In this document: positions 1 to 64,000 of the stretch, piece after piece
Numbering within the stretch: the first letter of the stretch is position 1
Layout: each line of letters starts with the position of its first letter
Source of the DNA: Candidatus Dadabacteria bacterium CSP1-2
Lineage (GTDB): Bacteria > Desulfobacterota_D > UBA1144 > Nemesobacterales > CSP1-2
DNA length: 64,000 nt
Assembly: GCA_001443445.1 (NCBI GenBank)
Contig: LDXN01000001.1
Coordinates: forward strand, 49,290-113,289
Direction of reading: 5' to 3'
Translations under genes and position numbers: made by a program
The notes under the pieces: model-generated
What the model was told of the DNA's origin: nothing
Seen by the model: the letters and a program-made list of their open reading frames with translations, nothing else
Databases searched by the model: none

Positions 1-839
1 ACGACAAAGGGGAAAGGGTAAATCTAGCAGGCCCTTCCATACCTGTAGAAATAATTGGCCTATCTGGGGTGTCAGGCGCCGGAGACCGATTCTACGTGGT
101 TAAAGACGAAAAAATTGCAAAGCAAATAGTTCAGCATAGGGTGCTCAAAGAAAGAGAGGTTCTAGCTGCAAAAGCAAGGAAACTCTCGCTTGAGGATCTA
201 TTTGGTTCACTAAAGGAAGGGGAGACTAAAGAATTGCCGCTAATTCTAAAAGCCGATACTCAGGGTTCTGTTGAGGCACTTAAGGAAGCAATAACAAAGC
301 TAAGCACTGATAAATGTCGCGTGAAGATAATACACGGAGGAGTTGGGGCTGTGAATGAAACTGACGTAGTTCTTGCAAGTGCCTCTAATGCCGTAATCGT
401 AGGGTTTAATGTACGCCCTGATGTGAAAGCGATTGAAGCGGCAGAGAGGGAAAGGGTTTCACTTGAGCTTCATATAATAATCTATGATGTTGTTGACAGA
501 ATAAAGAAGGCGATGGAAGGTCTTCTTGAACCTGTGATTAAAGAAAGAATTGTCGGGCATGCCGAGGTTAAAGCCACCTTTCATGTTTCAAAGGTAGGAA
601 CCATTGCAGGGTGTTATGTATCAGACGGTAAGGTTACTAGAGGCAGCAGTATTAGGGTAATTAGGGATGGTGTCCTGACTTTTGAAGGAAAGATATCATC
701 CCTTAAGCGTTTTAAAGAGGATGTTAGAGAGGTTCAAAGTGGATACGAATGTGGAATCGGAATTGAAAATTTTAATGATATAAAGGTTGGAGATACATTT
801 GAAGTCTATACATTTGAGGAGATTAAGCAAAAACTTTAG
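1..839 (+). CDS. infB: translation initiation factor IF-2, C-terminal part (5' end outside window)
   Basis: The open frame runs from the window start to 839. The C-terminal domains of IF-2 are recognisable, e.g. 'VGFNVRPD', 'GECGIGIENFNDIKVGD'. This is the usual position upstream of rbfA. Confidence 0.9.
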   Translation, partial: DKGERVNLAGPSIPVEIIGLSGVSGAGDRFYVVKDEKIAKQIVQHRVLKEREVLAAKARKLSLEDLFGSLKEGETKELPLILKADTQGSVEALKEAITKLSTDKCRVKIIHGGVGAVNETDVVLASASNAVIVGFNVRPDVKAIEAAERERVSLELHIIIYDVVDRIKKAMEGLLEPVIKERIVGHAEVKATFHVSKVGTIAGCYVSDGKVTRGSSIRVIRDGVLTFEGKISSLKRFKEDVREVQSGYECGIGIENFNDIKVGDTFEVYTFEEIKQKL

Positions 840-970
840 CCCATTGGAAGATTTTAAGCTACTAAATATATTGCTCGCTGTCTAAGGGATTGTAATAAAT
901 AATATAAATAAAACATTAATATTTCTTAGGGTTAGATTCGATATTTATCACTATAGCTTTAAATATGTAA

Positions 971-1261
971 ATGGTAATTGGTGCACTAAGAATCGAGCTC
1001 TACATTGATGGAAACAGATCCCTAAAGGGAAAGAGACAGATGTTAAGAAGCGTAATTCAAAGGGTGAAATCAAGGTTTGGGAATGTTTCAATATCTGAGG
1101 TTGATTCTCAGGACCTATGGCAAAGAGCAACGATCGGGGTCTCTTTTGTAAGCAATGATGCGCCTTATGTAAACTCCGTACTTGATCAGGTTTCGGGATT
1201 TATAGAGTCAATGGGAATTGTTCAGATTGTAAGTCGTGACCTTGAAATCATTCACTTTTAG
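971..1261 (+). CDS. DUF503 family protein (YlxP-like)
   Basis: 96 aa with 'DLWQRA' and 'SLKGKRQMLRSVIQRVKSRF', motifs typical of DUF503. It occupies the conserved slot between infB and rbfA. Confidence 0.8.
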   Translation: MVIGALRIELYIDGNRSLKGKRQMLRSVIQRVKSRFGNVSISEVDSQDLWQRATIGVSFVSNDAPYVNSVLDQVSGFIESMGIVQIVSRDLEIIHF

Positions 1262-1628
1262 GAGAAGCAAAGCCTTGGGGATTGGATATAAACGAACGGT
1301 TAGGGTTGGAGATTTAATCCTCCGAGAAATCTCTCAAATGATTATAAAGGGGGAGATAAAAGACCCACGCGTTTCCTCTGTTGTTCTTACAGGTATAAAG
1401 GTTACAGATGACTTAAGCCTTGCGAGGGTATATTTTACCGTTATGTCGGATGGTATTGGGAAGGAAGAAGCCTTAATTGGTCTTCAAAGTGCGACCGGTT
1501 TTATAAAAAGAGAGCTTTGGAAAAGATTAGGAATAAAGAGAATTCCAGACTTGAGGTTCGAGTTTGACACAGTACTTGAAGAGGGTTACAGAATTGATGA
1601 ACTTATAAAAGGAATAAAGGTTGAGTGA
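1236..1628 (+). CDS. rbfA: ribosome-binding factor A; start uncertain (alternative TTG near 1276)
   Basis: Aligns with RbfA: 'IKDPRVSSVVLTGIKVTDDLSLARVYFTV...GFIKRELWKRLGIKRIPDLRFEFD'. The N-terminal 13 aa of the longest ORF overlap the DUF503 gene, so the real start is probably downstream. Confidence 0.85.
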   Translation: MTLKSFTFRRSKALGIGYKRTVRVGDLILREISQMIIKGEIKDPRVSSVVLTGIKVTDDLSLARVYFTVMSDGIGKEEALIGLQSATGFIKRELWKRLGIKRIPDLRFEFDTVLEEGYRIDELIKGIKVE

Positions 1629-2631
1629 TCTAGAGAAAATACTTAGTCTAATTTCGACTGGAAAAAGATTTCTAATTACATCCCATGAAAACCCGGATGG
1701 CGATGCCATAGGCTCGATGCTTGCTATTGGTCTAGGCCTTGAGAAGATCGGGAAAGAGATTATTTATTACAATAAAGATGGCGTTCCTTTACTGTTAAGA
1801 TTCCTTCCCCACTCAGAGAAGGTGATTTCATCATTAGATGATGTTCATGTAGGCTTTGATGCTACTTTCGTTGTTGACTGTACTGATACAAGCAGGGTTG
1901 GTGTGAAATTTGAGGACTTTAAAAATAGAGGGAGATGTGGAGTCACTATTCTAATAGACCATCATCAAACATCTAAACCCTCTGCAGATTTGTACATCCT
2001 TAATCCAAGTGCCTCAGCTACGGGAATGATAATCTATTCGCTTTTAAAAACTCTATCCCTTCGACTGGGCTCAGGGCAGGCCTTAAAGATTACTCCTGAT
2101 GTAGCAATGAATCTATATACCTCAATCCTTGTTGATACTGGATCATTCAGATATTCGAACACCATCCCCGAGGCATTTGAGATTGCAGCAGAACTTGTCG
2201 AACTTGGAGCAAGTCCTTGGGAGATATCACAGGCCCTTTATGAAAGTGAATCCATTGGTAAGCTTAAACTACTTGGATGTGTTCTACCAACGCTTGAAGT
2301 TACTGAAGATGGGCGTATTGCATCCGTTGTAGTAAATAGGGATATGTTTAAGGCAACTGGGACTAGTAAAGAAGATACAGAAGGATTTGTGAATTTCCCT
2401 AGATGTATAAACGGTGTAGATGTTGCTGTCCTTTTTAGGGAAGAAGAACCTAGTGAGAATGGGTCAAGATGGAAAATAAGTCTAAGGTCAAAGGGAAGCG
2501 TCAACGTTGCACAAATAGGCGAGAGGTTCGGCGGAGGGGGACACGAAAGGGCAGCAGGATGCACTATCTCTGGAACCTTGGCAGAGGCAAAACGATTGCT
2601 ATTTAGCGCTATCAAAGAAGTGCTCCAATGA
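1621..2631 (+). CDS. nrnA: DHH-family phosphoesterase, NrnA-like (oligoribonuclease/pAp phosphatase)
   Basis: 336 aa. DHH motifs 'ITSHENPDGDAIGS' and 'LIDHHQ' plus a DHHA1-like C-terminus 'GGGGHERAAG'. The TTG start overlaps the rbfA stop. Confidence 0.8.
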   Translation: MSDLEKILSLISTGKRFLITSHENPDGDAIGSMLAIGLGLEKIGKEIIYYNKDGVPLLLRFLPHSEKVISSLDDVHVGFDATFVVDCTDTSRVGVKFEDFKNRGRCGVTILIDHHQTSKPSADLYILNPSASATGMIIYSLLKTLSLRLGSGQALKITPDVAMNLYTSILVDTGSFRYSNTIPEAFEIAAELVELGASPWEISQALYESESIGKLKLLGCVLPTLEVTEDGRIASVVVNRDMFKATGTSKEDTEGFVNFPRCINGVDVAVLFREEEPSENGSRWKISLRSKGSVNVAQIGERFGGGGHERAAGCTISGTLAEAKRLLFSAIKEVLQ

Positions 2632-3539
2632 ATGGAATGGTAATCTTAGACAAAGAAAAGGGTGTTACATCTCAGAAGGTGGTGATGGAGGTTAAAAGGG
2701 CACTCAAGATAAAGCGCGCAGGGCATACAGGGACACTCGATCCATTTGCTACGGGTGTTCTTCCTATATGTTTGGGTGATGCAACAAAGCTTGTTCCATT
2801 TTTGGATGATAGCATCAAGGAATATGAAGCGGTATTGCGGCTTGGTATCGCGACGGACACCATGGATGAAACGGGAAAGGTTTTGTATGAGAACAAGGTT
2901 ATAAAATTAACCCTAAGCGATATCCTTGATGTCTTCTCAAAATACAAAGGTGAGGTTAGACAAACCCCACCAATGTTTTCTGCAGTAAAGAAAAACGGGG
3001 TTAGGCTGCATAAACTTGCAAGAAAAGGAATAACACTCCCTAGGGCTTCGCGGACTGTATTCATTGAGGAGCTAAAACTACTAGGCTACAATCAACCTTT
3101 TATTAGATTTTTTGTAAGGTGCTCGCGAGGGACATATGTTAGGGTTTTGGGGTCTGACATAGCAACTGAACTTGGATACGGTGGACATCTAACAGAACTT
3201 AGAAGGATTAGAAGTGGTATGTTTAAGATCGTAGATGCCCAATCCCTGGAAGATCTTAAATCCGGGAATCTTAGGTTAGTTCCTATGCTAGAGGCTATTT
3301 CTAACATCAAAGAGATACATGTCACGGATAAAGTTGCAGAACAAATAAGAGAGGGTAAACAGATCAGAAAATCCGATTTGACTTGGCTGGACATGGAGGA
3401 GTTTGAAGCAGGGGAAAAATTAAAGATTTGTAAAGATACGGAGCTTGTTTCTGTAGCCCAAGCACTTGTTGGGACTAACGACTTATATAAACTAAATGAG
3501 AGAGACGTAGTAATCAAACTTTTGAGGGTTTTTAATTGA
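2628..3539 (+). CDS. truB: tRNA pseudouridine(55) synthase
   Basis: 303 aa with 'GHTGTLDPFATGVLPICLGDATK' (catalytic Asp motif) and a PUA-like C-terminus. It sits between nrnA and rpsO. Confidence 0.9.
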   Translation: MNGMVILDKEKGVTSQKVVMEVKRALKIKRAGHTGTLDPFATGVLPICLGDATKLVPFLDDSIKEYEAVLRLGIATDTMDETGKVLYENKVIKLTLSDILDVFSKYKGEVRQTPPMFSAVKKNGVRLHKLARKGITLPRASRTVFIEELKLLGYNQPFIRFFVRCSRGTYVRVLGSDIATELGYGGHLTELRRIRSGMFKIVDAQSLEDLKSGNLRLVPMLEAISNIKEIHVTDKVAEQIREGKQIRKSDLTWLDMEEFEAGEKLKICKDTELVSVAQALVGTNDLYKLNERDVVIKLLRVFN

Positions 3540-3593
3540 AATAGAATTAGGGAACGCATAAAGGTCTTTGAAATTTTAATCGGTTAATAAACT

Positions 3594-3697
3594 GGGTAGT
3601 CCAACAGTCTTGCTGGTGGACGGCAACGAGCAAGCATGTCCTGAGTAGTTCGATCAGACTCACCACAGGCTTAGTCGAAGGGACTCGTCGCCTACCC
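3594..3697. repeat. dispersed palindromic repeat (MITE family B copy) in truB-rpsO spacer
   Basis: Terminal inverted repeats GGGTAGTCC...CGCCTACCC. Internal 'CTTGCTGGTGG', 'GTCCTGAG' and 'GTCGAAGGGA' motifs are shared with copies at 20484-20612 and 34897-34966 (reverse orientation). Confidence 0.7.
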
Positions 3698-3766
3698 TAT
3701 GTTTCTATTATCCCTTTAGTAAATCAGGTATATATGCGTTCCATACTGAAAAAAGGAGGAATTTCG

Positions 3767-4036
3767 ATGGCTATTTCAAAAGAAGAAAAGCAGCAACTGA
3801 TTGGTGAATTCAGAATTCATGAGAAAGATGGCGGTTCACCTGAAGTGCAAGTTGCAATACTTACACAGGGCATTGAGGAGCTTTCAAAACACATTCAGTC
3901 AGCTCCTAAGGACTTTCATTCTAAGCGTGGGCTTCTTCAGATGGTTGGTAAACGAAGGAAGCTTCTTCGTTACCTCAAAAGATTGAGTCCTGGGAGGTAC
4001 CAGAATCTATTAGGAAAGTTAGGTCTTAGAAAGTAA
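3767..4036 (+). CDS. rpsO: 30S ribosomal protein S15
   Basis: 89 aa, 'MAISKEEKQQLIGEFRIHEKDGGSPEVQVAILT...'. RBS AAGGAGGA lies 7 nt upstream. Confidence 0.95.
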   Translation: MAISKEEKQQLIGEFRIHEKDGGSPEVQVAILTQGIEELSKHIQSAPKDFHSKRGLLQMVGKRRKLLRYLKRLSPGRYQNLLGKLGLRK

Positions 4037-4094
4037 AAAGCAAGATGCAGGATACACAATACATGCATCATTAATTTGAGGAGGTAGTATCATA

Positions 4095-6206
4095 TTGGTT
4101 AATGAATTAAGACGTATAAAGGCTCAGATATTTAGAAGGGAGCTAGAGATTGAAACGGGGCGATTAGCAAAGCAGTCTCATGGTGCTGTTCTAGCACGTT
4201 ACGAAGGGACTGCTGTTCTGGCTACTGTTGTAGCAGCTAATGAAAAGACAGAGGGTGAAGATTTTCTTCCTTTGACTGTAAACTACCAGGAAAAGGCTTA
4301 TGCGGCAGGAAAAATTCCTGGGGGATATTTTAAAAGGGAAGGGCGTCCAAGCGAAAAGGAGGTACTGACTTCAAGGCTTATAGACCGGCCTATCAGACCT
4401 CTCATTCCAAAGGATTTTACCTATGCTACTCAAATATTAGTTACGGTGCTTTCAGCGGATCGGGATAACGACCCGGATGTTCTTTCAGTGACAGCGGCTT
4501 CAGCGGCCCTTCTTGTGTCGGATGTTCCTTTTGATGGCCCAGCGGCAGCAGTGAGAGTAGGCCGAATAAATGGAGAGTTTATCTGTAATCCGACTAGAGG
4601 TGAACTTGAAAAAAGTGAGATGGATATAGTTGTAGCTGGAACAAAAGATGCGATAGTAATGGTTGAAGGGGGTGCAAATGAGGTACCTGAGCAAGATATG
4701 GTTGAAGCCCTTTTATTTGCGCATAGATGCATCCAGGAGTTCGTAAAACCTCAAGAAGACTTGGTGAGTGGATTAAGCATAGAGAAAAGAGAAGTACCTA
4801 CTCTAATTAGTGATCCTGCTCTTTCTGAAATATTGGTCTCATTTGCTAAAGAGCGACTAAGACAGGCTATAAGGGTATCATCTAAGGTTGAAAGAAGAGA
4901 AAGCATCCAAGCGGTATTGAAAGAAACCATTCAGACATTATCATCTGATTTTTCTGGAGATGAGAATCAAATTACTAAGTTATTCGATGCACTAAAGAGG
5001 GAGATAGTGCGTGAACTTGTAATTCAAGACAAAAGAAGGATCGACGGTAGGGATTATACGGACATAAGACCTATAAGTGGAGAGATAGGCTTTCTCCCAA
5101 GGACTCATGGTTCTGCCCTTTTTACAAGGGGTGAGACCCAGGTTGCGGTTATATCAACTTTGGGAACGACTTATGATGAGCAGAGAATAGATGCTCTTGA
5201 AGGGGAGCTGACAAAAAGATTTATGCTTCACTATAACTTTCCCCCATTTAGTGTAGGCGAGATTGGAAACCGCCTTGGTCCGGGTCGGAGAGAAATTGGG
5301 CATGGAGCCCTAGCCGAAAGGGCTCTTCTTTCGGTTCTTCCACCTAAAGAGAAGTTTCCTTATACGATTCGAGTTGTTTCTGATGTACTTGAATCAAACG
5401 GTTCCTCCTCAATGGCTACTGTTTGTGGAGGGAGTCTATCACTCATGGATGCGGGCGTTCCTATAAAAGCGCATGTTGGTGGAATTGCGATGGGGCTCAT
5501 TAAGGAAGAAGATCAATTCGTTATTCTTTCAGATATTCTCGGGGATGAAGACCAGTTGGGTGATATGGATTTTAAGGTTGCAGGCACTCTTTCTGGCGTA
5601 ACTGCGCTTCAGATGGATATTAAGGTTAAAGGGATTACTAAGGAGATACTCACAAAGGCGCTTCAGCAGGCATACGAGGGAAGGGTTTTTGTGATTGGAA
5701 AAATGAATGAAATAATTAGAGAGCCAAGGCCTGATATTTCATCTTATGCTCCACGAATACTTACGATTCAAGTAAAACCGGAGAAGATTAAGGACGTTAT
5801 AGGACCTGGTGGAAGGATGATAAAGAAGATAATTGAGGCAACGGGGGTTGCGATAGACATCGAGGAAAGCGGCAGGGTGAACATTGCATCTTCGAGTAAA
5901 GAAGCCTGTGATAAGGCCGCAGAGATGGTTAAAGAGATTGTACAGGAAATAGAGGTAGGTAAGGTATATCTTGGAACAGTTAAACGAATTCTTGATTTTG
6001 GAGCAATAGTGGAACTCTTCCACAATACAGACGGGCTTGTTCACATTTCAGAGCTTGCTCCAACTAGGGTGAGAAAGGTTTCAGATATTGTAAGAGAAGG
6101 GGATGAGATACTTGTAAAATGTATAGGTGTAGAAAATGACGGGAAAATTAGGCTTAGCAGAAAAGAGGCATTAGAGGAAAATATAGAGGATTATAGAAAA
6201 ACCTAA
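4095..6206 (+). CDS. pnp: polyribonucleotide nucleotidyltransferase (PNPase); TTG start
   Basis: 703 aa with two RNase PH domains, a KH domain and an S1 domain ('[20 protein letters not shown]'). GGAGG lies upstream of the TTG start. Confidence 0.9.
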
Positions 6207-6310
6207 GCGATTAGTCGTTAACCGTAAGTCGTAGTTCTTTAGAAAATCATCAGAGTAATGTAGCGGTGACCTTCAGGTCGCCATGTAGAGACGTGCCATA
6301 GTGAAGCATT

Positions 6311-6340
6311 GGCGGGGTTGGAAAACCCCGCCTATCTTTA
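6311..6340 (+). terminator. hairpin GGCGGGGTTGGAAAACCCCGCC followed by T-rich tract, downstream of pnp
   Basis: 10-bp GC-rich stem, 4-nt loop, then 'TATCTTTA'. A related hairpin occurs at 38180-38207. Confidence 0.55.
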
Positions 6341-6344
6341 ATTC

Positions 6345-7298
6345 ATGGAAGTCCTCATATCCAAAAATTCAGTGACAAAAGACAAACCCAAATTACTAGT
6401 TATCTTAGGTCCCACTGCAGTAGGAAAAAGTAAAGTTGGCATTGAGATCGCAAAAAGAATCGGTGGAGAAATCGTCAATGCCGACTCCCTTCAAGTCTAT
6501 AGATATCTGGATATAGGTACAGCAAAGCCGCTGAAAGAAGAGCATAAGCAAGTTCCTCATCATCTGATTGATATAATTCATCCCAACAAGGAATTTAACG
6601 CCGGGTTGTATAGAAAAACCGCGGTGGAAGTAATTAGAGATCTTCATAAAAAATCTACTAAGATGATTCTTGTTGGTGGGACTTATCTTTATGTTCGCGT
6701 TCTTCTTTATGGAATTATTGAGGGAATTTCCGCCGATATGGAAATTAGAGACCGACTTAGGAAGCTTAAATCTGCTTTTGGCATCTCTTACATTTACGAA
6801 AAATTAAAGTCTTTTGATTCTGAATCTGCTAGTCGGATTCATCCCAATGACTATGTAAGAATTGAACGGGCGCTCGAAGCTTACTATCTCACAGGATCAA
6901 GGATGTCAGAGCTTCAAGAGAAACATGGATTTAAAGAGAATGAGTACGAGGTTCTAAAGATTGGACTTTTTGAAGAAAGGGAGATTCTTAGAAAGAGGAT
7001 AGATGAAAGAGTTGATAGGATGTTAGAGGAAGGACTCGTCGACGAGGTGAAGAAACTCCGGGAGATGGGTTTTGGAAAAGATTTAAAGCCTATGCAGTCA
7101 ATAGGTTATAAGCAAATAAACCAATACTTGGATGGAGAGATTACAGTTGATAGGGCTATAGAATTAATAAAGCGTGACACAAAACGTTTTGCCAAGCGTC
7201 AGATGACATGGCTCAGAAAAGACAAGGATATACACTGGTATCACCTCCCCGAGGGTTTGGAGAAAATTATCAACGAGGCTGAAATTTTTCTAAATTAA
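6345..7298 (+). CDS. miaA: tRNA dimethylallyltransferase
   Basis: P-loop 'ILGPTAVGKS', 'DIGTAKP', and a C-terminal 'RQMTWLRK' typical of MiaA. Confidence 0.85.
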   Translation: MEVLISKNSVTKDKPKLLVILGPTAVGKSKVGIEIAKRIGGEIVNADSLQVYRYLDIGTAKPLKEEHKQVPHHLIDIIHPNKEFNAGLYRKTAVEVIRDLHKKSTKMILVGGTYLYVRVLLYGIIEGISADMEIRDRLRKLKSAFGISYIYEKLKSFDSESASRIHPNDYVRIERALEAYYLTGSRMSELQEKHGFKENEYEVLKIGLFEEREILRKRIDERVDRMLEEGLVDEVKKLREMGFGKDLKPMQSIGYKQINQYLDGEITVDRAIELIKRDTKRFAKRQMTWLRKDKDIHWYHLPEGLEKIINEAEIFLN

Positions 7299-7339
7299 AA
7301 ATTTATTTGAGTGAATAATCATACACTGTGTCATCAGTG

Positions 7340-7410
7340 GTTCGGGTTTCGTGATGCGTGCATAGTGAATCTTATATCAAATCACAAACCACGATCTACG
7401 AACCACGGTT
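7340..7410. repeat. REP-like 'CACGAA/TTCGTG' palindromic element (family F)
   Basis: 'AGTGGTTCGGGTTTCGTGAT' pairs with 'ATCACAAACCACGATCTACGAACCAC'. It shares 'AGTGGTTCG' and 'TTTCGTGAT' with the copy at 13088-13150. Confidence 0.6.
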
Positions 7411-7421
7411 CACTACTTAAA

Positions 7422-7796
7422 TTACTTTCCCAATATCATCTTTATTGAAACAATAAGTAGCAGTACGCCGAATATTCTCTTTAACATAGGGTCGGAAACA
7501 TGGTGAACAAGGACTGCGCCTAGATAAGCACCGATTATAAAACTCACTGCGATAAATGCTGCCATGTATAGATTAACATTACCTTCTTTAAAGTATTTTA
7601 TTGCTCCCAAAATAACAACCGGAGCTGTGAGAACTGCTAGAGAAGTACCCTGTGCCTGGTGTTGGGTGAGATGAAAAAAGTAGACCATGGCTGGAACCAT
7701 TACAAGCCCACCACCTATTCCAAAAAAACCACTTGCTATACCGGCTACTAAGCCTATAAGAACAGATCCAATTGTTACCATTTCTTTAACCTCCAA
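7422..7796 (-). CDS. TauE/SafE (DUF81, TSUP) family membrane protein, half-size (4 predicted TM)
   Basis: 124 aa: 'GFFGIGGGLVMVPAMVYFF...GTSLAVL'. It covers only one of the two repeats of full-length TSUP proteins. Confidence 0.65.
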   Translation of the reverse strand: MEVKEMVTIGSVLIGLVAGIASGFFGIGGGLVMVPAMVYFFHLTQHQAQGTSLAVLTAPVVILGAIKYFKEGNVNLYMAAFIAVSFIIGAYLGAVLVHHVSDPMLKRIFGVLLLIVSIKMILGK

Positions 7797-7947
7797 CTCG
7801 TATTGATACGCTATGATATTGGATAAACTTTAAGAGCTTAAAAGGGTTAAGCCATTCAAAACTATTGTTAGATTTAGTGCCTTTTCTCTTTGTTCAATTT
7901 TATAATATCAATTCTATAAATAAATCGTGGATTCAAAAAAGAATTGT

Positions 7948-8072
7948 CATTGCGAGCTTTGCGGTCCCCTAACTGCCCTCCCTTATTTATCCCTACCACA
8001 GATCCCAGCGAAGCAATCTCAACAACGGTCAAGAGACTGCTCGGGACTTCGTTCCTCGCAATGACAGGCATC
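7948..8072. repeat. MITE family A copy (TIR TGTCATTGCGAG / CTCGCAATGACA)
   Basis: Terminal inverted repeats plus an internal 'GCGAAGCAATC' motif. Related copies at 8921-9042, 22963-23135 and 59462-59554. Confidence 0.7.
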
Positions 8073-8108
8073 ATTATTCACAATCAAAAAATCGAATTGG
8101 TATAATTC

Positions 8109-8753
8109 CTACTGAACTTGCAATTTCAAGTCGTTACCTGACTCTCTATTTTGTAGTTGTTTGTAAATTGCTTCCGCCTCACTAGACTTACCCAATTTTT
8201 CTAGTGAGAATGCAATATGGAGTTTGGCTTGATTCCTATATGGATTTTTCTCTTTATCAAGTTTTGATAGATAATCTATTGCTTGTTGCAAGTTTCCGTT
8301 GTCAAAACTCGCTGTGCCTAAAGTAAGATATGCAGCATCATTAAGCATTGGATCCTTTACACCGCTCTTTAGAAAATCATTGAGCAGGTTTATAGCCTCG
8401 TCATAGTTTTCGGTATTGTAGTTAATTAAGGCTGCATAGAAAAGAGCTATCTTAGAAATATCGGCTCTGGGGTATTCTTTTTTTAAAGATATAAACTTAT
8501 TTAGTGCTTCTTCATAGTTTTCCTTTTGGTAACTTGCCATGGCTTCGCTAAAAAGGGAATTAGCAGCTAAACCGTATCTTTCATTAATAATAACTCCAAT
8601 TAAAGCTCCGGCTATTACTATTAGTATTGCACCAAAAACGATTAGTATTTTCCTATAATTCTCTGATGTAATAACGATTGCTTTAGCAATGAATTCCCTA
8701 AACCTATCCGGCTTTTTTAGTTCCTTTGGAGTTACCTTTACCTTTTTTGCCAT
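8109..8753 (-). CDS. membrane-anchored tetratricopeptide-repeat protein (YfgM-like)
   Basis: The N-terminus 'MAKKVKVTPKELKKPDRF' is followed by one TM helix and TPR-like repeats ('AEAIYKQLQ'). The longest ORF extends to 8783, but the MAKK start at 8753 is more plausible. Confidence 0.65.
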   Translation of the reverse strand: MAKKVKVTPKELKKPDRFREFIAKAIVITSENYRKILIVFGAILIVIAGALIGVIINERYGLAANSLFSEAMASYQKENYEEALNKFISLKKEYPRADISKIALFYAALINYNTENYDEAINLLNDFLKSGVKDPMLNDAAYLTLGTASFDNGNLQQAIDYLSKLDKEKNPYRNQAKLHIAFSLEKLGKSSEAEAIYKQLQNRESGNDLKLQVQ

Positions 8754-8920
8754 GCCGAAATTATATATATTAACTACTACCAACGCAAGTTGGTCTTGCC
8801 CTGAAGGTTATAAATAATAGTATGAAAGCAGATTTAAAGAAATGAAAAACACTGCAGCAAGCTGCAGGGTATCGGCGCAGAGACTGAAAAACTCTTTGGT
8901 ACAGCATTGACAATACCATG

Positions 8921-9042
8921 AACTGTCATTGCGAAGGAGTGAAACGACTGAAGCAATCCCTTGATTTATAAATGCAGAGTGGGTGTAAAGCACAAGTCAA
9001 GTGTTAGCGAAGGATTGCTTCGCTAGTGCAATGACGGTGGTA
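8921..9042. repeat. MITE family A copy
   Basis: 'CTGTCATTGCGAAGGAG...CTGAAGCAATCC...GGATTGCTTCGCTAGTGCAATGACGG'. Both the internal and terminal inverted repeats are present. Confidence 0.7.
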
Positions 9043-9276
9043 AACCTGTAGTTAGCTACAGGAAATTATCTAGTTAAAAGATAACCCTTACTTTATTTAA
9101 AATAGAGTGGATGGCACTTAAGTACTGTAGGGTCCTCCAGTTTATGCAATTTCTATCACAATTTTTTGATTTGGTTTGTTATTACAGGATTATATATGGT
9201 AATAACATACCGATTTGTAACCTTACTTGCGGTTTTACTGTGAGAAAGCTAAAATATCCTTAGGTGTATTATTCAA

Positions 9277-10602
9277 ATGAGAAAAAAAATATTTGTGTTA
9301 GTATCTGTTTTTGCTTTCCTTTTTCTCTCTCTGAATTCTCGCTCAGATTCTGATAAAAAAATAATCCTTATTGAAATTGATGGAACAATCAATCCCGCCA
9401 CATTGGATTACATTCGGACGGGAATCGAGCATGCTGAGAAAAACTCTGCCGAGGCTTTGGTAATTCTTCTAGATACACCCGGTGGGCTTCTTGCATCTAC
9501 TAAGGAGATTGTTAAGCTAATTTTGAATTCACCTGTTCCAGTTGTTATATATGTTTCTCCAAGCGGAGCTACGGCTACTTCGGCAGGCGTTTTCATTACA
9601 CTTTCTGCGAATATTGCGGCTATGGCAGAGGGGACAAGTATTGGCGCTGCTCATCCTGTGATGATTTCTCCAGGCGGTGGCGGGGGACAAGGTGACACTG
9701 ATAAAGAGGATAGTGAAAGAAAAAAGTTTAGTGAAAAGGTTGAAAACTTCGCTTCTTCATTTATAGAGAGCATTGCCCAAAAGCGTAAGAGAAATGCCAA
9801 ATGGGCAATAGAGGCTGTAAGGAATAGCGCCTCAATCACTGAGACTGAGGCCTTAAACAAGAATGTTATTGATCTTATTTCCCCTGACCTAACAGACCTC
9901 ATTAGCAAGATTAATGGACGCCAGGTTGACATTCCTAGTGGTAAGAAGGTGCTTAATACAAAAGGGGCGCTCGTTGAAAGACTTGATATGAATGTTAAGC
10001 AAAAGTTAATTGATACTCTTAGCACCCCCGATATTGCCTTTCTTTTAATCTCCCTTGGTTCACTGGGGCTTCTTATAGAATTTTATAATCCGGGTTTGAT
10101 CTTCCCAGGTGTTGCGGGGGCAATATGTCTTCTACTTGGCCTTGTTTCACTACAGATACTTCCATTTAATTATGCTGGTCTTGCACTTCTTATTCTTTCA
10201 ATCATACTTTTCGCCTCTGAGATCTATGTGACGAGTTATGGACTACTAAGCATTGGAGGAATAACTAGTTTCATATTAGGAGCCCTTCTTCTATTTGATA
10301 CACCTGAATCGGATGTTAGGGTGGGATTCAGTGTGGTAATAAGCGCTGCTTCTGCAATCGGACTCTTCTTCCTTTATGTCGGCTACTATCTTCTAAAGGC
10401 CCAGCGCTCTAGTCTATCAGTGGGATTTGAAGGCCTTCTGGGAGAAGAGGGTGTTGCTACAACCAAAATAGAAAAAGACGGTAAGATTTTTATTCATGGT
10501 GAGTACTGGGATGCTGAAAGTGAGGAGACAATTGGTAAAGGTGATAAAGTAAAGGTGATTGAAGTCAAAGGTAATTTTAGATTAAAGGTAAAAAAGACTT
10601 AG
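9277..10602 (+). CDS. nfeD: NfeD-family membrane-bound ClpP-class serine protease
   Basis: 441 aa: signal peptide, ClpP-like domain 'DTPGGLLASTKEI', several TM helices and a C-terminal OB fold. It sits immediately upstream of the SPFH gene. Confidence 0.85.
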   Translation: MRKKIFVLVSVFAFLFLSLNSRSDSDKKIILIEIDGTINPATLDYIRTGIEHAEKNSAEALVILLDTPGGLLASTKEIVKLILNSPVPVVIYVSPSGATATSAGVFITLSANIAAMAEGTSIGAAHPVMISPGGGGGQGDTDKEDSERKKFSEKVENFASSFIESIAQKRKRNAKWAIEAVRNSASITETEALNKNVIDLISPDLTDLISKINGRQVDIPSGKKVLNTKGALVERLDMNVKQKLIDTLSTPDIAFLLISLGSLGLLIEFYNPGLIFPGVAGAICLLLGLVSLQILPFNYAGLALLILSIILFASEIYVTSYGLLSIGGITSFILGALLLFDTPESDVRVGFSVVISAASAIGLFFLYVGYYLLKAQRSSLSVGFEGLLGEEGVATTKIEKDGKIFIHGEYWDAESEETIGKGDKVKVIEVKGNFRLKVKKT

Positions 10603-10626
10603 GTTTCAAATAGGAGGAATATAGCC

Positions 10627-11373
10627 ATGTCTGCTATTTTTATATTTGTTGCTTTCATAATACTTTTTATCCTTGCAGGGATTAGGGTTTTAAATGAGTA
10701 CGAGCGTGGGGTGGTATTTAGACTGGGTCGAATTATCGAACCAAAGGGACCAGGGCTTAGATGGATAATTCCTGGGGTTGATAAGATGTTTAAAATTGGT
10801 CTTCGTGTAATTACCTTGGAGGTACCCTCACAGGATGTTATAACTAGGGACAACGTTTCTGTTAAGGTTAATGCAGTTGTTTACTTTCGTGTCGTTGATC
10901 CTGTTAAGGCTATAATTCAAGTGGAGAACTATCTTTATGCAACCTCTCAGCTTGCACAAACAACTTTAAGAAGCGTCCTCGGACAGGTAGAACTTGATGA
11001 CCTTCTTTCTGAAAGAGAAAAATTGAACATACGGCTTCAGGAGGTGCTCGATAAACATACAGATCCTTGGGGAATGAAGGTTTCTCTCGTTGAAGTAAAG
11101 TTCGTTGACCTTCCTCAAGAGATGCAGCGTGCAATGGCTAAACAGGCCGAAGCCGAAAGAGAGAGAAGAGCTAAGGTTATAAATGCTGAAGGAGAGTATC
11201 AGGCAGCAACTAGGCTTGCAGAGGCCTCAGATATACTTTCTCGGAATCCGATGTCGCTCCAGCTTAGGTACCTTCAGACTCTTATCGAAGTATCATCTGA
11301 AAAGAATTCCACACTTGTCTTTCCGATTCCAATTGATCTTCTCAGACCCTTTTTTGACAAATCCTCTAAGTGA
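10627..11373 (+). CDS. SPFH/band-7 (stomatin/prohibitin-like) protein
   Basis: 248 aa: '[14 protein letters not shown]', '[18 protein letters not shown]', coiled '[19 protein letters not shown]'. Classic NfeD-stomatin operon partner. Confidence 0.9.
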
Positions 11374-11406
11374 TAAACTGGTCTAATTCGATAAAGTACG
11401 GTATAG

Positions 11407-13068
11407 ATGCTACATAGATCCCTTTCCCTACTAATCCTTCTGGTTTTCACTCCAGTTTTGATTTCATGTAAGCCCGGCGGTAGCGAGACAAAATCATCTA
11501 GCGAAGAGTACTCAAAATACTCAGATACGGAGCCTGCTGAAGGTGACTGGCTTATTTATCATATTGGTGCAGAGCCAGCCACACTAAACCCCATCACAGC
11601 AACAGATGCGTATCAATCTATTGTGAATGCTGGAAACATTTATGAAACTCTTGTTAAACGAGATAATGAGACTCTTGAAATCATTCCTCTTCTAGCTGAT
11701 AGATGGGAGATTTCAGAAGATAAACTCGTCTACACCTTCTTTATCAAAAAGGGAATCAAGTGGCATGACGGTGTTCCATTTACCTCACATGACGTGGTTT
11801 TCTCATATGAGAAAATAATGGATCCAAAGGTTGATGCTCCTCATCTTAGAAATTATTACCAAGACATAAAAAGGGTTGAAGCCCTTGATGACTATACCGT
11901 TCGGTTTACATATTCTAGGCCCTACTTTTTGGCGCTTGAGTTCTGTGGCGGAATGGACATAGTTCCAAAGCATATATTTGAGAAGGGCGATTTTAATACT
12001 AATCCTGCGGGAAGGCACCCGATTGGAACAGGCCCGTATAAGTTTATAAAATGGGACACTGGAAAAGAGATAATCCTTGAGAGAAACGAAAGTTACTGGG
12101 GGGAAAAACTTAATATTAAACGAATTATATTTAAGATAATTACCGACCCTACAGTTACACTCCAAGTACTTAAGCGTGGTGAGATTGATTTTTCTGGTCT
12201 TACTCCTATACAGTGGTCGAGGCAGACTTCTTCAGAGCGTTTTAAAAAACACTTCGAGAAGCTAAGCTATTTCACACCGAACTATAGTTTTATAGGCTGG
12301 AATATAAATTCACCTTTCTTCTCGGATACACGTGTGAGAACCGCAATGACCTATCTTGTAAATAGAAAAATGATTCTCGAAAAAATTCTGTATGATCTAG
12401 GTGAGGTTGTAACAAACCCATTTTATATAAATAGCCCTGAGTATGACAAATCAATAAAGCCTTATCCATATGATTCTTCAACGGCAAAGCAACTCCTTGA
12501 CGAGGCTGGATGGGTTGATCATGATGGTGATGGAATCAGAGATAAAAAAGGAGTTAAGTTTGATTTTGAGTTTTTACTTCCTAGCGGTTCTGTTACGGGG
12601 GAGCAGATTTCAACGATATTGAAAGAAGAACTCAAGAAGGTAGGAATCAGGATGAATATAAGAAGGCTTGAATGGGCAGTATTTACAAAGCAGCTCGATG
12701 AAAGAAAATTCGATGCAGTGACCCTTTCATGGGTTATGGGTGTAGAGTCTGACCCATATCAAATCTGGCATTCCTCTCAAGCTGAAAGAGGATCTAATTT
12801 TGTGGGATTTAAAAATAAAGAGGCTGATCAATTAATAGAACAAGCCCGAACAGAATTTAACAGAAAAAAGAGGATAGAGCTTTATAGAAGGTTTGCTGAA
12901 ATTGTTTATCAAGATCAGCCGTACACTTTTCTCTTTTGCCGTAAATCAACGGTAGCCCTGCAGAGAAGATTCAAAGGGGTTAAGGTTCATCCACTCGGAT
13001 TAGACCCGCTTGAGTGGTTCGTGCCACTTCCTCTACAAAGGTATGGAGAAGTGGCTATGAGTCACTGA
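11407..13068 (+). CDS. oppA: oligopeptide ABC transporter substrate-binding lipoprotein (SBP family 5)
   Basis: 553 aa with lipobox 'VLISC' and the family-5 SBP fold. It precedes oppBCDF. Confidence 0.85.
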   Translation: MLHRSLSLLILLVFTPVLISCKPGGSETKSSSEEYSKYSDTEPAEGDWLIYHIGAEPATLNPITATDAYQSIVNAGNIYETLVKRDNETLEIIPLLADRWEISEDKLVYTFFIKKGIKWHDGVPFTSHDVVFSYEKIMDPKVDAPHLRNYYQDIKRVEALDDYTVRFTYSRPYFLALEFCGGMDIVPKHIFEKGDFNTNPAGRHPIGTGPYKFIKWDTGKEIILERNESYWGEKLNIKRIIFKIITDPTVTLQVLKRGEIDFSGLTPIQWSRQTSSERFKKHFEKLSYFTPNYSFIGWNINSPFFSDTRVRTAMTYLVNRKMILEKILYDLGEVVTNPFYINSPEYDKSIKPYPYDSSTAKQLLDEAGWVDHDGDGIRDKKGVKFDFEFLLPSGSVTGEQISTILKEELKKVGIRMNIRRLEWAVFTKQLDERKFDAVTLSWVMGVESDPYQIWHSSQAERGSNFVGFKNKEADQLIEQARTEFNRKKRIELYRRFAEIVYQDQPYTFLFCRKSTVALQRRFKGVKVHPLGLDPLEWFVPLPLQRYGEVAMSH

Positions 13069-13087
13069 ATCATATAGATTGTCTATG

Positions 13088-13150
13088 TGGAGTGGTTCGT
13101 GATTAGTGTTTCGTGATTCGAACCACGAGCCACGATTCACGAATCACGAT
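13088..13150. repeat. REP-like 'CACGAA/TTCGTG' hairpin element in oppA-oppB spacer (family F)
   Basis: 'TGGTTCGTGATTAGTGTTTCGTGATTCG' is an imperfect inverted complement of 'AACCACGAGCCACGATTCACGAATCACGA'. The element lies between the oppA stop and the true oppB start. Confidence 0.65.
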
Positions 13151-14152
13151 ATGAGAACCTATTTACTAAAACGTTTATTCCTAATTATACCAACGCTTCT
13201 GGGTATAACCCTTGTCACCTTCTTTGTCATTCAGCTTGCCCCAGGAAACCCTGTTTCGAGAAAGCTCCAGGTTGGTGAAGGAGTTAAAGCTGAGGCTATT
13301 ACGAAGGATATTATAGAGCAGACTAAAAAGTTATATGGTCTTGATAAACCGATTTACATACGCTACTGGATATGGTTGAAGCAAATAGCTACTCTAGATT
13401 TCGGTCGCTCATATAAAGACCATCGCCCTGTAATTCAGAAAATCGCAGAAAGGCTACCTGTAACCCTTTCTATAAATATTATTTCAATATTACTTGTTTA
13501 TATCATTTCGATTCCACTTGGTGTTTATTCTGCTGTCACACAGGGGAGTATCAGAGATCGAGCTATCACATTTTTTCTTTTCGCGCTTTATTCAATCCCA
13601 AGTTTCTGGCTTGCTATGGTTTTAATATACTTTTTGGGTGGCGGTGAGTTTTGGGATGTTTTCCCAATCTATGGAATCCTTTCTCCAGGGGCAGAGAACT
13701 ATCCATTTTTAAAAAAGCTTCTAAATTTTCTCTGGCATATTACTCTTCCAGTGATTTGCCTAACGTATGGAGATTTAGCTTACCTTTCACGTTATCAGAG
13801 AGGAAGCCTTCTTGAGGTTCTTCGCTCAGAATTTATAAGAACAGCGCGGGCAAAGGGACTCACAGAGTCAAACGTTATATTCAAGCATGCCCTTAGAAAT
13901 GCCCTAATACCTATAATTACAATCGTTGCATCGGTACTACCAGCTATGATTGGAGGAAGTGTAATAATAGAAAGTATTTTCTCTATTCCTGGAATTGGGC
14001 AGCTTGGTTTTGAAGCTGTGCTCTCGAGGGATTATCCAGTTATAATGGCGATTGCTACCATATCGGCCTTTCTTACTCTTATTGGAATATTAATATCAGA
14101 TCTGGCTTACGTGATGGTAGACCCAAGAATAAGCTTTGAAGGAAAAAGATGA
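13151..14152 (+). CDS. oppB: oligopeptide ABC transporter permease
   Basis: 'MRTYLLKRLFLIIPTLLGITLVTFFVIQ' matches the OppB N-terminus. The longer GTG ORF from 13106 would translate through the REP element. Confidence 0.9.
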   Translation: MRTYLLKRLFLIIPTLLGITLVTFFVIQLAPGNPVSRKLQVGEGVKAEAITKDIIEQTKKLYGLDKPIYIRYWIWLKQIATLDFGRSYKDHRPVIQKIAERLPVTLSINIISILLVYIISIPLGVYSAVTQGSIRDRAITFFLFALYSIPSFWLAMVLIYFLGGGEFWDVFPIYGILSPGAENYPFLKKLLNFLWHITLPVICLTYGDLAYLSRYQRGSLLEVLRSEFIRTARAKGLTESNVIFKHALRNALIPIITIVASVLPAMIGGSVIIESIFSIPGIGQLGFEAVLSRDYPVIMAIATISAFLTLIGILISDLAYVMVDPRISFEGKR

Positions 14153-15186
14153 ATACTCAAGTTGTGGGTGTTAGCCAAGTATATCAGCCAATTCCAAAAA
14201 GCCCTGGTTACTGGGGTACTGTCTGGATTGAGTTCAAAAAAGATAAATTAGCTATGACGGCGCTATGTGTGATACTGTTCCTTTTCATTGTTGCAATCTT
14301 CTCTGACTTTATAGCGGGGAATAAACCAATATTTCTTAAATGGAATGGGAAGATGTATTTTCCAGTCCTTTTCGAATACAAGGAGTTGTTCAATGTAGAT
14401 TTTAAAGAGCTTACTGAGAGCCTACCTAAAGATAATTTTGCTGTATACCCACCTATAAGATACAGTGATACTGAGTATGACCTTCTATCTGTTCTCTCCC
14501 CGCCAACTAGGTCCCATCTTTTTGGAACAGATGACAGGGGCCGTGATGTGTTAAGCCGGATGATTCATGGTACAAGAATATCGCTCTCGATTGGTTTTGT
14601 CGCCGTTGGAATTGCAGTAGTGATTGGGATTTTCTTGGGTGTGATTGCAGGATACTATGGAGGGATAACCGACTTTATTGTTTCAAGGCTTTTTGAGATA
14701 ATGATAACTTTCCCTGTATTTTTTCTTATTCTTACAATACTAGCATTTAGAGACCCTAGTATTTACAACATTATGATTGTTATTGGAGCAACGGGATGGA
14801 CAGGGATAGCGAGGCTTGTAAGAGGAGAGTTTCTACGATTAAGGAAGTATAGTTATGTAGAGGCTGCGATTGCTCTAGGAAGCCCTGATTTTAGGGTTAT
14901 GTTAAAGCATATGCTGCCGAATGCTTTTGCCCCAGTTTTGGTTGCTTCTACATTTGGAGTAGCTGGAGCAATTTTGGTAGAGTCTGCATTAAGCTTTCTT
15001 GGGTTTGGTGTTCCACCACCAGAGCCGAGCTGGGGGGATGTACTTTCACAATCTCAGAGGTATGTGGATTTTGCCTGGTGGCTTGTTCTATTTCCTGGGG
15101 CGGCTATATTTACCACAGTAACCGCTTTTAATTTGGTTGGTGAGGGGTTTAGAGATGCTATTGATCCAAGGTTAAGGGGGAGATAG
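14149..15186 (+). CDS. oppC: oligopeptide ABC transporter permease
   Basis: 345 aa; BPD-transporter motif 'EAAIALGSPDFRVMLKHMLPN'. Confidence 0.9.
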   Translation: MNTQVVGVSQVYQPIPKSPGYWGTVWIEFKKDKLAMTALCVILFLFIVAIFSDFIAGNKPIFLKWNGKMYFPVLFEYKELFNVDFKELTESLPKDNFAVYPPIRYSDTEYDLLSVLSPPTRSHLFGTDDRGRDVLSRMIHGTRISLSIGFVAVGIAVVIGIFLGVIAGYYGGITDFIVSRLFEIMITFPVFFLILTILAFRDPSIYNIMIVIGATGWTGIARLVRGEFLRLRKYSYVEAAIALGSPDFRVMLKHMLPNAFAPVLVASTFGVAGAILVESALSFLGFGVPPPEPSWGDVLSQSQRYVDFAWWLVLFPGAAIFTTVTAFNLVGEGFRDAIDPRLRGR

Positions 15187-15265
15187 GTCTGACTTTTAAG
15201 GTAATACATGATATTTTAGATCGCTATAGTTCAATCTCGCAAAGTGAGGGTAAAGGCAACGTCTT

Positions 15266-16300
15266 ATGAGAAATATTGTTGAAATAAAGGATCTGAGGGT
15301 ATCGTTTGGAAGCAACGGGGAAAGACTTGAAGCCGTGAGTGGCATTTCGATTTCCGTTCCTGAAAGGTCTACAGTCGGAATAGTAGGAGAAAGCGGTTGT
15401 GGAAAAACGGTGACAGCACTTTCAATCATGCGACTCATTCCAGAACCAACCGGAAGGGTTGACGATGGTGAGATAATATTCGATGGCGCGGATCTACTAA
15501 AGCTTTCGGAAAGAGATATGAGAGCGATTCGTGGGAACAGAATCTCTATGATCTTTCAGGAGCCTATAAGCTCTCTTAATCCAGTTTTTTCGATTGGGGA
15601 ACAGATTGGAGAGGCTATCAGAACTCATCTTAAGGTATCTAAAAGAGAGGAAAGGGAACGTGTTTTAGAGCTTCTAAGACTCGTGAAGATACCAGAACCT
15701 CATAAGAGACTAAACAGTTATCCACATGAGTTGAGCGGTGGAATGTGTCAGAGGGTGATGATTGCAATGGCTCTATCGTGTAATCCAGAGCTTCTTATCG
15801 CAGATGAGCCTACAACAGCACTCGACGTTACAATTCAGGCTAGTATCCTAGAATTAATTAGCGAACTTAAAGAAAAAATAGGGATGTCCATTCTTCTTAT
15901 TACACACGATCTTGGAATAATCTCCGAGGTTGCAGACAAGGTTTATGTTATGTACGCAGGGAAGATTGTAGAAGAAGCACCAGTGATAAATCTATTTAAG
16001 AATCCTCGTCATCCATATACTGTAGGGCTTATGAACTCAGTTCCTAGCTTGCATAGCAGGAAGGAAAGGTTAAGGGCGATTCCCGGAATCGTTCCGGGTT
16101 ATAAAGACCTTCCGATAGGGTGCAGGTTTCAGGATAGATGTCCAATGGTAATAGACAAATGTAGAATTTCTGAGCCACCTCTTAGACAGATTGAGGATGG
16201 GCATGTCTCTGCTTGCTTTAGGGCGGAGGAGGTAAGCCTGGGCTTTTTAAATGAAGCTACAGCTAAAAGCGAGAAGTTAAGGAATGAGGAATGGCAATGA
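15266..16300 (+). CDS. oppD: oligopeptide ABC transporter ATP-binding protein
   Basis: Walker A 'GESGCGKT', signature 'LSGGMCQR', and an oligopeptide C-terminal Cys cluster. Confidence 0.9.
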   Translation: MRNIVEIKDLRVSFGSNGERLEAVSGISISVPERSTVGIVGESGCGKTVTALSIMRLIPEPTGRVDDGEIIFDGADLLKLSERDMRAIRGNRISMIFQEPISSLNPVFSIGEQIGEAIRTHLKVSKREERERVLELLRLVKIPEPHKRLNSYPHELSGGMCQRVMIAMALSCNPELLIADEPTTALDVTIQASILELISELKEKIGMSILLITHDLGIISEVADKVYVMYAGKIVEEAPVINLFKNPRHPYTVGLMNSVPSLHSRKERLRAIPGIVPGYKDLPIGCRFQDRCPMVIDKCRISEPPLRQIEDGHVSACFRAEEVSLGFLNEATAKSEKLRNEEWQ

Positions 16301-16439
16301 GGAAGTAATAACATTTTTAATGTAAATATGATTAGAACATTAACGGTAAAAAAGCAGATGGTAGGAACGGCGGGATCTGGGGTAGTGATCAAGAGGGAGG
16401 GTAGTTAGGGAACCTCTTCCAGCCGTGAATAGGTCGCGC

Positions 16440-16530
16440 TAGTCCTGTCCTGAGCCGAAGCCCTGAACCCTTCGATACCTCAGGATAAACTCCGTGAAGG
16501 GTCTGTCGAAGGAATGGCGGTCCTACTGAT
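16440..16530. repeat. MITE family B-related repeat in oppD-oppF spacer
   Basis: 'GTCCTGTCCTGAGCCGAAG...TGTCGAAGGAATGGCGGTCC'. Shares the GTCCTGAG and TCGAAGG core motifs. Confidence 0.55.
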
Positions 16531-16538
16531 AAACTTCT

Positions 16539-17507
16539 ATGGAACTTAGAGAACTAGTAAGAATTGAAAAACTAAAAAAATTCTTTCCTGTAAAGTCAGG
16601 TGTATTCTCTCAAGTAGATAATTACGTAAAAGCCGTTGACGGGATAGATTTAAGTATATTTGAAGGTGAGACACTTGGGCTAGTGGGAGAAAGCGGGTGT
16701 GGCAAGACAACACTTGGAAAGACTGCTATAAAACTACTTGAGCCTACCGAAGGCGTTATTTTCTTTAATGGACGAGATATAACTAATTTGAATTCTGGTG
16801 AGATGCGTCGCCTAAGACGCGAGATGCAGATAATCTTTCAGGACCCTTATGGATCACTTAATCCGAGGATGAAGGTTGAAAGTATTGTAGGTGAGGGACT
16901 TACGATACACAATATAATTCCTAGAAAGGAAAGAAGAGCCGAGGTTAAGAGGCTTCTTGAAACTGTAGGTCTCAGGGAGGATGTGCTTTTTCGTTATCCA
17001 CATGAGTTCAGCGGGGGGCAGCGTCAGAGAATCGCAATAGCTCGTGCGCTTGCTGTAAAGCCTAAGTTTATAGTTTGCGACGAGCCAGTTTCATCCCTTG
17101 ACGTTTCAGTTCAAGCACAGATAATAAACCTCCTTCTTACACTTCAAGAAGAATTCAAGCTTACATATCTTTTTATATCTCATGACCTTCGTGTCGTGAG
17201 GCATATTAGTGACAGGGTATCTGTAATGTATCTAGGAAAAATAGTAGAACTGGCTGAAAGTGAGGAACTATACAAAAATCCGCTTCATCCCTACACTCAG
17301 GTTCTGCTTTCTTCTGTTCCTATTCTGGATCCAGAGACGAAGAGAAAGATTATAATTCTCCCCGGTGATGTCCCAAGCCCGATTGATCCACCTTCTGGAT
17401 GTAGGTTTCATCCCCGGTGCCCGATTGCGGTTGAAAGATGCAAAAATGAGGAGCCGGTATTACGAGATGTTGGTAGAGGGCACATGGTTGCTTGTCATCT
17501 AGTTTAG
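16539..17507 (+). CDS. oppF: oligopeptide ABC transporter ATP-binding protein
   Basis: Walker A 'GESGCGKTT', 'FSGGQRQR', and a C-terminal 'CRFHPRCP' motif. Confidence 0.9.
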
Positions 17508-17587
17508 ATAGGAGAATAGGAATCAACTTGCAAATACCCTTTCTTGTATTATATTTTAGAAAACAAATTGTAGTTTAAAAATATAAA

Positions 17588-18103
17588 ATGAAAATTAGAG
17601 TATCCGATATGGGTGAATCCGGACTACATATAAAAACGTTTAGAAAGCCTGAATGGCTTACCAACATTCCTGAGCTTTCTTCAGATGAAGGGGATACCCA
17701 TCTTTCTTCAAACATCAATGTTGATCTTCTTCTAACGAAAGTATTAAAAGAAATCTCAGTTCGCGGAAATATTTGGTTCTCGATTGAAACACCATGTGCA
17801 AGGTGCCTCGATACAATGGATTTAATTCTCGAACCAGAGGTGAATTTGATTCTTCTGCCCGAATATCTTCCGCACGAAAAGGATGAAGATATTGATTTTG
17901 AGACTTACAAAGGAGATGAGATTGATCTAGGTGGTTATCTTCGTGAGCTTATTGCTATGTCTTTGCCTATAAAGGTACTCTGCGTTGAGGAGTGCAAGGG
18001 ACTCTGCCCCAACTGCGGTGTCAACTTGAATCTAGAGGAGTGTTCTTGCAAAGATAATTGGGTTGACCCTAGGTTTGCAGTCCTTAGAAATCTGAAGGTT
18101 TAG
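17588..18103 (+). CDS. yceD: YceD/DUF177 family protein (23S rRNA accumulation protein)
   Basis: 171 aa with a C-terminal 'CxxC...C.C' cluster 'CKGLCPNCGVNLNLEECSC'. Conserved position upstream of rpmF-plsX. Confidence 0.85.
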   Translation: MKIRVSDMGESGLHIKTFRKPEWLTNIPELSSDEGDTHLSSNINVDLLLTKVLKEISVRGNIWFSIETPCARCLDTMDLILEPEVNLILLPEYLPHEKDEDIDFETYKGDEIDLGGYLRELIAMSLPIKVLCVEECKGLCPNCGVNLNLEECSCKDNWVDPRFAVLRNLKV

Positions 18104-18296
18104 GATTAAATTTCAGACAAGAATTGACAAAAATGATCACGAATGAAAATAGGCGGGATGCAGGATACAAGATTCAGGATGCATGATACATGATAAAAGA
18201 TGTAACTTTCATGCATCTTGCATCATTTTATTCGTATAAATTCGTGTTCGTTTCTGCCTAAGTAGTTACGTTTAGAAGCTAAAAGAGGAGATTATA

Positions 18297-18479
18297 ATGG
18301 CGCTTCCAAAGAGAAAACCTTCTAAGTCCAAGTCAAGAAAGCGACGGACTCACTACAAGATTTCCAATCCGAGCCTTTCTTTATGTCCCAATTGTAATGA
18401 GCTTAAACCTCCCCACAGGGTTTGTCCACACTGTGGGTTTTATAAAGGAAGGACATTCAAAAAAGCAGCGGAGGAGTAG
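18297..18479 (+). CDS. rpmF: 50S ribosomal protein L32
   Basis: 60 aa: '[21 protein letters not shown]...[22 protein letters not shown]'. Confidence 0.95.
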
Positions 18480-18486
18480 GAGGATA

Positions 18487-19503
18487 ATGAAGATCGCTCT
18501 TGATGCAATGGGCGGGGATTTTGCTCCAAGGGCAGTGGTTGAGGGTGCTCTTCTAGCGGCAAGGGAAATTGAGAGCTCTGTAATTCTTGTTGGGAAAAAG
18601 GATGAGATTACAAGAGAATTATCTCAATTTGGAGAGATGGGAAAAGAAAAGATAGATATTGTTCATGCATCTCAAGTAGTTGAGATGAAAGAACCAATCG
18701 CAAAAGCTATACGAAAATCCGACTCTTCTATTAAGGCTTCAGCAGAACTTGTCAGAAGAGGAGAAGCAGATGCGTTTGTGAGCATGGGGCATTCAGGAGC
18801 GGTAATGGCATTGGGAATGATTACCCTAGGGAAAATTAGCGGTGTTGAAAGACCTGCCTTATGCGCTGTAATCCCTACATTGAAAGGTTCTGCTGTTTTA
18901 ATTGATGTAGGGGCTAACGTCGACTCAAAACCAATCAACTTGGTTCAGTTTGCAATTATGGGCGAGGCGTTTGCGAGAATCATCCTAGAGCGTGAAAATC
19001 CAAAAGTAGGCCTTCTCAGCAACGGCGAAGAGGAGATTAAAGGGAATGAGATCACAAAGCGTACTCACTCCCTACTAAAGGAGTGCTCGATCAACTATAT
19101 AGGTTATGTAGAGGGAAAGGACCTCCTATTAGGCGATATAGATATAATAGTTTGTGATGGATTTATAGGGAACATTATACTCAAAATGGGTGAGGGCTTC
19201 GTTGAGCTTTTGCCAAAATTTATAATGAAAAGGGCGTTAGGCAATTCAGAAATAGCGAGATACCTACCTTCTCTTGAGGAATTTGAACACTTGATCAGAG
19301 AAAAATTTGACTATAATGAATATGGGGGTGCACCTCTTTTGGGAGTAAAAGGTATATGTATTGTGGGTCACGGAAGATCAAAAGCGAAGGCTATAAAAAA
19401 TGCGATTCGGATGGCGGAGGAATTCATAAAGCGCGACTTGGTAAATAAGGTTGAGAAAGAGTTCACGGCTAATATTAGGCTAAGTAGAGATTTAACGAAC
19501 TAA
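18487..19503 (+). CDS. plsX: phosphate acyltransferase PlsX
   Basis: 'MKIALDAMGGDFAP' is the PlsX N-terminus. The longest ORF from 18397 overlaps rpmF, so the internal ATG at 18487 is preferred. Confidence 0.9.
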   Translation: MKIALDAMGGDFAPRAVVEGALLAAREIESSVILVGKKDEITRELSQFGEMGKEKIDIVHASQVVEMKEPIAKAIRKSDSSIKASAELVRRGEADAFVSMGHSGAVMALGMITLGKISGVERPALCAVIPTLKGSAVLIDVGANVDSKPINLVQFAIMGEAFARIILERENPKVGLLSNGEEEIKGNEITKRTHSLLKECSINYIGYVEGKDLLLGDIDIIVCDGFIGNIILKMGEGFVELLPKFIMKRALGNSEIARYLPSLEEFEHLIREKFDYNEYGGAPLLGVKGICIVGHGRSKAKAIKNAIRMAEEFIKRDLVNKVEKEFTANIRLSRDLTN

Positions 19504-19515
19504 GACTTAAATTCT

Positions 19516-20460
19516 ATGAAGGCATTTGTATTTCCAGGGCAGGGATCACAATATGTAGGAATGGGGCAAGATCTTTACAAGGAATTTCCCACTGCAAGAA
19601 GAACCTTCGAAGAATCAAGTGAGGTACTTGGGTTAGATATGGCAAAACTCTGTTTTGAGGGAGACTCGAAGGATTTAAGACTCACGGAAAACACGCAGCC
19701 TGCCATTCTTACTGTTAGTGTTGCTGCTTGGCTGGTGCTTGACGAGGAAACGGGTATTAAAGCTGATTTTCTTGCGGGTCATAGCCTTGGTGAATACTCT
19801 GCCCTTGTTGCAAGCGGAGGGCTTGATTTTAGAGATGCTGTTTTAGTTGTTAGAAAGCGTGGGGAATACATGCAGGCTGCAGTTCCTGATGGCGTAGGTG
19901 CTATGGCTGCTATTCTCGGTCTTTCCAAAGAGAAAGTGGAAGAAGCGTGTAGGGAGGCTTCTCAAGACGGTCTGATAGTTAGCCCGGCTAATTTTAATGC
20001 ACCTGGTCAGGTTGTGATATCAGGTAATAAAGAAGCGGTTGAGGAAGCCTGTGCATTGGCAAAATCAAATGGAGCAAAAAGGGCTGTACTTCTCGAAGTA
20101 AGTGCTCCATTCCACTGTGCGTTAATGAACACTGTTGCAAAGAGATTGGAAGAGGTTTTAAGCCAAGTTGATATCTTCGAACTTGAAGTCCCTGTTGTAT
20201 CGAATTACGAAGCAAAACCGAATAAGGATTCATCTAGGGTGAAGACTCTTCTTATAGACCAGGTTGCAAACCCGGTGAGATGGGATGATTCGGTTAATAT
20301 GTTATATGAAAGCGGTGTTAGGGAGTATGTTGAGATTGGGCCTGGTAATGTGCTTTCTGGTTTAATAAAAAGGACTGTTTCTAATATTTCAGTTCTTAAT
20401 TTTGAAAAAATTGAACAACTCAAATCTCTCAAAGAAAGATGGAAAACACTTAAATTATGA
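19516..20460 (+). CDS. fabD: malonyl-CoA:ACP transacylase
   Basis: 'FPGQGSQYVGMG' and 'GHSLGEYSAL' active-site motifs. Confidence 0.9.
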   Translation: MKAFVFPGQGSQYVGMGQDLYKEFPTARRTFEESSEVLGLDMAKLCFEGDSKDLRLTENTQPAILTVSVAAWLVLDEETGIKADFLAGHSLGEYSALVASGGLDFRDAVLVVRKRGEYMQAAVPDGVGAMAAILGLSKEKVEEACREASQDGLIVSPANFNAPGQVVISGNKEAVEEACALAKSNGAKRAVLLEVSAPFHCALMNTVAKRLEEVLSQVDIFELEVPVVSNYEAKPNKDSSRVKTLLIDQVANPVRWDDSVNMLYESGVREYVEIGPGNVLSGLIKRTVSNISVLNFEKIEQLKSLKERWKTLKL

Positions 20461-20483
20461 AGTAAGGGATGTTTGGTATAAAG

Positions 20484-20612
20484 CGGTCATGAGCAAGCCT
20501 GTCCCGAGTTCGGTCGAGGGAACTCGTGACCTACCCAATATGGGGAAATAAAATAAAAATCGGGTAGTCCGCCAGTCGTCTCGCCTGAGCTCGACGCAGG
20601 CTTGCTGGTGGC
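20484..20612. repeat. MITE family B copy (two abutting half-elements)
   Basis: 'GTCATGAGCAAGCCTGTCCCGAGTTCGGTCGAGGGAACTCGTGACCTACCC' followed by 'GGGTAGTCCGCCAGTCG...GCTTGCTGGTGG'. Confidence 0.65.
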
Positions 20613-20621
20613 TTAAGGAAA

Positions 20622-21368
20622 ATGGCAGAATTTAAAGATAAGGTAGCGCTTGTAACAGGCTCGTCAAGAGGTATTGGAAGGGCTGTAGCACTTGAGTTAG
20701 CTTCACGTGGTGCGTTCGTTATCGTTAACTATGCCCAAAACGAGGCTGCGGCAAGGGAAGTACTATCTACGATAGGAAATTCTGGAGGAAAAGGCGAGAT
20801 TAGGCATTTTGATGTAGCTAATACAACCGTAGTTCAGGATGAAATTGGGAAGATAGGAGAGCAATTAGGCGGACTTCATATACTAGTAAATAACGCAGGC
20901 ATTACAAGAGACGGTCTTATAGTACGGATGAAGGAGGAAGATTGGGATGTGGTTCTTTCCATTGACCTGAAGGGTGTATTTAATTGTACAAGGGCTGCTG
21001 CGAAGATTATGATGAAGCAGAAATACGGAAGGATCATAAATATTGCTTCAATCATAGGGGAGATGGGAAATGCTGGGCAAGTCAACTATTCAGCCGCAAA
21101 AGCTGGTATAATAGGATTTACTAAATCTGCTGCAAAGGAACTTGGCTCTAGAGCAATAACGGTAAATGCAGTGAGTCCAGGGTTTATTGAGACTGATATG
21201 ACACGTAATCTTCCTGAGAATATTAGGAATAAATATGTGGAAGGTATTCCACTTGGGAGGTTTGGAACTCCAGAGAATGTTGCAAAGGTAGTAGCATTTC
21301 TTGCATCTGATGATGCATCTTATATCACAGGAGAAGTTGTAAGGGTAAATGGCGGGCTTTATACTTGA
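20622..21368 (+). CDS. fabG: 3-oxoacyl-ACP reductase
   Basis: 'GSSRGIGRAVA', 'NNAG', and the 'YSAAKAG' SDR catalytic motif. FAS II context. Confidence 0.9.
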   Translation: MAEFKDKVALVTGSSRGIGRAVALELASRGAFVIVNYAQNEAAAREVLSTIGNSGGKGEIRHFDVANTTVVQDEIGKIGEQLGGLHILVNNAGITRDGLIVRMKEEDWDVVLSIDLKGVFNCTRAAAKIMMKQKYGRIINIASIIGEMGNAGQVNYSAAKAGIIGFTKSAAKELGSRAITVNAVSPGFIETDMTRNLPENIRNKYVEGIPLGRFGTPENVAKVVAFLASDDASYITGEVVRVNGGLYT

Positions 21369-21395
21369 AAAACAAAAATTTGGGAGGAATTAATT

Positions 21396-21647
21396 ATGGG
21401 AATTCAACATGAACAGGAAATAGTTGGCAAGGTGAAGAAGATGGTTGCTAGTCAGCTTGGAAAGTCTGAGGATGAGATATCTCTCGAATCGGCATTCATC
21501 GAGGATTTAGGTGCAGATTCACTTGACCTGGTGGAGCTAGTCATGGCGATGGAGGACGAATTTGGTGTAGAAATCTCTGACGAAGATGCACAGCGCATTA
21601 TAACGGTTCAGGATGCGATAAGCTATGTTCTGGAGCGTCGGAAGTAA
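21396..21647 (+). CDS. acpP: acyl carrier protein
   Basis: '[19 protein letters not shown]' phosphopantetheine attachment motif. Confidence 0.9.
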
Positions 21648-22882
21648 TGAAAAGAAGGGTAGTTGTAACCGGAGTCGGGCTTATAACCCCACTTGGCACG
21701 GGAAATGAAAAAAGCTGGAAAGGAATCTGTGAGGGACATCCGGGGATAAGGCGGATTCAAAAGTTCGATCCTTCGGTGCTCAAGACACAGATAGCTGGTG
21801 AGGTTCTTGATTTTGATCCTGTTAATTTTATGGATCCTAAGGAGATAAGAAGAAGCGATCCATTTATTCAATACGCTGTTGCAGCTACACAACTATCTCT
21901 GAATGATGCTGGTCTCGAAATTACGGAGGATATTTCTCCGGACGTTGGGACTTTTGTGAGTTCCGGAATCGGGGGGCTTGATTCATTTCAGAAAAATGTG
22001 ATAGAGATGCATGAAAGGGGGCCTTCACGGGTATCACCATTCTTCATTCCTTCAATGATTGCAAATATGGCTTCTGGATACGTATCAATATTCTTCCACG
22101 CTAAGGGACCTAATAGCTGTACAACCACCGCATGCGCAGCGAGCGCACATGCAATTGGAGATTCGGCAAAGATAATTGAAAGAGGTGATGCGGATGTGAT
22201 GATAGCAGGAGGTACAGAGGCGCCGATTCTTCCTGTTGCGATAGCAGGATTTAACTCAATGAAGGCACTATCAACTAGGAATGAAGAACCGCATCGTGCT
22301 TCCCGGCCTTTTGATAAAGAACGGGACGGGTTTGTAATGGGTGAAGGCGCTGGGATTTTAATCCTAGAGGAGCTTGAGTTTGCAAAAAAACGTCGTGCAA
22401 GGATTTATGCAGAAATAATTGGATATGGTATGAGCAGCGACGCTTATCACATTACATCTCCTTCACTTGATGGCCCAGTTAGGTGTATTAGAAGGGCCCT
22501 ACGTGATGCTCAGCTAAACCCAGAGGATATTGATTATATAAATGCCCACGGAACATCTACTCCTCAAAACGATGTCAATGAAACACGTGCTGTAAAAGAG
22601 GTTTTTAATAGCTATGCCTATAAACTCCCGATAAGTTCAACAAAATCCATGACAGGGCATCTTCTCGGCGCAGCGGGAGGTATTGAATCTGCCTTTACAG
22701 TTCTTGCTTTGTATAATGGGATTATTCCGCCAACTATCAATCTTGAAAATCCTGATCCTGACTGCGATTTAGATTACGTTCCCAACGAGGCAAGAGAGAA
22801 AAAGATAAAAACTGCCCTTAGCAACTCATTTGGTTTCGGTGGGACAAACGCAAGTTTGGCTTTTAAGATGTTCGACGACTGA
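21647..22882 (+). CDS. fabF: 3-oxoacyl-ACP synthase II
   Basis: 411 aa; active-site Cys 'TACAASAHAIG' and 'HGTSTPQND' motifs. TAATG overlap with acpP. Confidence 0.9.
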   Translation: MKRRVVVTGVGLITPLGTGNEKSWKGICEGHPGIRRIQKFDPSVLKTQIAGEVLDFDPVNFMDPKEIRRSDPFIQYAVAATQLSLNDAGLEITEDISPDVGTFVSSGIGGLDSFQKNVIEMHERGPSRVSPFFIPSMIANMASGYVSIFFHAKGPNSCTTTACAASAHAIGDSAKIIERGDADVMIAGGTEAPILPVAIAGFNSMKALSTRNEEPHRASRPFDKERDGFVMGEGAGILILEELEFAKKRRARIYAEIIGYGMSSDAYHITSPSLDGPVRCIRRALRDAQLNPEDIDYINAHGTSTPQNDVNETRAVKEVFNSYAYKLPISSTKSMTGHLLGAAGGIESAFTVLALYNGIIPPTINLENPDPDCDLDYVPNEAREKKIKTALSNSFGFGGTNASLAFKMFDD

Positions 22883-22962
22883 GAGAGTATTCTTACATAG
22901 TTTGGATAACAAAGCTGATATTTTAACTTGATAATTCCTTACAATATACTACGTGGGTTCAA

Positions 22963-23135
22963 CTGTCATTGTGAGCACATTCACTTAGTTCAGTGTAAAC
23001 TCCGCGAAGCAATCTTACACGGGGTGTCATTCCGAACCTTGTCCTGAGCCGTGAGCCCTGAGCATGTCGAAGGGGCAGGGGAAGGAGCAGTGAGGAATCT
23101 CAATCAGATTGCTTCGGTTTCCTCAAATGACCAAA
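22963..23135. repeat. composite full-length MITE (family A ends + family B core)
   Basis: Order: GTCATTGTGAG, GCGAAGCAATC, GTCATTCCGAACC, GTCCTGAGCCGTGAGCCCTGAGCATGTCGAAGGGG, GATTGCTTCGG, CTCAAATGAC. The nested inverted repeats contain the motifs of both shorter families. Confidence 0.65.
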
Positions 23136-23280
23136 AGGACTCTGTGTTAGTATGACGATACCCTTCAGCTTGCTGTAGTAAGTTTCATTCCACAATCATT
23201 AAAACATTCCTAAATATTTTTCTCCTGTATGTTAAGATCAACAACTCATTATAAAATTGCCGGTTAAATAGGACTGATAC

Positions 23281-23969
23281 ATGATAAAAGAGTTTGCCGA
23301 AAACTTGTGCCTGGTCGAAGATGAAAAATTCTCGGTTGGGGGTTTGCAAATTGGAAGCCGCATGACGATAGTTCGTATGAATGATGGCAATTTATTTGTT
23401 CATTCACCAATAGCACTTTCAAAAACAATAAATGACTCAATTGATTCCATTGGTAAACCAAGATTTATTATCGCACCTAACACTATGCACCACCTATTTT
23501 TGAAACAATTTTATGATCAATATTCAGATACAGAGCTTTATATAGTGCCGGGACTAAGGAAAAAGTGCCCTGCTCTCTCACATGCAAAAGATTTAGTGGA
23601 TGGAACGGATTACCCATGGAAAAAGGAAATTAAACAACATCATGTTAAGGGAATAACCAAATTAGAAGAGGTTGTATTCTTTCACCCACAGAGTAAGACA
23701 CTGGTATTAACTGATTTAGCTTTTTATATAACTTCTGAAAGATCTTTGTTTACATGTTTGTTCTTTCGTTTAAATGGTGTGTATGATAAGTTTGGTCCGT
23801 CGAGAATATTCAAGCACTTTATTCTAAAGAACAAATCTGAATTCAAAAAATCACTCGATTACATTTTGACTTGGAATTTTGAAAGAATAATCATCTCACA
23901 TGGGAAACTTATCAAAAAAAAAAGAAAAAAGAAAAAAGAAATGATGTTTTTGCTGAAGCTTTTAAGTAA
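23281..23969 (+). CDS. DUF4336-like (metallo-beta-lactamase-fold) protein; probable frameshift in A10GA6GA6 tract
   Basis: Motifs 'FIIAPNTMHHLF', 'VVFFHPQSKTLVLTDLAFYI', 'WNFERIIISHG'. After the poly-A run at 23915-23940 the family-like C-terminus 'NDVFAEAFK*' is in another frame and ends at 23969. The 24078-ending ORF tail ('KKKRKKKKEMMFLL...') looks artefactual. The region is AT-rich. Confidence 0.55.
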
Positions 23970-23971
23970 AT

Positions 23972-24151
23972 CTAATGTTCCAGTTCACGGCAGAGATCAA
24001 TTACTTCTTTTATTCGTGGATAAAGTTCATCTAGTGTTTTGGCCTGAGTATAGCAGCTTTTTAACGAAGGCACTGTAGCTACGTAGTATCCGTTCTCATC
24101 CTGCTCAATTAAAACGGTTAAAGTACGATGTCTTGTTCTTATTTTACTCAT
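23972..24151 (-). CDS. HicB-like (UPF0150) antitoxin-family small protein, orphan
   Basis: 58 aa: 'MSKIRTRHRTLTVLIEQDENGYYVATVPSLKSCYTQAKTLDELYPRIKEVIDLCRELEH'. It fits the HicB N-domain pattern (IExDEdGgYVAxVPeLpGCxTQGdTleEa). Too short for the ORF track. No intact hicA partner is adjacent. Confidence 0.6.
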   Translation of the reverse strand: MSKIRTRHRTLTVLIEQDENGYYVATVPSLKSCYTQAKTLDELYPRIKEVIDLCRELEH

Positions 24152-24363
24152 TTTTCTATTCCATGTTCATGTTTTCAAAGCTTTCGATTAGTATAGTACA
24201 AGTAAATTTTGGTATCAACAAAACACAGGAAAGGTGGAGAGTTAGGTTGTATCTCTTTCAGCTAATTTCAGATCTAGTGTAAGATAAATTTTCATATTTA
24301 CACTCCTAGTATATAATACAATTATGTGTATTTGTAAGCTTGAATCATAATGGGAGAAAAGTA

Positions 24364-27075
24364 ATGGCTACAAATAATCCTTTTGATACTATTGCGTCCC
24401 TTAAAACCAGTTTCGAAACGGTTAAGTTCTACTCCCTAGAGCGACTTGGAAATGCTTTAAAAGTTGATATTTCACGATTGCCCTTTTCAATTAAAGTTCT
24501 TATAGAAAACGTTCTTAGGCACTGTGATGGACATCTAGTAACTGAAGACGATGTTAGCGCGATTTCGCATTGGAATGCTAAAAAATCCGAAGGAAGTGAG
24601 ATACCATTTTTACCTGCACGTGTTGTACTACAGGATTTTACAGGAGTTCCTTGCGTCGCGGATTTGGCAGCAATGCGTTCTGCTGTGCACAAAATGGGCG
24701 GAGACACAAAGCGGATAAATCCCATCGTCCCCGTTGATCTTGTGATTGACCACTCAGTTCAGGTTGACTATTTTGGTTCGCCCTCCGCTTTTGAGGCTAA
24801 TGTTGAAAGGGAGTTTGAACGTAATCGTGAGCGTTATGGTTTCCTAAGGTGGGCACAGAAGGCGTTTGATAAATTTAGAGTGGTGCCGCCAGGAACAGGC
24901 ATAGTCCATCAGGTTAATCTCGAATACCTAGCAAAGGTTGTTCAGTCAAGTGGAATGAATGGTGATACCGTTGCATTTCCTGACACCCTAGTCGGGACTG
25001 ATTCCCATACCACAATGATTAATGGCCTTGGAGTATTAGGTTGGGGTGTTGGGGGAATTGAAGCCGAAGCCTGCATGTTAGGCCAGCCACTTTACATGCT
25101 TATCCCGGAGGTTGTTGGTTTCAAACTAACCGGTGAACTGGTGGAAGGTGCTACGGCTACCGACCTTGTGCTTACTGTGACACAGATGTTGAGACAAAAA
25201 GGTGTTGTAGAAAAGTTTGTAGAATTCTTTGGCCCTGGTTTGAGCCGTCTAAGCCTTGCAGATCGAGCAACTGTGGCTAATATGTCACCAGAGTATGGGG
25301 CAACCATGGGTTTCTTTCCTGTAGATGAAGAAACCCTTAATTACCTTCACGGAACCGGTCGCGATAAAGAACTTGTTGAACTGGTTGAATACTATACAAA
25401 GACACAAGGGCTTTTCAGAACTGATGATATGCCAGATCCAATCTATAGTGAGGTTTTAGAGCTAGACATGAGAACAGTTGAACCATGTCTTGCTGGCCCT
25501 AGGCGTCCACAGGACAGAGTGCCTCTTAAAGAAATGAAAAGGTCTTTCGTAAGTGTACTAAAGAGTTACCTTACGGAGCAGAAGGAGGGTGTTCAAGGTA
25601 CAGGTGTTGGGGAAAGGGTTGAGGTAAAGATGAATGGGCATAAAGCGATGCTGACTCATGGATCTGTTGTTATTTCAGCTATTACGAGTTGTACAAACAC
25701 ATCCAACCCCTCGGTTATGATAGGTGCAGGACTCTTGGCAAAAAAGGCAGTCGAACAAGGTCTTGAGGTGAACCCCGCTGTCAAAACAAGCTTAGCGCCA
25801 GGATCACGTGTTGTAACAGACTATCTCAAGGAATCAGGGCTAATGCCTTATCTAGAGGCATTGGGGTTTCATCTAGTCGGTTATGGTTGCACGACGTGTA
25901 TTGGGAATAGTGGGCCACTGCCAGAACCAATAGCTGAGGCTGTGAAAAAAAATGATCTAACCGTCGCTGCTGTTCTAAGTGGGAATAGAAACTTTGAGGG
26001 TCGTATTAATCCACTTTCCAAAATGAGCTATCTTGCATCGCCGCCGCTTGTAGTGGCGTATGCGCTAGCTGGTACAGTAAATATTGATATGTTGAATGAA
26101 CCGTTGGGTGTGAGCCGTAGCGGCAAGCCCGTATATCTTAAGGATATCTGGCCAAGTCAGAATGAGATTCGTAACGCAATTGAAAAAGCTCTGAAACCTG
26201 AGCTTTTTAGAGGTCAATATGCACATGTCTTCGAAGGTGATGAGCGATGGAAAAAATTATCTACCCCTGAAGGTAACCTGTATAAGTGGGATGCGGAATC
26301 AACCTACATCCAGGAGCCGCCATTCTTTAAAGATCTCTCGCCGGAGCCACAAGCTTTGCAGGACATCAGGGGAGCACGCGTCCTTGCGTTACTTGGAGAT
26401 TCTGTGACTACCGATCATATTTCACCCGCCGGGGATATACCGGTAGATGGTCCGGCCGGGAAATATCTAATTGATTGTGGTGTAACAAAGAGGGAATTTA
26501 ACAGCTTTGGTTCACGGCGCGGTAACCATGAGGTTATGATTCGTGGAACCTTTGCAAATATTAGGATTAAGAATTTAATGGTACCAGGCACTGAAGGCGG
26601 CTGGACTATTTATATTCCAACGAATGAAAAAATGAGCATCTATGAGGCTTCGATGAAATATAAAACTGAAAGTATTCCGCTCATTGTTATAGCAGGGAAG
26701 GAATACGGAAGCGGCAGCTCACGCGACTGGGCGGCAAAGGGTACAATGCTTCTTGGTGTTAAAGCAGTAATCGCTGAGAGTTTTGAAAGGATTCATCGAA
26801 GCAACCTTGTAGGAATGGGGGTACTTCCGCTTCAGTTTAAACCCGGTGAGAGCCACGAGACGCTCAATTTGACAGGCTTTGAAGAATATGACATAGAAGG
26901 AATTACCAAACAACTTAAACCCCGTAAAGAGGTTACGATTAGGGCACGGAGAACTGATGGCAGTGAAATTAGATTTAAAGCGATATGCCGCCTCGATAGT
27001 CTAATTGAAATAGAGTACTATCGTAACAGCGGAATTCTCCAGACGGTGCTTCGTCAAATGCTTAAGGTGAGCTGA
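24364..27075 (+). CDS. acnA: aconitate hydratase A
   Basis: About 900 aa with '[16 protein letters not shown]' and the 'CTNTSNPS' / '[10 protein letters not shown]' Fe-S ligand motifs. RBS GGGAGAAAAG. Confidence 0.9.
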
Positions 27076-27272
27076 AGCAGATATTCTCCAAGAGCAATTC
27101 CCATTAATTCCTATACGATGGCTGGAATCATAAAGGGTACTGGACTCAGCATCGAGGAATTTAAAAAAGCTTTTATGATGGTGGGAGAGAAAATCTAGCA
27201 AAGCAGATTTGTTTTTCTTTCAAATCCATGTATATTCAATTTCCTAAAAATATATAAGAGAGGAATTACGTC

Positions 27273-28532
27273 ATGTCGTCGTTTACACCGTCAAGCGAAG
27301 GTCAAAAAATCAAAATTGATCAAAAAAAGAATGAACTTCAAATTCCAGATAACCCTATCATTCCTTTTATAGAAGGTGATGGAACAGGGCCTGATATATG
27401 GCGGGCTTCTCAGCGTGTGTTTGATGCCGCAGTTAAAAAGGCATATAACGGCAACAAGAAGATAGTGTGGTTTGAGGTTCTTGCTGGTGAAAAGGCATAC
27501 AATAAACTTGGAAACTGGCTCCCTGATGAAACGCTTGAGAATATAAAGGGATATATAGTCGCCATAAAGGGACCTCTTACAACTCCTGTGGGTGGAGGTA
27601 TTAGGAGTTTAAACGTTAGTCTAAGACAACTTCTTGATCTTTATGCCTGTGTGCGTCCTGTTAGATACATTAAAGGGACCCCTTCTCCTGTAAAAAAACC
27701 TGAACTTATGGATGTAGTGATTTTTAGAGAAAACACTGAGGATGTTTATGCTGGGATCGAGTGGAAAAGCGGCTCTCCTGAGGTAAAAAGGCTTTTAAAG
27801 TATTTAAAACGGAATTTCAAAGTGAATATTCGCGAAGATTCTGGAATTGGAATTAAACCGATAAGCGCTTTTGGCACAAAGAGGCTTGTTAGAAAAGCTA
27901 TTAAGTACGCACTTGCAAGAGGTAGAAAGAGCGTAACAATCGTTCACAAGGGAAACATCATGAAGTTTACTGAGGGTGCGTTTAGAGAGTGGGGCTATGA
28001 GCTTGCTCGAGAGGAATTTGGTCATGTTACGATTACGGAGGATGAACTCTGGACAAAGTATGATGGCCGGATGCCTGAAGGGAAGCTACTAATTAAAGAC
28101 AGGATTGCAGATAATATGTTCCAGCAGGTTTTAACAAGACCAGATGAATATGATGTAATTGCAACACCTAACCTGAATGGTGATTATCTCTCCGATGCAT
28201 GTGCTGCCCAGGTAGGTGGGCTTGGAATGGCTCCAGGTGGAAACATTGGAGATTTCTATGCAGTATTTGAAGCAACACACGGAACAGCGCCAAAATATGC
28301 GGGACAGGACAAGGTGAATCCAGGCTCTGTAATACTTTCGGGTGTTATGATGTTTGAGTATCTTGGCTGGCAAGAGGCCGCAGATATGATCATTAAAGCC
28401 ATGGAGAAAACAGTTTCTGAAAAAAAGGTCACTTACGACCTACATCGTCAGCTTGAAGGCGCTAGACTTCTCAGGTGCTCCGAGTTTGGAGATGCGATTA
28501 TATCTAATATGGATTCGGTACAAGGTGAGTAG
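27273..28532 (+). CDS. icd: isocitrate dehydrogenase (NADP-type, homodimeric)
   Basis: 419 aa: '[15 protein letters not shown]', '[19 protein letters not shown]'. Confidence 0.9.
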
Positions 28533-28684
28533 ACGATTTATATCATTTCCAGGCCATTTCATATTGGCATCTTTCCCTACATAATGTATGGCTTTTAATA
28601 CGAAGACAACCCTTGTTATTCATGATATAGAGCTTTGAATATCTCCGCTACACCCTGAATATATTTTCATGCCCTGTATAAGAC

Positions 28685-28713
28685 TTGACACATTGAAGTT
28701 GTAGATTATGCTA
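28685..28713 (+). promoter_or_regulatory. candidate sigma-70 promoter for mdh (TTGACA-16/17-TATGCT)
   Basis: A TTGACA hexamer at 28685-28690 with a -10-like TATGCT 16 nt downstream, about 50 nt before the mdh start. Confidence 0.35.
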
Positions 28714-28759
28714 ATCATAGATTTCTATTCGGAGTGAAAATCAAGCATAGGAGTGAGCA

Positions 28760-29701
28760 ATGAGCAGACCAAAAATCTCAGTAATCGGTGCGGGAAACGT
28801 AGGTGCTTCTGCTGCCTTAAAATTAGCGGAACTCGAGCTTGGAGATGTTGTTCTTGTAGACATTGTAGAAGGCATGCCTCAAGGAAAGGCGCTTGATTTA
28901 ATGCAGATGCGTCCTGTATCCGGGCGCGACGTTAATATTATCGGGACAAATGGTTATGACGAGACAGAAGGGTCAGATATTGTAATAGTAACGTCAGGCA
29001 TTCCCCGTAAACCAGGAATGAGCCGTGATGATCTTCTTTCAACCAATACTAAGATTGTAAAACAGGTTACTGCAGAAGTGGCAAAAAAATCTCCAAACTC
29101 AATCTTAATTCTCGTTACAAACCCACTTGATGCAATGGTATACGTAGCATATAAGGTGAGCGAATTCCCAAAGCAAAGAATAATGGGAATGGCTGGAGTT
29201 TTGGATTCGGCTAGGTTTAGGACCTTTATCGCAATGGAGCTTGGTGTGTCCGTAGAAAATATACATGCGTTTGTTCTTGGAGGACACGGAGACGATATGG
29301 TTCCACTTGCAAGGTGTACTACGGTTGCAGGTGTTCCGATTACGGAGCTTATGTCTAAGGATAGGGTTGATGCTTTAATTCAGAGAACCCGCGATGGTGG
29401 CGCTGAAATTGTTAAACTCTTAAAGACGGGAAGTGCATTTTATGCACCTGCTGCTTCAACTGTAGAGATGGTAGAGGCGATACTTAAGGATAAAAAGAAA
29501 ATCCTCCCTTGTTGTGTTCTCGCAGAAGGTGAATATGGAATTAACGATACTTTTGTTGGTCTTCCTGTTAAGCTTGGAAGAAGTGGGATTGAAGAAATCT
29601 TGGAGATAAAGCTCACGCCCGAAGAACGTGAAGCGCTTCACCTTTCGGCAAGCCACGTTAGAGAGCTTTGTAACAGGGTGCATGAACTGGGGGAGCTTTA
29701 A
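28760..29701 (+). CDS. mdh: malate dehydrogenase (LDH-like family)
   Basis: 313 aa: '[13 protein letters not shown]', '[16 protein letters not shown]', 'LGGHGD'. Confidence 0.9.
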
Positions 29702-29853
29702 GGAATTTGGTTGGTAAAACAAGGTTATCTAGTTAAATGACTTTACAGAGAAGTACAATTCAGTTAATAAATCTTGCTCCATTTATAATCTAAGAATTAT
29801 AAACATAACTAAAAAATGATTATTGGTTCTCATCAAGGTGGTTCACATAAAGA

Positions 29854-31620
29854 ATGGGTAATTACGAAACTTATAAATATGATGTTGTTGTAGTCGGTGG
29901 AGGTGGTGCCGGGCTAAGGGCCGCCATTGCGGTTGCGGAGACAAATCCAGCCCTAAAGGTAGCTCTAGTGAGTAAGGTTTACCCGATGCGCAGTCACACG
30001 GTATCGGCTGAGGGAGGAGCCGCCGCAGTAATTAAGGAAAACGACAGCTTCGACGAGCACTGCTCGGACACAATTCTGGGAAGCGACTGGCTTGCCGATC
30101 AGGATGCTGTCGAGTTGTTTGTCAAAGAAGCGCCCAGTGAGATGATTCAACTTGAACACTGGGGTTGTCCATGGAGCCGTGAGCCAAACGGCAAGGTAGC
30201 CGTACGTCCCTTTGGCGGAATGAAAATCGAGCGCACCTGGTTTGCCGCTGATAAGACAGGCTTTCACATGCTTCATACGCTCTATCAGACCTCCCTTAAG
30301 TACGATAACGTCACCCATTTCGACGAGTGGTTTGCGACCAAGGTCCTCGTCGAAAATGGACGCTGTCAGGGGATCACTGCCCTAGAATTGCGCTCTGGTC
30401 AAATACGAGTTATTGCCGGTAAGGCCGTTATTATCTGTACAGGAGGTGCAGGACGCGTTTTCCCATTCACGACAAATGGGGCGATTAAGACCGGAGATGG
30501 AATGGTCATGGCCTATCGGGCTGGGGTAGCTCTCAAAGACATGGAGTTTGTCCAATACCATCCAACTGGTCTTCCCGGAACAGGAATCCTCATTACCGAG
30601 GCAGCTCGCGGAGAAGGGGGCATCTTAGTCAACAAGGATGGTTACCGCTATCTGCAAGACTACGATTTGGGTAAGCCGCTTGAGGTTACAGATTCCCGCC
30701 ATCCAGTTAAGAAGACAATGGAACTCGGCCCCCGTGATCGCTTAAGCCTAGCCTTCATGAAGGAGGTAGAGAAGGGGCGCACGCTATCAGGGGCATATGG
30801 TGAGTACGTTCACCTCGATCTCAGGCATCTCGGTGAAAAAAAGGTTGATAAGAAGATACCGTTTGTGCGGGAGCTCTCAACAAAGTATGCGGGGATTGAC
30901 CCTGTCTACGAGCCTATTCCCGTTCGGCCAGTCGTCCACTATATGATGGGCGGCGTTGACACTGATATAGACGGGGCAGCTTCGATGCCGGGTCTCTTTG
31001 CTGCAGGAGAGGCAGCTTGTGTCTCGATCAACGGAGCAAATCGGCTTGGCTCCAATTCGCTGACTGAGCTTTTGGTCTTCGGGGCAATAGCTGGACGGGC
31101 AGCAGCAAGGTTTGCAACTGAACATCCCGAACTTGATCTCACTGCTCTCCAGAAACAGGGAGCCGACGAACAGGAGAGGATCGCAAAGAATTTTATTCGT
31201 AAGGATGGAGGCTATGAACGCGTAGCCACTCTTCGGCAGGAGATGACGAGAACCATGGAGTCTGGTGCCGGTATTTACCGCTCTGAGACAAGCCTAAAAG
31301 AAACTTGTAATAAGCTGGCTGAACTCAGGGGTCGTTTTTCTAATATCCTTATTGAAGACCGGAGCCTCAGCTTTAATACTGAACTCACCTCAGCCCTGGA
31401 GCTTGACCTCATGCTCGATGTTGCTCAGGCGATAGCGCATAGTGCTCTTGCCAGAACTGAGAGTCGCGGCTCGCATCAACGAACCGATTACCCGGATCGC
31501 AACGACGAAAAATTTCTCAAGCACTCGCTTGCCTTTCGCACTGATGGCGCGCCCCGGATCGAATACAAGGATGTTATCATTACACGCTGGCCCCCGGCTG
31601 AGCGTGTATATGGGAGGTAA
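29854..31620 (+). CDS. frdA: fumarate reductase/succinate dehydrogenase flavoprotein subunit
   Basis: 588 aa: FAD motif '[14 protein letters not shown]', 'SHTVSAEGG', and the 'HYMMGGV' / 'RTESRGSH' C-terminal motifs. It precedes frdB, frdC and frdD. Confidence 0.9.
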
Positions 31621-31635
31621 ATTCCAATCGAATAT

Positions 31636-31672
31636 GTAGAGACGCATTGCAATGCGTCTCTACGTTATTTTT
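31636..31672 (+). terminator. intrinsic-terminator-like hairpin between frdA and frdB
   Basis: A perfect 12-bp stem GTAGAGACGCAT-TGCA-ATGCGTCTCTAC followed by GTTATTTTTAA. Confidence 0.6.
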
Positions 31673-31686
31673 AATCGGAGCAGAAA

Positions 31687-32442
31687 ATGGAAAAGACGAT
31701 GAAATTGGAGATATTTAGGTATCGTCCGGACCAGGAGGATCAACCGAGGTTTCAAACGTACGAAGTTCCCTTTAGGGAGGACTGGGTAGTTCTTGATGCG
31801 ATCAACTATATCAAGGATGAAATTGACGGGACGCTTTCCTACCGTTGGTCCTGCCGTATGGGTGTGTGTGGGAGTTGTGGAATGATGGTAAACGGTATTC
31901 CGAAGCTCACGTGCGCCACTTTTCTTAAGGACTACTATCCGGACAAGATTCGGGTAGAGCCGCTCACAGGGTTTCCCGTACAGCGAGACCTTGTGATAGT
32001 TATGGATGACTTCATCCATAAACTCAGAGAGATAAAGCCGTGGATAATTCGGCGTGAGGGCGAGGAGAAGCCAATTGAGGGGGGGGAATACCTACAGACC
32101 CCAGCCGAACTCGAACAGTACAAGCAATACTCGATGTGCATAAATTGCATGCTTTGCTACGCAGCATGTCCTGTATATGCTCTTGACAACACGTTCGTTG
32201 GTCCGGCAGCCATTGCGCTCGCACAACGCTATAACATGGATTCCCGAGACCAGGGACGGGACCAGCGTCAGGAAATCATCGCGAGCCACGAAGGCATTTG
32301 GGAATGTACCTTCGTCGGCGAGTGCAGCGTAGTCTGTCCTAAGGCTGTAGACCCTGCGGGAGCTATCCAGAGATCAAAAGTATCGAGCACAATTGACTGG
32401 TATAAGGAAGTGCTAATACCATGGGGGGGAAAGAAGAGATGA
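31687..32442 (+). CDS. frdB: fumarate reductase/succinate dehydrogenase iron-sulfur subunit
   Basis: 251 aa: 2Fe-2S '[15 protein letters not shown]', 4Fe-4S '[12 protein letters not shown]', 3Fe-4S '[12 protein letters not shown]'. Confidence 0.9.
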
Positions 32443-32822
32443 AACCTTATCGCCGACCTGTTCCAAACACGTGGTGGCTTGAGCGGCGCTCCTACTTCCT
32501 TTTTATAGTCCGTGAGCTGGCGTCGGTCTTTGTGGCGGCGTATAGTGTCTTTTTGTTGCTGGTCATCTACAAGCTTGGCCAAGGACCTGAGGCTTATGAA
32601 GGGATGATTGAACTTCTCAGGTCGCCTGCCCTTATAGTTTTTCACTTAGTCGTCCTTGCGTTCGCAGTTTATCACAGCATTACCTGGTTCAACCTTACTC
32701 CGAAGATCCTTGTTCTGTTTGTTGGAGAAGTGCGAGTCCCGCCACTCCTTATCGCCGGAGCTCATTACTTCGCTTGGCTGGTTCTTTCGGCCCTAGTGGC
32801 CTGGGTCATATTGAGGGCATAA
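32439..32822 (+). CDS. frdC: fumarate reductase membrane anchor subunit C (E. coli FrdC-like, heme-less type)
   Basis: '[31 protein letters not shown]' aligns closely to E. coli FrdC '[31 protein letters not shown]'. ATGA overlap with frdB. Confidence 0.85.
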
Positions 32823-32824
32823 CT

Positions 32825-33175
32825 ATGAGCAAATCAAACGAACCAATCTGGTGGTCTTTGTTTGCGGCGGGAGGTGTTGTTTCTGCGTTCTTCGTCCCAA
32901 TTCTGATAATTATAATAGGTATCGTCTTACCATTTGGCTTAGTAGGAGACGAACCATTTGTCTACGAGCGGATACACGGTGCCGTTTCTCATCCGGTGAC
33001 AAAGCTTCTTCTTTTCTTTCTTATTGTGCTTACTTTCTTTATCTGGGCTCATCGCTTTCGCTACACGCTTGTTCACATGGGGCTGCACAAGGCACGGTCT
33101 GTCATCTCAGTCTTTTGCTATGGCAGTGCTATAGTCGGCACAATCCTCACAGCTATCATACTCTGGCAGATTTAA
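32825..33175 (+). CDS. frdD: fumarate reductase membrane anchor subunit D (FrdD-like)
   Basis: 'MSKSNEPIWWSLFAAGGVVSAFFVPILIIIIGIVLPFGL' aligns to E. coli FrdD '[37 protein letters not shown]'. The longer ORF from 32774 overlaps frdC. Confidence 0.85.
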   Translation: MSKSNEPIWWSLFAAGGVVSAFFVPILIIIIGIVLPFGLVGDEPFVYERIHGAVSHPVTKLLLFFLIVLTFFIWAHRFRYTLVHMGLHKARSVISVFCYGSAIVGTILTAIILWQI

Positions 33176-33333
33176 AAAAACCCGTAAGTATTTAGCCACG
33201 AATTATCACTAATAAGCGGATTTTGGATTATGGAACATAGCGATTTCGGGTTTTGAATTGGAGAGTAAAACATTAGCTACAGAGATCACGAAGAACACAG
33301 AGAAAAGATTAAAAAATGAATTTTAGTTCGTAG

Positions 33334-33370
33334 GGGCGAACGGCCGTTCGCCCTAAAGGTTTGTTTTTTC
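33334..33370 (+). terminator. terminator hairpin GGGCGAACGGCCGTTCGCCC + T-run after frd operon
   Basis: A perfect 20-bp palindrome followed by TAAAGGTTTGTTTTTTCC. A related hairpin 'GGGCGAACCTTGCGTTCGCCC' occurs at 38044-38064. Confidence 0.6.
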
Positions 33371-33426
33371 CCCTTTCTGTGTCCTCTGTGGCTAAACAGT
33401 TATCTTAATTAGGAGGAAGAACAACT

Positions 33427-34590
33427 GTGAATATCCATGAATACCAGGCGAAAGAGTTGCTGGCAAAGTATGTCCCAGCAGGAAAGGTCGCTTTTACACC
33501 TGAAGAAGCTTATCAGATAGCTCAGGATCTAAGATGTACAAAACTCGTTGTGAAGGCACAGATTCATGCGGGTGGAAGAGGCAAGGGAGGAGGAATAAAG
33601 CTTGCCAATAGCCCTGATGAGGTAAGACGAATCGCTTCGGAGATGCTCGGTATGCGTCTTGTCACTCATCAAACAGGTGCGGAAGGAAAGATTGTTAGAA
33701 AGGTACTCATAGAAGAGGCCTCGGATATTGAAAGAGAGCTTTATCTAGGAGTTGTGATTGATAGGTCTACAGAAAGAATCGTTTTAATGGCAAGTCCTGA
33801 GGGTGGTGTTGAAATTGAAGAAATTGCTAGGACAAAACCAAAAAAAATCCTTAAGGAATATGTCGATCCTGCCTTAGGGCTTTTACCCTTTCAGTGTAGA
33901 AAGATTGCATACTTCTTGGGGCTTAATGGAAAAACCGCAAATAAGGCAGTGAATCTTATTTCAGGTCTATATCAAGCATTCGTAGATAATGACTGCTCAC
34001 TTGCAGAGATAAATCCACTTGTTGTTACACGTGAAGGTGATGTTCTCGCTCTTGATGTCAAGTTGAACTTTGACGATAATGCACTTTTTCGTCACCCTGA
34101 GATCGAAAAGCTCCGTGACCCAGAGGAGGAAGACCCGACGGAACTCGAGGCAAAGAAGTGGGGTCTTAGCTATGTGAAGCTAAATGGAAATATTGGATGC
34201 CTTGTAAATGGTGCTGGTCTTGCAATGGCGACGATGGATATTATTAAGTATTACGGAAGCGAACCCGCAAACTTTTTAGATGTTGGAGGTGGAGCTAGCA
34301 CTGAGCAGGTTACCCAAGCCTTTAAGATGATTCTTCGCGATCAAAATGTGAAAGCTGTGTTTGTGAATATTTTCGGCGGCATCATGAAGTGTGACACTAT
34401 TGCTACAGGAATTATAACAGCGGCTAAAGAGGTTGGGATAAAAGTACCAATTGTTGTAAGGCTTGAGGGCACTAACGTAGAGCTAGGAAGAAAGATGCTT
34501 GCTGAGTCTGGTTTAAATATTACAACAGGAGCCGATATGCGTGAGGCTGCTGCAAAGGCTGTCGCTGCGGCGGGGGGGAAGTTATCTTAG
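33427..34590 (+). CDS. sucC: succinyl-CoA synthetase (ADP-forming) beta subunit; GTG start
   Basis: '[15 protein letters not shown]' (E. coli 'MNLHEYQAKQLFARY') and the ATP-grasp domain. RBS AGGAGGA. No sucD gene follows. Confidence 0.9.
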
Positions 34591-34896
34591 TTCGGTGTTG
34601 TTTCTATTAATTTCCTTATTCACTTTAATGTAGCGGCGACCTCCGACCTCCATTCGACACGCTCCAGGACAGGTCGGGTCGCCATAAGGCATTGTAGGCA
34701 CGAACTTGTTCGTGCCAAAAATAGCACAGACAAGTCTGTGCCTACAATATTCGACAAGGGTAAAAGATGTAGTCACCATAAAGGACATGGGGAAGGCTAA
34801 AGCCTTCCACTACATTTGAAGAAAAAAGGTAGCGGAATCCTTATGACATTTGATTTGCTAAACAGGTAACAAGCTAAAAAAGGATAGGTAACGAAT

Positions 34897-34966
34897 CCCT
34901 TCGGCCAAGCTCAGGGCATGCTTGCTCGTTGCCGTCCACCAGCAAGACTGGCGGACTACCCTACCT
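34897..34966. repeat. MITE family B copy (reverse orientation of the 3594-3697 copy)
   Basis: 'CTCAGGGCATGCTTGCTCGTTGCCGTCCACCAGCAAGACTGGCGGACTACCCTACC' is the reverse complement of the 5' half of the 3594 element, with a few mismatches. Confidence 0.7.
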
Positions 34967-35136
34967 TGGTATTTATTAGCTAATTAAATTTTTCAAAAAA
35001 CGTTAGGTTTCCATTTGTGGAAGATTTTATTATCTCGTTTAACATCCCTAAAACACATAAATTATTATTAAATAAACCTTGACATTACCCCTTTGATGAT
35101 TAGCTTTAGGTAATGGAGGTTAACCACGTGAGGGAA

Positions 35137-36009
35137 CTTGCAATTCGTGATCCTTTAAAATTGTTTCTTGGAGAAATTGAGAAATATCCGGTACTTAGCC
35201 GAGAAGAGGAATATGAGCTTGCTCTTAAGCATTATGAAGAAGGAGACCTTGAGGCGGCGAGGCAACTCGTTGTTTCAAATCTTAGATTTGTTGTAAAAAT
35301 AGCCTCTCAATATACATCTTATGGGTTTCCACTACTTGACTTAATACAAGAGGGCACAATCGGCTTAATGAGGGCTATTATGAAATTCAACCCTTACAGG
35401 GGTTATAGGCTAATATCCTATGCCGTTTGGTGGATTAAGGCGAGGATTCAAAGCTATATTATGAAATCATGGAGTCTTGTAAAAATTGGAACAACCCAGG
35501 CACAGAGAAAGCTTTTTCAAAGCATTGGAAAGGCAAAGAGGGAGCTTAGCATTTCACATGATGAATTGACAAATGAAGATTTAAAAAATATCGCCGATTT
35601 TTTTGATGTAAGAGAAAAGGACGTTCTTGGTATGGAGATGAGGATGGCAGGCAGGGATTTTTCCCTTAACATGGCATCAAGCGATGATGAGAGTATTACA
35701 TACCTTGATTCTATACCTGACTCTAGAGAAAACCAGGAAGATATAATTAACTCGGTTGAAACGAACGAAATGATAGAGGAAAGCATGCAGGACGGTTTTA
35801 ACAAACTTTCTCAAAAAGAGCGATACATTGTTGAGAAGAGGTATCTTGCTAATCCACCACTTAAGCTCAAGGATCTTGGTAGCGAGCTTGGAATTTCTAA
35901 AGAAAGGGTGCGACAGATAGAATCTCAAGCACTAAAAAAGCTTCGTATGGTTGTAGAAAATCGCTTGAACCATGGTTATTCTATTGAAAAGTCTGAAACA
36001 CAAATCTAG
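35137..36009 (+). CDS. rpoH: RNA polymerase sigma-32 factor (heat-shock sigma); alternative ATG start at 35113
   Basis: Sigma-70 regions 2 and 4, plus the RpoH box '[10 protein letters not shown]' (consensus Q(R/K)(K/R)LFFNLR). GTG at 35137 is preceded by GGAGG. It sits directly upstream of dnaK. Confidence 0.8.
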
Positions 36010-36020
36010 GAGGAGATTAT

Positions 36021-37946
36021 ATGGCAAGTAAGAAGATAATAGGAATTGACCTCGGCACTACGAATTCAGTTGTTGCAATAGTAGAGGGCGGTGAACCAAA
36101 GGTTCTTATAAACGAGGAGGGTTCAAGGCTTACGCCTTCGGTTGTCGGTTTTACTAAAGATGGTGAGATTCTTGTTGGAGGACCGGCAAAGAGACAAGCT
36201 GTAGTAAACCCAGAAAATACGATTTATTCAATTAAAAGGCTTATGGGAAGGCGTTATGAAGAGGCGACTGATGAAGCGAAGCGTCTTCCTTATAAAGTAG
36301 TGAAGGCCTCCGTTGGCGATGCATGGGTTGAGGCAATGGGAAAGCAGTATTCTCCTCCTCAGCTCTCAGCATACGTGCTGATGAAACTAAAGAAGGCTGC
36401 CGAGACTTACTTGGGAGAGGAAGTATCGGAAGCAGTAATAACTGTTCCTGCTTATTTCAATGATAGCCAGAGACAGGCTACAAAAGATGCGGGAAAGATC
36501 GCAGGCTTGAATGTTAGGAGAATCATCAATGAGCCGACAGCAGCAGCGCTTGCATATGGATTTGATAAGAGAAAGGAAGGGACTATTGTGGTTTATGACC
36601 TTGGTGGTGGTACATTTGATATCTCTATCTTAGAGGTTGGTGACAATGTAATCGAGGTAAAATCAACAAATGGCAACACCCACTTGGGTGGGGATGATTT
36701 TGATAGGCGTGTTATGGATTATCTAATCAGTGAGTTCAAGAAGGAAACTGGAATTGATTTAGGTCGAGATAAAATAGCGCTCCAAAGGCTTCGCGAGGCT
36801 TCAGAGAAGGCGAAGTGTGAGCTTTCGTCAACGCTAGAAACAGAGATTAATCTTCCTTTCATCACTGCAGATGCGGCTGGCCCGCGACATTTAATTATGA
36901 AACTCACTCGATCAAAGCTTGAGCAGCTCATAGAAGACCTAATAATCGGCACGCTTGATCCCTGTCGTCAAGCCCTTAAGGATGCAGGTTTAAAGTCGAG
37001 TGACATAAACGAGATTATTCTTGTTGGAGGATCTATTAGAACCCCGTACGTTCAGAAGGTTGTAAGCGACTTCTTTGGGAAGGAGCCGCATAAGGGGATA
37101 AATCCCGATGAGGTAGTTGCTGTAGGGGCTGCGATTCAGGGCGCTGTACTTGGCGGGGAGGTAAGGGATGTTCTTCTGCTTGATGTAACGCCGCTTTCAC
37201 TGGGGATCGAGACCCTTGGCGGTGTTATGACATCAATAATCGGAAGAAATACCACTATTCCTACAAAAAAGAGTCAGATATTTACCACCGCTGACGATAG
37301 TCAGACATCCGTTGAGATTCATGTGCTCCAAGGTGAGCGTCCTATGGCTCGTGATAACAGGACTCTTGCTAGATTTATTCTTGATGGAATTCCACCCGCA
37401 CCAAGAGGAATACCACAAGTAGAGGTTGGGTTTGATATTGATGCTGATGGCATACTTCATGTAGGCGCTAAGGATCTTGCTACACAGAAGGAGCAGAAAA
37501 TGAGGGTAGAGGCATCAAGCGGGTTAAGCAAGGAGCAGGTTGAGAAGATGGTAAAGGAAGCAGAGGAGCAGGCTGAAGAGGATAAGAAGCGTCGCGAGTT
37601 TGTTGAAAATAGAAATAGACTCGACGACTTGATTTATAGAACAGATAAGAGCTTTAAAGAGCTTAAGGATAAGCTCTCTGAGGGTGATAGAAAGGAGCTA
37701 GAGGATGCACTTGAAGAGGGTAGGAAGGTTCTTAAAAGTGAGGATATAAACGAGATCCAAACGGCGATGGAGAGAATTACCAAGGCGTCCCATAAGATAG
37801 CAGAGGTTGCCTACAAACAGGCTTCAGGAACGGGGGCAGGAGCAGGAACCGGAACATACGGAGCTGGCGAGGGAACTGAGGGAGGCGAAGCAGGAAAGAA
37901 AAAGGGCGGCGATGACGTTATAGATGCTGAGTTTACTGAAAAGTAG
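36021..37946 (+). CDS. dnaK: molecular chaperone DnaK (Hsp70)
   Basis: 641 aa: '[10 protein letters not shown]', 'DLGGGTFD', '[15 protein letters not shown]', and a C-terminal GGAP-rich tail. Confidence 0.95.
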
Positions 37947-38337
37947 ATAGTATATTAAAAGCTGTTGTTTGTCACAAGGTAGCTATTGTAACCCCAATTC
38001 TATATTAAAACGCAGAACAAAATTTAGAGTCAATTTGTATTGGGCGAACCTTGCGTTCGCCCAATACGGGCAACCGCGAGGGCATTTGTTACAACATAAC
38101 ATAAGGGATCAAAGGCAATTAACGTGGCACCCCAATGTCAATTTGCAAGGATAGGCAGGACTTTCTAGTCCTTCATTGGCAGACGGGGTTAGAAAACCCC
38201 GCCTGCCCGATGTCCTTCTGTCCCAGACTTTGCTTAGTCAGCGCCGCTAGGGTTACCCCCCAATGTTTATCGCCGGATTAGATATGCAAAGATCATACGC
38301 TTTCCTCTACATGAATTTAAGACCTGAAGGGTAGACG

Positions 38338-38420
38338 AAACCTTGAGGCTTCCATTGAGTCGCGGCATGGCCTGTCCTGAGCGTGGTCGAAGGGACGCTC
38401 CCAACCTGTCATACCCGAAT
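38338..38420. repeat. MITE family B-related repeat inside 694-bp noncoding region
   Basis: 'CGCGGCATGGCCTGTCCTGAGCGTGGTCGAAGGGACGCTCC'. It sits next to other hairpins: 38044-38064, 38180-38207, 38417-38441 and 38537-38560. Confidence 0.55.
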
Positions 38421-38640
38421 GAAGTTATCGGGTATCTATACTTTTTTGGATTCCCAATAAAGACGTTTGGGAATGACAAAGCAAAATGGGTATCGAAGGG
38501 ATGGTGTTCCTACCTGTCGCGGCACATTTTTTAGGTAAAGACGCAAAATTTTGCGTCTTTACTAGGAATTTCCGTTTTTCTGAATTCTTGCTTCTTTCTC
38601 GTTTCGATGTAAAATTAGATATTTAAACAGGAGGTCTTTA

Positions 38641-38853
38641 ATGAAAGCGGGTATTCATCCAGAGTATAAAGAGGTCGTCGTCACGTGTGCCTGTGGGGCA
38701 ACATATAAAACCAGGTCAACACGCTCAGGTAACTTCACTGTGGAAATCTGCTCTAACTGCCATCCCTTCTACACGGGAAAGGAAAGAACTGCCGAAGCAA
38801 AGGGTAGAGTTGAGAGATTTAGAAGGAGATATGGGGAAAAAGAGGCTTCTTAG
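38641..38853 (+). CDS. rpmE: 50S ribosomal protein L31 (type A, Zn-ribbon)
   Basis: 70 aa: 'MKAGIHPEYKEVVVTCACG...CSNCHPFYTGK'. Confidence 0.9.
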   Translation: MKAGIHPEYKEVVVTCACGATYKTRSTRSGNFTVEICSNCHPFYTGKERTAEAKGRVERFRRRYGEKEAS

Positions 38854-38879
38854 GATTTCTCCCTATATATTAATTTCCC

Positions 38880-39000
38880 AAGATTCGTGAATCGTGATTT
38901 GGTGCTCGTGGTTTGTCCGACTGAGCCGTTTGTCCGGAGGCTTCGTCGTGAGCTCAGCCGAACGGCTCAAGACGAAGTCGAATCACGAAACCCGTACCAC
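38880..39000. repeat. REP-like 'CACGAA/TTCGTG' element with nested hairpins (family F)
   Basis: 'TTCGTGAATCGTGATTTGGTGCTCGTGGTTTG...CGAATCACGAAACCCGTACCAC' with an inner 'GAGCCGTT/AACGGCTC' stem. Confidence 0.55.
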
Positions 39001-39098
39001 TATTCACAAACCATGCACTATTCAATAAGTAATAACAGAGCTTTACAAATAAGCTATCATCGCCATATAATATAGAAAAATCATGGAGGTCACCTCAT

Positions 39099-41180
39099 AT
39101 GAAAGAGTATCCCCGTAGAAATGTAAGAAACGTAGCGATAATAGCTCATCATGGTGCTGGAAAAACCTCGCTTGCCGAAGCGATGCTTTTTCTCAGCGGG
39201 GCCACTCAGAAGCTCGGAAAGGTGGACGATGGCTCTTCCATTTTAGATTACGAATTAGAGGAACAAAACAGGAGGATGTCAATCAATTCGCATGTAGCGT
39301 TTTATGAGTGGAACGATCATTTTGTGAACCTAGTAGACACTCCGGGATTTGCCAACTTTTTGTTTGAGGCTGAAAGCGCACTCAGGGTTGTAGACGGCGC
39401 AATAGTGATTGTAAGTGCTATCACTGGAGTAAAAGCACAGACGCAAAAATTCTGGCAGGTAGCGGCGGATTTAGGTATCCCTAGGGTGCTTTTTATGAAC
39501 AAGTTGGATAGAGAGAGGGCAAGTTTTGAAAACGGTATTGCTGATATAGAAAAGGATTTAGGGATTCGGCCCGTACCTATTACGATTCCCATTGGAGAAG
39601 AAGAGAATTTTAAAGGTGTTGTAGATGTAATAGAAATGAAGGCACATATCTATGGAGAAGGTGGGAAATACTCTAACGAAAGCATCCCAAAGGATTTAGA
39701 GAGTCAGGCAAATGTATGGAGAGAAAGATTGGTTGAGTCCGTTGCTGAGATTAATGATGAATTGCTCGAAAAGTATCTAGGGGGGGAAACCTTTGATAAC
39801 GCATTAATTTACAAGATGCTAAGGGAAGGAGTACTAAACGCAAAAATAACTCCTGTTTATGTTGGCTCTGCTGTAAAGCTAATAGGAGTCAATCTGCTTA
39901 TGGATGGGGTTTGCCGTAACCTTCCATCTCCAATAGAGAGACCATCAATTAAGGCACAGAATATAAAAGGCGAAGAGGTAGAGAAAGAACCAAAGCTCGA
40001 AGAATCAATGTCTGCTTATGTGTTTAAAACTATATCTGATCCTTATGCAGGAAAGATAAGTATTATGAGGATATTTTCTGGCTCGATGAAAGCCGATTCA
40101 ACCATTTTCAACACTGGAAAAAAGTCGCGTGAGAAGATAGGTCAGTTATTCAGAATAAGTGGGAAAAAGCAATTTCCAGTTAGTCCCGCTCTATTTGGCG
40201 ACATTGTTACTGTTAATAAACTTAAGGATACTGAGACTGGGGATACCCTTTCCGATGAAGCTAATCCAATAATTATTCCTCATCAAGGCATGCCTCAAGC
40301 TGTTATATCATATGCGATTCAACCTAAGACTAGGGCGGATGAAGACAAGCTCATGTCATCACTAAGCAGAATCCGTGAGGAAGACCCAACAGTTCTATCT
40401 AGAAGGGATGAGGAAACAAAAGAGTTTCTTCTTTCTGGAACAGGACAGGTTCATGTAGAGATTACTGTAGATAAACTCAAGAATAAGTACGGCGTAAACG
40501 TGGAGATGAAAACACCCAAGGTACCATACAAGGAAACAATAAAGATGATGGCAAAGGCTGAGGGAAAATATATAAAGCAGACAGGTGGTAGAGGGCAATA
40601 TGGAGATGCTTGGCTTCAGGTTGAACCTCTTCAACGAAGCGGAGGATATGAGTTTGTTGATAGGATAGTAGGAGGTGTGATACCAAAGAACTTTATCCCT
40701 TCAGTAGAGAAGGGCGTTAAAGAGGCTATGCATAAGGGTATTCTTGCGGGTTATCCAGTAGTAGATGTTAAGGTAACGCTCTTTGATGGAAAATATCACC
40801 CTGTGGATTCTTCAGACATAGCGTTTAAGATTGCCGGCTCCATGGGCTTTAAGAAGGCGATGGAGATGGCTCAACCTGTAATTCTTGAACCTATAATGCG
40901 CGTCGAATCCATCACACCTGAAGACTGCTTAGGGGATGTGATAGGTGATATAAATGCAAGAAGAGGGAAAGTATCAGGGGTAGAGCCTCAAGCGGGGGGC
41001 CATGTCGTAAAGGCCTTGGTTCCCATGGCTGAGATTCTTACTTATGCACCTGAGCTAAGATCCATTACAAGCGGACGTGGTATGTTTTCCATGGAGTTTT
41101 CTCATTATGAAGAGGTTCCTAGTCACCTTGCTTCAAAGATTATCGAGGCAGTCTCAAAAGAAAAGGTGGCTGAAGAATGA
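39099..41180 (+). CDS. elongation factor G paralog (EF-G II-like) with non-canonical G motifs
   Basis: 693 aa with all five EF-G domains. G1 is 'AHHGAGKTS' (canonical AHIDAGKTT), switch II is 'DTPGFANF' (canonical DTPGHVDF, the catalytic His replaced by Phe), and G4 'NKLD' is intact. Confidence 0.8.
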   Translation: MKEYPRRNVRNVAIIAHHGAGKTSLAEAMLFLSGATQKLGKVDDGSSILDYELEEQNRRMSINSHVAFYEWNDHFVNLVDTPGFANFLFEAESALRVVDGAIVIVSAITGVKAQTQKFWQVAADLGIPRVLFMNKLDRERASFENGIADIEKDLGIRPVPITIPIGEEENFKGVVDVIEMKAHIYGEGGKYSNESIPKDLESQANVWRERLVESVAEINDELLEKYLGGETFDNALIYKMLREGVLNAKITPVYVGSAVKLIGVNLLMDGVCRNLPSPIERPSIKAQNIKGEEVEKEPKLEESMSAYVFKTISDPYAGKISIMRIFSGSMKADSTIFNTGKKSREKIGQLFRISGKKQFPVSPALFGDIVTVNKLKDTETGDTLSDEANPIIIPHQGMPQAVISYAIQPKTRADEDKLMSSLSRIREEDPTVLSRRDEETKEFLLSGTGQVHVEITVDKLKNKYGVNVEMKTPKVPYKETIKMMAKAEGKYIKQTGGRGQYGDAWLQVEPLQRSGGYEFVDRIVGGVIPKNFIPSVEKGVKEAMHKGILAGYPVVDVKVTLFDGKYHPVDSSDIAFKIAGSMGFKKAMEMAQPVILEPIMRVESITPEDCLGDVIGDINARRGKVSGVEPQAGGHVVKALVPMAEILTYAPELRSITSGRGMFSMEFSHYEEVPSHLASKIIEAVSKEKVAEE

Positions 41181-41185
41181 ATATC

Positions 41186-41239
41186 GTGAGGCGTTAGACG
41201 TAAAGCGTGAGGGGTAAGATGATTGTCTAACGCCTCACG
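41186..41239 (+). terminator. 15-bp perfect inverted repeat hairpin (CGTGAGGCGTTAGAC...GTCTAACGCCTCACG) after the EF-G-like gene
   Basis: Perfect 15-bp arms with a 24-nt loop. A weak T-tract follows ('GATTTATTTGTG'), so this may be a stabiliser rather than a terminator. Confidence 0.4.
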
Positions 41240-41293
41240 ACTTACGCCCTGCGATTTATTTGTGTCTTCGTAGCTAAGTGGTTAAGTATAAAA

Positions 41294-41809
41294 ATGATAA
41301 AACCCTATAATGGGATTTTTCCTAAGATACATTCAAGTGCATTTATTGCAGATAGCGCCGAGGTGATAGGAGACGTTACAATAGGCGAGGAATCTAGCGT
41401 ATGGTTTCAGACCGTCATCAGAGGAGATGTGAACTTTATCAAGATTGGAGCTAGAACAAACATTCAAGACAATAGCGTCTTGCATGTCACACATAATACC
41501 CATCCGGTTATAATCGGAAATGATGTTACAGCCGGTCACAGAGTTGTAATACATGGATGCACTATAAGTGATTGTGTTCTTATCGGGATAGGCGCAATTG
41601 TTCTTGATGGGGCAATCGTGGAAGAGAATTCAATAGTTGGTGCCGGAAGCTTGGTTGCACCGGGCTTTAAAGTTCCATCTGGAACCGTTGTAATGGGTGT
41701 TCCGGCAAAGGTAAGAAGGAAGCTAAGTCCTGAAGAGGTGATGCAAATAAAGCAGTCAGCAGCGAATTATATAGAATATTCAAAAAAACATAAGTTGGTT
41801 GGCGGTTAG
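41294..41809 (+). CDS. gamma-class carbonic anhydrase family protein (YrdA/PaaY-like, left-handed beta-helix)
   Basis: 171 aa with hexapeptide repeats: 'VWFQTVIRGDVNFIKIGARTNIQDNSVLH', 'IHGCTISDCVLIGIGAIVLDGAIV'. Confidence 0.8.
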   Translation: MIKPYNGIFPKIHSSAFIADSAEVIGDVTIGEESSVWFQTVIRGDVNFIKIGARTNIQDNSVLHVTHNTHPVIIGNDVTAGHRVVIHGCTISDCVLIGIGAIVLDGAIVEENSIVGAGSLVAPGFKVPSGTVVMGVPAKVRRKLSPEEVMQIKQSAANYIEYSKKHKLVGG

Positions 41810-41946
41810 TAATACTATACTTCAAGAACGTTATTATAGATGAAAGAAGATTACGGTGGGTGAGGTTTATGTCATATTTATGGTCGTTTATCCAATTTAT
41901 TTGCTGTTAATCCCGCTCGTGTAAAATCGATGCCTATTATTTTCCG

Positions 41947-42867
41947 ATGCGTATAGCCTCAATAGATATAGGTACAAATACATTTAGGATACTAGTTTGT
42001 GAGCTCAAAGATAAAGAGATAAAAAAGCTTTATATTGAGCGTGTAATCACAAGGCTCGGGGGTGGATTCGCTAAAGAGGGGAAAATAACCGAAGATGCAG
42101 CCAGAAGATCGCTCAGGGCCCTAAAAAAATTTGCTAAGATTATCGAACGATACAAGGTAAAGAGGGTGAGGGCTGTAGCTACAAGTGTGGTTAGAGAGTC
42201 TCAAAATGGTAGTAAGTTCTTAGAACAAGTTAAAAAAGAAACCGGAATTAAGACAGAGATAATCTCAGGTGAGGAAGAGGCACAGCTTACTGTAAATGGT
42301 GTTTTAAGATCTGTTTCTGTTGATACAAAATACAGTGTGATTTTTGATGTTGGTGGAGGAAGCACTGAGTATGTATTTGTAAAAAAGGGTCAGGTTTTAG
42401 GTCTTACAAGTACGAATCTCGGAGTTGTACATCTTTCAGAAAGATATTTGAAGACAGGTGTCCCCTCTAGCTCAGATATTAAAAATCTTTCTAAAGAAAT
42501 AGAAACGGTCTTATCTTTCGAATTATCCTGGATACCAAGTGTTTCCCCTTCCAATCTAACTTTGATTGGAACTGCAGGAACACCAACAACACTCGCTGCG
42601 ATTCAACTTGGTTTAAAAAAATATGATCCGGGTTTGGTTAATGGATTTATTCTGAAACAGGATATGCTCACCAATATCTTCAAGTCATTAATTAGGATTC
42701 CTCCGCGAGATAGGCTTAAGATACCGGGACTGGAAAAGGGTAGGGAGGACGTGATTATACCAGGTGTGTTGATCGTACTTCAAACCATGGATAGATTTTC
42801 TAAAGATACTGTCTTGGTCAGCGATGGCGGCCTTCTTGAAGGAGTGGCTTATAGTTTAATTCCATAG
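41947..42867 (+). CDS. ppx: exopolyphosphatase / guanosine pentaphosphate phosphohydrolase family (Ppx/GppA)
   Basis: 306 aa: 'IASIDIGTNTFRILV', 'VRAVATSVVRES', 'FDVGGGSTE' ASKHA-fold motifs. Confidence 0.8.
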   Translation: MRIASIDIGTNTFRILVCELKDKEIKKLYIERVITRLGGGFAKEGKITEDAARRSLRALKKFAKIIERYKVKRVRAVATSVVRESQNGSKFLEQVKKETGIKTEIISGEEEAQLTVNGVLRSVSVDTKYSVIFDVGGGSTEYVFVKKGQVLGLTSTNLGVVHLSERYLKTGVPSSSDIKNLSKEIETVLSFELSWIPSVSPSNLTLIGTAGTPTTLAAIQLGLKKYDPGLVNGFILKQDMLTNIFKSLIRIPPRDRLKIPGLEKGREDVIIPGVLIVLQTMDRFSKDTVLVSDGGLLEGVAYSLIP

Positions 42868-42977
42868 ACTATTTGCCACAGAGGTCACAGAGAGTTTTTT
42901 AATACAAAAACATATCTTTTCTCTGCTTTCTCAGTGTTCTCTGTGGCAAAAGTAGTGGCTGGACTCGAAGCTATGCG

Positions 42978-43006
42978 TTGACAATTTATGCCATGATTAT
43001 TATATT
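42978..43006 (+). promoter_or_regulatory. sigma-70 type promoter for hrcA-grpE (TTGACA-17-TATATT)
   Basis: TTGACA at 42978-42983, a 17-nt spacer, then TATATT at 43001-43006. It ends 18 nt before the hrcA ATG. Confidence 0.5.
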
Positions 43007-43024
43007 TTTCTAAGACTAGTTGAC

Positions 43025-44056
43025 ATGAATAGAGAAGAGCTATCGGAAAGAGGAAAAAGAATACTTAATTTAATAGTTAATCATCATATAAAAACTGGTG
43101 AGCCTATAGGGTCGAACGCACTTGTTAAAAGTTATGAGCTTCCATGGAGTTCAGCTACTGTAAGAACAACCATGGCTGATCTTATGAATGAAGGTTATTT
43201 GTCTCAGCCACATGTGTCTGCAGGCAGAATCCCTAGCGAGAAGGGGTTCAGGTTTTATATTGATTCATTGTTATATCCCCAGATGCTTTCTGAGAAAAAA
43301 AGGGGGGTTATAAGAAGACGCTATGAGAGAATAGAAGGCACACTTGATGAAGTTATGCATGAAACTAGTAAAATGCTTTCGGATATTTCTCGGTGTGCTG
43401 GTTTGGTAATGCTGCCAAGAGCTAGGTTAATGAATATAAAATCCACTGAATTAATAAAACTGGGAGGTAAAAAGGTTCTTTTCATTATCGTATTTGAGGG
43501 TGGATTGACTGAGAAGACACTAATAAGGATGAATAGGGAAGCCCCTGATGACATGCTAAAGATGTTGTCCCGTTATCTTAATGAGCTTGCTATAGGACTT
43601 ACGCTGGATCAGCTAAGGGTAATAGTGCTCGATAGGCTAAAATCTGAAAAGCGGCTTTATCATGAATTGGTTCTGAATTTTCTTAGGTTTAGTAGGGAAA
43701 TATATGAACAAAAGATTCAAACCGATATTTATATAAAAGGACAGACTTCTATCCTTGAGAATTCGAAATGGACTCCGCCTGAGCGTCTCAGAAAACTCCT
43801 TAAGGCTTTTGAGGAAAAAAGTGTTCTTGTAGATATACTAGACAAAGCTATGAAAGGAGAAGGAACCAGGGTGTTTGTAGGTTCTGAAATCGGGATTATG
43901 GAGGGATACAGCCTGGTTACCGCTCCATACGGTGGGGGGAGGAAGCTTGGAACGCTTGGTGTATTGGGTCCAATTCGTATGGATTATTCTAAGATAATTC
44001 CACTTGTTGATTATACTGCTAGGGTTCTTAGTGAAATAATCGCCGGGGGAGAGTAA
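43025..44056 (+). CDS. hrcA: heat-inducible transcription repressor HrcA
   Basis: 343 aa: N-terminal wHTH 'LSERGKRILNLIVNHHIKTGEPIGSNAL', conserved C-terminus. Upstream of grpE. Confidence 0.85.
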   Translation: MNREELSERGKRILNLIVNHHIKTGEPIGSNALVKSYELPWSSATVRTTMADLMNEGYLSQPHVSAGRIPSEKGFRFYIDSLLYPQMLSEKKRGVIRRRYERIEGTLDEVMHETSKMLSDISRCAGLVMLPRARLMNIKSTELIKLGGKKVLFIIVFEGGLTEKTLIRMNREAPDDMLKMLSRYLNELAIGLTLDQLRVIVLDRLKSEKRLYHELVLNFLRFSREIYEQKIQTDIYIKGQTSILENSKWTPPERLRKLLKAFEEKSVLVDILDKAMKGEGTRVFVGSEIGIMEGYSLVTAPYGGGRKLGTLGVLGPIRMDYSKIIPLVDYTARVLSEIIAGGE

Positions 44057-44057
44057 A

Positions 44058-44759
44058 ATGGATAATGACAAAAAGAAGGATGAGACCAAAGAAAATCTTG
44101 ATGTTAAAGACAGGTCTAATAATGCCAGGAATGAAGAAGAGGATACATTAGAGGAGGAAGCACTGCCTTCAGGGATAAAAGCATTTCAAGATGAGCTTGA
44201 AACGAAGAAGAAGGAGTATGATGAACTTTATGATAAATACCTGAGGGCAGCGGCAGACTTTGATAATTATAAAAAGAGGGTAGCTAAAGAGAAGGCTGAC
44301 ATTATGAGCTATGGAAACGAGGATCTAATAAAAGAGCTTCTTCATGTGCTTGATAATTTAGAACGCGCAATAGAACACTCAGAAACTGCAAAAGAAGCTA
44401 GACCAATTATAGAAGGTATAAATCTTGTACACAAGCAGTTTCTTGGCTGTCTTGAGAAGTTTGGCGTAAAGCCTATAAATGCTTCTAAAGGCGATAAATT
44501 CGATCCGAATATCCATCAGGCTATAGAGTATGAGCAATCTAGCGACATGAAGCCAGATTTGATTATATCCGAGATGCTAAAGGGTTATACCCTAAGTGAT
44601 AGGCTTTTAAGACCTTCTCTTGTGGTAGTATCGAAGGAAATTGAATTGCCTTCGCCCAATCAAAAGACCTCAGTTGAAACAGGAAATGGCTATGAGATGG
44701 GCAATTCAGGTTCAGAAGAGATCTTAGACCTGATTGATGAAAACACTGATAAAAATTAA
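44058..44759 (+). CDS. grpE: nucleotide exchange factor GrpE
   Basis: 233 aa with a coiled-coil N-terminus and 'YLRAAADFDNYKKR'. Confidence 0.9.
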   Translation: MDNDKKKDETKENLDVKDRSNNARNEEEDTLEEEALPSGIKAFQDELETKKKEYDELYDKYLRAAADFDNYKKRVAKEKADIMSYGNEDLIKELLHVLDNLERAIEHSETAKEARPIIEGINLVHKQFLGCLEKFGVKPINASKGDKFDPNIHQAIEYEQSSDMKPDLIISEMLKGYTLSDRLLRPSLVVVSKEIELPSPNQKTSVETGNGYEMGNSGSEEILDLIDENTDKN

Positions 44760-44898
44760 TCATGAAGATAGTGCATGGACCGCATATAGATTGGCGTGCA
44801 AAGAACTAGATGAAGCCTATTAGAAGATCGTTCAGTTATCGAAAATTCGAGGTGGTAAAGAAGTCTTAAGACATGGCAATCAGTTTTAGGAGAAGTTA

Positions 44899-45993
44899 TT
44901 GATGGCTAAAAGAGATTATTACGATATCTTGGGGGTTAAACGGAACTCATCTCAGGAAGAGATAAAAAAGGCTTATAAGAAGCTTGCTTTTGAATACCAT
45001 CCTGATAGAAATCCAGGAAATCCTACGGCGGAAGAGAGGTTCAAGGATATTAACGAGGCATATCAGGTTCTAAGCAACCCTGATAAAAGAGCCCAATACG
45101 ATAGCTTTGGTCATATCTCGGGTGAAGGGTTCTTTTCAGATGTTGATTTCTCAAGGAATTTTAACGACCTTTTTGGAAACCTTTTTGATGAGGTTTTTAA
45201 TGTTGGTAGAAGGCGTCGTCCTGAAAGAGGCATGGATTTAAAATACAATCTTGAGCTTACATTCGAAGAAGCCGCTTTTGGTGTAGAGAAGGAAATAATT
45301 GTCCCGAAAAGGGTGATTTGCTCGGGATGTGGTGGAGGTGGAGCTGCACCTGGGGGGGAAGTAGTATGTGTGATGTGTGCTGGTAGAGGCGAGGTCAGGT
45401 ACTCAGAAGGGTTTTTTGCAATAAGTAGAACATGTTCAAGCTGCGGTGGTGCGGGAAGAGTAATTAAGATTTCTTGCCATCGTTGTAGAGGAGAAAGGCT
45501 TATTACATCTGAGCAAACAATTAAAGTAAAGGTTCCTCCTGGTGTCAGTGAAGGGGCAAGACTAAGAATTCGTGGAGAAGGTGAGGCGGGGTATCTAGGG
45601 GGTCCGAGTGGTGACCTCTATGTCGAAATATATGTAAAAGAACACCCATTTTTCAAGCGTGAGGGAAAGGATATCTTTTGTGAAGTTCCAGTAGGTTTTG
45701 TTCAAGCTGCTCTCGGCGCAGAGATAGAAATTCCAACACTAGAGGGGAAAACTACAATTAGAATCCCACCAGGGACACAGCCTGGACAATCCTTCAGACT
45801 TAAGGGTAAGGGTGTAGCCAGCCTTAATGGAAAAGGAAAGGGTGACCTTTATATAAGGGTACAAGTAGAGGTTCCAGTTAAACTGAATTTAAAACAGAAG
45901 CAGCTACTTGAGGAGTTTGCAAGATCGGGTGAAGGTGATGAGAATCCCACAGTCAAAAAGTTTTTTGAAAAATTCCGTGAGTTATTTGGATGA
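44899..45993 (+). CDS. dnaJ: molecular chaperone DnaJ
   Basis: J-domain 'DYYDILGV...HPDRN', a G/F region and four CxxCxGxG zinc-finger repeats. Confidence 0.9.
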
Positions 45994-46938
45994 TAGTAGG
46001 GACACGTTGCAACGTGCCCCTACCTCAGGTTTCTTACACATTCTCATAAAATCAAATACATCTTTTGTATTCTTAGGGATTCCACCCTGTGCTCCTAGAT
46101 AAGTGCAATTAATTGCAGCGGTAGCTGAAGCGAAATCTAAGGCCTTTTTTATCTCCCAATTTTTGAGCCATCCATAAAGAAGCGCTCCGTGGAATACGTC
46201 TCCGGCTCCTGTTGTATCTACGGCGTCAACTTTGTATGCCGGGGTTTTAATAAGTTCATCGTTATAAATTGTAAGTGAGCCTTTAGACCCTAGTGTTACT
46301 GTTGTAACCTTTGCCTTAAACTCTTTAAGCTTTTTTATTCCTTTAGTAGGATTATTTTCTCCTGTGTACTCTCTCATAAAGTCTTGGGAAGCTATAAACA
46401 AGTCAACTTTACCTTTTAGTTCGTTAATCCCATCAATATAGTTACCTGCATCCATTGAGACCGTAATCCCTAATTTCTTTGCGATGTTGGCAGCCTCGAC
46501 GTTAGCTTCCATAAACAGTTCGTCAAAGTGAATTGCCCTAGTTTGAGCTATCAGTTCCTTTTTTAGATCTTTTGGTTTAAGTGGAGTAATAGTCCCTTTC
46601 GACCAGAAGACCGTTCGCCTACCACTTTTTTTTTCAATTGGAATAATAGAAAGTTGGGTTTTTTTGGATTTTTCTTTGATTAAACCTGAGGTATCTATGC
46701 CTTCGTTTTTAAGGTCTTGGATCAAGATTCTTCCAAGATCGTCATCTCCTACTTTCCCTATAATAGCGACTTTTAATCCTAAACGTGCAAGAACCAAAAG
46801 CGCAGTCGCTGTAGGTCCTCCGCCTCTAATAGTAACATCCTCAAATTCTACCTTTCCTTCAACGTCGGGGAAATAACGAACTTTCCCGAGGTAGTCAACA
46901 CAGACCTGACCAATTCCAACTACGTCAAGCCGGCTCAT
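45982..46938 (-). CDS. PfkB-family carbohydrate/nucleoside kinase (ribokinase-like)
   Basis: 318 aa with the '[12 protein letters not shown]' anion-hole/ATP motif and a GG dipeptide near the N-terminus. Substrate unknown. Its 3' end overlaps dnaJ by 12 nt (convergent). Confidence 0.8.
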
Positions 46939-46939
46939 A

Positions 46940-47035
46940 TGTTTTTATTTCGGTACGAATACACACGAATTTTCACGAATGAAGATTTTTTTTAGCAAAA
47001 ATAAATAATTCGTGCTCATCTGTGTCCATTCGTGG
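46940..47035. repeat. REP-like 'CACGAA/TTCGTG' element (family F) between the MoaD-like gene and the kinase gene
   Basis: 'ACGAATACACACGAATTTTCACGAATG...AATTCGTGCTCATCTGTGTCCATTCGTGG' are inverted complements. Confidence 0.55.
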
Positions 47036-47320
47036 CTAAAATTGCTTTTTGCCGCCAGCAATTGCTGGAATTATTGATACAATGTCACTTTCCTTTAGCT
47101 CCGTTTCAACCCCCTTTAGAAATCTTATGTCTTCATTATTAACGTATAGATTTATGAATCTTCTTACATTTCCACTTTCATCACAGAGCCGTTCTTTCAC
47201 CCCAGGGAACTGTTTTTCAAGCCCTTCTATGAGTTCTCGGATATTCTTAGCGTTTATTGTTACCTCATCTTTATCTCCCGTAAGTCTTCTAAGTGGGGTG
47301 GGTATTCTTACAGACGGCAT
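47036..47320 (-). CDS. MoaD/ThiS-family sulfur-carrier-like protein with C-terminal GG followed by KKQF extension
   Basis: 94 aa with a beta-grasp-like sequence ending '...IVSIIPAIAGGKKQF'. It is translationally coupled to the upstream ThrC-like gene (2-nt gap). Confidence 0.65.
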   Translation of the reverse strand: MPSVRIPTPLRRLTGDKDEVTINAKNIRELIEGLEKQFPGVKERLCDESGNVRRFINLYVNNEDIRFLKGVETELKESDIVSIIPAIAGGKKQF

Positions 47321-47321
47321 T

Positions 47322-48575
47322 TCAATTACCTCCTTTTTTTCGGCTGTTTAATCTACTATATAAGTCTTCAAACTCCTCTAGCCTTGCTCCAATGATATGG
47401 GGTTTTGATACCTTATCATAAAGAGGCTCCAGGGTTTTAAGCCCGTTTCCAGTAATTGACACAACGATTGATTCATCTCTCGGTATAATATCGTTTTCGA
47501 TAAGTTTTTTAGTCACTGCCATTGTTACACCACCTGCTGTTTCCGTAAATATCCCCTCGGTCTCTGCAAGAAGCTTCATTCCCTCAACAACCTCTTCATC
47601 TGTAACGTCTTCACCACACCCGCCACTTTCTTTCATTACCTTCATTGCGTAGTATCCATCGGCTGGGTTGCCAATAGCAAGGGATTTTGCAATTGTATTT
47701 GGTTTTACAGGTTTAAAAATCTCCCAACCGTTTTTTAATGCAGTAGTGATAGGAGAACATCCTGTTGCTTGCGCCCCATATATCTTTGTTTCTGTTCTAT
47801 CTACCAAACCTAGTTTATCAAATTCCTGTATAGCCTTCCATATTTTTGTGATCAGAGAGCCGCTTGCCATCGGTACTACAATGTGTTTTGGTAAGCGCCA
47901 TCCAAGTTGCTCCATTATTTCAAAACCAAATGTCTTGGATCCCTCAGCATAATATGGGCGTATATTAATATTAACAAATGCCCAGCCGAATTTTCCTGCA
48001 ACCTCGCTACATAGACGATTTACATCGTCATAACTACCATTAATCCCTATAAGCTTTGCTCCATAAACAGTAGTTCCAATAATCTTTGATTGTTCTAAGT
48101 CATACGGAATGAATAAATAGCTTTCAAGCCTTCCTAATGAAGAAAGCGCTGCAACGGCATTTGCCAAGTTTCCGGTGGAAGCACATGCAACGGTCTTATA
48201 CCCAAATTCCTTCGCCTTTGAAAGTGCCACTGATACTACCCTATCTTTGAATGAGAGGGTAGGGTAGCATACGGCATCGTTTTTTACATAAATCTCTCTA
48301 ACACCTAATATCCTTGCCAGGTTATCAGCTTTTAGAAGTGGCGTAAACCCTACGCATTTTCCAATGCTATTTGGCTTATCAAGGGGTAAAAGCTCTGCAT
48401 AACGCCAGATATCGGAGGACCTGTTTTTTATTACATCCCGAGAAAAAACTCTTTTTATTTCATCATATTCGTATGTTACCTCAAGTGGGCCAAAGCAAAA
48501 CTCACAGACATGAATAGGTGCCTTTGGATATTCCTTCCCGCACTCTCTGCATCTTAGTCCTTTTACATAACTCAT
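47322..48575 (-). CDS. thrC: threonine synthase-like PLP enzyme (fold type II) with N-terminal zinc ribbon
   Basis: 417 aa: 'CRECGKEYPK...CEFCFGPLEV' Zn-ribbon, PLP-lysine motif 'PTLSFKDR', Gly-rich loop 'ASTGNLANA'. Could be a genuine ThrC or a ThrC-like sulfur-transfer enzyme. Confidence 0.8.
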   Translation of the reverse strand: MSYVKGLRCRECGKEYPKAPIHVCEFCFGPLEVTYEYDEIKRVFSRDVIKNRSSDIWRYAELLPLDKPNSIGKCVGFTPLLKADNLARILGVREIYVKNDAVCYPTLSFKDRVVSVALSKAKEFGYKTVACASTGNLANAVAALSSLGRLESYLFIPYDLEQSKIIGTTVYGAKLIGINGSYDDVNRLCSEVAGKFGWAFVNINIRPYYAEGSKTFGFEIMEQLGWRLPKHIVVPMASGSLITKIWKAIQEFDKLGLVDRTETKIYGAQATGCSPITTALKNGWEIFKPVKPNTIAKSLAIGNPADGYYAMKVMKESGGCGEDVTDEEVVEGMKLLAETEGIFTETAGGVTMAVTKKLIENDIIPRDESIVVSITGNGLKTLEPLYDKVSKPHIIGARLEEFEDLYSRLNSRKKGGN

Positions 48576-48931
48576 TTCTTTCCTCTTAAAATTAATCTGA
48601 AAAGAATTACCCTTACTTTATGGTGTTGTCAAGAAATAACGGCTATTTTGTAGTTGCAAAGGTGGCTATTCCATCAATTTGAACAAATGCATATGGAGGA
48701 GTCTGGTCATCAGCGGTTAAACATACCCCTGGATCACGCTTCATATTTTTCATTCAAACTGAGTCCGCACCAGCTGTAAATACCAAATCATCTCCGTCTT
48801 TAGGGACTATTTGAAATCCACTTAAATCTTGATTCAGTTTCGTGGTAATATTTACAAAAGAATGAGGTTTTGAATTTCCTGGTTTATTGAATAATGTTTT
48901 AGTCCGATATTTAGAAAATGAGGGTGTAGTC

Positions 48932-49213
48932 ATGAAGGCTCTTTGGAAAAAAGTTGTTTTAGCTGAGAGTAAAGACACGATAGTGGTTGAGGGCAACCAT
49001 TATTTTCCACTGGAGAGTATCAAAAAAGAATATTTCCGTAAAAGTGATACTCATACTACCTGTTCATGGAAAGGGGTAGCTAGTTATTTTGACATTGTGG
49101 TCGCTAATGAGGTTAACAGAGATGCTGCATGGTATTACCCTGAACCAATGGAAGCAGCTAAGCAAATAAAGAATTACATTGGATTTTGGAAGGGTGTAGA
49201 GGTAGTTAAATAA
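48932..49213 (+). CDS. DUF427 domain protein (copy 1)
   Basis: 'MKALWKKVVLAESKDTIVVEGNHYFPLESIKKEYFRKSDTHTTCSWKGVASYFDIVVANEVNRDAAWYYPEP' shares the 'C.WKGVASY...AAW.YP.P' signature with the gene at 54548-55063. Start moved from 48887 to the RBS-preceded ATG at 48932. Confidence 0.7.
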   Translation: MKALWKKVVLAESKDTIVVEGNHYFPLESIKKEYFRKSDTHTTCSWKGVASYFDIVVANEVNRDAAWYYPEPMEAAKQIKNYIGFWKGVEVVK

Positions 49214-49293
49214 AGTTAGTTGCTCTTCAATAAATTCCAGTCTCTAGCATCATGGTTAAAAGGAACCCCACAAAGAACATAATTGAAATGAAT

Positions 49294-49899
49294 TTACACG
49301 ATATGCTTTTTGTACCAATCAATAGCGTTTTCTAGGCGATCGTTACCCCAAAATAACTCAGTGCCTACTACAAAGGTCGGAGCTCCGAAGATTCCGAGGC
49401 TTACAGCTTCTTCTGTTTGTTTGCGAAGATACTCCTTGTTTTCTGATGACTCAGCTCGTGCGATAACTTGAGATCCCTCCTGGCCAATAGAAGTTAAGAT
49501 TTCAGTGATTATTTTAGGATCTGCAATCTCACGATTCTCAGCAAAGTTGGCTCGAAACACCGCCTTAGTGAACTCTGGGCACCATCCCTCAGATGCTGCC
49601 ATGCATGCGACTCGTGCTGCCAGTAGCCCATTTCTTGGGAAATGAGACGGCTTCTTGAAGGGAATTCCATAATTGTCACATAGACGTTCTATATCGCGCC
49701 ACATATAGCGGCCCTTTAAAGGGTAGATATTAAAAGGCGAGGTATTCCATCCCTGGCTGCGGAATATCGGGCCTAGAAGAAACGGCTTCCACTCAACCGG
49801 TACCCCTGCATCTCTAGCCAAGTGTTCTATCCGCATTACGGAAAGATACGAGTAGGTGCTTGCAAACTCAAACCAGAACTGGATACCTTTCACAGCCAT
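49294..49899 (-). CDS. 2-hydroxychromene-2-carboxylate isomerase family protein (DsbA-like thioredoxin fold, kappa-GST-like)
   Basis: 201 aa: 'IQFWFEFASTYSY' N-terminus and 'FGAPTFVVGTELFWGNDRLE' C-terminus are typical of the HCCA-isomerase/DsbA-like family. Confidence 0.7.
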   Translation of the reverse strand: MAVKGIQFWFEFASTYSYLSVMRIEHLARDAGVPVEWKPFLLGPIFRSQGWNTSPFNIYPLKGRYMWRDIERLCDNYGIPFKKPSHFPRNGLLAARVACMAASEGWCPEFTKAVFRANFAENREIADPKIITEILTSIGQEGSQVIARAESSENKEYLRKQTEEAVSLGIFGAPTFVVGTELFWGNDRLENAIDWYKKHIV

Positions 49900-49959
49900 G
49901 CTTTTCTCTTATGTACAAAACTAAACGACTCAGTTATATATTGGATTTCTGCCTATCTT

Positions 49960-50655
49960 CTAATGCTTTCTAAGATAGCAATAAATAAACTTTTGCTTTG
50001 TTCCAGAAGGTGTCAAGTGCGCTTCGCTTGCACTTTCAATCAATTCAAATTCATTACCAAACTCATCATGTAGGCTTTTAGGACTGTATCTTACGACATC
50101 TAACCCACTGCATTTGGGAGGACCATCAGGAGCGAAAGTAGAAATAATTACATGCCCCCTTGGTTTCAACGACTGCTTCACTGTTTCTACATATCTTTGA
50201 CGCTCTTCAGCGCTGGTCAAAAAATGAAAGACCGCACGGTCGTGCCAAAGATCATAATAATGGTGTGGAAGGGCAACTTTTGTGATGTCAGCTTCTATCC
50301 ATGTTACTTCTTCTGCTCGTGAACCTAGCCGTTTTCTTGCGGCATTAATGGCAGCAGTTGAAATATCCAGAACCGTTATGTGTTTGAACCCACTTTCGAG
50401 TAGATCGTCAACGAGAGTCGAAGCGCCACCGCCGACATCAATTATTTGAGCAGTCTTTTCAACTCCAGTCCGTTCAATTAATCGTAACGGCGTTTGCAGA
50501 TGTTCCTGATACCAGCTTACCTGAGTCGAAGCCTTTGTCTTATAGATATTCTCCCAGTGTGATTTGCTATCCACAATATTGTCACCTTTGGCTTTAGAGG
50601 TATAAATAGGATTTGAACTCATAACAACATCAAAATTATACGTTGACCAGCACAT
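49960..50655 (-). CDS. class I SAM-dependent methyltransferase (start possibly at 50622, 'MSSNPIY')
   Basis: Motif I '[11 protein letters not shown]' and the post-I acidic 'VLDIS' of a Rossmann-fold methyltransferase. Substrate unknown. Confidence 0.7.
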   Translation of the reverse strand: MCWSTYNFDVVMSSNPIYTSKAKGDNIVDSKSHWENIYKTKASTQVSWYQEHLQTPLRLIERTGVEKTAQIIDVGGGASTLVDDLLESGFKHITVLDISTAAINAARKRLGSRAEEVTWIEADITKVALPHHYYDLWHDRAVFHFLTSAEERQRYVETVKQSLKPRGHVIISTFAPDGPPKCSGLDVVRYSPKSLHDEFGNEFELIESASEAHLTPSGTKQKFIYCYLRKH

Positions 50656-50725
50656 GTAATCAAAATTACATTTGATTCATGAGTGAGGTTAGAAAAATTT
50701 ATTACCTTTTATTAATCTTAAAAAC

Positions 50726-51007
50726 CTATATATACCGTTCAATAAAGAAATTGGCATAATACCTTGGCCAGTCAGCTCCAGGTGCCATGAGCGCCCTTTC
50801 TTTTTCAACCATCACTAGCAAATACACTAGCTCACTCTTAGTGAACTTGGCATTGAGTAACTTTGCAAGCTTCTCAAATAAATACTCTGCATACCAAAGA
50901 GGCCACTCAGGATCTTCCCCATTTGTCTTAATGAAAGCCTTATGATGCTCAGTTCCAGTTTTACGAAAAAAGTCCTCCAACTTTTCTGCGATGTCAATGT
51001 CAGTCAT
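50726..51007 (-). CDS. hypothetical protein (93 aa)
   Basis: A non-overlapping ORF with coding-like composition in a co-directional gene array. I recognise no family. Confidence 0.4.
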   Translation of the reverse strand: MTDIDIAEKLEDFFRKTGTEHHKAFIKTNGEDPEWPLWYAEYLFEKLAKLLNAKFTKSELVYLLVMVEKERALMAPGADWPRYYANFFIERYI

Positions 51008-51109
51008 AACGTTTTCTCCTTAATTTTATTGCTTTATTTAGGATAATTACATCGTTTGATTCATTTTCAAAAACTATGCTGAGAGTAAGTTATCGACAAG
51101 CTTTTTTCT

Positions 51110-51379
51110 CTAAATCTGCGTAATTAACTTATCGTAGTCAGCATGTGATCCAATCCAAAACCATATCATTACTTCGTCTTCTTGAACACCAATTGCCCGG
51201 TAGCCACGGCCTATACGGACAGAATAGATAGGTTTACTTGAATGAATTTGCTTAAAGCGAAGGCTCGGATGATATGGGTTCTTCTTCCATAACTCAAAGG
51301 CCACTTTTGCTTGGTGCTGGATATGATCTGGCAATTCCTTGAGTGCCTTACGAAAGCGATCAGTGGTATGCGAGATCAT
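51110..51379 (-). CDS. type II toxin, RelE/ParE superfamily
   Basis: 89 aa: 'FRKALKELP...AFELWKKNPYHPSLRFKQIH...YSVRIGRGYRAIGVQEDEVMIWFWIGSHADYDKL' fits the RelE/ParE-like fold pattern. 4-nt overlap with the upstream antitoxin. Confidence 0.7.
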   Translation of the reverse strand: MISHTTDRFRKALKELPDHIQHQAKVAFELWKKNPYHPSLRFKQIHSSKPIYSVRIGRGYRAIGVQEDEVMIWFWIGSHADYDKLITQI

Positions 51380-51594
51380 TGCTCATTTGAGCTAAGAGGC
51401 TTAGTTTCACCTTTTTGGAATTCGGAAATTGCTTCGTCTGCAAGTGCAGCAAGTTCATCTTGAGATTTGCTGAAAGCTTCAGCCCAACGATGTTCCGAAG
51501 CAAGTTCTTCTAAAATGATGGTGCCGATAGCATCCTGCTCACTTTCGGGCAGCTTAGAGACCTCTTCAAATGCTTTCTTTAGAAGCTTTGTCAT
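51376..51594 (-). CDS. type II antitoxin (putative addiction-module component partner of RelE/ParE toxin)
   Basis: 72 aa, acidic: 'MTKLLKKAFEEVSKLPESEQDAIGTIILEEL...RWAEAFSKSQDELAALADEAISEFQKGETKPL'. It lies upstream of, and overlaps, the toxin gene. Confidence 0.65.
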   Translation of the reverse strand: MTKLLKKAFEEVSKLPESEQDAIGTIILEELASEHRWAEAFSKSQDELAALADEAISEFQKGETKPLSSNEQ

Positions 51595-51969
51595 TGCAAA
51601 TAGTTTACCTCTCTGTAGAAAAAATATCTAATTATTTATATTAGCATGCTAGTTATTGTTACATCGTTGCAATAGTTGCAAAGGGAGATATAGAATAACT
51701 CCAAACTTATACGGCTTTGGGGTTGGGCCTTGGATTGCGAATTGTTGAGTTTAAAAAATGTATATCTTTGCATATTCAACCCGGGTAGCCTAGCTATAGA
51801 AATAGAAAAATAATTAAAAAACCATCTATTTCAAGCCTGACCCCATTTTTGCCTTTACTTCTTTATTATTTAATAATGATAGCAAGAATGGTATTGTGTT
51901 TTACTTTACACAAAAAATATAAGCTTAGTAAAAAATGCTTGCTCAAAAGTTGAGCCTTTCAAAAAGCAT

Positions 51970-53157
51970 TTATTCGGATTTAAGCCTCAATCCTTTCGGC
52001 ACAACTACACGTTCCAATAAATCAAACAGTCCTTGCACCAGAAGTGCTAGAACAGCGGCGGGGATAGCGCCTTCTAGAATTAGTCCGACATTATCAAGGC
52101 GGATTCCAGTCAGTATAGGTTGGCCGTAGCCGCCTGCGCCGATAAGCGCTCCAAGTGTTGCAGTACCCACATTAATTACCGCGGAGGTTTTAATACCGGC
52201 AAGGATTGAGCGTGAAGCCATGGGTAGTTCTACAAGTCTTAGACGTGCACCTGAGGGTAAACCCAATGCCTCTGCTGATTCACGAATTCCTACGGGAATA
52301 TCTTGAAGTCCTGTATAAGTATTCCTGACAATCGGAAGTAAGCTATAAAGAAATAGGGCTACAATAGCAGGTGCTGAGCCAATTCCAAGTAGTGGAATCA
52401 TAAACACAAGTATTGCCAACGATGGTATCGTTTGGATTATTCCAACAATTCCTAGGATTGCCTGTCCGATTTTTTCTTTCCTGTGTGACAAAATTCCTAG
52501 GGGAATCGAGATGAATATTGCAGCGGCTAGTGATATAGCAACCAGAAAAAGATGCTGCAAGGTGTTATGAACCAATCGGGTTAGAAAAGTTTCTTCTTTA
52601 GGCTCCGTGGTGATAGATAGATTTTTTTGGAGGAACTCTGAAGCAACAACACTCTCCGGTATTCCATCAAGCTTCACCTCAGCATTCATATCAATCATAG
52701 TTTTTTCTGGAATGCGTCCTTCCAATTTTAAGATGGTTTTTAGCACATCAGGGGCATGCTCCATAAGGTCTAAACGGTAAAGAAGGACTGCGTTGTATTC
52801 TGGGAAGTGATGTAAATCGTCATCTAATACCCGTAATTTATAGTAGCGGATCTCGGCATCGGTCGAATATAGATCGATGACGTCTATGCTTCCACTTTCG
52901 AGTCCTCGGTAGGCTAGGTCATGGTCTAATCCCCTTACGTTTGTCTGAGGGAGATTATAGGGTCTACGAAGGCTAGGCCAACCATCGCCACGATTCATGA
53001 ATTCGTTTGTAAATCCAAACCTAAGCTTAGGATGCTTGCGTAGGTCGGATATTTTAGTGATGCCATGTCTTTCTGCAACATCCTCCCTCATACCTATTGC
53101 GTAGGTGTTGTTAAATCTTAAAGGACGACTCATTTGAATGTTTTTCTCAGCTAACAC
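51970..53157 (-). CDS. betaine-type ABC transporter fused substrate-binding domain + permease (OpuAC-like SBD then TMD); 5' part frameshifted
   Basis: The N-terminal part is the C-terminal half of an OpuAC/ProX-like SBD, followed by a BPD permease domain ('SLLPIVRNTYTGLQDIP'). The SBD continues upstream in-frame to about 53390 ('RIKVGSKAFTESVILGEIVAQLAR...'). A signal anchor 'MVLFGTGLILALLFIANTTAG' starting near 53469 is in a different frame. Confidence 0.75.
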   Translation of the reverse strand: MLAEKNIQMSRPLRFNNTYAIGMREDVAERHGITKISDLRKHPKLRFGFTNEFMNRGDGWPSLRRPYNLPQTNVRGLDHDLAYRGLESGSIDVIDLYSTDAEIRYYKLRVLDDDLHHFPEYNAVLLYRLDLMEHAPDVLKTILKLEGRIPEKTMIDMNAEVKLDGIPESVVASEFLQKNLSITTEPKEETFLTRLVHNTLQHLFLVAISLAAAIFISIPLGILSHRKEKIGQAILGIVGIIQTIPSLAILVFMIPLLGIGSAPAIVALFLYSLLPIVRNTYTGLQDIPVGIRESAEALGLPSGARLRLVELPMASRSILAGIKTSAVINVGTATLGALIGAGGYGQPILTGIRLDNVGLILEGAIPAAVLALLVQGLFDLLERVVVPKGLRLKSE

Positions 53158-53482
53158 CTTTTTGAGTGTTTGTTCATCGCGTATATCTCTATCAGCTAAA
53201 ATTTCCTGAGTGATAGTGCCAGTATATTCAGGGTATATGTCAATTTCCCCTTTTAATAGCGCACTCCAGAGTACACGGGTTCCACCAAGCCCTTTAAGAT
53301 GTTTAACATTAGGCTCTTGGGTTCTAGCGAGTTGTGCTACTATTTCTCCAAGAATTACGGATTCGGTGAACGCCTTCGAGCCTACCTTTATTCGGTTACG
53401 GGCGGGCCTGCAGTAGTGTTAGCTATGAATAAAAGCGCTAATATTAGCCCCGTTCCGAAAAGTACCATGGATAAGGAACACG

Positions 53483-53508
53483 TAGGGGCATAGCATGCTA
53501 TGCCCCTA
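53483..53508. promoter_or_regulatory. 26-bp perfect palindrome GTAGGGGCATAGCATGCTATGCCCCTAC in opu ATPase-permease intercistronic region
   Basis: A perfect inverted repeat. Its core decamer TAGCATGCTA recurs at 51652-51661 in the TA-module promoter region. Confidence 0.5.
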
Positions 53509-53538
53509 CAATAAGAAATCAATCGACAAGTCATGCTA

Positions 53539-54297
53539 CTATTCTCCTAGAGATTCTAATGGGCTACGCTGTGCATTAATGAAACTTGTAACAAATGGAT
53601 CGGTAGGTGTGCGAACAAAATCCATTAGTGTTCCTTGCTGAACAATATGTCCATCTCTAATTAGAACAATTGAATCTCCAAAATAACCTGCCTCACCAAT
53701 ATCATGAGTAACCATTACTACGGTTTTGCCAAGTGTATGAAAAACTTCCTTTAGATCGTTCTGAAGCTCAAAACGAATTAGAGGGTCTAGTGCGCCAAGA
53801 GGTTCGTCAAGTAAAAGGGTGTCTGGGTCTAATATAAGTGCCCGCATTAAGCTAACGCGTTGTCTTTGCCCTCCGGAGATTTGGACTGGATAGCGATCAA
53901 GTGCATCAACGGGAAACTTTGTTAATTCACATAGTTCAACTATACGCTTCCCGATACGATCATTATCCCAACCAAGGTATTTAGCCATTAATGAAACATT
54001 TTCTTTTGCGGTGAGGTGTGGGAAAAGGCCACCATCTTGTATTACGTAGCCCATTCTTCGACGAATTGTAAACAAATTAATTGGTGTGAGCATTTCATCT
54101 TTCACATAGACGTTACCCTTGTCAGGTTTTATAAGTCCTATAATGAGGCGTATCAGCGTGGACTTACCGCAACCGCTAGGACCGATAACTACCGTCGTCT
54201 TATGAGGAAGGATTGTTAAATTAATTGAATCAAGCGCTCTTGTAGAGGCGTATGTTTTAGAGATGTTTTCTAGTTTTATCATGCTACGTAGCATCAA
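53539..54297 (-). CDS. betaine/choline-family ABC transporter ATP-binding protein (no CBS domains)
   Basis: 252 aa: Walker A 'GPSGCGKST', signature 'ISGGQRQRV', Walker B 'LLLDEP'. OpuAA/OpuCA-like, but short. Confidence 0.85.
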   Translation of the reverse strand: MMLRSMIKLENISKTYASTRALDSINLTILPHKTTVVIGPSGCGKSTLIRLIIGLIKPDKGNVYVKDEMLTPINLFTIRRRMGYVIQDGGLFPHLTAKENVSLMAKYLGWDNDRIGKRIVELCELTKFPVDALDRYPVQISGGQRQRVSLMRALILDPDTLLLDEPLGALDPLIRFELQNDLKEVFHTLGKTVVMVTHDIGEAGYFGDSIVLIRDGHIVQQGTLMDFVRTPTDPFVTSFINAQRSPLESLGE

Positions 54298-54377
54298 ATG
54301 TTTATCATGATTTGCAAAGGAAATAAAGTGACTTTAGTGGCTTTTGTCATAACGATTCTGTAATTAGACATGTATCC

Positions 54378-54429
54378 GGTCACGAGCAAGCCTGCCCTGA
54401 GTCAGTCGAAGGGACCCGTGACCTAGCCC
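54378..54429. repeat. MITE family B minimal core copy
   Basis: 'GGTCACGAGCAAGCCTGCCCTGAGTCAGTCGAAGGGACCCGTGACCTAGCCC'. A 7-bp stem GGTCACG/CGTGACC encloses the GTCCTGAG...TCGAAGGGA-type core. Confidence 0.65.
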
Positions 54430-54547
54430 AATATTGTACTGTGGTTGATCTTGCAAACTAATGTTAGATAGTACGCTAGTCTTGCTGGCTAGGTTATGTT
54501 ATGAATGCTGATGGTTTAAATTTTACAAGCCAAAACTCGGAACAGGA

Positions 54548-55063
54548 TTACCACTCCTCTGTTCCTGGTTCTCCCTTGAAGGGTCCCACAATGTCGCTAG
54601 TGATCCAGCCACCGTAATAAATTCCCGGTTGAGGTATCACTCTTTCATCATCAACATAGCATGCATCCATTTTTTGAGGGTAGAAAGCAATATGATCTTT
54701 GATCGATTCATATCCAGGGGTAGGGTCGGGATAAGTCCATGCGGCGTTAGCAGCTTTTTTGTCGCCAACTATTATAGTGTAATAGGAAGCAACACCCTTC
54801 CACTCACACACTGTCTTCTTCCTAGTTCTTATAAGGTTCTCAGTCTTAATATCTTTAGGAGGTATGTAATAAACAGGGGGACCGCTGGTTTCTAATACCC
54901 TTTTTGCGTTGCGCGTTTCTGCAATTACCACGTTGTTAAAGATCACCTTGATGAGCTTTGTCGTGTCCTCAATGCGGGGAGGTCGTGGGTAGTCCCAAAC
55001 AGATTCCTGACCCGGTTCTGGTTGAATACGTTTTGGTTCCATGATAATCTGCCATTTTGCCAC
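54548..55063 (-). CDS. DUF427 domain protein (copy 2), downstream of egtD
   Basis: 171 aa with 'KKTVCEWKGVASYYTIIVGDKKAANAAWTYPDPTPGY', the same signature as copy 1. Confidence 0.7.
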   Translation of the reverse strand: MAKWQIIMEPKRIQPEPGQESVWDYPRPPRIEDTTKLIKVIFNNVVIAETRNAKRVLETSGPPVYYIPPKDIKTENLIRTRKKTVCEWKGVASYYTIIVGDKKAANAAWTYPDPTPGYESIKDHIAFYPQKMDACYVDDERVIPQPGIYYGGWITSDIVGPFKGEPGTEEW

Positions 55064-55214
55064 AAAGACACTAAGACACGAAGGTTGAATCTTGAATAAA
55101 GTAGCCGGAATTCTGACTGCAGAATAAGGGTTATGAGTAGTGTCTTCTTGATTCTGAATATACTTTTATAACTCATATTATTCTTTGTGCCTTTGTGCCT
55201 TAGTGGCTGAATTC

Positions 55215-56195
55215 TTACCGGACTGAAAGATATTGCACGCTGAATTTTCCATCGTCATCAGTCCAAACATGTTTGACTTTAAAGACGTCAGAAACCAGTT
55301 GCTCAAAATCTTCAAGTGTGTACTTATAAGAATATTCGGTCAGGATTCTTTCACCCTTTTTGAAGAAGATTTCGTTGTTATTAATATGTACATACTGATT
55401 TCTTAAGCTTGTAAGATGCATCTCTATTCTTCCTTCGGAACTATTATAGAAAGCATAGTGTCTCCACTGAGCTAGATCAAAATCGGCATCCAGTTCATGA
55501 TTGAGCCGCCTAAGTATATTCAGGTTGAATTCGGCAGTAATCCCGTTCTTATCATTGTAGGCAGCCTCTAATACACTTCTTTCCTTTTTAAGATCTACAC
55601 CGATCAAAAGTCCGCCTGTCTTATCTGCTATTCTTGCAATTAGCTTAAGGAAAGTAGTTGCTTCTTTAGGGGTAAAATTTCCGATTGATGAGCCTGGATA
55701 ATATATAACCTTATGTGACCATGGGAGGTTTAAGTAAGGTAAATCCAATGGCTGAGTATAGTCTGCGCATACAGGCACAATCTTAAGTTGAGGATAATCT
55801 TTTGCAAGTGTAGTTACGGATTTCATTAAGTGCTCGGCGGAAATATCAACTGGTACATATCCAGCGGGTTCTTCAAGATGATCAAGTAATAACCGTATCT
55901 TTTTGCTGCTACCACTGCCGAGTTCTATTAAAAGACATTTTTTGCTTAGGCAAGCTGAGATTTCATCAATATATTTGTTCATAATAGTCATCTCGGTACG
56001 TGTGAGATAGTATTCTTCCAGTTCGCAAATCTGATCAAATAGCGCCGAGCCTCTTTCGTCATAAAAGAGCTTACAGGGGAGTTGCTTTTGCAGTTTTTGA
56101 AGACCTTCTGTCACCTCGGCTAGAAGATTTTCATCTTCGGGTTCAAATTTTTGTAGTGTTAGTAAATTGTTATTCATCGTTCGACTGAGGCTCAC
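55215..56195 (-). CDS. egtD: L-histidine N-alpha-methyltransferase (ergothioneine biosynthesis)
   Basis: 326 aa aligning along its length to mycobacterial EgtD: 'FYDERGSALFDQICELEEYY', 'LIELGSGSSKK', 'YYPGSSIGNFTP', 'ITAEFNLNILRRLNHELDADFDL', 'EGRIEMHL'. Confidence 0.9.
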   Translation of the reverse strand: MSLSRTMNNNLLTLQKFEPEDENLLAEVTEGLQKLQKQLPCKLFYDERGSALFDQICELEEYYLTRTEMTIMNKYIDEISACLSKKCLLIELGSGSSKKIRLLLDHLEEPAGYVPVDISAEHLMKSVTTLAKDYPQLKIVPVCADYTQPLDLPYLNLPWSHKVIYYPGSSIGNFTPKEATTFLKLIARIADKTGGLLIGVDLKKERSVLEAAYNDKNGITAEFNLNILRRLNHELDADFDLAQWRHYAFYNSSEGRIEMHLTSLRNQYVHINNNEIFFKKGERILTEYSYKYTLEDFEQLVSDVFKVKHVWTDDDGKFSVQYLSVR

Positions 56196-57507
56196 GAACG
56201 TCTTTAGCGAGCCTTATTCCCATGAATTGCCATCTTGCATTAGGTGGGAAAAAATTACGATATGTTTTTCTAATGTGAGACATTGATGTGGCGCAGGAGC
56301 CTCCGCGAAGTACCATTTGATTACTCATGAATTTTCCGTTGTACTCTCCTAATGCGCCCGGTAGGGTTTTAAATCCAGGATAGGGGATGTATGGACTCTG
56401 CGTCCATTCCCAAACATCTCCAAACATTTGCAAAAGTCCACTGCTTGAAGAATCTTGATTTAGAGCATGAGGATGAAAGTTGCCACTCTCTACAAAATTC
56501 CCTTCCATTGGTAGTTTAGATGTAGCAATTTCCCATTCAGATTCAGAAGGAAGTCTTGCACCTATCCAGCGGGCATAGGCATCTGCCTCGTAATAGCTAA
56601 CATGGGTGACGGGTTCGTCTAGATCAACTTCACGCATACCTGAAAGTGTAAAATACCACCAATGCCGATCTCTCTTTTCCCAATAAAGTGGAGCTTTCCA
56701 ATCATTTGCCTCAACGGCATACCACCCGTCGGATAACCAGAGCTCTGGTCTTTCGTAACCGCCATCTTCCATAAATGCAAGATACTCACGATTGGTCAAC
56801 AAGCGATATGCTAATTTAAAACTATTTAGATACACCTTATGACGAGGGGATTCATTATCGAAGGCAAAACCATTTCCGTCGTGCCCAATCCAATATACCC
56901 CTTCAGGGAATTGGACCCATCTCACTCCGGGTATTGTAAAAGGCCTAGGGCTATCGTGTTTAATATGAAGATAGACCGGATGGAGGGGATTAACTGAGAA
57001 CACATGTTTAATATCTGTAAGTATTAATTCTTGATGCTGCTGCTCATGATTGAGTCCGATTTCGATTACAGGTGCAATTTCCTCCATTTGTGCCAGATCA
57101 GCCTTTTCAAGAAATTCCAACATGTGCTGGTCTACATAATGTCTATAGGAATATACCTCTTCTACAGTTGGTCTTGATAAAAGCCCGCGTTCTGGGCGAG
57201 AGTGCCTTTTCCCAACCTGAACATAATAAGAGTTAAAAAGGTAGTTATACTGTGGATGTAGTGACCTATAGTGTTTATTTGCTTTATTAAGTATGAATGT
57301 TTCAAAGAACCAGCTTGTATGCGCAATGTGCCATTTTGTCGGACTAACATCAGGCATTGATTGAATGACGTAATCCTCTGTGGCAAGTGGTTTGCAAAGG
57401 GTCTCAGTGAATTCTCGAACGATTTGATATCGTTCGGCTAAAGAACTGTTAATAGAATTACTTTGATCTTTTTCTTCAACTTTTGTTATGTTTTTTTTCG
57501 TATTCAT
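56170..57507 (-). CDS. egtB: ergothioneine biosynthesis sulfoxide synthase EgtB (DinB_2 + FGE-sulfatase domains)
   Basis: 445 aa: DinB-like N-domain with 'HEQQHQELILTD' and a C-terminal FGE-like domain 'GDVWEWTQSPYIPYPGF...RGGSCATS'. Overlaps egtD by 26 nt. Confidence 0.9.
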   Translation of the reverse strand: MNTKKNITKVEEKDQSNSINSSLAERYQIVREFTETLCKPLATEDYVIQSMPDVSPTKWHIAHTSWFFETFILNKANKHYRSLHPQYNYLFNSYYVQVGKRHSRPERGLLSRPTVEEVYSYRHYVDQHMLEFLEKADLAQMEEIAPVIEIGLNHEQQHQELILTDIKHVFSVNPLHPVYLHIKHDSPRPFTIPGVRWVQFPEGVYWIGHDGNGFAFDNESPRHKVYLNSFKLAYRLLTNREYLAFMEDGGYERPELWLSDGWYAVEANDWKAPLYWEKRDRHWWYFTLSGMREVDLDEPVTHVSYYEADAYARWIGARLPSESEWEIATSKLPMEGNFVESGNFHPHALNQDSSSSGLLQMFGDVWEWTQSPYIPYPGFKTLPGALGEYNGKFMSNQMVLRGGSCATSMSHIRKTYRNFFPPNARWQFMGIRLAKDVREPQSNDE

Positions 57508-57651
57508 CTTCTTCTCACTTATTTTATATCAAATTTTCCTTGTAAATACAAGTGTACTTCTGTGCATTATCTTTACTTTAATTTCTAACTTCTTTAGGTA
57601 TTATTTATTGAAGTTTGAAAAATATATAGCTGCTATTATCAATCTATCCTT

Positions 57652-58563
57652 ATGAAAAATAATAGAATCCATGTTGTTCTTTTCATCATAACTTTGGGTA
57701 CAACTTTTTTAGCCGGGTTTCTTCAAGGTGGGAATGTCACAAGCGGAATTGCATTTTCAGCAGCCCTCATATTTATTCTAGGCGCGCATGAAATGGGGCA
57801 CTACGTTTACGGGAAAAGGTATGGTGTTGATATTACACCTCCATATTTCATCCCAGCACCGCCGGTTATTTCTCCTATAGGTACATTTGGCGCCTTTATA
57901 AAAATTAAGTCTCCCATAGCTACCAAAAGAGCCCTTTTCGACATAGGAATAGCAGGTCCTCTGGTAGGTATTTGTGCGGCAATTCCTGTAATTATAATAG
58001 GAATCAAGCTATCGAGTGTTGTTGATCCTTCGAGTCGCGAATTTGAGGGTGGGATGACCCTCGGTTCACCTTTAATTTTCTCTTTTCTTGCGGATAGTTT
58101 TTTTGGGAAGGTTCCGGATGGTAAAGACCTTCTTCTACACCCCGTTGCATTCGCAGGATGGATCGGACTCTTTGTCACTGCGCTTAACTTGATTCCAGCA
58201 GGACAGTTGGACGGCGGTCACATTATGTATGCCCTTTTTCCAAGAAAATGGCATCGTCGTGCATCTCTTTCTATGATTTTTCTCCTACTCATACTTGGTA
58301 TTGGCACTCAGCCGATTATACAACTATTACAATCGCTATGGAGAGGAATACCACTCGAATCATATAAAGATATATTTACCTTTGATGGATGGCTCGGATG
58401 GGTTATGTGGGCGATGCTACTTTCTATCATGGGGACAAGACACCCGCCTACTATGGATGATAATATTCCGCTTGATGGTAAGAGAAAGCTTTTGGGTGTA
58501 ATAGCGCTTCTTGTCTTTATCGGCTGCTTTACACCTGTGCCAATAGGTTTACCGAAATCGTAG
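57652..58563 (+). CDS. site-2 protease (M50) family membrane metalloprotease
   Basis: 303 aa, polytopic, with 'GAHEMGHYVYG' (HExxH) and 'NLIPAGQLDGGH' (LDG motif). Confidence 0.75.
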   Translation: MKNNRIHVVLFIITLGTTFLAGFLQGGNVTSGIAFSAALIFILGAHEMGHYVYGKRYGVDITPPYFIPAPPVISPIGTFGAFIKIKSPIATKRALFDIGIAGPLVGICAAIPVIIIGIKLSSVVDPSSREFEGGMTLGSPLIFSFLADSFFGKVPDGKDLLLHPVAFAGWIGLFVTALNLIPAGQLDGGHIMYALFPRKWHRRASLSMIFLLLILGIGTQPIIQLLQSLWRGIPLESYKDIFTFDGWLGWVMWAMLLSIMGTRHPPTMDDNIPLDGKRKLLGVIALLVFIGCFTPVPIGLPKS

Positions 58564-58617
58564 AAAAGAAGACTCGTTGTAACAGAAGTTCAGCGTTTCT
58601 CAAATCAGGGTTAACTT

Positions 58618-59352
58618 ATGAGTGATAAGGTTGGATTAATAACGGGCGGTGCTCGTGGTATTGGACGCGCAATTGCCCTTGCCTTGGCTAACCAAGGTTG
58701 GTCTATTGCTATTTGCTATCGAACCAGTGAAAATGAGTCTATAGAAACCATGAATGAAATAGAGCGAAAAGGATCCCGTGGCCTTCGAGTGCGGTGTGAC
58801 GTATCTGATCCCAAGGCGGCTCAGGCCTTTGTAAAGCAGGTCGAGAATGAGTGGGGACATATTGATGCCTTGATTAACTGTGCGGGGCCATACCACCGTG
58901 TTAATCTTCTCGATGAGACAATCGAAGGGTGGCACTCGATGTTTGACAATAATCTCCATCCAGTTTTTTACCTAAGCCGAGCTGTCGTTCCTGGTATGAA
59001 GGAGCGTAAATGGGGCAGGATCATAAATTTTAGTATGGCTAATGCAGATCAGCTTGTTGCTCAACCTGAAATTACAGCACACTATATAGCCAAGGCTGGA
59101 ATACTAATCTTAACGCGTTCACTTGCGCGTGTTCTTGCTCCATATGGAATAACAGTCAATTCTATATCTCCTGGTTTTATCCGTTCAGGGAGCGCGCCGG
59201 ATGAGGAGCTTGAAAAAATGGCAAAGAGGATCCCCGCTGGTTATGTAGGAAGTATTGAAGATGCTGTAGCAGTCGCATCCTTCCTTCTATCTGAAGAAGC
59301 GGGATATGTGAATGGTGCTAATATCCAACTTAGTGGTGCTTGGGGTATATAG
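58618..59352 (+). CDS. SDR-family oxidoreductase (FabG-like)
   Basis: 'GGARGIGRAIA', 'NCAG', and a 'YIAAKAG' catalytic Tyr/Lys motif. Confidence 0.8.
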   Translation: MSDKVGLITGGARGIGRAIALALANQGWSIAICYRTSENESIETMNEIERKGSRGLRVRCDVSDPKAAQAFVKQVENEWGHIDALINCAGPYHRVNLLDETIEGWHSMFDNNLHPVFYLSRAVVPGMKERKWGRIINFSMANADQLVAQPEITAHYIAKAGILILTRSLARVLAPYGITVNSISPGFIRSGSAPDEELEKMAKRIPAGYVGSIEDAVAVASFLLSEEAGYVNGANIQLSGAWGI

Positions 59353-59461
59353 TCGGAAGTTTAAAAATAACTTTTAAAAAGTATTTGAAAAATTTCTAGA
59401 TTAGGGTATAGGTATTTCACTGAGTATTTCTCATCAGCTTACGATAGGTATAAATGATGAC

Positions 59462-59554
59462 CCGTCATTGCAAGTAGAGTATTGAGAGAAGAATCAGGGT
59501 ATTGGTGCTGGGAAGGTGTTTGCCTTTCTCCCCTTGGATACTTGCCATGACGAA
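59462..59554. repeat. short MITE family A-like element upstream of gltA
   Basis: A 14-bp inverted repeat CGTCATTGCAAGTA / TACTTGCCATGACG with one mismatch. It shares the 'GTCATTGC' terminal motif. Confidence 0.5.
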
Positions 59555-59677
59555 TTTTAGTATAGCGACTGTTAGAGGTATATTTGTAAAAAAGGCTTAG
59601 CTTGTACTAAATATAAAGACTAGTTTTTTATTTGATCGTTTAAACCGAAACCCAATACACTAAAAGGAGATAGTATT

Positions 59678-60967
59678 GTGGCTAAAGAAACTTTGACGAT
59701 TACTGACAATAGGACAGGGAAAACCTACGAGATTCCTATTAACTCTGGGACTATTAGAGCGATGGATCTTCGCCAAATTAAGATCTCAGAAGATGATTTT
59801 GGAATTATGAGCTATGATCCAGCGTTGGGTAACACCGCATCCTGCAATAGTAGAATAACTTTCATTGACGGAGAGAAGGGAATTCTTCTCTATCGAGGGT
59901 ATCCCATAGAGCAACTAGCGGAAAAAAGCAATTATCTTGAAGTAGCTTACCTACTCTTATATGGGGAACTACCTTCTAAATCTCAGTATGATGCATGGGG
60001 TCACAATATTACGCATCATACGATTTTTCATGAGAACATAAAAAAGTTTATTGACGGTTTTCGTTACGATGCTCATCCAATGGGTATGCTTCTAAGTACG
60101 GTCGGAGCATTGTCTACCTTTTATCCTGAAGCAAAGAATATCTTTGACCCGGATTCGAGAAAGAAGCAATTCCATCGTTTGATTGCAAAAATGCCAACGT
60201 TAGCCGCCTTTTCTTATCGCCAAACCGTTGGCTTACCATATGTGTATCCGGATAACGATCTCAGCTACACCGGAAATTTTTTGAATATGATGTTTAAGAT
60301 GACTGAACTCAAATATAAACCAAATCGAGTTATTGAAAGAGCGATAGATATACTATTTATACTTCATGCTGACCATGAACAGAATTGTAGTACAAACGCG
60401 ATGCGCAGCGTTGGAAGTTCACTTCCAGATCCTTATTCAGCTACCGCTGCGGCAATTGCTGCACTTTATGGGCCTCTTCATGGTGGGGCAAATGAAGAGG
60501 TGCTAAACATGCTATCTGTCATTGGTTCAAAAGATAAAATTCCTGAATTTATAAAAAGGGTCAAAGCTGGTGAAGGTAGGCTAATGGGATTTGGTCATCG
60601 CGTTTATAAGGCTTATGACCCAAGAGCTAAAATCATTAAGCAGATCGCTCATGAGGTTTTTGAGGTTACAGGCAAGAATCCGCTACTTGAGATAGCATTG
60701 GAACTAGAAAGGATCGCTCTCGAGGACGATTATTTTATTAAGCGTAGGCTGTATCCCAATGTAGATTTTTACTCCGGTTTAATCTACCAAAGTATGGGGC
60801 TTCCACTAAGTATATTCACAGTGCTTTTTGCCATACCTCGTACGTCGGGTTGGCTAGCTCAATGGGAAGAGATGCTTTTAGATGAGGAGAGGAGAATAGT
60901 TCGTCCAAGACAGATTTACTTAGGTCCTGATAAGCGTGATTACGTATCAATTGAAAATAGGACCTAG
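59678..60967 (+). CDS. gltA: citrate synthase (type I); GTG start
   Basis: 429 aa: 'GYRGYPIEQL', 'HADHEQNCSTN' and 'GFGHRVYK' active-site motifs. Confidence 0.9.
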   Translation: MAKETLTITDNRTGKTYEIPINSGTIRAMDLRQIKISEDDFGIMSYDPALGNTASCNSRITFIDGEKGILLYRGYPIEQLAEKSNYLEVAYLLLYGELPSKSQYDAWGHNITHHTIFHENIKKFIDGFRYDAHPMGMLLSTVGALSTFYPEAKNIFDPDSRKKQFHRLIAKMPTLAAFSYRQTVGLPYVYPDNDLSYTGNFLNMMFKMTELKYKPNRVIERAIDILFILHADHEQNCSTNAMRSVGSSLPDPYSATAAAIAALYGPLHGGANEEVLNMLSVIGSKDKIPEFIKRVKAGEGRLMGFGHRVYKAYDPRAKIIKQIAHEVFEVTGKNPLLEIALELERIALEDDYFIKRRLYPNVDFYSGLIYQSMGLPLSIFTVLFAIPRTSGWLAQWEEMLLDEERRIVRPRQIYLGPDKRDYVSIENRT

Positions 60968-60982
60968 AAATGAAAACAAGAA

Positions 60983-62398
60983 CTATTGAAAGTTTGAGAT
61001 AGCCTTCACTGCTAGCCAAACAACACCTTTTGGATACAGTCCAAGAACTATAACTGCTAAGGTTGAAATACCAATGCTGATTTTCAAATCAATGGGAATA
61101 GATATACGGCTAGTTTCTTTTATACCCTCTTCAATATACATCTTACGTGCTATGTTTAGGTAATAGGAAAGGGCTACTACTGTTAAAAGGGCGCCAAGAA
61201 ATACTATAAAAATATAACCGGCTTCGGCAGCGGCTAAGAATATATAGAGCTTTGCCCAGAAGCCAATCACAAAAGGGATGCCTCCTAGAGAGAGAAGAAA
61301 CACAAGCATGGCTAGAGATAAGAAAGGTGAACGACGGTAAAGCCTACTATAAGAGTCAAGATCATCACTTCCTGTAGCTCTGTGCACTACTTCTGCGACA
61401 AAAAAGGCGCCCATATTGGAAAAAAGATACGCAACAAAGTAAAACACACTCATCTCTAGTCCGAATTTGGAGCCGCTTGCAAGACCAAGAAGTATATATC
61501 CGATATGAGCAATTCCTGAATAGGCAAGAAGTCGTTTAATATTTCGCTGTGGCAGGGCTAGAAGGTTCCCAACTATCATGGTTAGAGCTGAAAGCCATAT
61601 GATGTAAATTGTCCAAGTAGATGCTAAAGGCTCTAGTGCTTCAAAGAAGAACCGAAATAAAATTCCAAATCCTGCAATTTTCGGTGCAACCGAAAGAAAG
61701 GCAACAAAAGGTGTTGGCGCACCCTCATATGTATCAGGTACCCAAAATTGAAAAGGGAAAGATGCGATTTTAAACCCGAATCCAGCAAGGAGAATAATAA
61801 GGGCCAAGTTGCCTAAGGGATCATTTAACCCGATTAGCGGTTGTTCAGCAAGCCAACTTGTAGTTCCTGTTGCGGCAAAAAAGATTCCGATCCCTAAAAG
61901 TAGTAAAGCTGAGGAAACAGTTCCAAACATGAAGATCTTCAAAGCGCCTTCGACACTCCTTGGATTTTCTTTATCAAACCCGGAAAGTACATATAGCGGA
62001 ATACTCATAAGTTCGAATCCGACTAAGAGAAGGAGTAACTCTCTTGAAGAAACAGTTATCATCATGCCAAGAAGTGAGAAAAGAAGAAGAAGATAGTATT
62101 CGCCTTCTCGTCCCTTAAGTTTTTTTTCTGTATGGCTGATAGAGCCTAAAACGGCTAGTCCAGTTGCTATAAGGAAAATCTGTTTCATAGTGACTGCAAA
62201 AGAATCGCTCACAAAGGTACCTGAAAAGGCCGTTCCATAAATTGACTTTGACATACTAATTCCTAAAACAATAATTAATAAAAGAAACGATAGATAACCT
62301 AAGATCTTCTTTGTCTCTCTTTGGAGAAAAAGGTCTAAAAGGAAGATTACGAATATTCCTATAGTAAGTGCTATTTCTAAAGTGAGCAGTTTAAACAT
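60983..62398 (-). CDS. nuoN: NADH-quinone oxidoreductase subunit N-like membrane protein
   Basis: 471 aa, about 14 TM helices, with the antiporter-like 'LLAYSGIAHIGY' motif. It sits downstream of the NuoM-like gene. Confidence 0.75.
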   Translation of the reverse strand: MFKLLTLEIALTIGIFVIFLLDLFLQRETKKILGYLSFLLLIIVLGISMSKSIYGTAFSGTFVSDSFAVTMKQIFLIATGLAVLGSISHTEKKLKGREGEYYLLLLFSLLGMMITVSSRELLLLLVGFELMSIPLYVLSGFDKENPRSVEGALKIFMFGTVSSALLLLGIGIFFAATGTTSWLAEQPLIGLNDPLGNLALIILLAGFGFKIASFPFQFWVPDTYEGAPTPFVAFLSVAPKIAGFGILFRFFFEALEPLASTWTIYIIWLSALTMIVGNLLALPQRNIKRLLAYSGIAHIGYILLGLASGSKFGLEMSVFYFVAYLFSNMGAFFVAEVVHRATGSDDLDSYSRLYRRSPFLSLAMLVFLLSLGGIPFVIGFWAKLYIFLAAAEAGYIFIVFLGALLTVVALSYYLNIARKMYIEEGIKETSRISIPIDLKISIGISTLAVIVLGLYPKGVVWLAVKAISNFQ

Positions 62399-62422
62399 GA
62401 TCTATGTTTCCTCTAAGCATTC

Positions 62423-63976
62423 TTACTTTAGAACCCTCTGTAACAAATCTATTACAGAAGCATCCATCAGTTTTAAAAGTGGTTTTGGATAGAGTCCTAC
62501 TACAATTAGAACCGCTGAAAGAATTATAGGTGCAATCCACTCAACGCCAATTGCGTCCTTAAGACCATTAGGATTTTCCTTATGGTTGATCTCGGGTTCT
62601 TTCTCAGTACCGAAAAAGATCCATTTAAGAACCCGAAGCGCATAAACTGCTGTGATAAAAGCACCAAAGACTGCAGGAATCAGCCACCAGGAATGTGAAG
62701 ATTTCCAGGCTCCTAGAAAAACAAGCAATTCTGCGACAAAACCACTAAGACCAGGAAGCCCTAAGGAAGTGAGAGCGCCTATAGCAAAGAAGGTAGCTAT
62801 GCCAGGCATACGCTTTGCAAACCCACCCATTTGGAGAATTTCGCGGCTGTGTGCCTTTTCATAAATGAGCCCGACTAGGGCAAAAAGGAGTCCGGTCATA
62901 ATACCGTGTGAAAACATCTGTAGAACCGATCCATTAAGACCCATTTCGTTAAGCGTTGCGGCGCCGAGCATCACGATTCCCATGTGTGAAACAGATGAAT
63001 ATGCAACTACATACTTTAAATCCCTCTGCCACATCGCTCCAAGGGCTCCATAGACGATATTTATTACAGCAATAGTTCCAATCATAGGGGCAAGTGTTTG
63101 TGCTGCATCGGGGAAAAGTCCCATGCCTAAACGTATGATCCCATAGGCACCAAGCTTCATAAGAACTCCTGCATGCATCATTGAAGTAGCAGTGGGTGCT
63201 GCTGCATGACCATCAGGAGACCAGGTGTGGATGGGCCAAACACCTGCAAGGCTTCCAAAACCGACATACAAAAGGAGAAAGAGCCAATTTTGAACGGACG
63301 AAGGAAGAATGACCCCTTCAAGTGCTATATAGTCAAATGTTTTGAGTCCTGAGAAGCTATAGAGCCCTAGAATTGCAACTAGAATAAAAGCCGAGCCAAA
63401 AAGTAGGTAAAGGGTGAGCTTCATAGCTCCATATTCCTTACTCCCAAGGCCCATATCCATAATTGCTCTTGCAAATGGACCCTTTGCTACTATCTTGGTT
63501 GAAGAGCCCCATATCCCTATTAATAGATACATAGGAAGAACAGCGAGTTCGTAGAACAAAAAGAACAAGAAAAGGTCAAGAGAAACAAAAACTCCAAAAA
63601 CACCTGTAACTAAAAGGAGAAGTAAGATATAAAATTCTTTGCTTCTAAAGGGTATAGTCCATGATGCAAAGACCCCAGCAATTAAAATAAAACTGGTAAG
63701 TAGAATAAGTACGATGCTTATTCCATCTGCCCCTAAGTGATAACCGATTCCTAGGCTTTGAACAATCGGGATGTATTCGTTAAACTGAAATCCACCAAGC
63801 TCAGAATCATAGTATAAAGTTGCAATTATGCTTCCAAGGAACGATATAATTGAAAAACTGAGCGCAGTAAGTCTTATGGGAAGATACCATCTTTCAGGTT
63901 GAAGAAGGAGAATTACAGCTCCAATAAACGGGGAAAGTGTAATTAAAGAAAGAATAGGTAAGGTTTCGCTTGTCAT
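62423..63976 (-). CDS. nuoM: NADH-quinone oxidoreductase subunit M-like membrane protein
   Basis: 517 aa, polytopic; 'WLPDAHVEAPT'-like 'WSPDGHAAAPTATSMMHAGV' motif of complex I subunit M (ND4). Confidence 0.75.
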   Translation of the reverse strand: MTSETLPILSLITLSPFIGAVILLLQPERWYLPIRLTALSFSIISFLGSIIATLYYDSELGGFQFNEYIPIVQSLGIGYHLGADGISIVLILLTSFILIAGVFASWTIPFRSKEFYILLLLLVTGVFGVFVSLDLFLFFLFYELAVLPMYLLIGIWGSSTKIVAKGPFARAIMDMGLGSKEYGAMKLTLYLLFGSAFILVAILGLYSFSGLKTFDYIALEGVILPSSVQNWLFLLLYVGFGSLAGVWPIHTWSPDGHAAAPTATSMMHAGVLMKLGAYGIIRLGMGLFPDAAQTLAPMIGTIAVINIVYGALGAMWQRDLKYVVAYSSVSHMGIVMLGAATLNEMGLNGSVLQMFSHGIMTGLLFALVGLIYEKAHSREILQMGGFAKRMPGIATFFAIGALTSLGLPGLSGFVAELLVFLGAWKSSHSWWLIPAVFGAFITAVYALRVLKWIFFGTEKEPEINHKENPNGLKDAIGVEWIAPIILSAVLIVVGLYPKPLLKLMDASVIDLLQRVLK

Positions 63977-64000
63977 GTTTATTATTTTTCTCCTTCAAGA

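Follow-up and report, generated by a model that had tools for sequence, protein, structure and literature searches.

Intergenic repeats of a 64-kb stretch of a Candidatus Dadabacteria genome as probable mosaic clusters of REP-type hairpins

Hairpin-forming motifs recur throughout a 64-kb stretch of a Candidatus Dadabacteria genome, which is referred to here in its full length as “the window”, and the question is whether they descend from one mobile element or belong to several kinds of repeat. The first-pass annotation had favoured the former: a ~170-bp composite at 22963-23135 was regarded as the master of a MITE-like family, with the shorter copies being its deletion derivatives. The repeat units sort into three modules, which we call T1, T2 and the core, and we consider it probable that the window carries mosaic clusters of REP-type hairpins from two known superfamilies, and not one MITE family.

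The motif strings listed in that annotation are present where it had placed them, and their frequency in the window is far above chance: GTCGAAGGGA, with at most one mismatch, occurs at 12 sites against 3.2 expected, a count that is reached in 0 of 100 dinucleotide shuffles, and GCGAAGCAATC occurs at 4 sites against 0.95 expected from such shuffles; GTCATTGCGAG is found twice exactly and three times with one mismatch, with a weak excess at two mismatches (18 against 11.8 in dinucleotide shuffles). Together with this excess, the alignments between copies, i.e. 3594-3645 with the reverse complement of 34910-34961 (52 nt, 94%, E=2e-15) and 54377-54434 with 20484-20541 (59 nt, 85%, E=7e-9), show that the repeats are real. 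All ten copies named previously are indeed intergenic, some of them within operons, and their neighbours include truB|rpsO, oppD|oppF, fabD|fabG and sucC with a sigma-70-family factor; the claim that every copy is intergenic does not extend to a further core at 2056-2081, which sits inside a gene. Neither a transposase nor a nuclease gene was found in the window, in line with the description of the repeats as modular, hairpin-forming and non-autonomous, and no presence/absence difference at the repeats was found among four 99%-identical strains.

T1 is a hairpin of the pattern GTC-ATTGC-GA-GC-GNA-GC-GAA-GCAAT-C, usually arranged in inverted pairs with the tags outside. Its canonical unit is 26 nt long (183 copies across 120 IMG/VR loci), all 21 inverted pairs of the IMG/VR loci have their tags outside, with a spacer of ~23 nt, and compensatory changes are seen in the mini-stem (GC/GC, AC/GT, GG/CC). 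Its head GTC and tail CCAG are identical to those of the Neisseria NTS, CGTCATTCCCGCG..GCGGGAATCYRG; we class T1 as a variant CGTC-tagged REP (NTS-SRM class).

A T1 model that was built from the IMG/VR copies alone was then run on the window, and computed DNA folds were compared with shuffles (fold z). The model matches the plus-strand unit at 8925-8958, of the 32-nt class (GTCATTGCGAAGGAGTGAAACGACTGAAGCAATC; match at 8919-8964, E=7.5e-7), which forms a tags-outside pair, with a spacer of 53 nt, with the short minus-strand unit GTCATTGCACTAGCGAAGCAATC at 9012-9035 (match at 9007-9041, E=1.5e-3; pair fold z=-3.1). T1 loops are often enlarged, by 27-50 nt or by the core: the plus-strand hairpin at 7946-8018 has exact end motifs, GTCATTGCGAGC and GCGAAGCAATC, around a 49-nt loop insert (E=4.6e-6, scored on the identical copy L001:13846-13930), and is paired, tags outside, with a degenerate minus-strand T1 at 8029-8065 (GTCATTGCGAGGAACGAAG..GCAGTCTC; match at 8029-8071, E=0.05; pair fold z=-1.9). 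A canonical CGTC-tagged pair that the first-pass annotation had overlooked spans 38408-38477, its tags outside, with GTC-ATACCCGA..TCGGGTAT-C on the plus strand (38408-38435) and GTC-ATTCCCAA..TTGGGAAT-CCA on the minus strand (38450-38477); it was detected by a tagged-hairpin scan (fold z=-3.25) and has a weak T1 model match. The long hairpin at 59464-59551 is a weak, doubtful member (fold z=-2.6): it had been listed at 59462-59554 as a copy of the outer modules, but only the GTCATTGCAAG/CTTGCCATGAC ends are in common, with no GCGAAGCAATC module, and the T1 model matches at 59531-59557 only (E=8.3).

The supposed master at 22963-23135 proves to be three separate hairpins, each independently tagged: a long T1 (+), a GTCATTCC..GGAATC hairpin with the core (+) and a T1 (-). 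The first, at 22965-23014, reads GTCATTGTGAGC[ACATTCACT..AGTGTAAACTCC]GCGAAGCAATC (E=4.5e-4, scored on the identical copy L193:5993-6054), and its loop insert recurs in contigs L204 and L213. The middle unit at 23026-23095, a CGTC-tagged hairpin GTC-ATTCC...GGAAT-C on the plus strand, was identified by sequence and motif matches and has the core (23040-23075) in its loop, with a weak T2/core model match at 23056-23074; its computed fold has no advantage over shuffles (z=+0.7). The third, GTCATTTGAGGAAACCGAAGCAATC at 23107-23131 on the minus strand (match at 23101-23137, E=0.07), closes the tags-outside pair that begins at 22965. The reading of the other copies as deletion derivatives is thus not supported, since only 7-22 nt align between the composite and any other copy, the same units recur in L213 in a different order and orientation, and the short 26-nt T1 is the canonical form across hundreds of unrelated contigs; the long forms are short forms with a loop insertion, and both versions are adjacent in L150 and L132. 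A tag, a hairpin and a short tail, in inverted tags-outside pairs, make up the architecture of REPs (Di Nocera et al. 2013, PMC3733652), whose GTAG and CGTC classes, pair types and intragenic copies have been described in the same work.

T2 consists of GGGTAG followed by an 8-9-bp hairpin, with the pattern NNNACGAG-CAAG..-CTCGTNNN'-CTACCC; a sister form has CCACCAG. Inverted pairs are built from two unlike units, A and B, and have their tags either outside or inside; most A units hold a 27-nt core in the loop. The T2/core covariance model, whose alignment consists mostly of copies from other genomes, matches five places in the window at E<=2e-10 (3623-3698, 20481-20541, 20557-20617, 34877-34937 and 54374-54433). 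The plus-strand pair at 3594-3697, tags outside (E=4.6e-11 for A, 0.022 for B; fold z=-3.0), begins with GGGTAG and the B hairpin TCCAACAG-TCTTG-CTGGTGGA, followed by the A hairpin GGCAACGAG..core with 28-nt loop..CTCGTCGCC and TACCC. The plus-strand pair at 20484-20612 has its tags inside (E=2.9e-19 and 1.7e-10; fold z=-4.35): an A unit with a CCCGAG/GAGGG core (20484-20536), a 25-nt spacer and a minus-strand B unit with a CGTC/GACG core variant (20559-20612). The minus-strand pair at 34877-34966, tags outside, combines a core-bearing A unit (minus) with a B unit at 34930-34966 (E=6e-17 and 0.23) and has 94% identity to 3594-3645, while a lone plus-strand A unit with the core lies at 54374-54433 (E=3e-15).

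In the T2/core alignment, 97% of the cells are paired, with changes on both sides at 5 pairs, and every slid control drops to 23-46%; the CCYGAG/GARGG helix covaries (T-A n=19, C-G n=11, other n=1). T2 is frequent, with 30 model matches in 149 kb of Dadabacteria-like contigs (~1 per 5 kb), and is gained or lost between related species: of two 91%-identical relatives, L197 carries a T2 pair at a site that has none in the window, and L195 has a 1.2-kb extra segment that holds a T2 cluster; the pair at 20484-20612 is kept at the orthologous site of L195, and the site of 54374-54433 is also occupied in L197. T2 is a set of GTAG-tagged REPs. Repeats of this kind, GTAG-tagged REPs or REPINs, are reportedly associated with RAYT tyrosine transposases.

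The core is a 24-27-nt unit, CTGYCCYGAG-N3-4-GYCGARGGRA, that occurs nested in the loops of T1, NTS-like, T2 and GTAGCGGCGACC hairpins, free-standing, and once in frame within a gene. Its 27-position pattern has 30 occurrences in genome_contigs against ~0.06 expected by chance (our estimate), and it is conserved over many phyla, with hosts in Nitrospina, Pirellulales, Anaerolineae, Verrucomicrobiae, Bacteroidota, CPR and others, while the outer stems vary. As suggested before, the core (GTCCTGAG...TCGAAGGGA) does appear to be related to the GTCATTGCGAG hairpins; both have the loop module GA-GC-GNA-G(Y)C-GA. Free-standing plus-strand cores lie at 38365-38395 (GCCTGTCCTGAGCGTGGTCGAAGGGA; motif matches and a T2 model match at 38354-38412, E ~3e-5 to 4e-5) and at 16444-16514, where a 50-nt insert splits the centre (CTGTCCTGAGC[...GGATAAACTCCG...]GTCGAAGGAA; weak T2 model match, E=2.1), its TAAACTCC motif being common to L141 and 22965-23014. 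A degenerate core, CTGTCCTGGAGCGTGTCGAATGGA, also overlooked before, lies in the loop of the minus-strand GTAGCGGCGACC hairpin at 34634-34684 (GTAG-CGGCGACC...GGTCGCC; fold z=-2.7), a REP type that flanks a RAYT gene in L135. Within the nrnA-like DHH/DHHA1 gene (1621-2631), the minus-strand core at 2056-2081 (T2 model E=2.9e-5) is an exact 24-nt in-frame insertion of 8 codons, LRLGSGQA; neither the T. maritima TM1595 phosphodiesterase (TmPDE, 5o1u) nor any of the 11 closest representative homologues, one of them at 66% identity, has these codons, and the core here is a derived insertion. The core sequence had no match in our literature search, and the cross-phylum core is possibly the sole new part of the repeat system.

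Genes of the Ssn family of GIY-YIG ssDNA nucleases have T1 arrays within 200 nt in other genomes (L186 from Flavobacterium beibuense, L174, L351 from Tamlana, L349 and L352), and in L150 such a gene is flanked by both a short version and its core-bearing counterpart. A GTC-tagged perfect hairpin occurs within 250 nt of the gene in 26 of 40 Ssn loci, on both sides in 17, and the hairpin density at these loci is 4.2 per kb near the gene versus 0.94 per kb farther off; an Ssn-like gene is present in only 1 of the 120 T1-bearing IMG/VR loci. RAYT genes are present in related MAGs, where they are flanked by GTAGCGGCGAAC.. or GTAGGGGCACG.. REPs, with none found flanked by T2; ~600 kb of T2-bearing contigs contain no Ssn gene, and the only RAYT genes there belong with other REPs. 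Binding of Ssn to the hairpin requires ssDNA, and the cut falls upstream of the hairpin, with GTC and the post-palindrome C being critical and the loop dispensable (PMC11893778).

Since neither an Ssn nor a RAYT gene is encoded in the 64-kb window, we infer the mechanism. T1, with a (C/T)GTC tag, a stem opening with AT, a C after the palindrome and tags-outside inverted pairs, would by analogy provide single-strand binding and cleavage sites for a GIY-YIG nuclease of the Ssn type, its gene lying in another part of the genome, and T2, as GTAG-tagged REPs, belongs to the class tied to RAYT tyrosine transposases; both enzymes would presumably be encoded by this genome and act on these copies. The core is a compact hairpin, with a CCY/RGG helix, flanking GA/GA and then G-Y-NNN-G-Y-C, in the loop design of T1; it has entered loops in both repeat classes, free intergenic DNA and, in frame, one gene; loops would be a tolerant place for insertion because hairpin-recognising enzymes do not read them. 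The hairpins may also affect the mRNAs of the surrounding operons.

It is unlikely, in our view, that the core is instead an independent mobile or enzyme-recognised mini-element with a partner protein of its own, for which T1 and T2 hairpins are favoured landing sites: its variety of settings, including the exact in-frame insertion, its conservation despite variable outer stems and its absence from the literature searched are what such an element would give, but it has the T1 loop, GAGC-GNA-G(Y)CGA, at its centre and TGTC/TGCC at its start, so that it may be no more than a minimal CGTC-type unit, and no associated gene was found across 120 core-bearing IMG/VR loci. We give somewhat less credence still to the units being mainly RNA elements (3'-end protectors, processing sites, operon attenuators or small RNAs) whose spread is secondary. 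Stem covariation with some G-T pairs and the copies within the truB|rpsO, oppD|oppF and fabD|fabG operons agree with an RNA role, as does the known stabilisation of upstream mRNA by REPs, many of which work as RNA, as Di Nocera et al. argue (PMC3733652); however, T2 A units are unbiased relative to their flanking genes (same/same 9, opposite/opposite 9), searches against Rfam return no family even at E<=5, T-tracts are missing after the hairpins, the outer stem has a balance of G-T and A-C mispairs (our count, alignment A3), one copy is in frame within a gene, and gain and loss between species speak against a fixed regulatory role. The derivation of the shorter copies, as one MITE family, from the 22963-23135 master by internal deletion, with an IS200/IS605- or IS630-like transposase elsewhere moving them, is hardly credible and already contradicted: inverted pairs do yield TIR-like ends (GTCATTGCGAG...CTCGCAATGAC), the window lacks a transposase and copies are gained or lost among related species, but the composite falls apart into its three hairpins, T2 and T1 differ in stems, tags and tails, and sequence inspection found no target-site duplications at the pair ends.

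The mosaic of REP-type hairpins that we favour can be placed among known systems. Correia elements and the cyanobacterial Nezha are examples of MITEs, and the repeats of the window resemble them in being short, non-autonomous and intergenic, with inverted ends when paired; they differ in having no target-site duplications and no whole-length similarity among copies, the working unit is a single tagged hairpin, and the search for a transposase with matching ends found none. The Rickettsia palindromic elements, partly classed as CGTC-1/CGTC-4, offer a parallel to the core of the nrnA-like gene, being short palindromic repeats inserted in frame in protein-coding genes, but the insert here measures just 24 nt, is the one case of the window and has no sequence similarity to them. 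T2 shares with GTAG REPs and REPINs (class per PMC3733652) the GGGTAG tag, the 8-9-bp hairpin, the tags-outside and tags-inside pairs of two unlike units (A, B), the extragenic location, the frequency in the lineage and the occurrence of RAYT genes in related MAGs; unlike in those, the RAYTs found adjoin other GTAG REPs, and most T2 A loops hold the 27-nt core. The CGTC-tagged REPs (Di Nocera, De Gregorio & Rocco 2013) include the Neisseria dRS3/NTS and the Ssn-related motifs (SRM; Chenal et al. 2025). T1 departs from the four described families, whose stems are 8-9 bp and loops 4-5 nt, in its 5-bp stem, GA/GAA internal loop and GC-GNA-GC mini-hairpin, and in the frequent enlargement of its loops, by the core or by 27-50 nt; the SRM pattern as published has 0 matches in the window and, read by hand, is not fitted by canonical T1. 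Like them, T1 has an unpaired (C/T)GTC tag 5' of the hairpin, a stem starting with AT, a C or CCA(G) tail after the palindrome and a predominance of tags-outside inverted pairs, the units occur in mosaic intergenic clusters with intragenic copies known, and contigs from Flavobacteriia and elsewhere have T1 arrays next to GIY-YIG genes of the Ssn family.

The repeats described by the first-pass annotation are real: the strings that it quoted are present where it had placed them, with GTCGAAGGGA, at no more than one mismatch, found at 12 sites against 3.2 expected (0 of 100 shuffles reach 12) and GCGAAGCAATC at 4 sites against 0.95 expected. BLAST comparison of the window with itself aligns 3594-3645 with 34910-34961 (94% over 52 nt, E=2e-15) and 54377-54434 with 20484-20541 (85% over 59 nt), i.e. 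over lengths of 52-59 nt, far past the 8-10-mers of a low-complexity coincidence. The copies are also recovered, at E-values down to 3e-19, by covariance models whose sequences come largely or wholly from other genomes. When folded as DNA, the pairs and the single hairpins beat their shuffles, with z-scores between -1.8 and -4.35. Exceptions, with folds no better than those of shuffles, are the free-standing cores described below, the core-bearing hairpin at 23026-23095 (z=+0.7) and the lone unit at 54378-54429 (z=-1.1). One of the listed copies, 59462-59554, is a weak member, having the GTCATTGCAAG/CTTGCCATGAC ends in common with the others and nothing else.

The window has a G+C content of 41.6%, and contigs of one uncultured species match it at 99-99.8% identity; NCBI lists its PNPase and DnaK as KRT67076.1 and KRT67104.1, from a Candidatus Dadabacteria MAG. 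The gene map assumed previously is upheld by Pfam annotation: rimP-nusA-infB-rbfA-nrnA-like-truB is followed, across an intergenic gap, by rpsO-pnp, and the window also holds the opp operon, plsX-fabD and, across a gap, fabG-acpP-fabF, as well as TCA-cycle genes ending in sucC, with a sigma-70-family factor across the next gap, then dnaK and rpmE. All ten listed copies are located in gaps between genes, and the 64-kb window has no transposase, as had been noted, and no RAYT (REP-associated tyrosine transposase) or GIY-YIG gene.

A ribozyme of the hammerhead or another type at CCTGAGC..GTCGAAGGG is dismissed by the misfit of the conserved CUGANGA/GAAA positions and by the Rfam 15 covariance models, where the window repeats have no match at the gathering threshold; with the limit relaxed to E<=5, a single match appears, to an unrelated miRNA model and at another place in the window.

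The first-pass annotation had read the copies as a MITE-like family, with the 173-bp cluster at 22963-23135 (the composite) as a single ~170-bp element and the short copies as its deletion derivatives. Inverted ends are indeed present, arising solely from pairing, and this reading is wrong in its specifics. The composite resolves into three units: a long form of the CGTC-tagged hairpin, T1 (22965-23014, plus strand), a GTCATTCC..GGAATC hairpin with a core (23026-23095, plus strand), and a T1 unit (23107-23131, minus strand). It aligns to each of the other copies over 7-22 nt only, most local alignment scores being within the range of shuffles. Among the comparison loci from other genomes, metagenomes and IMG/VR, short and long forms occur side by side: in L150, GTCATGCT-GAGC-GAAGACGA-AGCATGAC adjoins its own longer form, where the core is inserted after GAGC, and in L132, GTCACGAG-CAAGA-CTCGTGAC-CTACCC adjoins its own core-bearing form, while L213 has a different order and orientation, i.e. 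T1 (+), T1 with core (-) and T1-long (+). The short alignments, the side-by-side forms and the order in L213 argue for change by loop insertion and unit shuffling, not by deletion from a master copy. No target-site duplications flank the pairs, whose flanks differ (AATT/AGGC, AACT/GGTG, AACT/CAAA), and in none of the loci examined did a transposase with matching ends turn up; with whole-length similarity also lacking, the MITE assignment falls. The repeats belong to known superfamilies of REP-type elements, in variants that are new.

REPs form two superfamilies, GTAG-tagged and CGTC-tagged; the units of the latter combine a (C/T)GTC tag with an A-T start of the stem and a CCA tail, occur mostly as pairs with the tags outside, have known intragenic copies, and had no known enzyme as of 2013 (Di Nocera et al. 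2013, PMC3733652). In 120 unrelated IMG/VR contigs, the canonical T1 unit is 26 nt long, GTC-ATTGC-GA-GC-GNA-GC-GAA-GCAAT-C followed by CAG or TC, next to a 32-nt variant, and its inner mini-stem GC-GNA-GC has the compensatory variants AC..GT, GG..CC and GT..GC. The (C/T)GTC tag lies directly 5' of the palindrome in the window as well: TGTCATTGCGAG at 7945 and 8924, TGTCATTGTGAG at 22964, TGTCATTCC at 23025, GTCATACCCGA at 38408 and, on the minus strand, GTCATTCCCAA at 38477. The A-T start of the stem and the C or CCA tail are found in ATTGC..GCAAT-C(TC/CC), in ATTCCCAA..TTGGGAAT-CCA and, with a C tail, in ATACCCGA..TCGGGTAT-C. The tags are outside in 21 of 21 inverted T1 pairs of the IMG/VR loci, with a spacer of ~23 nt, and in all four window pairs (7946/8065, 8925/9035, 22965/23131 and 38408/38477). 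The T1 geometry consists of a 5-bp stem, an internal loop and a mini-hairpin, with loops of up to 49 nt; 8-bp stems occur only in the pair 38408-38477, whose loops are 9 nt. In two window T1 units, inserts of 49 nt and 27 nt are located exactly in the GNA loop, and the 27-nt insert (ACATTCACT..AGTGTAAACTCC) is found again in other Dadabacteria-like contigs. A 34-nt inverted repeat (85%) with the hairpin CTGCAG-CAAG-CTGCAG, at 8841-8874 and 23156-23189, lies just outside two T1 pairs, which makes it another recurring module of the clusters.

The second class, T2, consists of two types of unit, A (NNN-ACGAG-CAAG(A, or C plus core)-CTCGT-NNN'-CTACCC) and B (GTCCRCCAG-CAAGA-CTGGYGGAC-TACCC), both of which read on the opposite strand as GGGTAG and then a hairpin. 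The GTAG tag beside a 5-13-bp hairpin is found as GGGTAG/CTACCC at 3594-3697, 20484-20612 and 34877-34966, and the tag of the unit at 54378-54429 is CTAGCC; the A/B pairs have their tags outside at 3594-3697 and 34877-34966 and inside at 20484-20612. In an alignment of 31 distinct A units from genome and metagenome scans, 97.3% of cells are paired, and sliding the 3' partners lowers this to 23-46%. Five pairs have changes on both sides, among which pairs 6-50, 7-49 and 8-48 have changed on both sides in 3, 9 and 14 sequences, as befits a compensatory stem; the outer-stem variants are GTCAC/GTGAC, GGCAAC/GTTGCC, GGTTAC/GTAACC and GACAAC/GTTGTC. T2 has 30 matches in 149 kb of Dadabacteria-like contigs. 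It fits the GTAG class of REPs, and no RAYT bracketed by T2, the matching flank of a GTAG REP, was found. The adjacency of a RAYT to T2 in one related MAG (L147), which would make that enzyme the partner of T2, is one-sided and incidental: the 3' end of the same gene and its 92% homologue in L228 bear GTAGGGGCACG REPs. The RAYT genes of L135, L147 and L228 have GTAGCGGCGAAC.. or GTAGGGGCACG..CGTGCCCCTAC palindromes, rather than T2, as their flanking repeats; by the NCBIfam REP-associated tyrosine transposase model, L135 scores above the cut-off and L147 below it. Separate, mostly perfect 28-nt GTAG...CTAC palindromes, e.g. GTAGGGGCATAGCATGCTATGCCCCTAC, are located at 31636-31663, 38535-38562, 53482-53509, 45996-46023, 33330-33353 and 34693-34748; they look like the cognate REPs of a RAYT, because the GTAGGGGCACG..CGTGCCCCTAC type flanks the RAYT genes in L228 and L147.

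Both classes can carry the same loop module, the core (CTGYCCYGAG-N3-4-GYCGARGGRA, 24-27 nt), which occupies the loop in T2 units of both types, in the GTCATTCC..GGAATC hairpin of the composite and in a GTAGCGGCGACC hairpin at 34634-34684, and stands free at 16444-16514 and 38365-38395. In the 31 T2 A units, CCYGAG covaries with GARGG (19 T-A, 11 C-G, 1 other), which argues for a short helix with two G-A/A-G positions, a G-C pair and a small loop; since this design is shared with the T1 loop, we infer that T1 and the core are related modules. A strand-specific G-T wobble is at most a tentative reading, coming mainly from pair 22-41 of the core, possibly a TGYC tag instead of a true pair; mispairs of the outer stem are balanced between strands. 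At 2056-2081, inside the nrnA-like gene (1621-2631), a core accounts for exactly eight additional codons (LRLGSGQA), located in the DHH domain just ahead of the DTGSF motif; neither the T. maritima TM1595 phosphodiesterase (TmPDE) nor any of the eleven closest representative homologues, one at 66% identity, has the insertion. A 27-position core pattern with a GAGCAAGC lead has 30 exact matches in one-genome-per-species contigs, where ~0.06 are estimated by chance. The context is of the T2 type in Dadabacteria, Thermodesulfobacteriota and 'Deltaproteobacteria' MAGs and of the T1 or NTS type (the latter being the Neisseria hairpin repeat) in Nitrospina, Pirellulales, Sedimentisphaerales, Anaerolineae and Cyclobacteriaceae; in IMG/VR, the core occurs inside NTS-like hairpins, e.g. 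GTCATTCCCGCG-CCTGCCCTGAGCGCAGTCGAAGGGA-GCGGGAAT, and between many further variable stems. A string search of the literature found no paper with the core sequence, and the cross-phylum module is the one possibly new feature. That it is a self-contained, structure-constrained mini-element across many phyla, landing in CGTC and GTAG REP loops, in free intergenic DNA and, in frame, in genes, seems to us rather unlikely; if so, it would rank with the smallest known insertional DNA modules, or be the hairpin recognised by a further single-strand DNA enzyme, and, as an independent insertional module, a tractable case of tiny hairpins spreading between phyla and into genes.

No presence or absence differences at the elements separate four strains at 99% identity, the only indels being in heptamer repeats and in one 24-nt hairpin. 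The relatives at ~91% keep the fabD/fabG copy and the 54.4-kb copy, and one has a T2 pair at the site matching ~53392-53543, where the window is without one; synteny with these relatives stops where the window bears the composite, and the flanks are too diverged to define insertion boundaries. One 91% relative (L195) has 1.2 kb of additional sequence between oppF and yceD (13078-14327, matching window 17508-17525), with a T2 cluster and a small ORF which, by eye only, is like a HicB-type antitoxin. Runs with a 7-nt period (TTCGTGA / CACGAAT, GATACAN) are located upstream of genes at 7329-7413, 13085-13150, 38880-38916, 38978-39008, 46946-46983, 18227-18264 and 4035-4065, and their length varies by strain (+7 nt at 4065 in L003, -14 nt at 13091-13104 in L004). 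Opposite window 6309, where the window has none, L004 has the 24-nt hairpin AGGCGGGACTTTCCAGTCCCGCAT; the similar GGGACTTTCC / GAGACTTTCCAGTCTC hairpins adjoin T2 units in L194, L201 and L144, and hairpins of this kind may be a further small repeat family. L206, otherwise 99.4% identical, lacks ~116 nt at 38886-39002, a stretch upstream of fusA with heptamer runs and one GC-rich hairpin, and beyond it identity falls to 93.9%; this suggests either a breakpoint of recombination between strains or a chimeric assembly.

A candidate enzyme for GTC-tagged units is known: the Neisseria repeat NTS (CGTCATTCCCGCGMAVGCGGGAATCYRG) and related 'SRM' hairpins bracket the single-domain GIY-YIG nuclease Ssn (cd10448 type). 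Ssn binds the hairpin solely as ssDNA, its cut being placed a few nucleotides upstream; critical are the three bases that precede the palindrome and the C that follows it, and the loop is dispensable (Chenal et al. 2025, PMC11893778). A consensus query returns an Ssn-like family of at least 8000 proteins, and in 26 of 40 Ssn-like loci, a GTC-tagged perfect hairpin lies within 250 nt of the gene, on both sides in 17. T1 arrays lie within 200 nt of an Ssn-like gene in L186 (Flavobacterium beibuense), L174, L351 (Tamlana agarivorans), L349 and L352, and in L150 the core-bearing form flanks such a gene. A search for GIY-YIG genes by regex and tblastn, in the window and in 120 core-bearing IMG/VR, 30 genome and 34 metagenome loci, is positive for L150 only; the count of Ssn near T1 from the repeat side (1 of 120 T1-bearing loci) is uninformative, because the repeats far outnumber the genes. 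The best 120 of about 8000 protein matches include no Dadabacteria Ssn.

The units would most likely be non-autonomous hairpin repeats, kept and spread in trans via single-stranded DNA intermediates by hairpin-specific enzymes, steps that we infer: Ssn would act on the GTC-tagged units and a RAYT on the GTAG-tagged units. Repeated insertion and recombination beside or within existing hairpins would produce the clusters, with inserts building up in the loops because these are not read. Operon-internal hairpins probably alter mRNA 3' ends as a side effect, a known behaviour of REPs; the orientation relative to genes, 9 against 9, has no bias, which argues against a primary cis-acting RNA role. 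The analysis orders the confusing GC-rich intergenic repeats of the candidate phylum Dadabacteria, which break metagenome assemblies and yield spurious small ORFs, by the GTAG/CGTC framework of REPs.

In comparison with the known systems, T1 is like NTS/SRM in its GTC head and its C tail, often CCAG, while its geometry falls outside the 8-9-bp stems and 4-5-nt loops of families CGTC-1 to CGTC-4. The published SRM pattern, HGTCWYN(0-2)YYVSBRHN(0-5)WNVSBRGN(0-2)RNCYNB, has 0 matches in the window against 0.28 expected, and when the canonical T1 unit is read against it by hand, the YY position cannot be satisfied; with the same head and tail and this misfit of pattern and of stem-loop geometry, T1 is best taken as a variant of the CGTC class, not as a listed member. 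The very common hairpin GTCATTGCGAGCGNAGCGAAGCAATC adjoins Ssn-family genes, yet is missed by the SRM pattern; pattern-based censuses therefore undercount Ssn-repeat pairs, and the candidate ssDNA-nuclease specificities are correspondingly wider. In L352, an Ssn-family gene is located between two direct copies (1290-1500 and 1800-2000) of one mosaic of ~200 nt, made of NTS-like and T1-like units, in what looks like a gene cassette bounded by repeat clusters, and these mosaics are a close parallel to the clusters of the window.

Follow-up and report, generated by a model that had tools for sequence, protein, structure and literature searches.

EF-G paralogs of the EFG II subfamily have been described from several bacteria, and those in which the catalytic switch-II His is replaced differ in how much GTPase activity they retain. 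T. thermophilus EF-G-2 (PDB 1WDT/2DY1) has Tyr at the His position (motif DAPGYGDF), and, by later citations of Connell (2007), it reportedly has intrinsic and ribosome-dependent GTPase as well as poly(Phe)/translocation activity in vitro. M. smegmatis EF-G2 (PDB 9K0Z/9K10), where the residue is Tyr98, has minimal GTPase activity and lacks ribosome-dependent GTPase, does not recycle ribosomes, binds nonratcheted 70S, and is described as stress specific; mycobacterial EF-G2 has been proposed to slow or protect ribosomes from the factor-binding site. In the H88Y mutant of mycobacterial EF-G1, GTPase is nearly abolished and ribosome-dependent GTPase is lacking. B. thetaiotaomicron EF-G2 (FusA2; PDB 7UVP/8DMF; Han et al. 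2023) reportedly sustains translocation without GTP hydrolysis, and Bacteroides fusA2 goes up in starvation while fusA declines. In addition, EF-G H92A still supports multiple-turnover translocation, with slow release. The first-pass annotation of the gene studied here regarded the function of EFG II as unresolved; that view is partly outdated, since Bacteroides EF-G2 is a starvation-induced, hydrolysis-free translocase and mycobacterial EF-G2 is a stress-specific factor.

We analyzed a 64-kb stretch of the genome of Candidatus Dadabacteria bacterium CSP1-2 (the window, to which all positions refer; every feature given lies on the plus strand). An EFG II-type EF-G gene with an ATG start at 39099..41180 encodes a 693-aa protein with domains I to V, here called the CSP1-2 paralog. 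The presence of all five EF-G domains, as originally proposed, was confirmed by Pfam matches to GTP_EFTU, EF-G_D2/GTP_EFTU_D2, EFG_III, EFG_IV, and EFG_C, each above its cutoff. The AlphaFold model (pLDDT, 91.1) superimposed on ribosome-bound, active E. coli EF-G (7n2v) with a TM score of 0.96 at 1.8 Å. The paralog resembles canonical EF-G (EFG I, the fusA product of the str operon) in architecture, in its G' subdomain, in the tip of domain IV, and in sequence (45% identity to T. thermophilus EF-G), but it lacks the catalytic His, RGITI, the P-loop Ile-Asp pair, and the str operon context.

The three remodeled motifs read exactly as first claimed. In the G1 motif or P-loop, A16-HHGAGKT-S24 (39144..39170; translation and clade alignment), the hydrophobic-gate Ile is replaced by His18 and the P-loop Asp is replaced by Gly19. 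The P-loop Asp is implicated in cation-assisted catalysis by translational GTPases. Among 118 clade members, G19, G21, K22, and T23 were invariant or nearly so, His18 was found in 115, and Leu25 (39171-39173), an EFG II signature that follows the P-loop, was kept in 110. Switch I/G2, R58-RMSINS64 (39270..39290), located by alignment with T. thermophilus EF-G and by clade conservation, has Ser61 in place of the Mg-coordinating Thr and Met60 in place of the gate Ile, and the adjoining His65 was present in all 118 clade members. The G3/switch II motif is D80-TPGFANF87 (39336..39359; alignment and clade conservation), and a gapless alignment placed Phe84 opposite His87 of T. thermophilus EF-G, so the reported absence of the His holds. 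Full-length homologs sharing 56 to 98% identity read DTPGF in 117 of 118 cases and DTPGY in the other, with Asn86 in 117 and Phe87 in all 118. The sequencing error at the His codon that the first-pass annotation had allowed for is excluded, because four assemblies of independent origin (Logan SRR29904086, ENA ERZ28563878, ENA ERZ27254861, and JGI 3300025002) all carry the identical 693-aa protein, because Phe is found in 117/118 homologs, and because the Phe84 codon is TTT (39348-39350), two substitutions away from a His codon (CAT/CAC). The CSP1-2 paralog is a real, conserved second-type EF-G copy.

Outside these motifs the protein is close to canonical. The G4 motif N134-KLD137 (39498..39509), which confers guanine specificity, is intact (N in 118/118, K in 117/118, and D in 107/118), as is the G5 motif G256-S-A258 (39864..39872; clade alignment). 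In domain IV, loop 1 (Q494-TGGRGQYG502; 40578..40604), the tip that reaches the decoding center, is as in canonical EF-G and varies among clade members only by R/K at residue 498, and loop 2 (Y566-HPVDSSD573; 40794..40817; alignments) contains the conserved His567, with H567, V569, D570, S571, S572, and D573 all invariant in the clade.

[quoted passage not shown] 2011 (PMC3150367), of which the CSP1-2 paralog matched 5 of 6 and 5 of 7, respectively. At type I positions 25(28), 291(316), 333(360), and 352(379), EFG II has Leu, Thr, Gly, and Lys/Arg, and the paralog has L, T, G, and K, where canonical proteins have T, I/V, A, and G. The exception was position 16(19), at which Gly replaces Ala in 86% of EFG II (Margus et al. 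2011, PMC3150367) but the paralog keeps the EFG I-type Ala; a subset of 21 clade sequences had Ala in 14, Gly in 5, and Ser in 2. The EFG II type II residues are D216, V250, L264, K471, K472, E513, and G603 (Margus et al. 2011, PMC3150367); the paralog agreed in V, L, K472, E, and G and differed in having Asn at 216(224) and Ile at 471(498), and because of this Ile, loop 1 of domain IV lacks the extra positive charge. EFG II has lost the translational GTPase consensus RGITI in G2, which is relaxed to xxxSx with Ser for Thr at position 61, and the deltaproteobacterial pattern is RxxT/SI (Margus et al. 2011, PMC3150367), which R58-R-M-S61-I62 fits. The paralog has the core motifs AHHGAGKT, DTPG, NKLD, and GSA, which vary little or not at all among clade members. 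It resembles the deltaproteobacterial sub-subgroup of EFG II (Margus, Remm & Tenson 2011, PMC3150367) in its five domains, in G1, G3 (DxPG), G4, and G5, in RxxSI with Ser for Thr, in Leu after GKT[ST], in the domain II residues Thr/Gly/Lys, in its non-str location, and in falling on the side of T. thermophilus EF-G-2 in the tree.

That tree was built by neighbor joining (NJ) from 168 sequences with 60 bootstraps, the spdEFG, Tet, and EF-2 outgroups being left out. Canonical EF-G was split from all the rest, including the CSP1-2 paralog and T. thermophilus EF-G-2, with 100% support; the clade with Phe was monophyletic at 100%, and the grouping of canonical EF-G with the Phe clade received 0%. 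T. thermophilus EF-G-2 shares with the CSP1-2 paralog an aromatic residue for His, Gly for the P-loop Asp, and the overall fold (Foldseek E value, 8e-81; TM, 0.81), but it differs in having Tyr rather than Phe, Thr rather than Ser in switch I, and no P-loop His, and its identity to the paralog is 39%. The diagnostic positions and the tree together bear out the earlier placement in EFG II, and on this sequence-based evidence the CSP1-2 paralog is assigned to an EFG II lineage of Candidatus Dadabacteria and Desulfobacterota-related bacteria. Its closeness to canonical EF-G is unusual for EFG II: it passed the TIGR00484 EF-G model (750.6 versus a cutoff of 659.4), so automatic annotation says "elongation factor G," and it matched the "elongation factor G" subfamily model NF009381 (PRK12740.1-5) of NCBIfam end to end at 905.9 bits (cutoff, 583). 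The NCBIfam equivalog NF009377, "elongation factor G-like protein EF-G2," scored 624.4 bits, below its cutoff of 890, and the Bacteroides-type model NF058620 (EFG2_Bacteroid) scored 531 bits (cutoff, 1000), the best stretch covering residues 1-512 only.

Other identities were considered and rejected. Canonical EF-G (EFG I) does not fit F84, RRMSI, and AHHGAGKTS, which stand in place of DTPGHVDF, RGITI, and AHIDAGKTT, and no str genes are nearby. The hallmark of spdEFG1 is a three-residue "KDG" insertion in switch I (Margus et al. 2011, PMC3150367); it is absent, the alignment with T. thermophilus EF-G being gapless over residues 3-186. The tetracycline ribosomal protection model (NCBIfam tet_protect) reached 349.5 bits against a cutoff of 775, and the scores for RF3, BipA, and LepA were all far under their cutoffs.

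The loss of the His proved to be common. Among the 150 nearest cluster representatives, the switch-II residue was Tyr in 66, Phe in 29, and Asp in 13, with others making up the remainder, and the His was kept in only 3 of the 135 noncanonical representatives; about 98% of the noncanonical representatives in the sampled sequence neighborhood are thus without it, with Tyr and Phe dominating. Dictyoglomus and Gluconobacter were the named canonical-type representatives. In a scan of genome collections queried with peptides specific to the CSP1-2 paralog, which recovered His-less paralogs only, the His was kept in 0 of 77 genome loci. Loss of the His is thus the rule among EFG II-like proteins rather than a peculiarity of the CSP1-2 paralog, which for this reason is an ordinary EFG II member and does not represent a novel type of protein. 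Further members of the clade are carried by the assemblies JAHFBK01 (97% identity), JAKEHC01, and CAWDVW01 (a 727-kb contig) and by the chromosome OZ244044.1.

The gene occupies a fixed place in a chaperone cluster. Upstream are an rpoH-like sigma-32 gene (35113-36009; NF005143, 307.7 versus a cutoff of 241) and dnaK (36021-37946; its translation read by eye as typical DnaK/Hsp70), both syntenic in loci L005-L011, followed by the conserved neighbor rpmE, which encodes ribosomal protein L31 (38641..38853; Pfam PF01197, NCBIfam NF000612, and synteny). Downstream, at 41294..45993, are genes for a gamma-CA-like hexapeptide protein and a Ppx/GppA-family phosphatase and then hrcA, grpE, and dnaJ (Pfam, NCBIfam, and synteny), giving the conserved order rpoH-dnaK-rpmE-EFG II-gammaCA-ppx-hrcA-grpE-dnaJ. 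The Pfam and NCBIfam matches of the neighbors agree with the first-pass annotation, which had placed the gene between rpmE and a gamma-CA-like gene and outside the str operon: this region of the window and the 80 to 84 related loci all lacked matches to rpsL, rpsG, and tuf. The 64-kb window contains no canonical fusA; its other open reading frame of about 700 codons (4095-6206; 703 aa) was considered as a candidate and is that of PNPase.

A sigma-70-type promoter candidate, TTTACA-18 nt-TATAAT (39042..39071), matching the consensus at 11 of 12 positions, lies 28 nt before the ATG and is the best consensus match within 34.6-46.2 kb. CTTTACA and TATAAT were unchanged in 10 of 10 orthologous loci, whose proteins share 56-100% identity, although their flanks diverge. 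A Shine-Dalgarno sequence, GGAGG, follows at 39085..39089, and the alignment of orthologous loci shows a purine-rich GGAG-type element ahead of the start codon. Judged from sequence, the gene would in this lineage be transcribed as a unit by itself, from a conserved, near-consensus sigma-70-type promoter candidate. A three-mismatch match to a sigma-32 promoter overlaps this candidate and was rejected because its CCCCAT-like part varies among orthologous loci while TTTACA and TATAAT stay. The HrcA/CIRCE operator, TTAGCACTC-N9-GAGTGCTAA, had no match in the whole window with up to 3 mismatches allowed. The placement among chaperone genes hints at a role tied to proteostasis or stress without proving it; with no CIRCE operator and a sigma-32-like match that is not conserved, this link comes from gene neighborhood. 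Neither the spacer between rpmE and the EFG II gene nor the 690-nt one between dnaK and rpmE contained an Rfam family at the gathering threshold, and matches at an E value of ≤1 were at chance level only. An extended, imperfect hairpin (about 38886-39010) has a slightly more favorable fold than shuffled sequence (z, -2.7).

We favor, as the probable reading, an accessory EFG II paralog that binds GTP, performs little or no hydrolysis activated by the sarcin-ricin loop (SRL), and works either as a translocase that is slow and driven by binding or as a factor bound to the ribosome. The CSP1-2 paralog would keep binding GTP and the ribosomal A site as EF-G does, given the intact and conserved GxGKT, the Mg ligand Ser61, DTPG, NKLD, and GSA, and the unchanged domain IV tip. 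SRL-activated GTPase would probably be little or none, because the residues on which canonical hydrolysis depends have been replaced (Phe84, Gly19, His18, and Met60). The protein may then supplement canonical EF-G at a low GTP cost, in a mode resembling the hydrolysis-free translocation of Bacteroides EF-G2 or the translocation with slow release of EF-G H92A. Bacteroides EF-G2 serves as the functional model, both proteins being accessory EF-G paralogs, but it belongs to another EFG II subgroup, has 718 aa, and is regulated by Cur under carbon limitation, for which the CSP1-2 paralog has no counterpart.

The first-pass annotation predicted that on the ribosome the protein binds GTP but does not hydrolyze it. 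This is plausible but not certain: the inactive or nearly inactive M. smegmatis EF-G2 and EF-G1 H88Y agree with it, but absence of the His is no proof of absent hydrolysis, because T. thermophilus EF-G-2, with Tyr, reportedly hydrolyzes GTP. Moreover, extrapolation from distant EFG II members is weak because the CSP1-2 paralog is nearer to canonical EF-G (45% identity to T. thermophilus EF-G) than to characterized EFG II proteins (39% to EF-G-2), has Ala16, and passes TIGR00484. It is conceivable, although less probable than the accessory reading, that the protein is a competent ribosome-stimulated GTPase and alternative translocase whose site has been rewired, for example, with His18 or with a water placed by other residues. 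T. thermophilus EF-G-2 offers a precedent, since it reportedly hydrolyzes GTP and translocates without the His, and every nucleotide-binding motif of the CSP1-2 paralog is intact. Around the active site, His18 (115/118), His65 (118/118), Met60, and Asn86 are clade specific and almost invariant, a sign that a particular geometry of the catalytic site is under selection, and the conserved near-consensus promoter candidate may point to substantial expression. Set against this are the nearly dead EF-G1 H88Y, the inactivity of mycobacterial EF-G2 with Tyr98, and the replacement of the P-loop Asp by Gly19 as well.

An unlikely alternative is a ribosome-binding regulator that does not translocate but, in times of stress, occupies the place where translation factors bind and so slows or protects the ribosome. 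M. smegmatis EF-G2, with its minimal GTPase, its lack of recycling, its binding to nonratcheted 70S, and its stress specificity, would be the model, and like the CSP1-2 paralog it is EFG II type with the His replaced and with altered P-loop and switch I; the location of the CSP1-2 gene in a chaperone/heat shock cluster, near a Ppx/GppA-family gene, is also in keeping with such a role. However, both domain IV tip loops, including His567, are those of translocation-competent EF-G and do not vary within the clade, whereas a protein that simply blocks the site should be under less constraint. In M. smegmatis EF-G2, by contrast, G4 and G5 are altered and identity to E. coli EF-G is 31%, so the CSP1-2 paralog, in which G4, G5, and the tip of domain IV are intact, is far nearer to canonical EF-G (45%, T. 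thermophilus). Neither a CIRCE operator in the window nor a sigma-32 promoter at the gene supplied a stress-specific element.

Less likely again is relocation, rather than loss, of the catalytic His in the Phe subclade, such that P-loop His18 together with Met60, His65, and Asn86 would form a rewired GTPase site independent of the SRL-engaged His. His18 occupies the hydrophobic-gate position (Ile21 in T. thermophilus EF-G and the equivalent of Ras Gly12) beside the gamma-phosphate; catalysis by a relocated His18, if true, would be a mechanism new to translational GTPases. That the gene encodes the only or primary EF-G of the organism is very improbable: no canonical fusA lies within the window, the TIGR00484 cutoff is passed, and the promoter candidate and Shine-Dalgarno sequence are strong, but in the survey by Margus et al. 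2011 (PMC3150367) single-EF-G genomes all had EFG I, with EFG II always an extra copy beside EFG I (or spdEFG), str operon context is found in none of the 80 to 84 related loci, and the signature residues of EFG II speak for a paralog. An artefact, whether a misread His codon or a gene decaying into a pseudogene, can be dismissed given the identical protein in four assemblies, the TTT codon two changes from His, Phe in 117/118 homologs, the strong purifying constraint under which the motifs and domains III to V have evolved, the intact reading frame, and the confidently predicted fold.

For annotation, the finding serves mainly as a correction and would not surprise a specialist: EF-G-like genes without the catalytic His are not anomalies but belong to a large conserved class, EFG II, that pipelines label "elongation factor G." The new details are modest, namely, the placement in the rpoH-dnaK…hrcA-grpE-dnaJ cluster, the conserved sigma-70-type promoter candidate, and the clade-specific His18. 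The fixed position of the EFG II gene in the chaperone cluster gives a testable physiological hypothesis. Finally, the Dadabacteria/Desulfobacterota subclade represents a near-canonical EFG II whose G4, G5, and domain IV tip are intact but whose catalytic center is fully remodeled, and this combination of a near-canonical body with Phe84, His18, Gly19, and Met60 makes it a clean natural test of the need for GTP hydrolysis in translocation, a question now under reexamination.

The gene (39099-41180, plus strand) starts at an ATG preceded by GGAGG (39085-39089, plus strand) and encodes a 693-residue EF-G paralog in which the Pfam domains GTP_EFTU, EF-G_D2/GTP_EFTU_D2, EFG_III, EFG_IV, and EFG_C all scored above threshold. 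[quoted passage not shown] This residue is genuine. Its codon, TTT (39348-39350, plus strand), is two substitutions away from either His codon; four independent assemblies (Logan, two from ENA, and JGI) encode the identical 693-residue protein with the same neighboring genes; and among 118 full-length homologs with identities as low as 56% (the Phe clade), switch II reads DTPGF in 117 and DTPGY in the other. Sequencing error at the His codon was thereby ruled out. The source organism is a Candidatus Dadabacteria bacterium, and over 87% of its length the query matches a database protein from RBG_19FT_COMBO_40_33 at 100% identity.

Judged on similarity scores alone, the protein resembles canonical EF-G (EFG I): it matched T. 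thermophilus EF-G with 660 bits (about 45% identity) and EF-G-2 with 482 bits, and it passed even the TIGR00484 EF-G cut-off. The NCBIfam model that fitted best, by contrast, was NF009381 (905.9 bits; cut-off, 583), one of the NCBI models numbered under PRK12740. Assignment to the divergent EFG II subfamily, as originally proposed, was tested against the definition of Margus, Remm, and Tenson (2011; PMC3150367) and was upheld by both the diagnostic positions and a neighbor-joining tree. At type I positions, the EFG II residue is present at five of six (Leu25, Ser61, Thr, Gly, and Lys), Ala16 being the only one at which the EFG I residue is kept, and five of seven type II positions agree with EFG II. 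In switch I, RGITI has become RRMSI, with Ser in place of the Mg-binding Thr, which fits the RxxT/SI pattern of delta-proteobacterial EFG II (PMC3150367). The tree comprised the protein together with 21 members of its clade, a further 137 nearest cluster representatives, 7 representatives of canonical type, T. thermophilus EF-G, and EF-G-2, a bona fide EFG II protein whose sequence was verified. Canonical EF-G was split from everything else, including the window protein and EF-G-2, with 100% bootstrap support; the Phe clade was monophyletic, also at 100%, and never grouped with canonical EF-G in this tree. Deeper branching within EFG II was poorly supported, as it was for Margus et al. (PMC3150367). 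With regard to other families, the protein lacks the switch I KDG insertion by which spdEFG1 is defined, and the Tet-type, RF3, BipA, and LepA models fell far under their cut-offs.

The switch II residue was followed through the 150 clusters nearest to the protein, obtained by searching 1.84 billion cluster representatives exhaustively with HMMER; 144 of these clusters had a readable G3 motif. Nine were canonical (AHIDAGKTT, RGITI, DTPGHVDF). Only 3 of the 135 noncanonical representatives kept His, the others having Tyr (66), Phe (29), Asp (13), or assorted small or polar residues. Likewise, His was found at none of the 81 readable loci in a set of 80 from GTDB species genomes and 4 contigs with the identical protein. 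Among 77 GTDB-genome loci, 22 were Tyr type (Desulfuromonadales and some Nitrospirota) and 20 Ser type and 19 Ala type (both Nitrospirales); Phe-type loci totaled 17, including the 4 identical-protein contigs. T. thermophilus EF-G-2 reads DAPGYGDF, and Mycobacterium smegmatis EF-G2 has Tyr98 where His88 would be (bioRxiv 10.64898/2026.05.25.727771). Loss of the switch II His is the rule in this group. The eye-catching change to Phe is thus present as first described, but as an EFG II family trait rather than an exception. In nine Nitrospirales loci (L058, L061, L067, L074, L076, L078, L081, L082, and L084), a second translational-GTPase-like gene lies on the minus strand about 10 to 11 kb downstream of the Ser-type match; at 30 to 35% identity to the query and 26 to 28% to EF-Tu, it is probably another such GTPase (e.g., BipA, LepA, or RF3).

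Across the Phe clade (n = 118), the nucleotide-binding residues (G19, G21, K22, and T23; D80-T-P-G83; N134-K-L-D137; G256-S-A258) are invariant or nearly so, and this strong constraint makes it almost certain that binding of GTP or GDP is retained. The catalytic center has been remodeled through a set of changes that is fixed in, and specific to, the clade: Phe84 stands in for the catalytic His and Gly19 for the P-loop Asp, the hydrophobic-gate isoleucines have become His18 (115/118) and Met60 (118/118), and His65 and Asn86 are likewise fixed. We consider it fairly unlikely that the protein is still an active GTPase. On that side, papers citing Connell (2007) report intrinsic and ribosome-dependent GTPase and translocation activity for T. 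thermophilus EF-G-2, which also lacks both the switch II His and the P-loop Asp, and this counts against a simple equation of His loss with loss of hydrolysis. EF-G H92A still supports multiturnover translocation with slow release, and a Bacteroides paralog has been described that translocates without GTP hydrolysis (PMC12775393). The latter, FusA2, is induced >200-fold upon carbon limitation while fusA falls (PMC6989115). A regulator with no role in translocation is improbable. Domains III to V are the most conserved parts in the clade, and the domain IV tip loops, QTGGRGQYG and YHPVDSSD (with its conserved His), match canonical EF-G and are invariant. A confident AlphaFold model (pLDDT, 91.1; pTM, 0.81) superposed best on 7n2v (TM, 0.96; 1.8 Å), the active GTP form of E. 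coli EF-G on a translocating ribosome, showing compatibility with EF-G-like ribosome binding, which is not proof of function. Our best estimate is that the protein would serve as a GTP-binding, hydrolysis-poor, translocation-capable accessory factor. That it is the sole EF-G of the organism is very improbable, even with no canonical fusA within the 64-kb window and only His-less paralogs among the matches to query-specific peptides in the GTDB species genomes, and would be unprecedented, because genomes with one EF-G gene always have EFG I (Margus et al.; PMC3150367).

The local gene order is rpoH-like sigma factor, dnaK, 690-nt spacer, rpmE, EFG II, gamma-CA-like hexapeptide protein, Ppx/GppA-family phosphatase, hrcA, grpE, dnaJ. 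This order is kept in related MAGs (loci L005 to L011; 68 to 97% protein identity), although no gamma-CA-like gene was detected in L010 or L011, and the dnaK-rpmE-EFG-hexapeptide core persists at 56% identity (L013 and L021); none of these neighbors was found beside the more distant Tyr-, Ser-, and Ala-type relatives. Of the promoter-like sequences in the region, TTTACA-18-TATAAT (39042-39071, plus strand), 28 nt upstream of the ATG, is the best match. All 10 orthologous loci retain its CTTTACA and TATAAT boxes unchanged while the spacer around them diverges, and this phylogenetic footprint indicates an independent sigma-70-type transcription unit. Because no CIRCE element is present and a weak sigma-32-like match that coincides with this promoter is unconserved, the association with the chaperone genes is positional only.

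Several other features were observed. At 35113-37946, the rpoH-like sigma-32 gene stops 11 nt ahead of dnaK, an arrangement kept in L005 to L011 that suggests a single operon. The unusually long dnaK-rpmE spacer (37947-38640) holds only short ORFs of 61 to 70 residues, two perfect palindromic hairpins (38037-38067 and 38535-38562), and no Rfam family at threshold; since the L005 spacer is only about 250 nt, part of it may be an insertion. Just upstream of the conserved promoter, a long imperfect hairpin (38886-39010) lies in the 245-nt rpmE-EFG spacer, which as a whole folds at -60.9 kcal/mol (z = -2.7 versus shuffles); the hairpin might act as a terminator or insulator for rpmE, or it might be a repeat element. 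In the "Deltaproteobacteria bacterium SAW255" MAG (L009, 5917-10001), an insertion of about 4 kb separates rpmE from the EFG II gene, with the conserved promoter still directly upstream of the latter. Paralogs of this group occur in MAGs labeled Ignavibacteriales, Spirochaetia, and Betaproteobacteria (L006, L007, L014, and L030), two of which (L006 and L007) also carry the complete rpoH-dnaK-rpmE-EFG order, a pattern that suggests misbinned contigs or mislabeled records rather than true phylogenetic spread. Elsewhere in the window, TCA-cycle genes are dense at 24340-34590 and 59678-60967 (aconitase, isocitrate dehydrogenase, succinate dehydrogenase/fumarate reductase flavoprotein and Fe-S subunits, and succinyl-CoA synthetase beta, with citrate synthase farther along), and GC content reaches 0.51 locally at 30 to 32 kb, over the flavoprotein gene. 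An ORF at 56170-57507 (minus strand) combines DinB_2 and FGE-sulfatase domains, a pairing characteristic of EgtB-like sulfoxide synthases from ergothioneine/ovothiol-type pathways.

Overall, the observation behind the first-pass annotation was confirmed and its interpretation was largely right, but the His loss that it flagged is a known EFG II trait. What is new is modest: a Phe-type subclade that stays near canonical EF-G, a clade-specific P-loop His, a stable place within a cluster of chaperone genes, and a conserved promoter that the EFG II gene would have as its own.

Follow-up and report, generated by a model that had tools for sequence, protein, structure and literature searches.

A threonine synthase-like enzyme and its adjacent sulfur carrier in a Dadabacteria genome: a probable MetM/MetO-type module for homocysteine synthesis

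INTRODUCTION

Mycobacterium tuberculosis makes cysteine through the CysM/CysO/Mec+ system, in which a carrier thiocarboxylate formed after E1 activation attacks an unsaturated amino-acid intermediate that is held on PLP and originates from an O-phospho amino acid; the set also contains a JAMM hydrolase. A protein thiocarboxylate reportedly also serves homocysteine formation in Wolinella succinogenes, where the HcyS/HcyD/HcyF/MetY system, attributed to Krishnamoorthy and Begley in 2011 (cited in PMC5764234), starts from O-acetylhomoserine and is said to include a metalloprotease that trims the carrier residues following the GG motif. Methanogens and Desulfovibrio produce homocysteine from aspartate semialdehyde by using the MA1821/MA1822 proteins, which consist of a DUF39 protein and a NIL-ferredoxin (PMC5764234).

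The closest described counterpart of the locus reported here is the MetM/MetO pathway of Streptomyces albulus (Hasebe et al. 2024, as cited in GapMind 2026, PMC12172450). GapMind 2026 presents MetM, MetO, Mec and MoeZ as a thiocarboxylate route from O-phosphohomoserine to homocysteine, and describes MetM as a ThrC homologue that is ‘often misannotated’. PMC12172450 places a SAM riboswitch upstream of S. albulus metM, and gives cyanobacterial homologues as ~52% identical to S. albulus MetM (51.6% for Microcystis).

In the current study, we analysed a 64-kb stretch of DNA (hereafter the window) from Candidatus Dadabacteria bacterium CSP1-2, which carries a gene for a ThrC-like enzyme followed by a gene for a small sulfur-carrier protein. 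We propose, with a probability of roughly 85%, that this pair represents a MetM/MetO-type module that would make homocysteine. This assignment is based on SAM riboswitches, carrier linkage, neighbouring genes for JAMM, E1, CysM and sulfate-assimilation proteins, a nearby MetH, the separate occurrence of canonical thrC in the same genomes, and clade-specific active-site changes. An earlier sequence-only reading had put forward a carrier thiocarboxylate-dependent homocysteine synthase acting on O-phosphohomoserine, a proposal that matches MetM/MetO and with which the comparative evidence agrees.

RESULTS AND DISCUSSION

An enzyme gene and a carrier gene separated by one nucleotide

The 417-residue ThrC-fold enzyme and the 94-residue carrier anticipated by the sequence-only reading were both confirmed as open reading frames (ORFs) on the minus strand. 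Homologues of both proteins are abundant at 56–99% identity, and therefore the genes are considered real rather than chance ORFs. The features of the locus are as follows.

48576..48886, minus strand: 5ʹ intergenic leader of the operon, without a riboswitch (Rfam and custom SAM-I model)
47322..48575, minus strand: MetM-like enzyme, 417 aa, a ThrC-homologous fold-type II PLP enzyme (PALP and TIGR00260)
48495..48551, minus strand: Cys4 zinc ribbon (CxxC...CxxC), residues 9–27 of the enzyme (NinF PF05810, 4.7e-08)
48246..48248, minus strand: codon for K110, the predicted PLP Schiff-base lysine in SFKDR (residues 108–112; alignment)
47329..47333, minus strand: GGAGG ribosome-binding site for the carrier gene, within the 3ʹ end of the enzyme gene (sequence reading)
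47036..47320, minus strand: MetO/CysO-type sulfur-carrier precursor, 94 aa, beta-grasp ThiS family (ThiS and moaD_arch matches)
47039..47050, minus strand: KKQF codons directly behind Gly89-Gly90; the tail is a predicted pro-peptide (unconserved tails in homologues)

A Pfam scan matches the enzyme to PALP (PF00291) at 2e-66, and its score with the curated thrC model TIGR00260 is 275.6 bits (cut-off 167). All public annotations name it ‘threonine synthase’. The nearest solved structures retrieved by PDB sequence search are true ThrCs (E-values 4e-45 to 8e-54), and the same search found no MetM structure. Two hallmarks noted from the sequence, the N-terminal zinc ribbon and the PLP lysine of SFKDR, were borne out by alignment: C9, C12, C24 and C27 are invariant in a 16-sequence alignment of diverse relatives, and K110 corresponds to Lys61, the Schiff-base residue of Thermus ThrC, and is retained in 100% of 75 carrier-linked enzymes. 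Canonical ThrC structures lack the ribbon region, and their alignment to the window enzyme begins at residue 56. Because the Cys4 ribbon also occurs in ThrC-like clades beyond the MetM-like family, it is not diagnostic.

The carrier start had been read as lying 2 nt after the enzyme gene, which is essentially right given that a single nucleotide separates TGA from ATG. The junction proceeds in the order GGAGG (47333–47329), TAAT, TGA (47324–47322), A and ATG (47320–47318), a layout that would permit translational coupling. The corresponding gap has a median of 22 nt across 64 related loci, in 18 of which the two genes overlap or lie no more than 5 nt apart.

The carrier matches ThiS (PF02597) at 7e-15 and scores 50.2 bits with TIGR01687 moaD_arch, whose cut-off is 49.5. 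Its best solved relatives are 4n6e_B, a chain of the ThiS/MoaD family (6e-19), and M. tuberculosis CysO (3dwg_C, 3.6e-18), the latter being the closest one of named function. Public labels for the protein are ‘molybdopterin synthase sulfur carrier subunit’ or ‘MoaD family’.

A predicted pro-peptide follows the GG motif

The carrier C-terminus reads ...IIPAIAGG-KKQF, such that Gly89-Gly90 aligns with the terminal GG of CysO but KKQF stands behind it. Tails beyond GG range from 0 to 47 residues in 120 close carrier homologues, and 114 of these carry at least one residue. Some strains among the close homologues read through the stop codon. Among 73 broader loci, the carrier ends at GG in 37, has 1–6 further residues in 24 and more than 50 in 11; the long extensions include fused NIL or ThiF domains. 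What follows GG is thus unconserved, ranging from nothing at all to entire fused domains, a pattern consistent with a pro-peptide that is removed. In addition, JAMM genes are enriched where the carrier is tailed (13 of 36 loci versus 4 of 37 with untailed carriers; Fisher p = 0.013). We predict from these comparisons that KKQF is a pro-peptide whose removal must precede carrier activation.

Surroundings of the pair within the window

Pfam was run on ORFs of at least 150 aa, and custom JAMM, ThiF and NIL profiles were run on every stop-to-stop ORF of at least 50 aa. As the sequence-only reading had stated for JAMM and E1, neither these (ThiF for E1) nor NIL was detected in the 64-kb window by Pfam and the custom profiles. 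The best 120 matches to a JAMM query included M67/JAMM proteins in metagenome-assembled genomes of Deltaproteobacteria and Thermodesulfobacteriota, with none labelled Dadabacteria. ORF scans revealed no second thrC within the window, and the Pfam scan of ORFs revealed no thrB, no hom, no moaE or other moa gene and no Cys_Met_Meta_PP protein there. CysM and MetH, which are seen beside relatives, are likewise absent from the 64 kb.

Rfam at gathering scores yields no match of any kind in the entire window, and SAM families are not found in the leader (48576..48886) up to E = 10. A candidate riboswitch remnant in the leader was dismissed as noise, since the custom SAM-I model gives it 8.1 bits with filters off and the GAGGGA...GGCCC core is absent. 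A promoter and terminator scan produced nothing exceeding shuffled expectation. We also considered the downstream PfkB kinase gene (45982–46938) as part of the module; it adjoins the pair in this species only and is missing at all other loci.

Observations that count against a homocysteine function are that the enzyme passes the curated thrC model, that riboswitch, JAMM, E1, NIL, CysM and MetH are all missing from the window, that the best 120 JAMM matches include none labelled Dadabacteria, and that a cyanobacterial member of the clade is reported to act on threonine metabolism in vitro, as described below.

Related loci carry SAM riboswitches and sulfur-metabolism genes

The comparison set comprises 80 genome loci from at least 12 phyla, in which the enzymes are 56–75% identical to the window enzyme. 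The carrier gene lies directly downstream of the enzyme gene in 73 of the 80, and a SAM-I riboswitch resides immediately upstream of the enzyme gene in 39; the custom SAM-I model gives scores of 68–108 bits at 41 related loci. A SAM riboswitch is therefore missing from about half of the family, and its absence from the window does not exclude MetM membership. Genes for ThiF-type E1 enzymes occur at 31 of the 80 loci, CysK/M-like genes at ~25, and JAMM peptidase genes at 17. A NIL-domain protein is encoded next to the carrier, on its downstream side, in 47 loci, and in ~10 of these NIL is fused in frame behind the carrier GG, in the manner of a ubiquitin fusion.

One relative (L092), whose enzyme is 70% identical to that of the window, lies in a complete cluster of sulfate-assimilation, CysM, JAMM and E1 genes that runs riboswitch, enzyme, sulfite reductase, TusA, carrier, NIL, CysM, JAMM and MoeB/Z, followed at some remove by APS kinase, PAPS reductase and ATP sulfurylase. 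In the closest complete genomes, MetH is located 1.6 kb from the pair. Cyanobacterial loci encode enzymes 57–59% identical to the window enzyme. Across phyla, the gene for the ThrC-like enzyme belongs to the conserved core, occurs in single copy and is found outside biosynthetic gene clusters.

Approximately 35 extra PALP ORFs beside the pair were evaluated as possible canonical ThrCs, and inspection revealed them to be CysK/CysM-like. Canonical ThrC is adjacent, within the same gene string, at two loci only (L026 and L050), and such a true ThrC adjacent to the pair scores 328.5 on TIGR00260.

One informative relative is found in Nonomuraea. Its enzyme is 52% identical to the window enzyme over the full length, zinc ribbon included, and its gene is preceded by an RF00162 SAM riboswitch (68.7 bits) and followed after 24 nt by a gene for a CysO-like carrier that is 48% identical to the window carrier. 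The same genome holds a separate canonical thrC-thrB-rho locus, in which thrB is directly downstream of thrC. A tblastn search of a plasmid collection returned Nonomuraea only, and no Streptomyces orthologue. Orthology to the characterised S. albulus MetM is judged through proxies such as the 52% identity to the Nonomuraea protein.

A distinct clade with an altered active site

The sequence-only reading had called for a phylogenetic comparison with ThrC, and this comparison separates the two groups: all carrier-linked enzymes fall in one clade that excludes canonical ThrC in 30 of 30 bootstraps. The exact clade was recovered in 0 of 25 bootstraps because borderline representatives shift in and out, and membership of the family ends at around 40% identity.

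Five residues that are invariant in ThrC are exchanged in 100% of the 75 carrier-linked enzymes (T88L, S155N, N157R, R160Y and G187A in Thermus numbering). The position of Thermus N188 is occupied by S238 in the window enzyme, and by S or G across the 75. Several of these six Thermus residues (T88, S155, N157, R160, G187 and N188) are, we assume, phosphate ligands. The full signature of the window enzyme is L137, N204, R206, Y209, A237, S238, L241 and A300. The motif N-x-N-x-R-P-Y-Y-x-E-G-S-K-T, together with L for T in ASTGN-T and A-S/G for G-N, provides a practical discriminator; combined with an adjacent carrier and the frequent SAM riboswitch, this signature can distinguish MetM from ThrC.

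Alternative functions for the pair

The alternative that fares best, although we regard it as unlikely, is that the enzyme truly makes threonine, alone or as one of two functions, and may be the sole user of O-phosphohomoserine in a streamlined genome, with a carrier that is dispensable or serves another pathway. According to PMC12172450, a Microcystis member of the lineage acts in vitro as a threonine synthase, with measured kinetics, and as a threonine deaminase; the public annotations all agree with this function, and the nearest structures are true ThrCs. Furthermore, the window contains no other thrC. The TIGR00260 score (275.6 versus 167) also favours this view, but the model passes both MetM-like enzymes and true ThrC (328.5) and therefore does not separate the clades. 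Against this view, the five ThrC-invariant residues are replaced throughout the clade, and the gene is under the control of SAM instead of threonine in 39 of 80 relatives. Canonical thrC moreover co-occurs with the pair in Nonomuraea, L026 and L050, and threonine synthesis offers no role for a CysO-type carrier whose gene is tightly linked, and often overlapping, in 73 of 80 loci.

We consider it quite improbable that the product is a sulfur-containing molecule other than homocysteine, for instance cysteine formed from O-phosphoserine as by CysM/CysO, a thio-metabolite or a natural product. The carrier indeed most resembles CysO, the cysteine-synthesis carrier of M. tuberculosis, and CysM-like genes reside within many related clusters. 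The 4n6e complex, in which a CysO-type carrier has reportedly been recruited to thiosugar synthesis in Amycolatopsis, also speaks for this option. However, in related clusters the CysM-like, cysteine-forming partner (TIGR01136 above cut-off) is encoded separately and often has its own ThiS, whereas the window enzyme has the ThrC fold and not the CysM fold. The SAM riboswitches and MetH adjacency point to methionine, and the wide, single-copy distribution of the enzyme gene away from any biosynthetic gene cluster does not suit a natural product.

Finally, the idea that the carrier gene encodes MoaD, the small subunit of molybdopterin synthase, and was placed beside thrC by chance or as part of a molybdopterin operon, is scarcely credible despite the database labels and a moaD_arch score just over cut-off, because MoaD structures match only at 1e-5 to 1e-7 compared with ~1e-18 for CysO-type carriers (CysO and 4n6e being closest), no MoaE or other moa gene is present in the window, and adjacency to the ThrC-like gene is retained in 73 of 80 loci from at least 12 phyla.

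A proposed route to homocysteine and methionine

If the pair is a homocysteine module of the MetM/MetO type, the following series of events can be envisaged, in which each chemical step, the removal of the tail, and the presence of a peptidase and an E1 in this genome are predicted from sequence comparison. The 94-aa carrier precursor would lose KKQF to expose ...AIAGG, most likely through a metallopeptidase of the JAMM/Mec type whose gene would lie elsewhere in the genome. An E1 of the MoeZ/ThiF type would then adenylate the terminal glycine of the carrier, and a sulfur donor would convert this terminus to a thiocarboxylate. The ThrC-like enzyme is expected to take up O-phospho-L-homoserine on PLP bound to K110 and to eliminate phosphate, giving a vinylglycine-type intermediate as in threonine synthase. 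Attack by the carrier thiocarboxylate at C-gamma would take the place of water addition at C-beta, and homocysteine could be freed either directly or by hydrolysis of a carrier-homocysteine adduct. Methionine synthase would subsequently methylate homocysteine to methionine.

A more tentative extension, to which we give limited credence, is that MetM/MetO systems have an undescribed third part in the NIL protein, and that JAMM maturation of the carrier is regulated, perhaps by NIL sensing methionine. The lineage represented by the window might have lost both NIL and the SAM riboswitch, which would leave KKQF as a vestigial pro-peptide, or its enzyme might double as the only threonine synthase here.

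Consequences for genome annotation

None of the curated NCBIfam models tells MetM and ThrC apart, and consequently the window pair and its many relatives go under the names ‘threonine synthase’ and ‘molybdopterin synthase sulfur carrier’. This mislabelling hides a homocysteine route and leads to false predictions of methionine auxotrophy for uncultured lineages, which include Dadabacteria, Nitrospirota, Nitrospinota, Planctomycetota and Verrucomicrobiota. The distribution of these loci suggests that the MetM/MetO pathway extends far beyond Streptomyces.

Comparison with known systems

The window enzyme shares its fold, PLP lysine and ASTGN loop with canonical ThrC (Thermus 1UIM, Aquifex 2ZSJ, B. 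subtilis 6CGQ and M. tuberculosis 2D1F), and probably also the substrate and first half-reaction. It differs in carrying the Cys4 ribbon and in having N-I-N-I-R-P-Y-Y-A-E-G-S-K-T where ThrC has NSVNPxRxEGQKT; T88L, G187A, N188S, N191L and R242A further distinguish the two. Their gene contexts also diverge, with ThrC beside thrB and hom and the window enzyme beside a carrier.

MA1821/MA1822 likewise constitutes an alternative homocysteine route, and its NIL domain has a parallel in the NIL proteins encoded beside the carrier at 47 of the 80 related loci. However, its enzymes are unrelated, it uses no ThiS-type carrier, and none of its genes occurs in the window. The Wolinella HcyS system also reaches homocysteine by way of a protein thiocarboxylate, but its homocysteine-forming enzyme, MetY, is a fold-type I O-acetylhomoserine sulfhydrylase, whereas the window enzyme is a fold-type II ThrC homologue. 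The M. tuberculosis CysM/CysO/Mec+ system (PDB 3DWG) has a carrier that the window carrier resembles (3.6e-18), but CysM belongs to the cysteine synthase branch and conducts beta-replacement on O-phosphoserine, in contrast to the gamma-replacement on O-phosphohomoserine predicted for the window enzyme.

Compared with S. albulus MetM/MetO, the window lineage is of the Dadabacteria/Thermodesulfobacteriota type, its locus has no SAM riboswitch, its carrier bears the KKQF tail, and any equivalents of Mec and MoeZ would lie outside the 64-kb window. The shared characteristics are a gene for a ThrC-homologous PLP enzyme immediately upstream of a gene for a CysO-like GG carrier, family members that are often under SAM riboswitches, JAMM and E1 partners in relatives, and an enzyme mislabelled as threonine synthase. 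The pathway itself is already known from the published MetM/MetO route, and the window pair would be a currently misannotated member of it.

Enzyme and carrier genes in the window

Two adjoining genes of the window encode a PLP enzyme resembling threonine synthase (ThrC) and, downstream, a sulfur carrier with a GG near its C-terminus, arranged as the sequence-only reading had described them. By the source names attached to its closest homologues, the window belongs to a Candidatus Dadabacteria/Thermodesulfobacteriota lineage.

48575-47322, minus strand: ThrC-like enzyme, 417 aa; PALP (PF00291), 2e-66
47320-47036, minus strand: sulfur carrier, 94 aa; ThiS (PF02597), 7e-15

The junction reads GGAGG-TAAT-TGA-A-ATG, with one base from stop to start, and the ribosome-binding site of the carrier therefore lies inside the enzyme gene. 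The enzyme exceeds the cut-off of the curated thrC model TIGR00260 (275.6 bits, cut-off 167) and falls narrowly below the threshold of NF006050 (289 versus 303). Four N-terminal cysteines (C9-x2-C12...C24-x2-C27), which match a small NinF zinc-ribbon profile, are unchanged in an alignment of 16 diverse relatives. Residues 108-112 are SFKDR, and K110 aligns opposite the Schiff-base Lys61 of Thermus ThrC.

Pfam searches of all ORFs of at least 150 aa, together with custom JAMM, ThiF and NIL (PF09383) profiles run on all ORFs of at least 50 aa, confirmed the earlier remark that the window holds neither a JAMM peptidase nor an E1 activator, and found no NIL protein in the 64 kb. ORF profile scans of the same 64 kb detected no second thrC, thrB, hom, metX/Y or MetH, and CysM is also absent from it. 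No SAM riboswitch was found in the window, for which Rfam gave no match and a custom model reached just 8 bits with filters off.

Several other genes of the window are recorded here in their own right. A PfkB-family sugar kinase (45982-46938, minus strand) lies 97 nt 3' of the carrier, a position seen only in this species, and is probably unrelated to the pair. Between PfkB and dnaJ, the related contigs L001 (11475-16353) and L003 carry several additional ORFs, a TAT-signal protein and a metallophosphoesterase among them; the window, L002 and L005 are without these. An EgtD-like histidine methyltransferase gene (Methyltransf_33, 2e-110) overlaps that of an EgtB-like DinB_2 and FGE-sulfatase protein (54548-57507, minus strand), and the two resemble a gene pair for biosynthesis of the ergothioneine type. 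A DUF427 gene adjoins them, and a second DUF427 paralogue (48887-49213, plus strand) is divergent from the ThrC-like gene. The OpuAC-permease fusion ORF (51970-53157, minus strand) encodes 395 aa and its OpuAC match begins at profile position 73; contigs L001 and L004 have the same gene at 499 aa and L002 has it at 387 aa, suggesting that it is truncated at its 5' end, frameshifted or polymorphic between strains. An 89-aa ParE-like toxin gene (51110-51594, minus strand), identified as Pfam ParE_like in L001, is overlapped from its 5' side by a 72-aa ORF that is probably the antitoxin.

A clade distinct from canonical threonine synthase

Streptomyces albulus MetM makes homocysteine from O-phosphohomoserine and the thiocarboxylate of the carrier MetO (Hasebe et al. 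2024, Appl Environ Microbiol 90:e01247-24, as described in two citing papers), and metM has a SAM riboswitch upstream according to PMC12172450. When the window enzyme was compared by tblastn with a plasmid collection, an anchor orthologue (52% identity across 95% of the enzyme) was found in Nonomuraea gerenzanensis, on a record that at 11.85 Mb is in effect a chromosome. In this locus, an RF00162 SAM riboswitch (68.7 bits, gathering score 44.4) lies directly 5' of the ThrC-like ORF, which shares the Cys4 ribbon, and 24 nt 3' of that ORF is a 91-aa carrier ending ...AVAGG; the enzyme shares 52% and the carrier 48% identity with its counterpart in the window. The same record also encodes a canonical ThrC with 60% identity to that of Thermus, and thrB (GHMP motif) and rho come after its gene. 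In this actinomycete, then, the Zn-ribbon enzyme is SAM-regulated and coexists with a true threonine synthase, its paralogue.

Neighbour-joining analysis of 141 sequences separates the 75 carrier-linked enzymes, among them those of the window and Nonomuraea, from four canonical ThrCs and 16 proteins of the NP[YF] type in 30/30 bootstraps. Among representatives of 50%-identity clusters, the motif N-[ILV]-R-x-[YW]-Y-x-E-G-[SA]-K-T is kept to about 40% identity, below which N-P-[YF]-x-x-E-G-x-K-T types replace it. Zn-ribbon ThrC-like proteins at 35-40% identity (the homologues P0307, P0315, P0336 and others) carry the latter, a third motif type that differs from both the canonical ThrC and the MetM-like motifs; haloarchaeal plasmid 'thrC' genes (37-39% identity) may belong with them. 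Positions that are invariant in canonical ThrC are substituted across the 75-member clade.

Substitutions relative to Thermus ThrC (Thermus residue; window residue; conservation among 75 enzymes)
T88; L137; 100%
One-residue insertion; I203; I or V in 98%
S155; N204; 100%
N157; R206; 100%
R160; Y209; 100%
Q164; S213; 93%
G187; A237; 100%
N188; S238; S 61%, G 38%
N191; L241; 92%
R242; A300; 98%

In the Thermus ThrC structures, several of these positions (T88, N154/S155, R160, N188) are ligands of the substrate's phosphate group. The phosphate ion stays bound and reportedly steers water to C-beta, a mechanism reported as 'product-assisted catalysis' (Murakawa 2011). A change to gamma-replacement, with a thiocarboxylate as the attacking group, would be expected to require such remodelling of the site. 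That the enzyme is instead a plain or bifunctional ThrC appears improbable, despite its passing the thrC model and despite the in vitro activity of a Microcystis clade member as threonine synthase and as threonine deaminase (PMC12172450).

Gene context across the family

A scan with one genome per species yielded 80 loci whose enzymes are 56-75% identical to that of the window, from taxa including Thermodesulfobacteriota, Planctomycetota, Verrucomicrobiota, Nitrospirota, Nitrospinota, Cyanobacteria, Chloroflexota, Acidobacteriota, Poribacteria, Aquificaceae and others. To count context genes, every ORF of the 80 loci was searched with profiles, and representatives were checked by Pfam and NCBIfam.

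Features accompanying the ThrC-like gene in related loci
Carrier 3' on the same strand; 73/80
SAM-I riboswitch immediately 5'; 39/80
NIL-domain protein, stand-alone or carrier-fused; 47/80
ThiF/MoeB/MoeZ-type E1 nearby; 31/80
CysK/CysM-like enzyme nearby; about 25/80
JAMM/Prok-JAB peptidase nearby; 17/80

Enzyme and carrier genes are separated by a median of 22 nt; in 18 pairs they overlap or are no more than 5 nt apart. Riboswitches, also present in Nonomuraea and in locus L092, were counted with a covariance model derived from 14 examples that Rfam had confirmed; its matches (68-108 bits) are all on the enzyme strand, and it gave no further match in about 1 Mb searched. Other recurring genes of these loci encode sulfite reductase-TusA fusions, class-V aminotransferases and Rrf2 regulators.

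In L092 (9744-21254), an enzyme 70% identical to the window's belongs to one co-directional gene string behind a SAM riboswitch. The riboswitch is followed by the ThrC-like enzyme, sulfite reductase, TusA, carrier, NIL, CysM, a 68-aa ORF, JAMM, a MoeB/MoeZ-like E1, radical SAM, a sulfate symporter, Usp, APS kinase, PAPS reductase and ATP sulfurylase, such that an entire sulfate-uptake, activation and reduction set is joined to the enzyme and carrier. A full-length gene for B12-dependent methionine synthase lies 1.6 kb away from the pair in both of the closest complete genomes (71-75% identity). Two Nitrospirota loci (L026:7856-8947, TIGR00260 328.5 bits; L050:1974-3101) have a canonical ThrC directly after enzyme, carrier and NIL, and thus place two O-phosphohomoserine-consuming paralogues in one gene string.

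Production of cysteine or another thio-metabolite by the pair is unlikely, given that CysM genes are separate (some CysK/CysM-like genes have their own ThiS), that control is by SAM and that the enzyme has the ThrC fold.

The carrier, its tail and the NIL protein of related loci

Against all PDB sequences, the carrier best matches the ThiS/MoaD-family chain 4n6e_B (6e-19), and Mycobacterium tuberculosis CysO from the CysM complex (3dwg_C) scores 3.6e-18, with both alignments extending to chain ends at ...AGG. Although the carrier narrowly passes moaD_arch (TIGR01687, 50.2 bits, cut-off 49.5), true MoaD entries reach only 1e-5 to 1e-7, and MoaD is rejected in favour of a CysO-type assignment by sequence comparison.

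The carrier ends in ...IIPAIAGGKKQF, and at least one residue follows the GG in 114/120 close homologues, whose tails of 0-47 aa are unconserved in sequence. The TAG stop (47036-47038) is a sense codon in some near-identical strains (homologues P0122-P0130), where the tail becomes KKQFWPRMDTDKHELFIF... and gains about 16-43 residues, so sequence past the GG is under no constraint. Among the 73 broader loci, the carrier ends at GG in 37, continues for 1-6 residues in 24 and for 14 in one, and has more than 50 in 11; these longest tails are mostly a complete NIL domain and in one case a ThiF domain (Pfam-verified on representatives), and that of L066 is probably a parsing artefact. A JAMM gene adjoins 13/36 tailed versus 4/37 untailed carriers (Fisher p = 0.013). 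Both the variable tails and this enrichment fit the earlier suggestion that the GG is masked by a pro-peptide, here KKQF, whose removal is predicted.

The NIL protein is the most novel lead, though it lies outside the window. It comprises about 80-95 aa 3' of the carrier (e.g. L049:7520-7759, L059:7532-7771 and L092:12920-13156; L013:7275-7790 is also listed among the 47 NIL loci), and about 10 loci have it as an in-frame fusion right behind the carrier GG. The GapMind 2026 list of MetM pathway components does not include NIL, and we found no report linking it to ThiS-type carriers in the literature searched. In an Actinomycetota MAG, a CysO-like carrier is fused past its GG to a ThiF-family E1 (L053:7235-8302; Pfam, 2.5e-87). 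Upstream in the same locus (4834-5952), a thiamin-type ThiS appears from its sequence to be fused to a CysK/M-like enzyme. These fusions look like Rosetta-stone links of carrier, activator and PLP enzymes.

Relation to the MetM/MetO pathway

Carrier linkage, SAM riboswitches and clade-specific residues support, as the likely function of the pair, carrier-dependent synthesis of homocysteine from O-phosphohomoserine, as had been deduced from the window alone. The added value is modest: a sequence signature that tells MetM-like enzymes from ThrC, and a family-wide picture of riboswitches (39/80), NIL partners (47/80) and carrier fusions. A Microcystis 'ThrC' encoded beside a metO-like gene shares 51.6% identity with MetM (PMC12172450). 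The deduction coincides with the MetM/MetO pathway, known since 2024, and the evidence supports the locus as a further, misannotated, putative member of that type from an uncultured lineage.

Follow-up and report, generated by a model that had tools for sequence, protein, structure and literature searches.

Organization of the locus

The DNA analyzed was a 64,000-nucleotide stretch from Candidatus Dadabacteria bacterium CSP1-2 (hereafter "the window"). On its minus strand, two genes of ergothioneine biosynthesis are followed by a DUF427 gene, an ABC-type ATPase gene, and a gene in which a solute-binding domain (SBD) is fused to a permease. The features are as follows, in the direction of transcription:

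56170..57507, minus strand: egtB, the sulfoxide synthase of ergothioneine biosynthesis (TIGR03440, 597.5 bits, cut-off 360; Pfam DinB_2 and FGE-sulfatase)
55215..56195, minus strand: egtD, the histidine N-alpha-trimethyltransferase that makes hercynine (TIGR03438, 401.7 bits, cut-off 290.9; PF10017)
54548..55063, minus strand: DUF427 gene, long form, 171 aa as listed (PF04248, 123 bits)
54298..54547, minus strand: 250-nt spacer between the DUF427 and ATPase genes
53539..54297, minus strand: ABC ATPase, ProV-like, without CBS domains, 252 aa (PF00005, 113 bits; TIGR01186, 220 bits)
53388..53534, minus strand: 5' fragment of the fusion gene, encoding an N-terminal signal/anchor peptide and ending in a premature TAA (48-aa ORF)
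53482..53509, no strand assigned: perfect 28-nt palindrome, GTAGGGGCATAGCATGCTATGCCCCTAC, within the 5' end of the fusion gene
53390..53391, minus strand: frameshift site, a 1-nt deletion relative to intact orthologues (alignment with L001 and L002)
52624..53394, minus strand: solute-binding domain, OpuAC family, Tyr-cage type (PF04069, 189 bits)
51970..52506, minus strand: permease domain (BPD_transp_1) and the stop codon of the gene (PF00528, 73.8 bits; ChoW/ProW-type permease models matched weakly)
51941..51955, minus strand: terminator-like hairpin with a T-rich tail, directly 3' of the permease stop codon (consensus scan; a pattern match only)

The egtB and egtD equivalogs are adjacent on one strand, overlap by 26 nt, and both exceed their model cut-offs; they thus constitute an egtB-egtD core. 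The ORFs scanned beside them included no identifiable egtA, egtC, or egtE. The gene order egtB-egtD-DUF427-ATPase-SBD/permease on the minus strand, which had been proposed from the nucleotide sequence and its ORFs (the "sequence-only reading"), was borne out by the ORF and profile calls. That reading had called the order unusual; because the same order is common to five relatives (L001-L005), it is not a one-off. The ATPase had also been described as being without CBS domains, and this was confirmed: ABC_tran was its only Pfam domain, and no CBS domain was found in the 252-aa protein in a Pfam and NCBIfam profile search. Since the protein covers just positions 5-233 of the 363-position ProV model (TIGR01186), the CBS pair is absent. 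As to the proposed fusion of SBD and permease, the domain order held, with PF04069 followed by BPD_transp_1 in one reading frame that ends at 51970, but the gene is not intact (a 1-nt deletion at 53390; see below).

The spacers contain no riboswitch or known RNA by Rfam (53350-57800, E ≤ 1), and the whole window also lacked Rfam matches at gathering thresholds. A consensus scan found no terminator-like site on the minus strand of the DUF427/ATPase spacer. No sigma-70 promoter-like site was located on the minus strand in the egtD-DUF427 or DUF427-ATPase spacers, in a scan that returned fewer promoter-like sites than were present in shuffled sequence. In three relatives (L003-L005), an ECF-sigma-like DUF6596/TPR gene occupies the position of the DUF427/ATPase spacer.

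Frameshift in the fusion gene

The reading frame of the fusion protein is open from 53418, and its first ATG, GTG, or TTG does not occur before 53157. The signal/anchor peptide is encoded in another frame (53534..53388) that closes with the TAA; its ATG is preceded by AGGAGA 8 nt upstream, and its hydrophobic segment comprises residues 19-37. The palindrome GTAGGGGCATAGCATGCTATGCCCCTAC, which lies in this part of the gene, is unique in the window (chance expectation, 0 matches). A 96.8%-identical contig (L001) features one additional G at window position 53390, such that GAAGTAAAGG in L001 corresponds to GAA-TAAAGG in the window. The start of the SBD in the sequence-only reading (53390) coincides exactly with this site. 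Near-identical relatives carry an intact fusion gene, and the first 48 residues of an intact, 521-aa orthologue (P0001) match the 48-aa ORF without a difference.

The permease gene of the window, as assembled, is inactivated by this 1-nt deletion, which leaves two options for the window copy: a recent pseudogene or an error of assembly. Programmed frameshifting at this site (53390) was dismissed, because ACC GAA TAA A does not form a slippery heptamer and the intact relatives carry one extra base. The chance that the frameshift is real, and that the module is a decaying remnant whose transporter currently has no function in this organism, is judged to be not far short of even. The deletion gives an immediate TAA stop; the next 78 codons, which span the cage residues K, F, and Y, have no in-frame start; the non-slippery site makes programmed frameshifting unlikely as read from the bases; and long ORFs elsewhere in the window are intact. 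Against decay, the missing G is the only coding indel over 5.75 kb of alignment to L001 at 96.8% identity, and downstream of it the frame shows no other break and matches P0001 at 99% identity. An error in the consensus would leave the same pattern, as would a mutation that is very recent or confined to the strain. Whether true or not, decay of this copy has no bearing on the function of the family.

Gene neighborhood across genomes

Orthologues of the transporter were collected from 80 GTDB species-representative genomes (57-72% identical, at least nine phyla). The ATPase gene adjoins the fusion gene in almost all of these loci. A true EgtD was encoded no more than 3.4 kb from the pump in 23 of the 80 (TIGR03438, 358-406 bits where tested), and these egtD-linked loci themselves occur in at least nine phyla. 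When only loci having at least 3 kb on both sides were considered, the linkage was 18/58; by our own estimate, the chance expectation is ca. 0.2% per genome. EgtB was present in 13 of the 23 egtD-linked loci, SenA together with a SenB homologue in four (NF041186, 503-518 bits in the three SenA tested; TIGR04348, 387-396 bits in the two SenB tested), a SenA-like gene in one more, and EgtD alone or as a fusion in five. At least six gene arrangements were observed among the egtD-linked loci, and their members are scattered over the family tree. Beyond the pump's own ATPase, the egt and sen genes, and DUF427, no gene family recurred in more than four of the 80 loci. Two apparently repeated ORF "families" beside the transporter (F4 and F6) were discarded as antisense artefacts in high-GC loci.

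When EgtD served as the seed instead, 8-9 of 80 metagenomic EgtD loci proved to encode a transporter of this type (43-52% identical), in further support of a functional tie to the ergothioneine genes. The sequence-only reading had tied the transporter to ergothioneine/hercynine metabolism rather than regarding it as a chance neighbor, and this is strongly supported by the recurrence of egtD with egtB or senA/senB (23/80).

The neighborhoods bear on two other ligands. The family could comprise general importers of osmoprotectants (glycine betaine, proline betaine, or choline) that are located near egt genes by way of a shared stress response, an explanation that we regard as unlikely, though with a probability that is not small. 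It is favored by the ca. 70% of loci without a nearby egt gene (55-57 of the 80 have none within 10 kb of the pump) and by the names that databases give to members ("glycine betaine ABC transporter" or "osmoprotectant transport system"). It is disfavored by the identity of the recurrent neighbors, which are only egtD, egtB, and senA/B in many arrangements and phyla; no gene for betaine synthesis, betaine catabolism, or osmotic stress was recurrent beside the family at the 80 loci. The ATPase also argues against it. The CBS pair of longer ProV-type ATPases is linked to osmotic gating, and an ATPase without CBS domains makes for a pump without that pair. Alternatively, the pump could import histidine, the substrate of EgtD. 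EgtD is the constant partner, and it stands alone beside the pump at several loci (L006, L027, L039, and L043). Some binding proteins of the OpuAC family, e.g. those of the HutX type, have been reported to bind histidine. Features of the pocket described below render this second alternative very improbable.

The DUF427 gene had been placed in the module. It is adjacent to the other genes in the window, but it proved to be a weak, lineage-limited partner, found at 5/80 and 6/80 loci. An obligatory role in the module was rejected, as three 70%-identical homologues (Coleofasciculus, Anaerolineales, and Gloeocapsopsis) stand without nearby egt or ABC genes. Homologues that are 66-75% identical occur in cyanobacteria and Chloroflexota; the DUF427 proteins of relatives have 164 aa and a conserved C-terminal GGWITSDIVGPFKG tail. 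The only DUF427 relative with a solved structure (3DJM) is an uncharacterized protein.

Fold and ligand pocket of the binding domain

An AlphaFold2 model of the binding domain (pLDDT 92.7) had TM-scores of 0.88-0.91 to the apo forms of HpEgtU and BilEB and 0.85 to Archaeoglobus fulgidus ProX (AfProX). The PDB matches were EgtUC, BilEB, AfProX, and OpuBC/OpuCC; chains of the Trp-box OpuAC or E. coli ProX type were absent from the 27 sequence matches (E ≤ 0.001) and from the best 50 structure matches. The binding domain is thus a member of the tyrosine-cage group that includes AfProX, OpuB/C, and EgtU, with an F-III-type fold, and the "OpuA-type" label previously applied to it was imprecise.

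Pocket columns were compared over 83 family members, using residues of the S. pneumoniae protein (SpEgtUC) whose roles have been described (K242, T296, N339, Y341, E375, R379, Y419, and Y443; PMC9732360). The equivalents of K242, T296, Y341, E375, R379, Y419, and Y443 are kept in all 83 members, that of N339 is conserved as N/D, and that of T275 is T (S in two members). By this alignment, the binding domain is shown to bear the trimethylammonium cage and carboxylate clamp typical of proteins that bind amino-acid betaines. The cage is complete, with its four aromatic residues and Asn invariant; such a cage is a hallmark of quaternary-ammonium recognition and disfavors histidine as the ligand. 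So do the scores of YehZ-like and Brucella/Agrobacterium-type binding proteins, which were far lower than those of the top matches (80-86 v. 127-147 bits). A point on the side of histidine is that ergothioneine is placed in EgtUC much like histidine in HisJ (PMC9732360).

Other positions depart from EgtU. The residues G244, F293, and Y337 of SpEgtUC are ergothioneine-specificity determinants (Zhang et al. 2022); their equivalents in the window and in all 83 family members are F, Y, and F, i.e. the residues of AfProX. In SpEgtUC, the G244F substitution lowers affinity ca. 100-fold, and I243A lowers it ca. 30-fold. Residue 243 of EgtU, which gives a CH-S bond to the thione, is Ile in S. pneumoniae and Pro in H. 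pylori; at its equivalent, family members differ (K, A, S, T, Q, N, L, and others), and the window carries Ala. In the PDB, the best score for the N-terminal half of the domain was against AfProX (60 bits), and in the N-terminal lobe the cage and clamp residues conform to AfProX (K-x-F, LGGT, YxEYTGT, and FxxxY), as would be expected of an osmoprotectant importer.

The second lobe points away from osmoprotectants. Where AfProX has M-E-P, the family has an invariant D-H-D (L-D-H-D) within a GLDHDLAYRG motif; its His is invariant, family-specific, and located at the position of SpEgtUC P401 and HpEgtUC I451, which in EgtU adjoins the thione sulfur. The motifs, His included, are retained in those transporters from the EgtD-seeded scan whose match extends over them. 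Further, members from different phyla are 57-72% identical and have an invariant pocket, which speaks for a single, specific ligand and likewise against a general osmoprotectant importer. Whether the SBD clusters with glycine-betaine/choline binders, a point on which the sequence-only reading had staked its proposal, came out firm on neither side: the specificity positions are of the ProX type, and the closest overall matches are of the EgtU type.

Proposed function

The ATPase and the fusion protein would together form a binding-protein-dependent ABC importer, probably composed of two fusion chains and two CBS-less ATPases. The binding domain, exported by means of a Sec-type N-terminal signal, would lie on the outer side of the membrane and stay linked to the permease of the same chain. 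Because the only conserved genomic partners of the family are egtD with egtB or senA/senB, we infer that it may represent the uptake arm of hercynine-derived betaine metabolism. The imported compounds would be hercynine and/or its 2-thio and 2-seleno derivatives (ergothioneine and selenoneine). A cell might benefit by recapturing leaked or secreted product, or by re-using hercynine, which would spare three SAM per molecule. The precedent for producers that import their own product comes, however, from compatible solutes rather than from ergothioneine.

We hold it to be an even bet, judging from the sequence comparisons, that the family is a putative importer of hercynine-derived betaines that serves salvage or recapture. 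In support, the chain consists of a signal segment and a hydrophilic binding domain followed by transmembrane segments, which (as hydrophobic segments) begin at residue 331 of the intact orthologue. Weighing against it are the AfProX residues at the three positions that distinguish EgtU from AfProX, the Ala that is equivalent to the I243A substitution, the closeness of the N-terminal half to AfProX, the loci (55-57/80) that have no egt gene within 10 kb, and the disrupted state of the window copy. A broader statement is offered more tentatively, at somewhat under an even chance: that the fused importers, a large and pan-bacterial group annotated as glycine betaine transporters, could be dedicated to the uptake and recycling of hercynine, ergothioneine, and selenoneine in producers, using a pocket unlike that of EgtU (a ProX-like cage with an invariant His/Asp wall).

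Ergothioneine uptake in bacteria has so far been described for EgtU only, in bacteria unable to make the compound. Producers secrete ergothioneine, which is oxidized to hercynine; neither a dedicated exporter nor a salvage route is known for the ergothioneine that producers secrete or that becomes oxidized. In literature searches on EgtU, egtD, DUF427, hercynine, and selenoneine, no report was found in which an importer of the OpuAC family is connected with egt or sen clusters, and the only transporter mentioned in the selenoneine preprint is a putative selenate transporter. The presence of the family's relatives beside genes for ergothioneine and selenoneine synthesis suggests that uptake or recycling of such compounds accompanies synthesis in producers. 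As a transporter family associated with egtD/egtB and senA/senB across phyla, it is a concrete candidate for this missing producer step. If the proposal is true, thio-/seleno-histidine metabolism would include a salvage loop, ergothioneine recognition would have evolved a second time independently, and the label "glycine betaine transporter" would have to be replaced in thousands of annotations. The family could also serve as a genomic marker of ergothioneine and selenoneine cycling in soils and sediments, and as a second binding scaffold for ergothioneine/selenoneine biosensors. Were the ligand glycine betaine instead, the strong egtD linkage would still call for explanation.

Comparison with known transporters

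OpuA (B. subtilis and L. lactis) and E. coli ProU share with the window the PF04069 superfamily and the core of a ProV-like ATPase. However, their cage is Trp-based and their ATPase carries a CBS pair at its C terminus, neither of which is present here; the Trp side chains of OpuAC and E. coli ProX hold the ligand in another orientation (PMC9732360). B. subtilis OpuBC and OpuCC, which bind choline and a broad range of betaines, belong to the same F-III subgroup and have the aromatic cage (29-30% identity), but they scored lower (107-110 bits) and are separate lipoproteins. They orient the ligand by backbone contacts, not by a Lys clamp (PMC9732360).

AfProX, which binds glycine betaine and proline betaine, is closer. 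Its F15, Y63, and F107 are the same in the window family, and K13, T66, and the four-Tyr cage are shared; aligned residue by residue with 1SW1/1SW2 (HMMER), the family has both the Phe residues at the G244 and Y337 equivalents and the K13/T66/R149 clamp. In contrast, the M-E-P of AfProX in the pocket wall of the second lobe is replaced by the invariant L-D-H-D. AfProX is a stand-alone binding protein rather than a fused domain, its overall score was lower than that of EgtUC (127 v. 147 bits), and no link to egt genes has been described for it.

EgtU (S. pneumoniae SPD_1642-1643, H. pylori EgtUV, and L. monocytogenes BilE) is likewise a two-gene ABC importer with a binding domain fused to the permease, and it supplied both the best overall PDB sequence matches (139-147 bits, ca. 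33% identity) and the best structural matches (apo forms, TM-scores as given above). Nine residues (K242, T275, T296, N339, Y341, E375, R379, Y419, and Y443) are shared with the window family. These furnish the hallmarks of a cluster F-III, type II binding domain, namely the aromatic cage (Y341, Y419, Y443, and one further aromatic residue) with N339, as well as the clamp and imidazole contacts (K242, R379, E375, and T275). The invariant G244 and the Y-to-F switch (F293 with Y337) are not found, F/Y/F being present instead; nor is Ile/Pro at residue 243, and P401 is replaced by the invariant His. The domain order is also reversed: EgtUBC is a permease followed by a binding domain, whereas the window family has a signal peptide, the binding domain, and then the permease. 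The analogy to EgtUV that had been drawn earlier therefore stands with respect to the fold, the fusion, and the clamp and cage residues, but not with respect to the domain order or the three specificity positions. Finally, the described EgtU transporters are those of Firmicutes and Helicobacter, which do not make ergothioneine, whereas members of the window family lie beside the biosynthetic genes in producers, mostly in Gram-negative and environmental phyla.

Gene Organization in the Window

Five consecutive minus-strand genes were delineated in the window from the ORF list and profile searches, and the gene list and domain order (binding domain, then permease) proposed in the sequence-only reading were borne out. 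The features are as follows.

57507..56170, minus strand: egtB (TIGR03440, 597 bits; cut-off 360)
56195..55215, minus strand: egtD (TIGR03438, 402 bits; cut-off 291)
55063..54548, minus strand: DUF427 gene (PF04248)
54297..53539, minus strand: ABC ATPase, 252 aa (ABC_tran only)
53534..53388, minus strand: 48-codon ORF with a hydrophobic N-terminal peptide, ending in TAA, in a frame different from that of the binding domain
ending at 51970, minus strand: fusion-gene frame, OpuAC-family binding domain (PF04069, 189 bits), then BPD_transp_1 permease (74 bits)
51955..51941, minus strand: terminator-like hairpin 3' of the permease stop (pattern match only)

The egtB and egtD genes overlap by 26 nt; gaps of 151 nt and 250 nt follow egtD and the DUF427 gene, respectively. 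A pattern scan returned no terminator-like site between the upstream genes, and no known RNA element was found in the spacers. The ProV model was matched by the ATPase across positions 5–233 of 363 only; the ATPase therefore has no CBS pair, and the transporter is without a CBS module. Together, the ATPase and the fusion protein constitute a binding-protein-dependent ABC importer.

In three Dadabacteria-like relatives (L003, 7721..9019; L004, 8477..9241; L005, 2677..3246), an ECF-sigma-like gene (weak Sigma70_r4_2, DUF6596, TPR) is located between egtD/DUF427 and the ATPase gene, and it is a candidate for a dedicated regulator. The window does not contain this gene; the 250-nt spacer occupies its place.

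The permease is followed immediately by a ParE-like toxin gene (PF24732) and, overlapping with it, a gene for a candidate antitoxin of 72 aa (51110..51594). The relative L001 (95% identical) has an RHH_3/PemK pair there, which suggests a site where toxin-antitoxin modules are variably inserted. A gene-orientation switch was observed at ca. 45900..46000: large ORFs are all on the plus strand up to 45993 and on the minus strand thereafter up to 57507, and at this point the GC skew passes from clearly positive to slightly negative.

Interruption of the Fusion Gene

Although the frame encoding the binding domain is open from 53418, no start codon occurs in it before 53157. The nearest database protein, the intact orthologue P0001 (521 aa, 99% identical), is uninterrupted across the break point (...ANTTAGPPVTEVKVGSKAFTES...). 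At the DNA level, the L001 contig (96.8% identity across 5.75 kb) reads GAAGTAAAGG where the window reads GAA-TAAAGG, and the missing base is the sole indel between the two within any of the five genes. It cuts the signal sequence off from the binding domain; starting at the next in-frame start codon would cost 78 residues, three of them pocket residues. Programmed frameshifting was considered and rejected because no slippery sequence is present at the site. The base may have been lost by genuine mutation or dropped through an error in the consensus, and the window's own copy of the transporter may be non-functional; the remainder of the window has long, intact ORFs.

A perfect 28-nt palindrome (GTAGGGGCATAGCATGCTATGCCCCTAC), occurring once in the window, was noted at 53482..53509, just past the ATPase stop. 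With the start as called in close relatives, it falls inside the fusion gene, within its first 20 codons. The N-terminal extension that it encodes is present in P0001 and two other database relatives (P0002 and P0003) and missing from P0004 and P0005 (85–91% identical).

Classification of the Binding Domain

In a PDB sequence search, the top match for the binding domain was S. pneumoniae EgtUC (147 bits), followed by L. monocytogenes BilEB (144), H. pylori EgtU (139), a Thermoanaerobacter OpuBC-derived sensor scaffold (131), A. fulgidus ProX (AfProX; 127), and B. subtilis OpuBC/OpuCC (107–110). An AlphaFold2 model (pLDDT 92.7) superposed with TM-scores of 0.88–0.91 on apo HpEgtU and BilEB and 0.85 on AfProX; these global scores do not distinguish ergothioneine binders from glycine betaine binders. 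The matches and the superposition place the domain in the Tyr-cage subgroup termed F-III by Zhang et al. (PMC9732360). The earlier label “OpuA-type” thus does not apply; the PDB matches included neither an OpuAC-type chain nor E. coli ProX.

Genomic Neighborhood

The fusion-protein family is very large: all 8000 scored candidates had E<=1e-20, and the best 120 of these were at least 66% identical. Where names are given in the databases, members are called “glycine betaine” or “osmoprotectant” transporters or, generically, “ABC transporter permease subunit”. Neighborhoods were scanned using one genome per species, which returned 80 loci with orthologues 57–72% identical. The sources included Dadabacteria, Thermodesulfobacteriota, Planctomycetota, Latescibacterota, Nitrospirota, Myxococcota, Acidobacteriota, Ignavibacteria/Bacteroidota, Gemmatimonadota, and Alpha- and Gammaproteobacteria, among others. 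All ORFs were clustered into gene families. Besides the transporter's ATPase, only EgtD (22 loci), EgtB-like (17), and DUF427 (8) families recurred; the next real family was found in 4 loci and all others in 3 or fewer. Two more apparent recurrent families were rejected as antisense artefacts.

Using tblastn with reference sequences, egtD was located within 3.4 kb of the transporter in 23/80 loci, and in 18 of the 58 loci flanked by 3 kb or more on each side. Two more loci had a degraded egtD or an egtB truncated at a contig end. In a deltaproteobacterial MAG (L041, 7787..8429), the adjacent egtD is split into two short ORFs and is therefore probably frameshifted, a further case of decay inside a linked module. 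The EgtD genes tested against NCBIfam were true EgtD (358–406 bits). The EgtB call in L068 was likewise made with NCBIfam; the others rest on tblastn.

In four loci, senA/senB take the place of egtB beside the transporter and egtD (L015, 8013..11288; L051, 5726..9090; L031, 4898..7383; and L012), which widens the linkage to the selenium analogue. The partner was identified as selenoneine synthase SenA by NCBIfam in L015, L031, and L051 (503–518 bits; cut-off 420) and by tblastn in L012; SenB adjoins in L015 and L051 (NCBIfam, 387–396 bits) and in L012 and L031 (tblastn). A single long ORF in L057 (3400..5878) matches EgtD, then an EgtB/SenA-like domain. Such an EgtD-EgtB fusion in a bacterium would recall fungal Egt1; the ORF call is uncertain and the locus GC-rich.

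The transporter is thus genomically coupled to EgtD and to EgtB or SenA/SenB. Observed arrangements were egtB-egtD-(DUF427 or sigma-like gene)-transporter, transporter-egtB-egtD, transporter-egtD, egtD-transporter, convergent, divergent, and with sen genes; egt-linked members were scattered across the family tree, forming local clusters in places. By our own estimate, assuming one randomly placed egtD per genome, ca. 0.2% of genomes would have egtD so near by chance; the raw linkage count is inflated by kinship, but the range of gene orders and phyla in which the linkage occurs points to selection acting on it. In a reciprocal, EgtD-seeded scan of metagenomes (80 loci), the same transporter type was found in 8–9 loci (43–52% identical), and those whose match spans the motifs retained GSKKFTE, YPEYTGT, and FNNTYA plus the His. 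The main rival reading, which follows the annotation and takes the transporter for an ordinary importer of glycine betaine or proline betaine, is opposed by these neighborhood data and by the missing CBS domains.

The window's long-form DUF427 has homologues (66–75% identical) in cyanobacteria and Chloroflexota; three of these were checked, and none has egt or ABC genes in its vicinity. DUF427 was present in 5/80 transporter-seeded and 6/80 EgtD-seeded loci, three of the latter without the transporter. It recurs beyond chance and was regarded as loosely associated with egt genes in a limited set of lineages. Among its relatives, only 3DJM, itself uncharacterised, has a solved structure. Some 3 kb past the permease lies another DUF427 gene, a short one on the plus strand (108 aa; blocks 48887..50655 and 50726..51007); the interval holds a DsbA-like thioredoxin-fold gene, a gene for a class I SAM methyltransferase, and one for a 93-aa protein without a family match. 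Synteny of this block is confined to L001 and L002.

Ligand-Binding Pocket and Proposed Role

Ergothioneine-recognition residues (PMC9732360, PMC12922746; SpEgtUC numbering) were mapped onto the window protein and 82 relatives. The cage (Y341, Y419, Y443, N339), the carboxylate clamp (K242, T296, R379), and the two residues in contact with the imidazole in EgtU (E375, T275) were all kept. The extracytoplasmic binding domain has both the cage for a quaternary ammonium group and the clamp for a carboxylate. The three positions singled out as dividing EgtU from glycine-betaine-specific AfProX (PMC9732360) were not kept: G244 is F, F293 is Y, and Y337 is F, exactly the residues of AfProX (F15, Y63, F107), and the N-terminal lobe alone scored best against AfProX. 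This ProX-like half of the pocket favors the glycine/proline betaine reading. The distinctive His/Asp wall speaks against it: the position beside the thione sulfur (SpEgtUC P401/HpEgtUC I451) is an invariant His flanked by Asp (GLDHDLAYRG), whereas AfProX and SpEgtUC have M-(E/Q)-P. In EgtU the side chain of residue 243 is in contact with the sulfur; in this family the residue varies (Ala in the window). On balance, the annotated function was judged unlikely, at roughly one chance in four.

The entire pocket is invariant over members from many phyla, whether egt-adjacent or not, which suggests a single ligand for the family. We give about even chances that this is a hercynine-type betaine (hercynine, or ergothioneine and selenoneine); histidine was considered very improbable. 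The transporter would then recapture or salvage such a betaine, and import of hercynine would spare three SAM per molecule. Hercynine is the substrate common to EgtB and SenA and one oxidation product of ergothioneine; secretion of ergothioneine by producers has been reported, and re-uptake by betaine importers is suspected.

Comparison with Known Systems

Within the literature searched, which covered only a minority of subscription journals, no paper was found that connects egt or sen clusters with either DUF427 or an OpuAC-family importer. The analogy to EgtUV drawn in the sequence-only reading held in outline, but failed in the fusion order and in the specificity residues (G244/F293/Y337). 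Because these EgtU-defining features fail, the transporter was not filed as a member of the EgtU family; the pocket is a copy of neither EgtU nor ProX.
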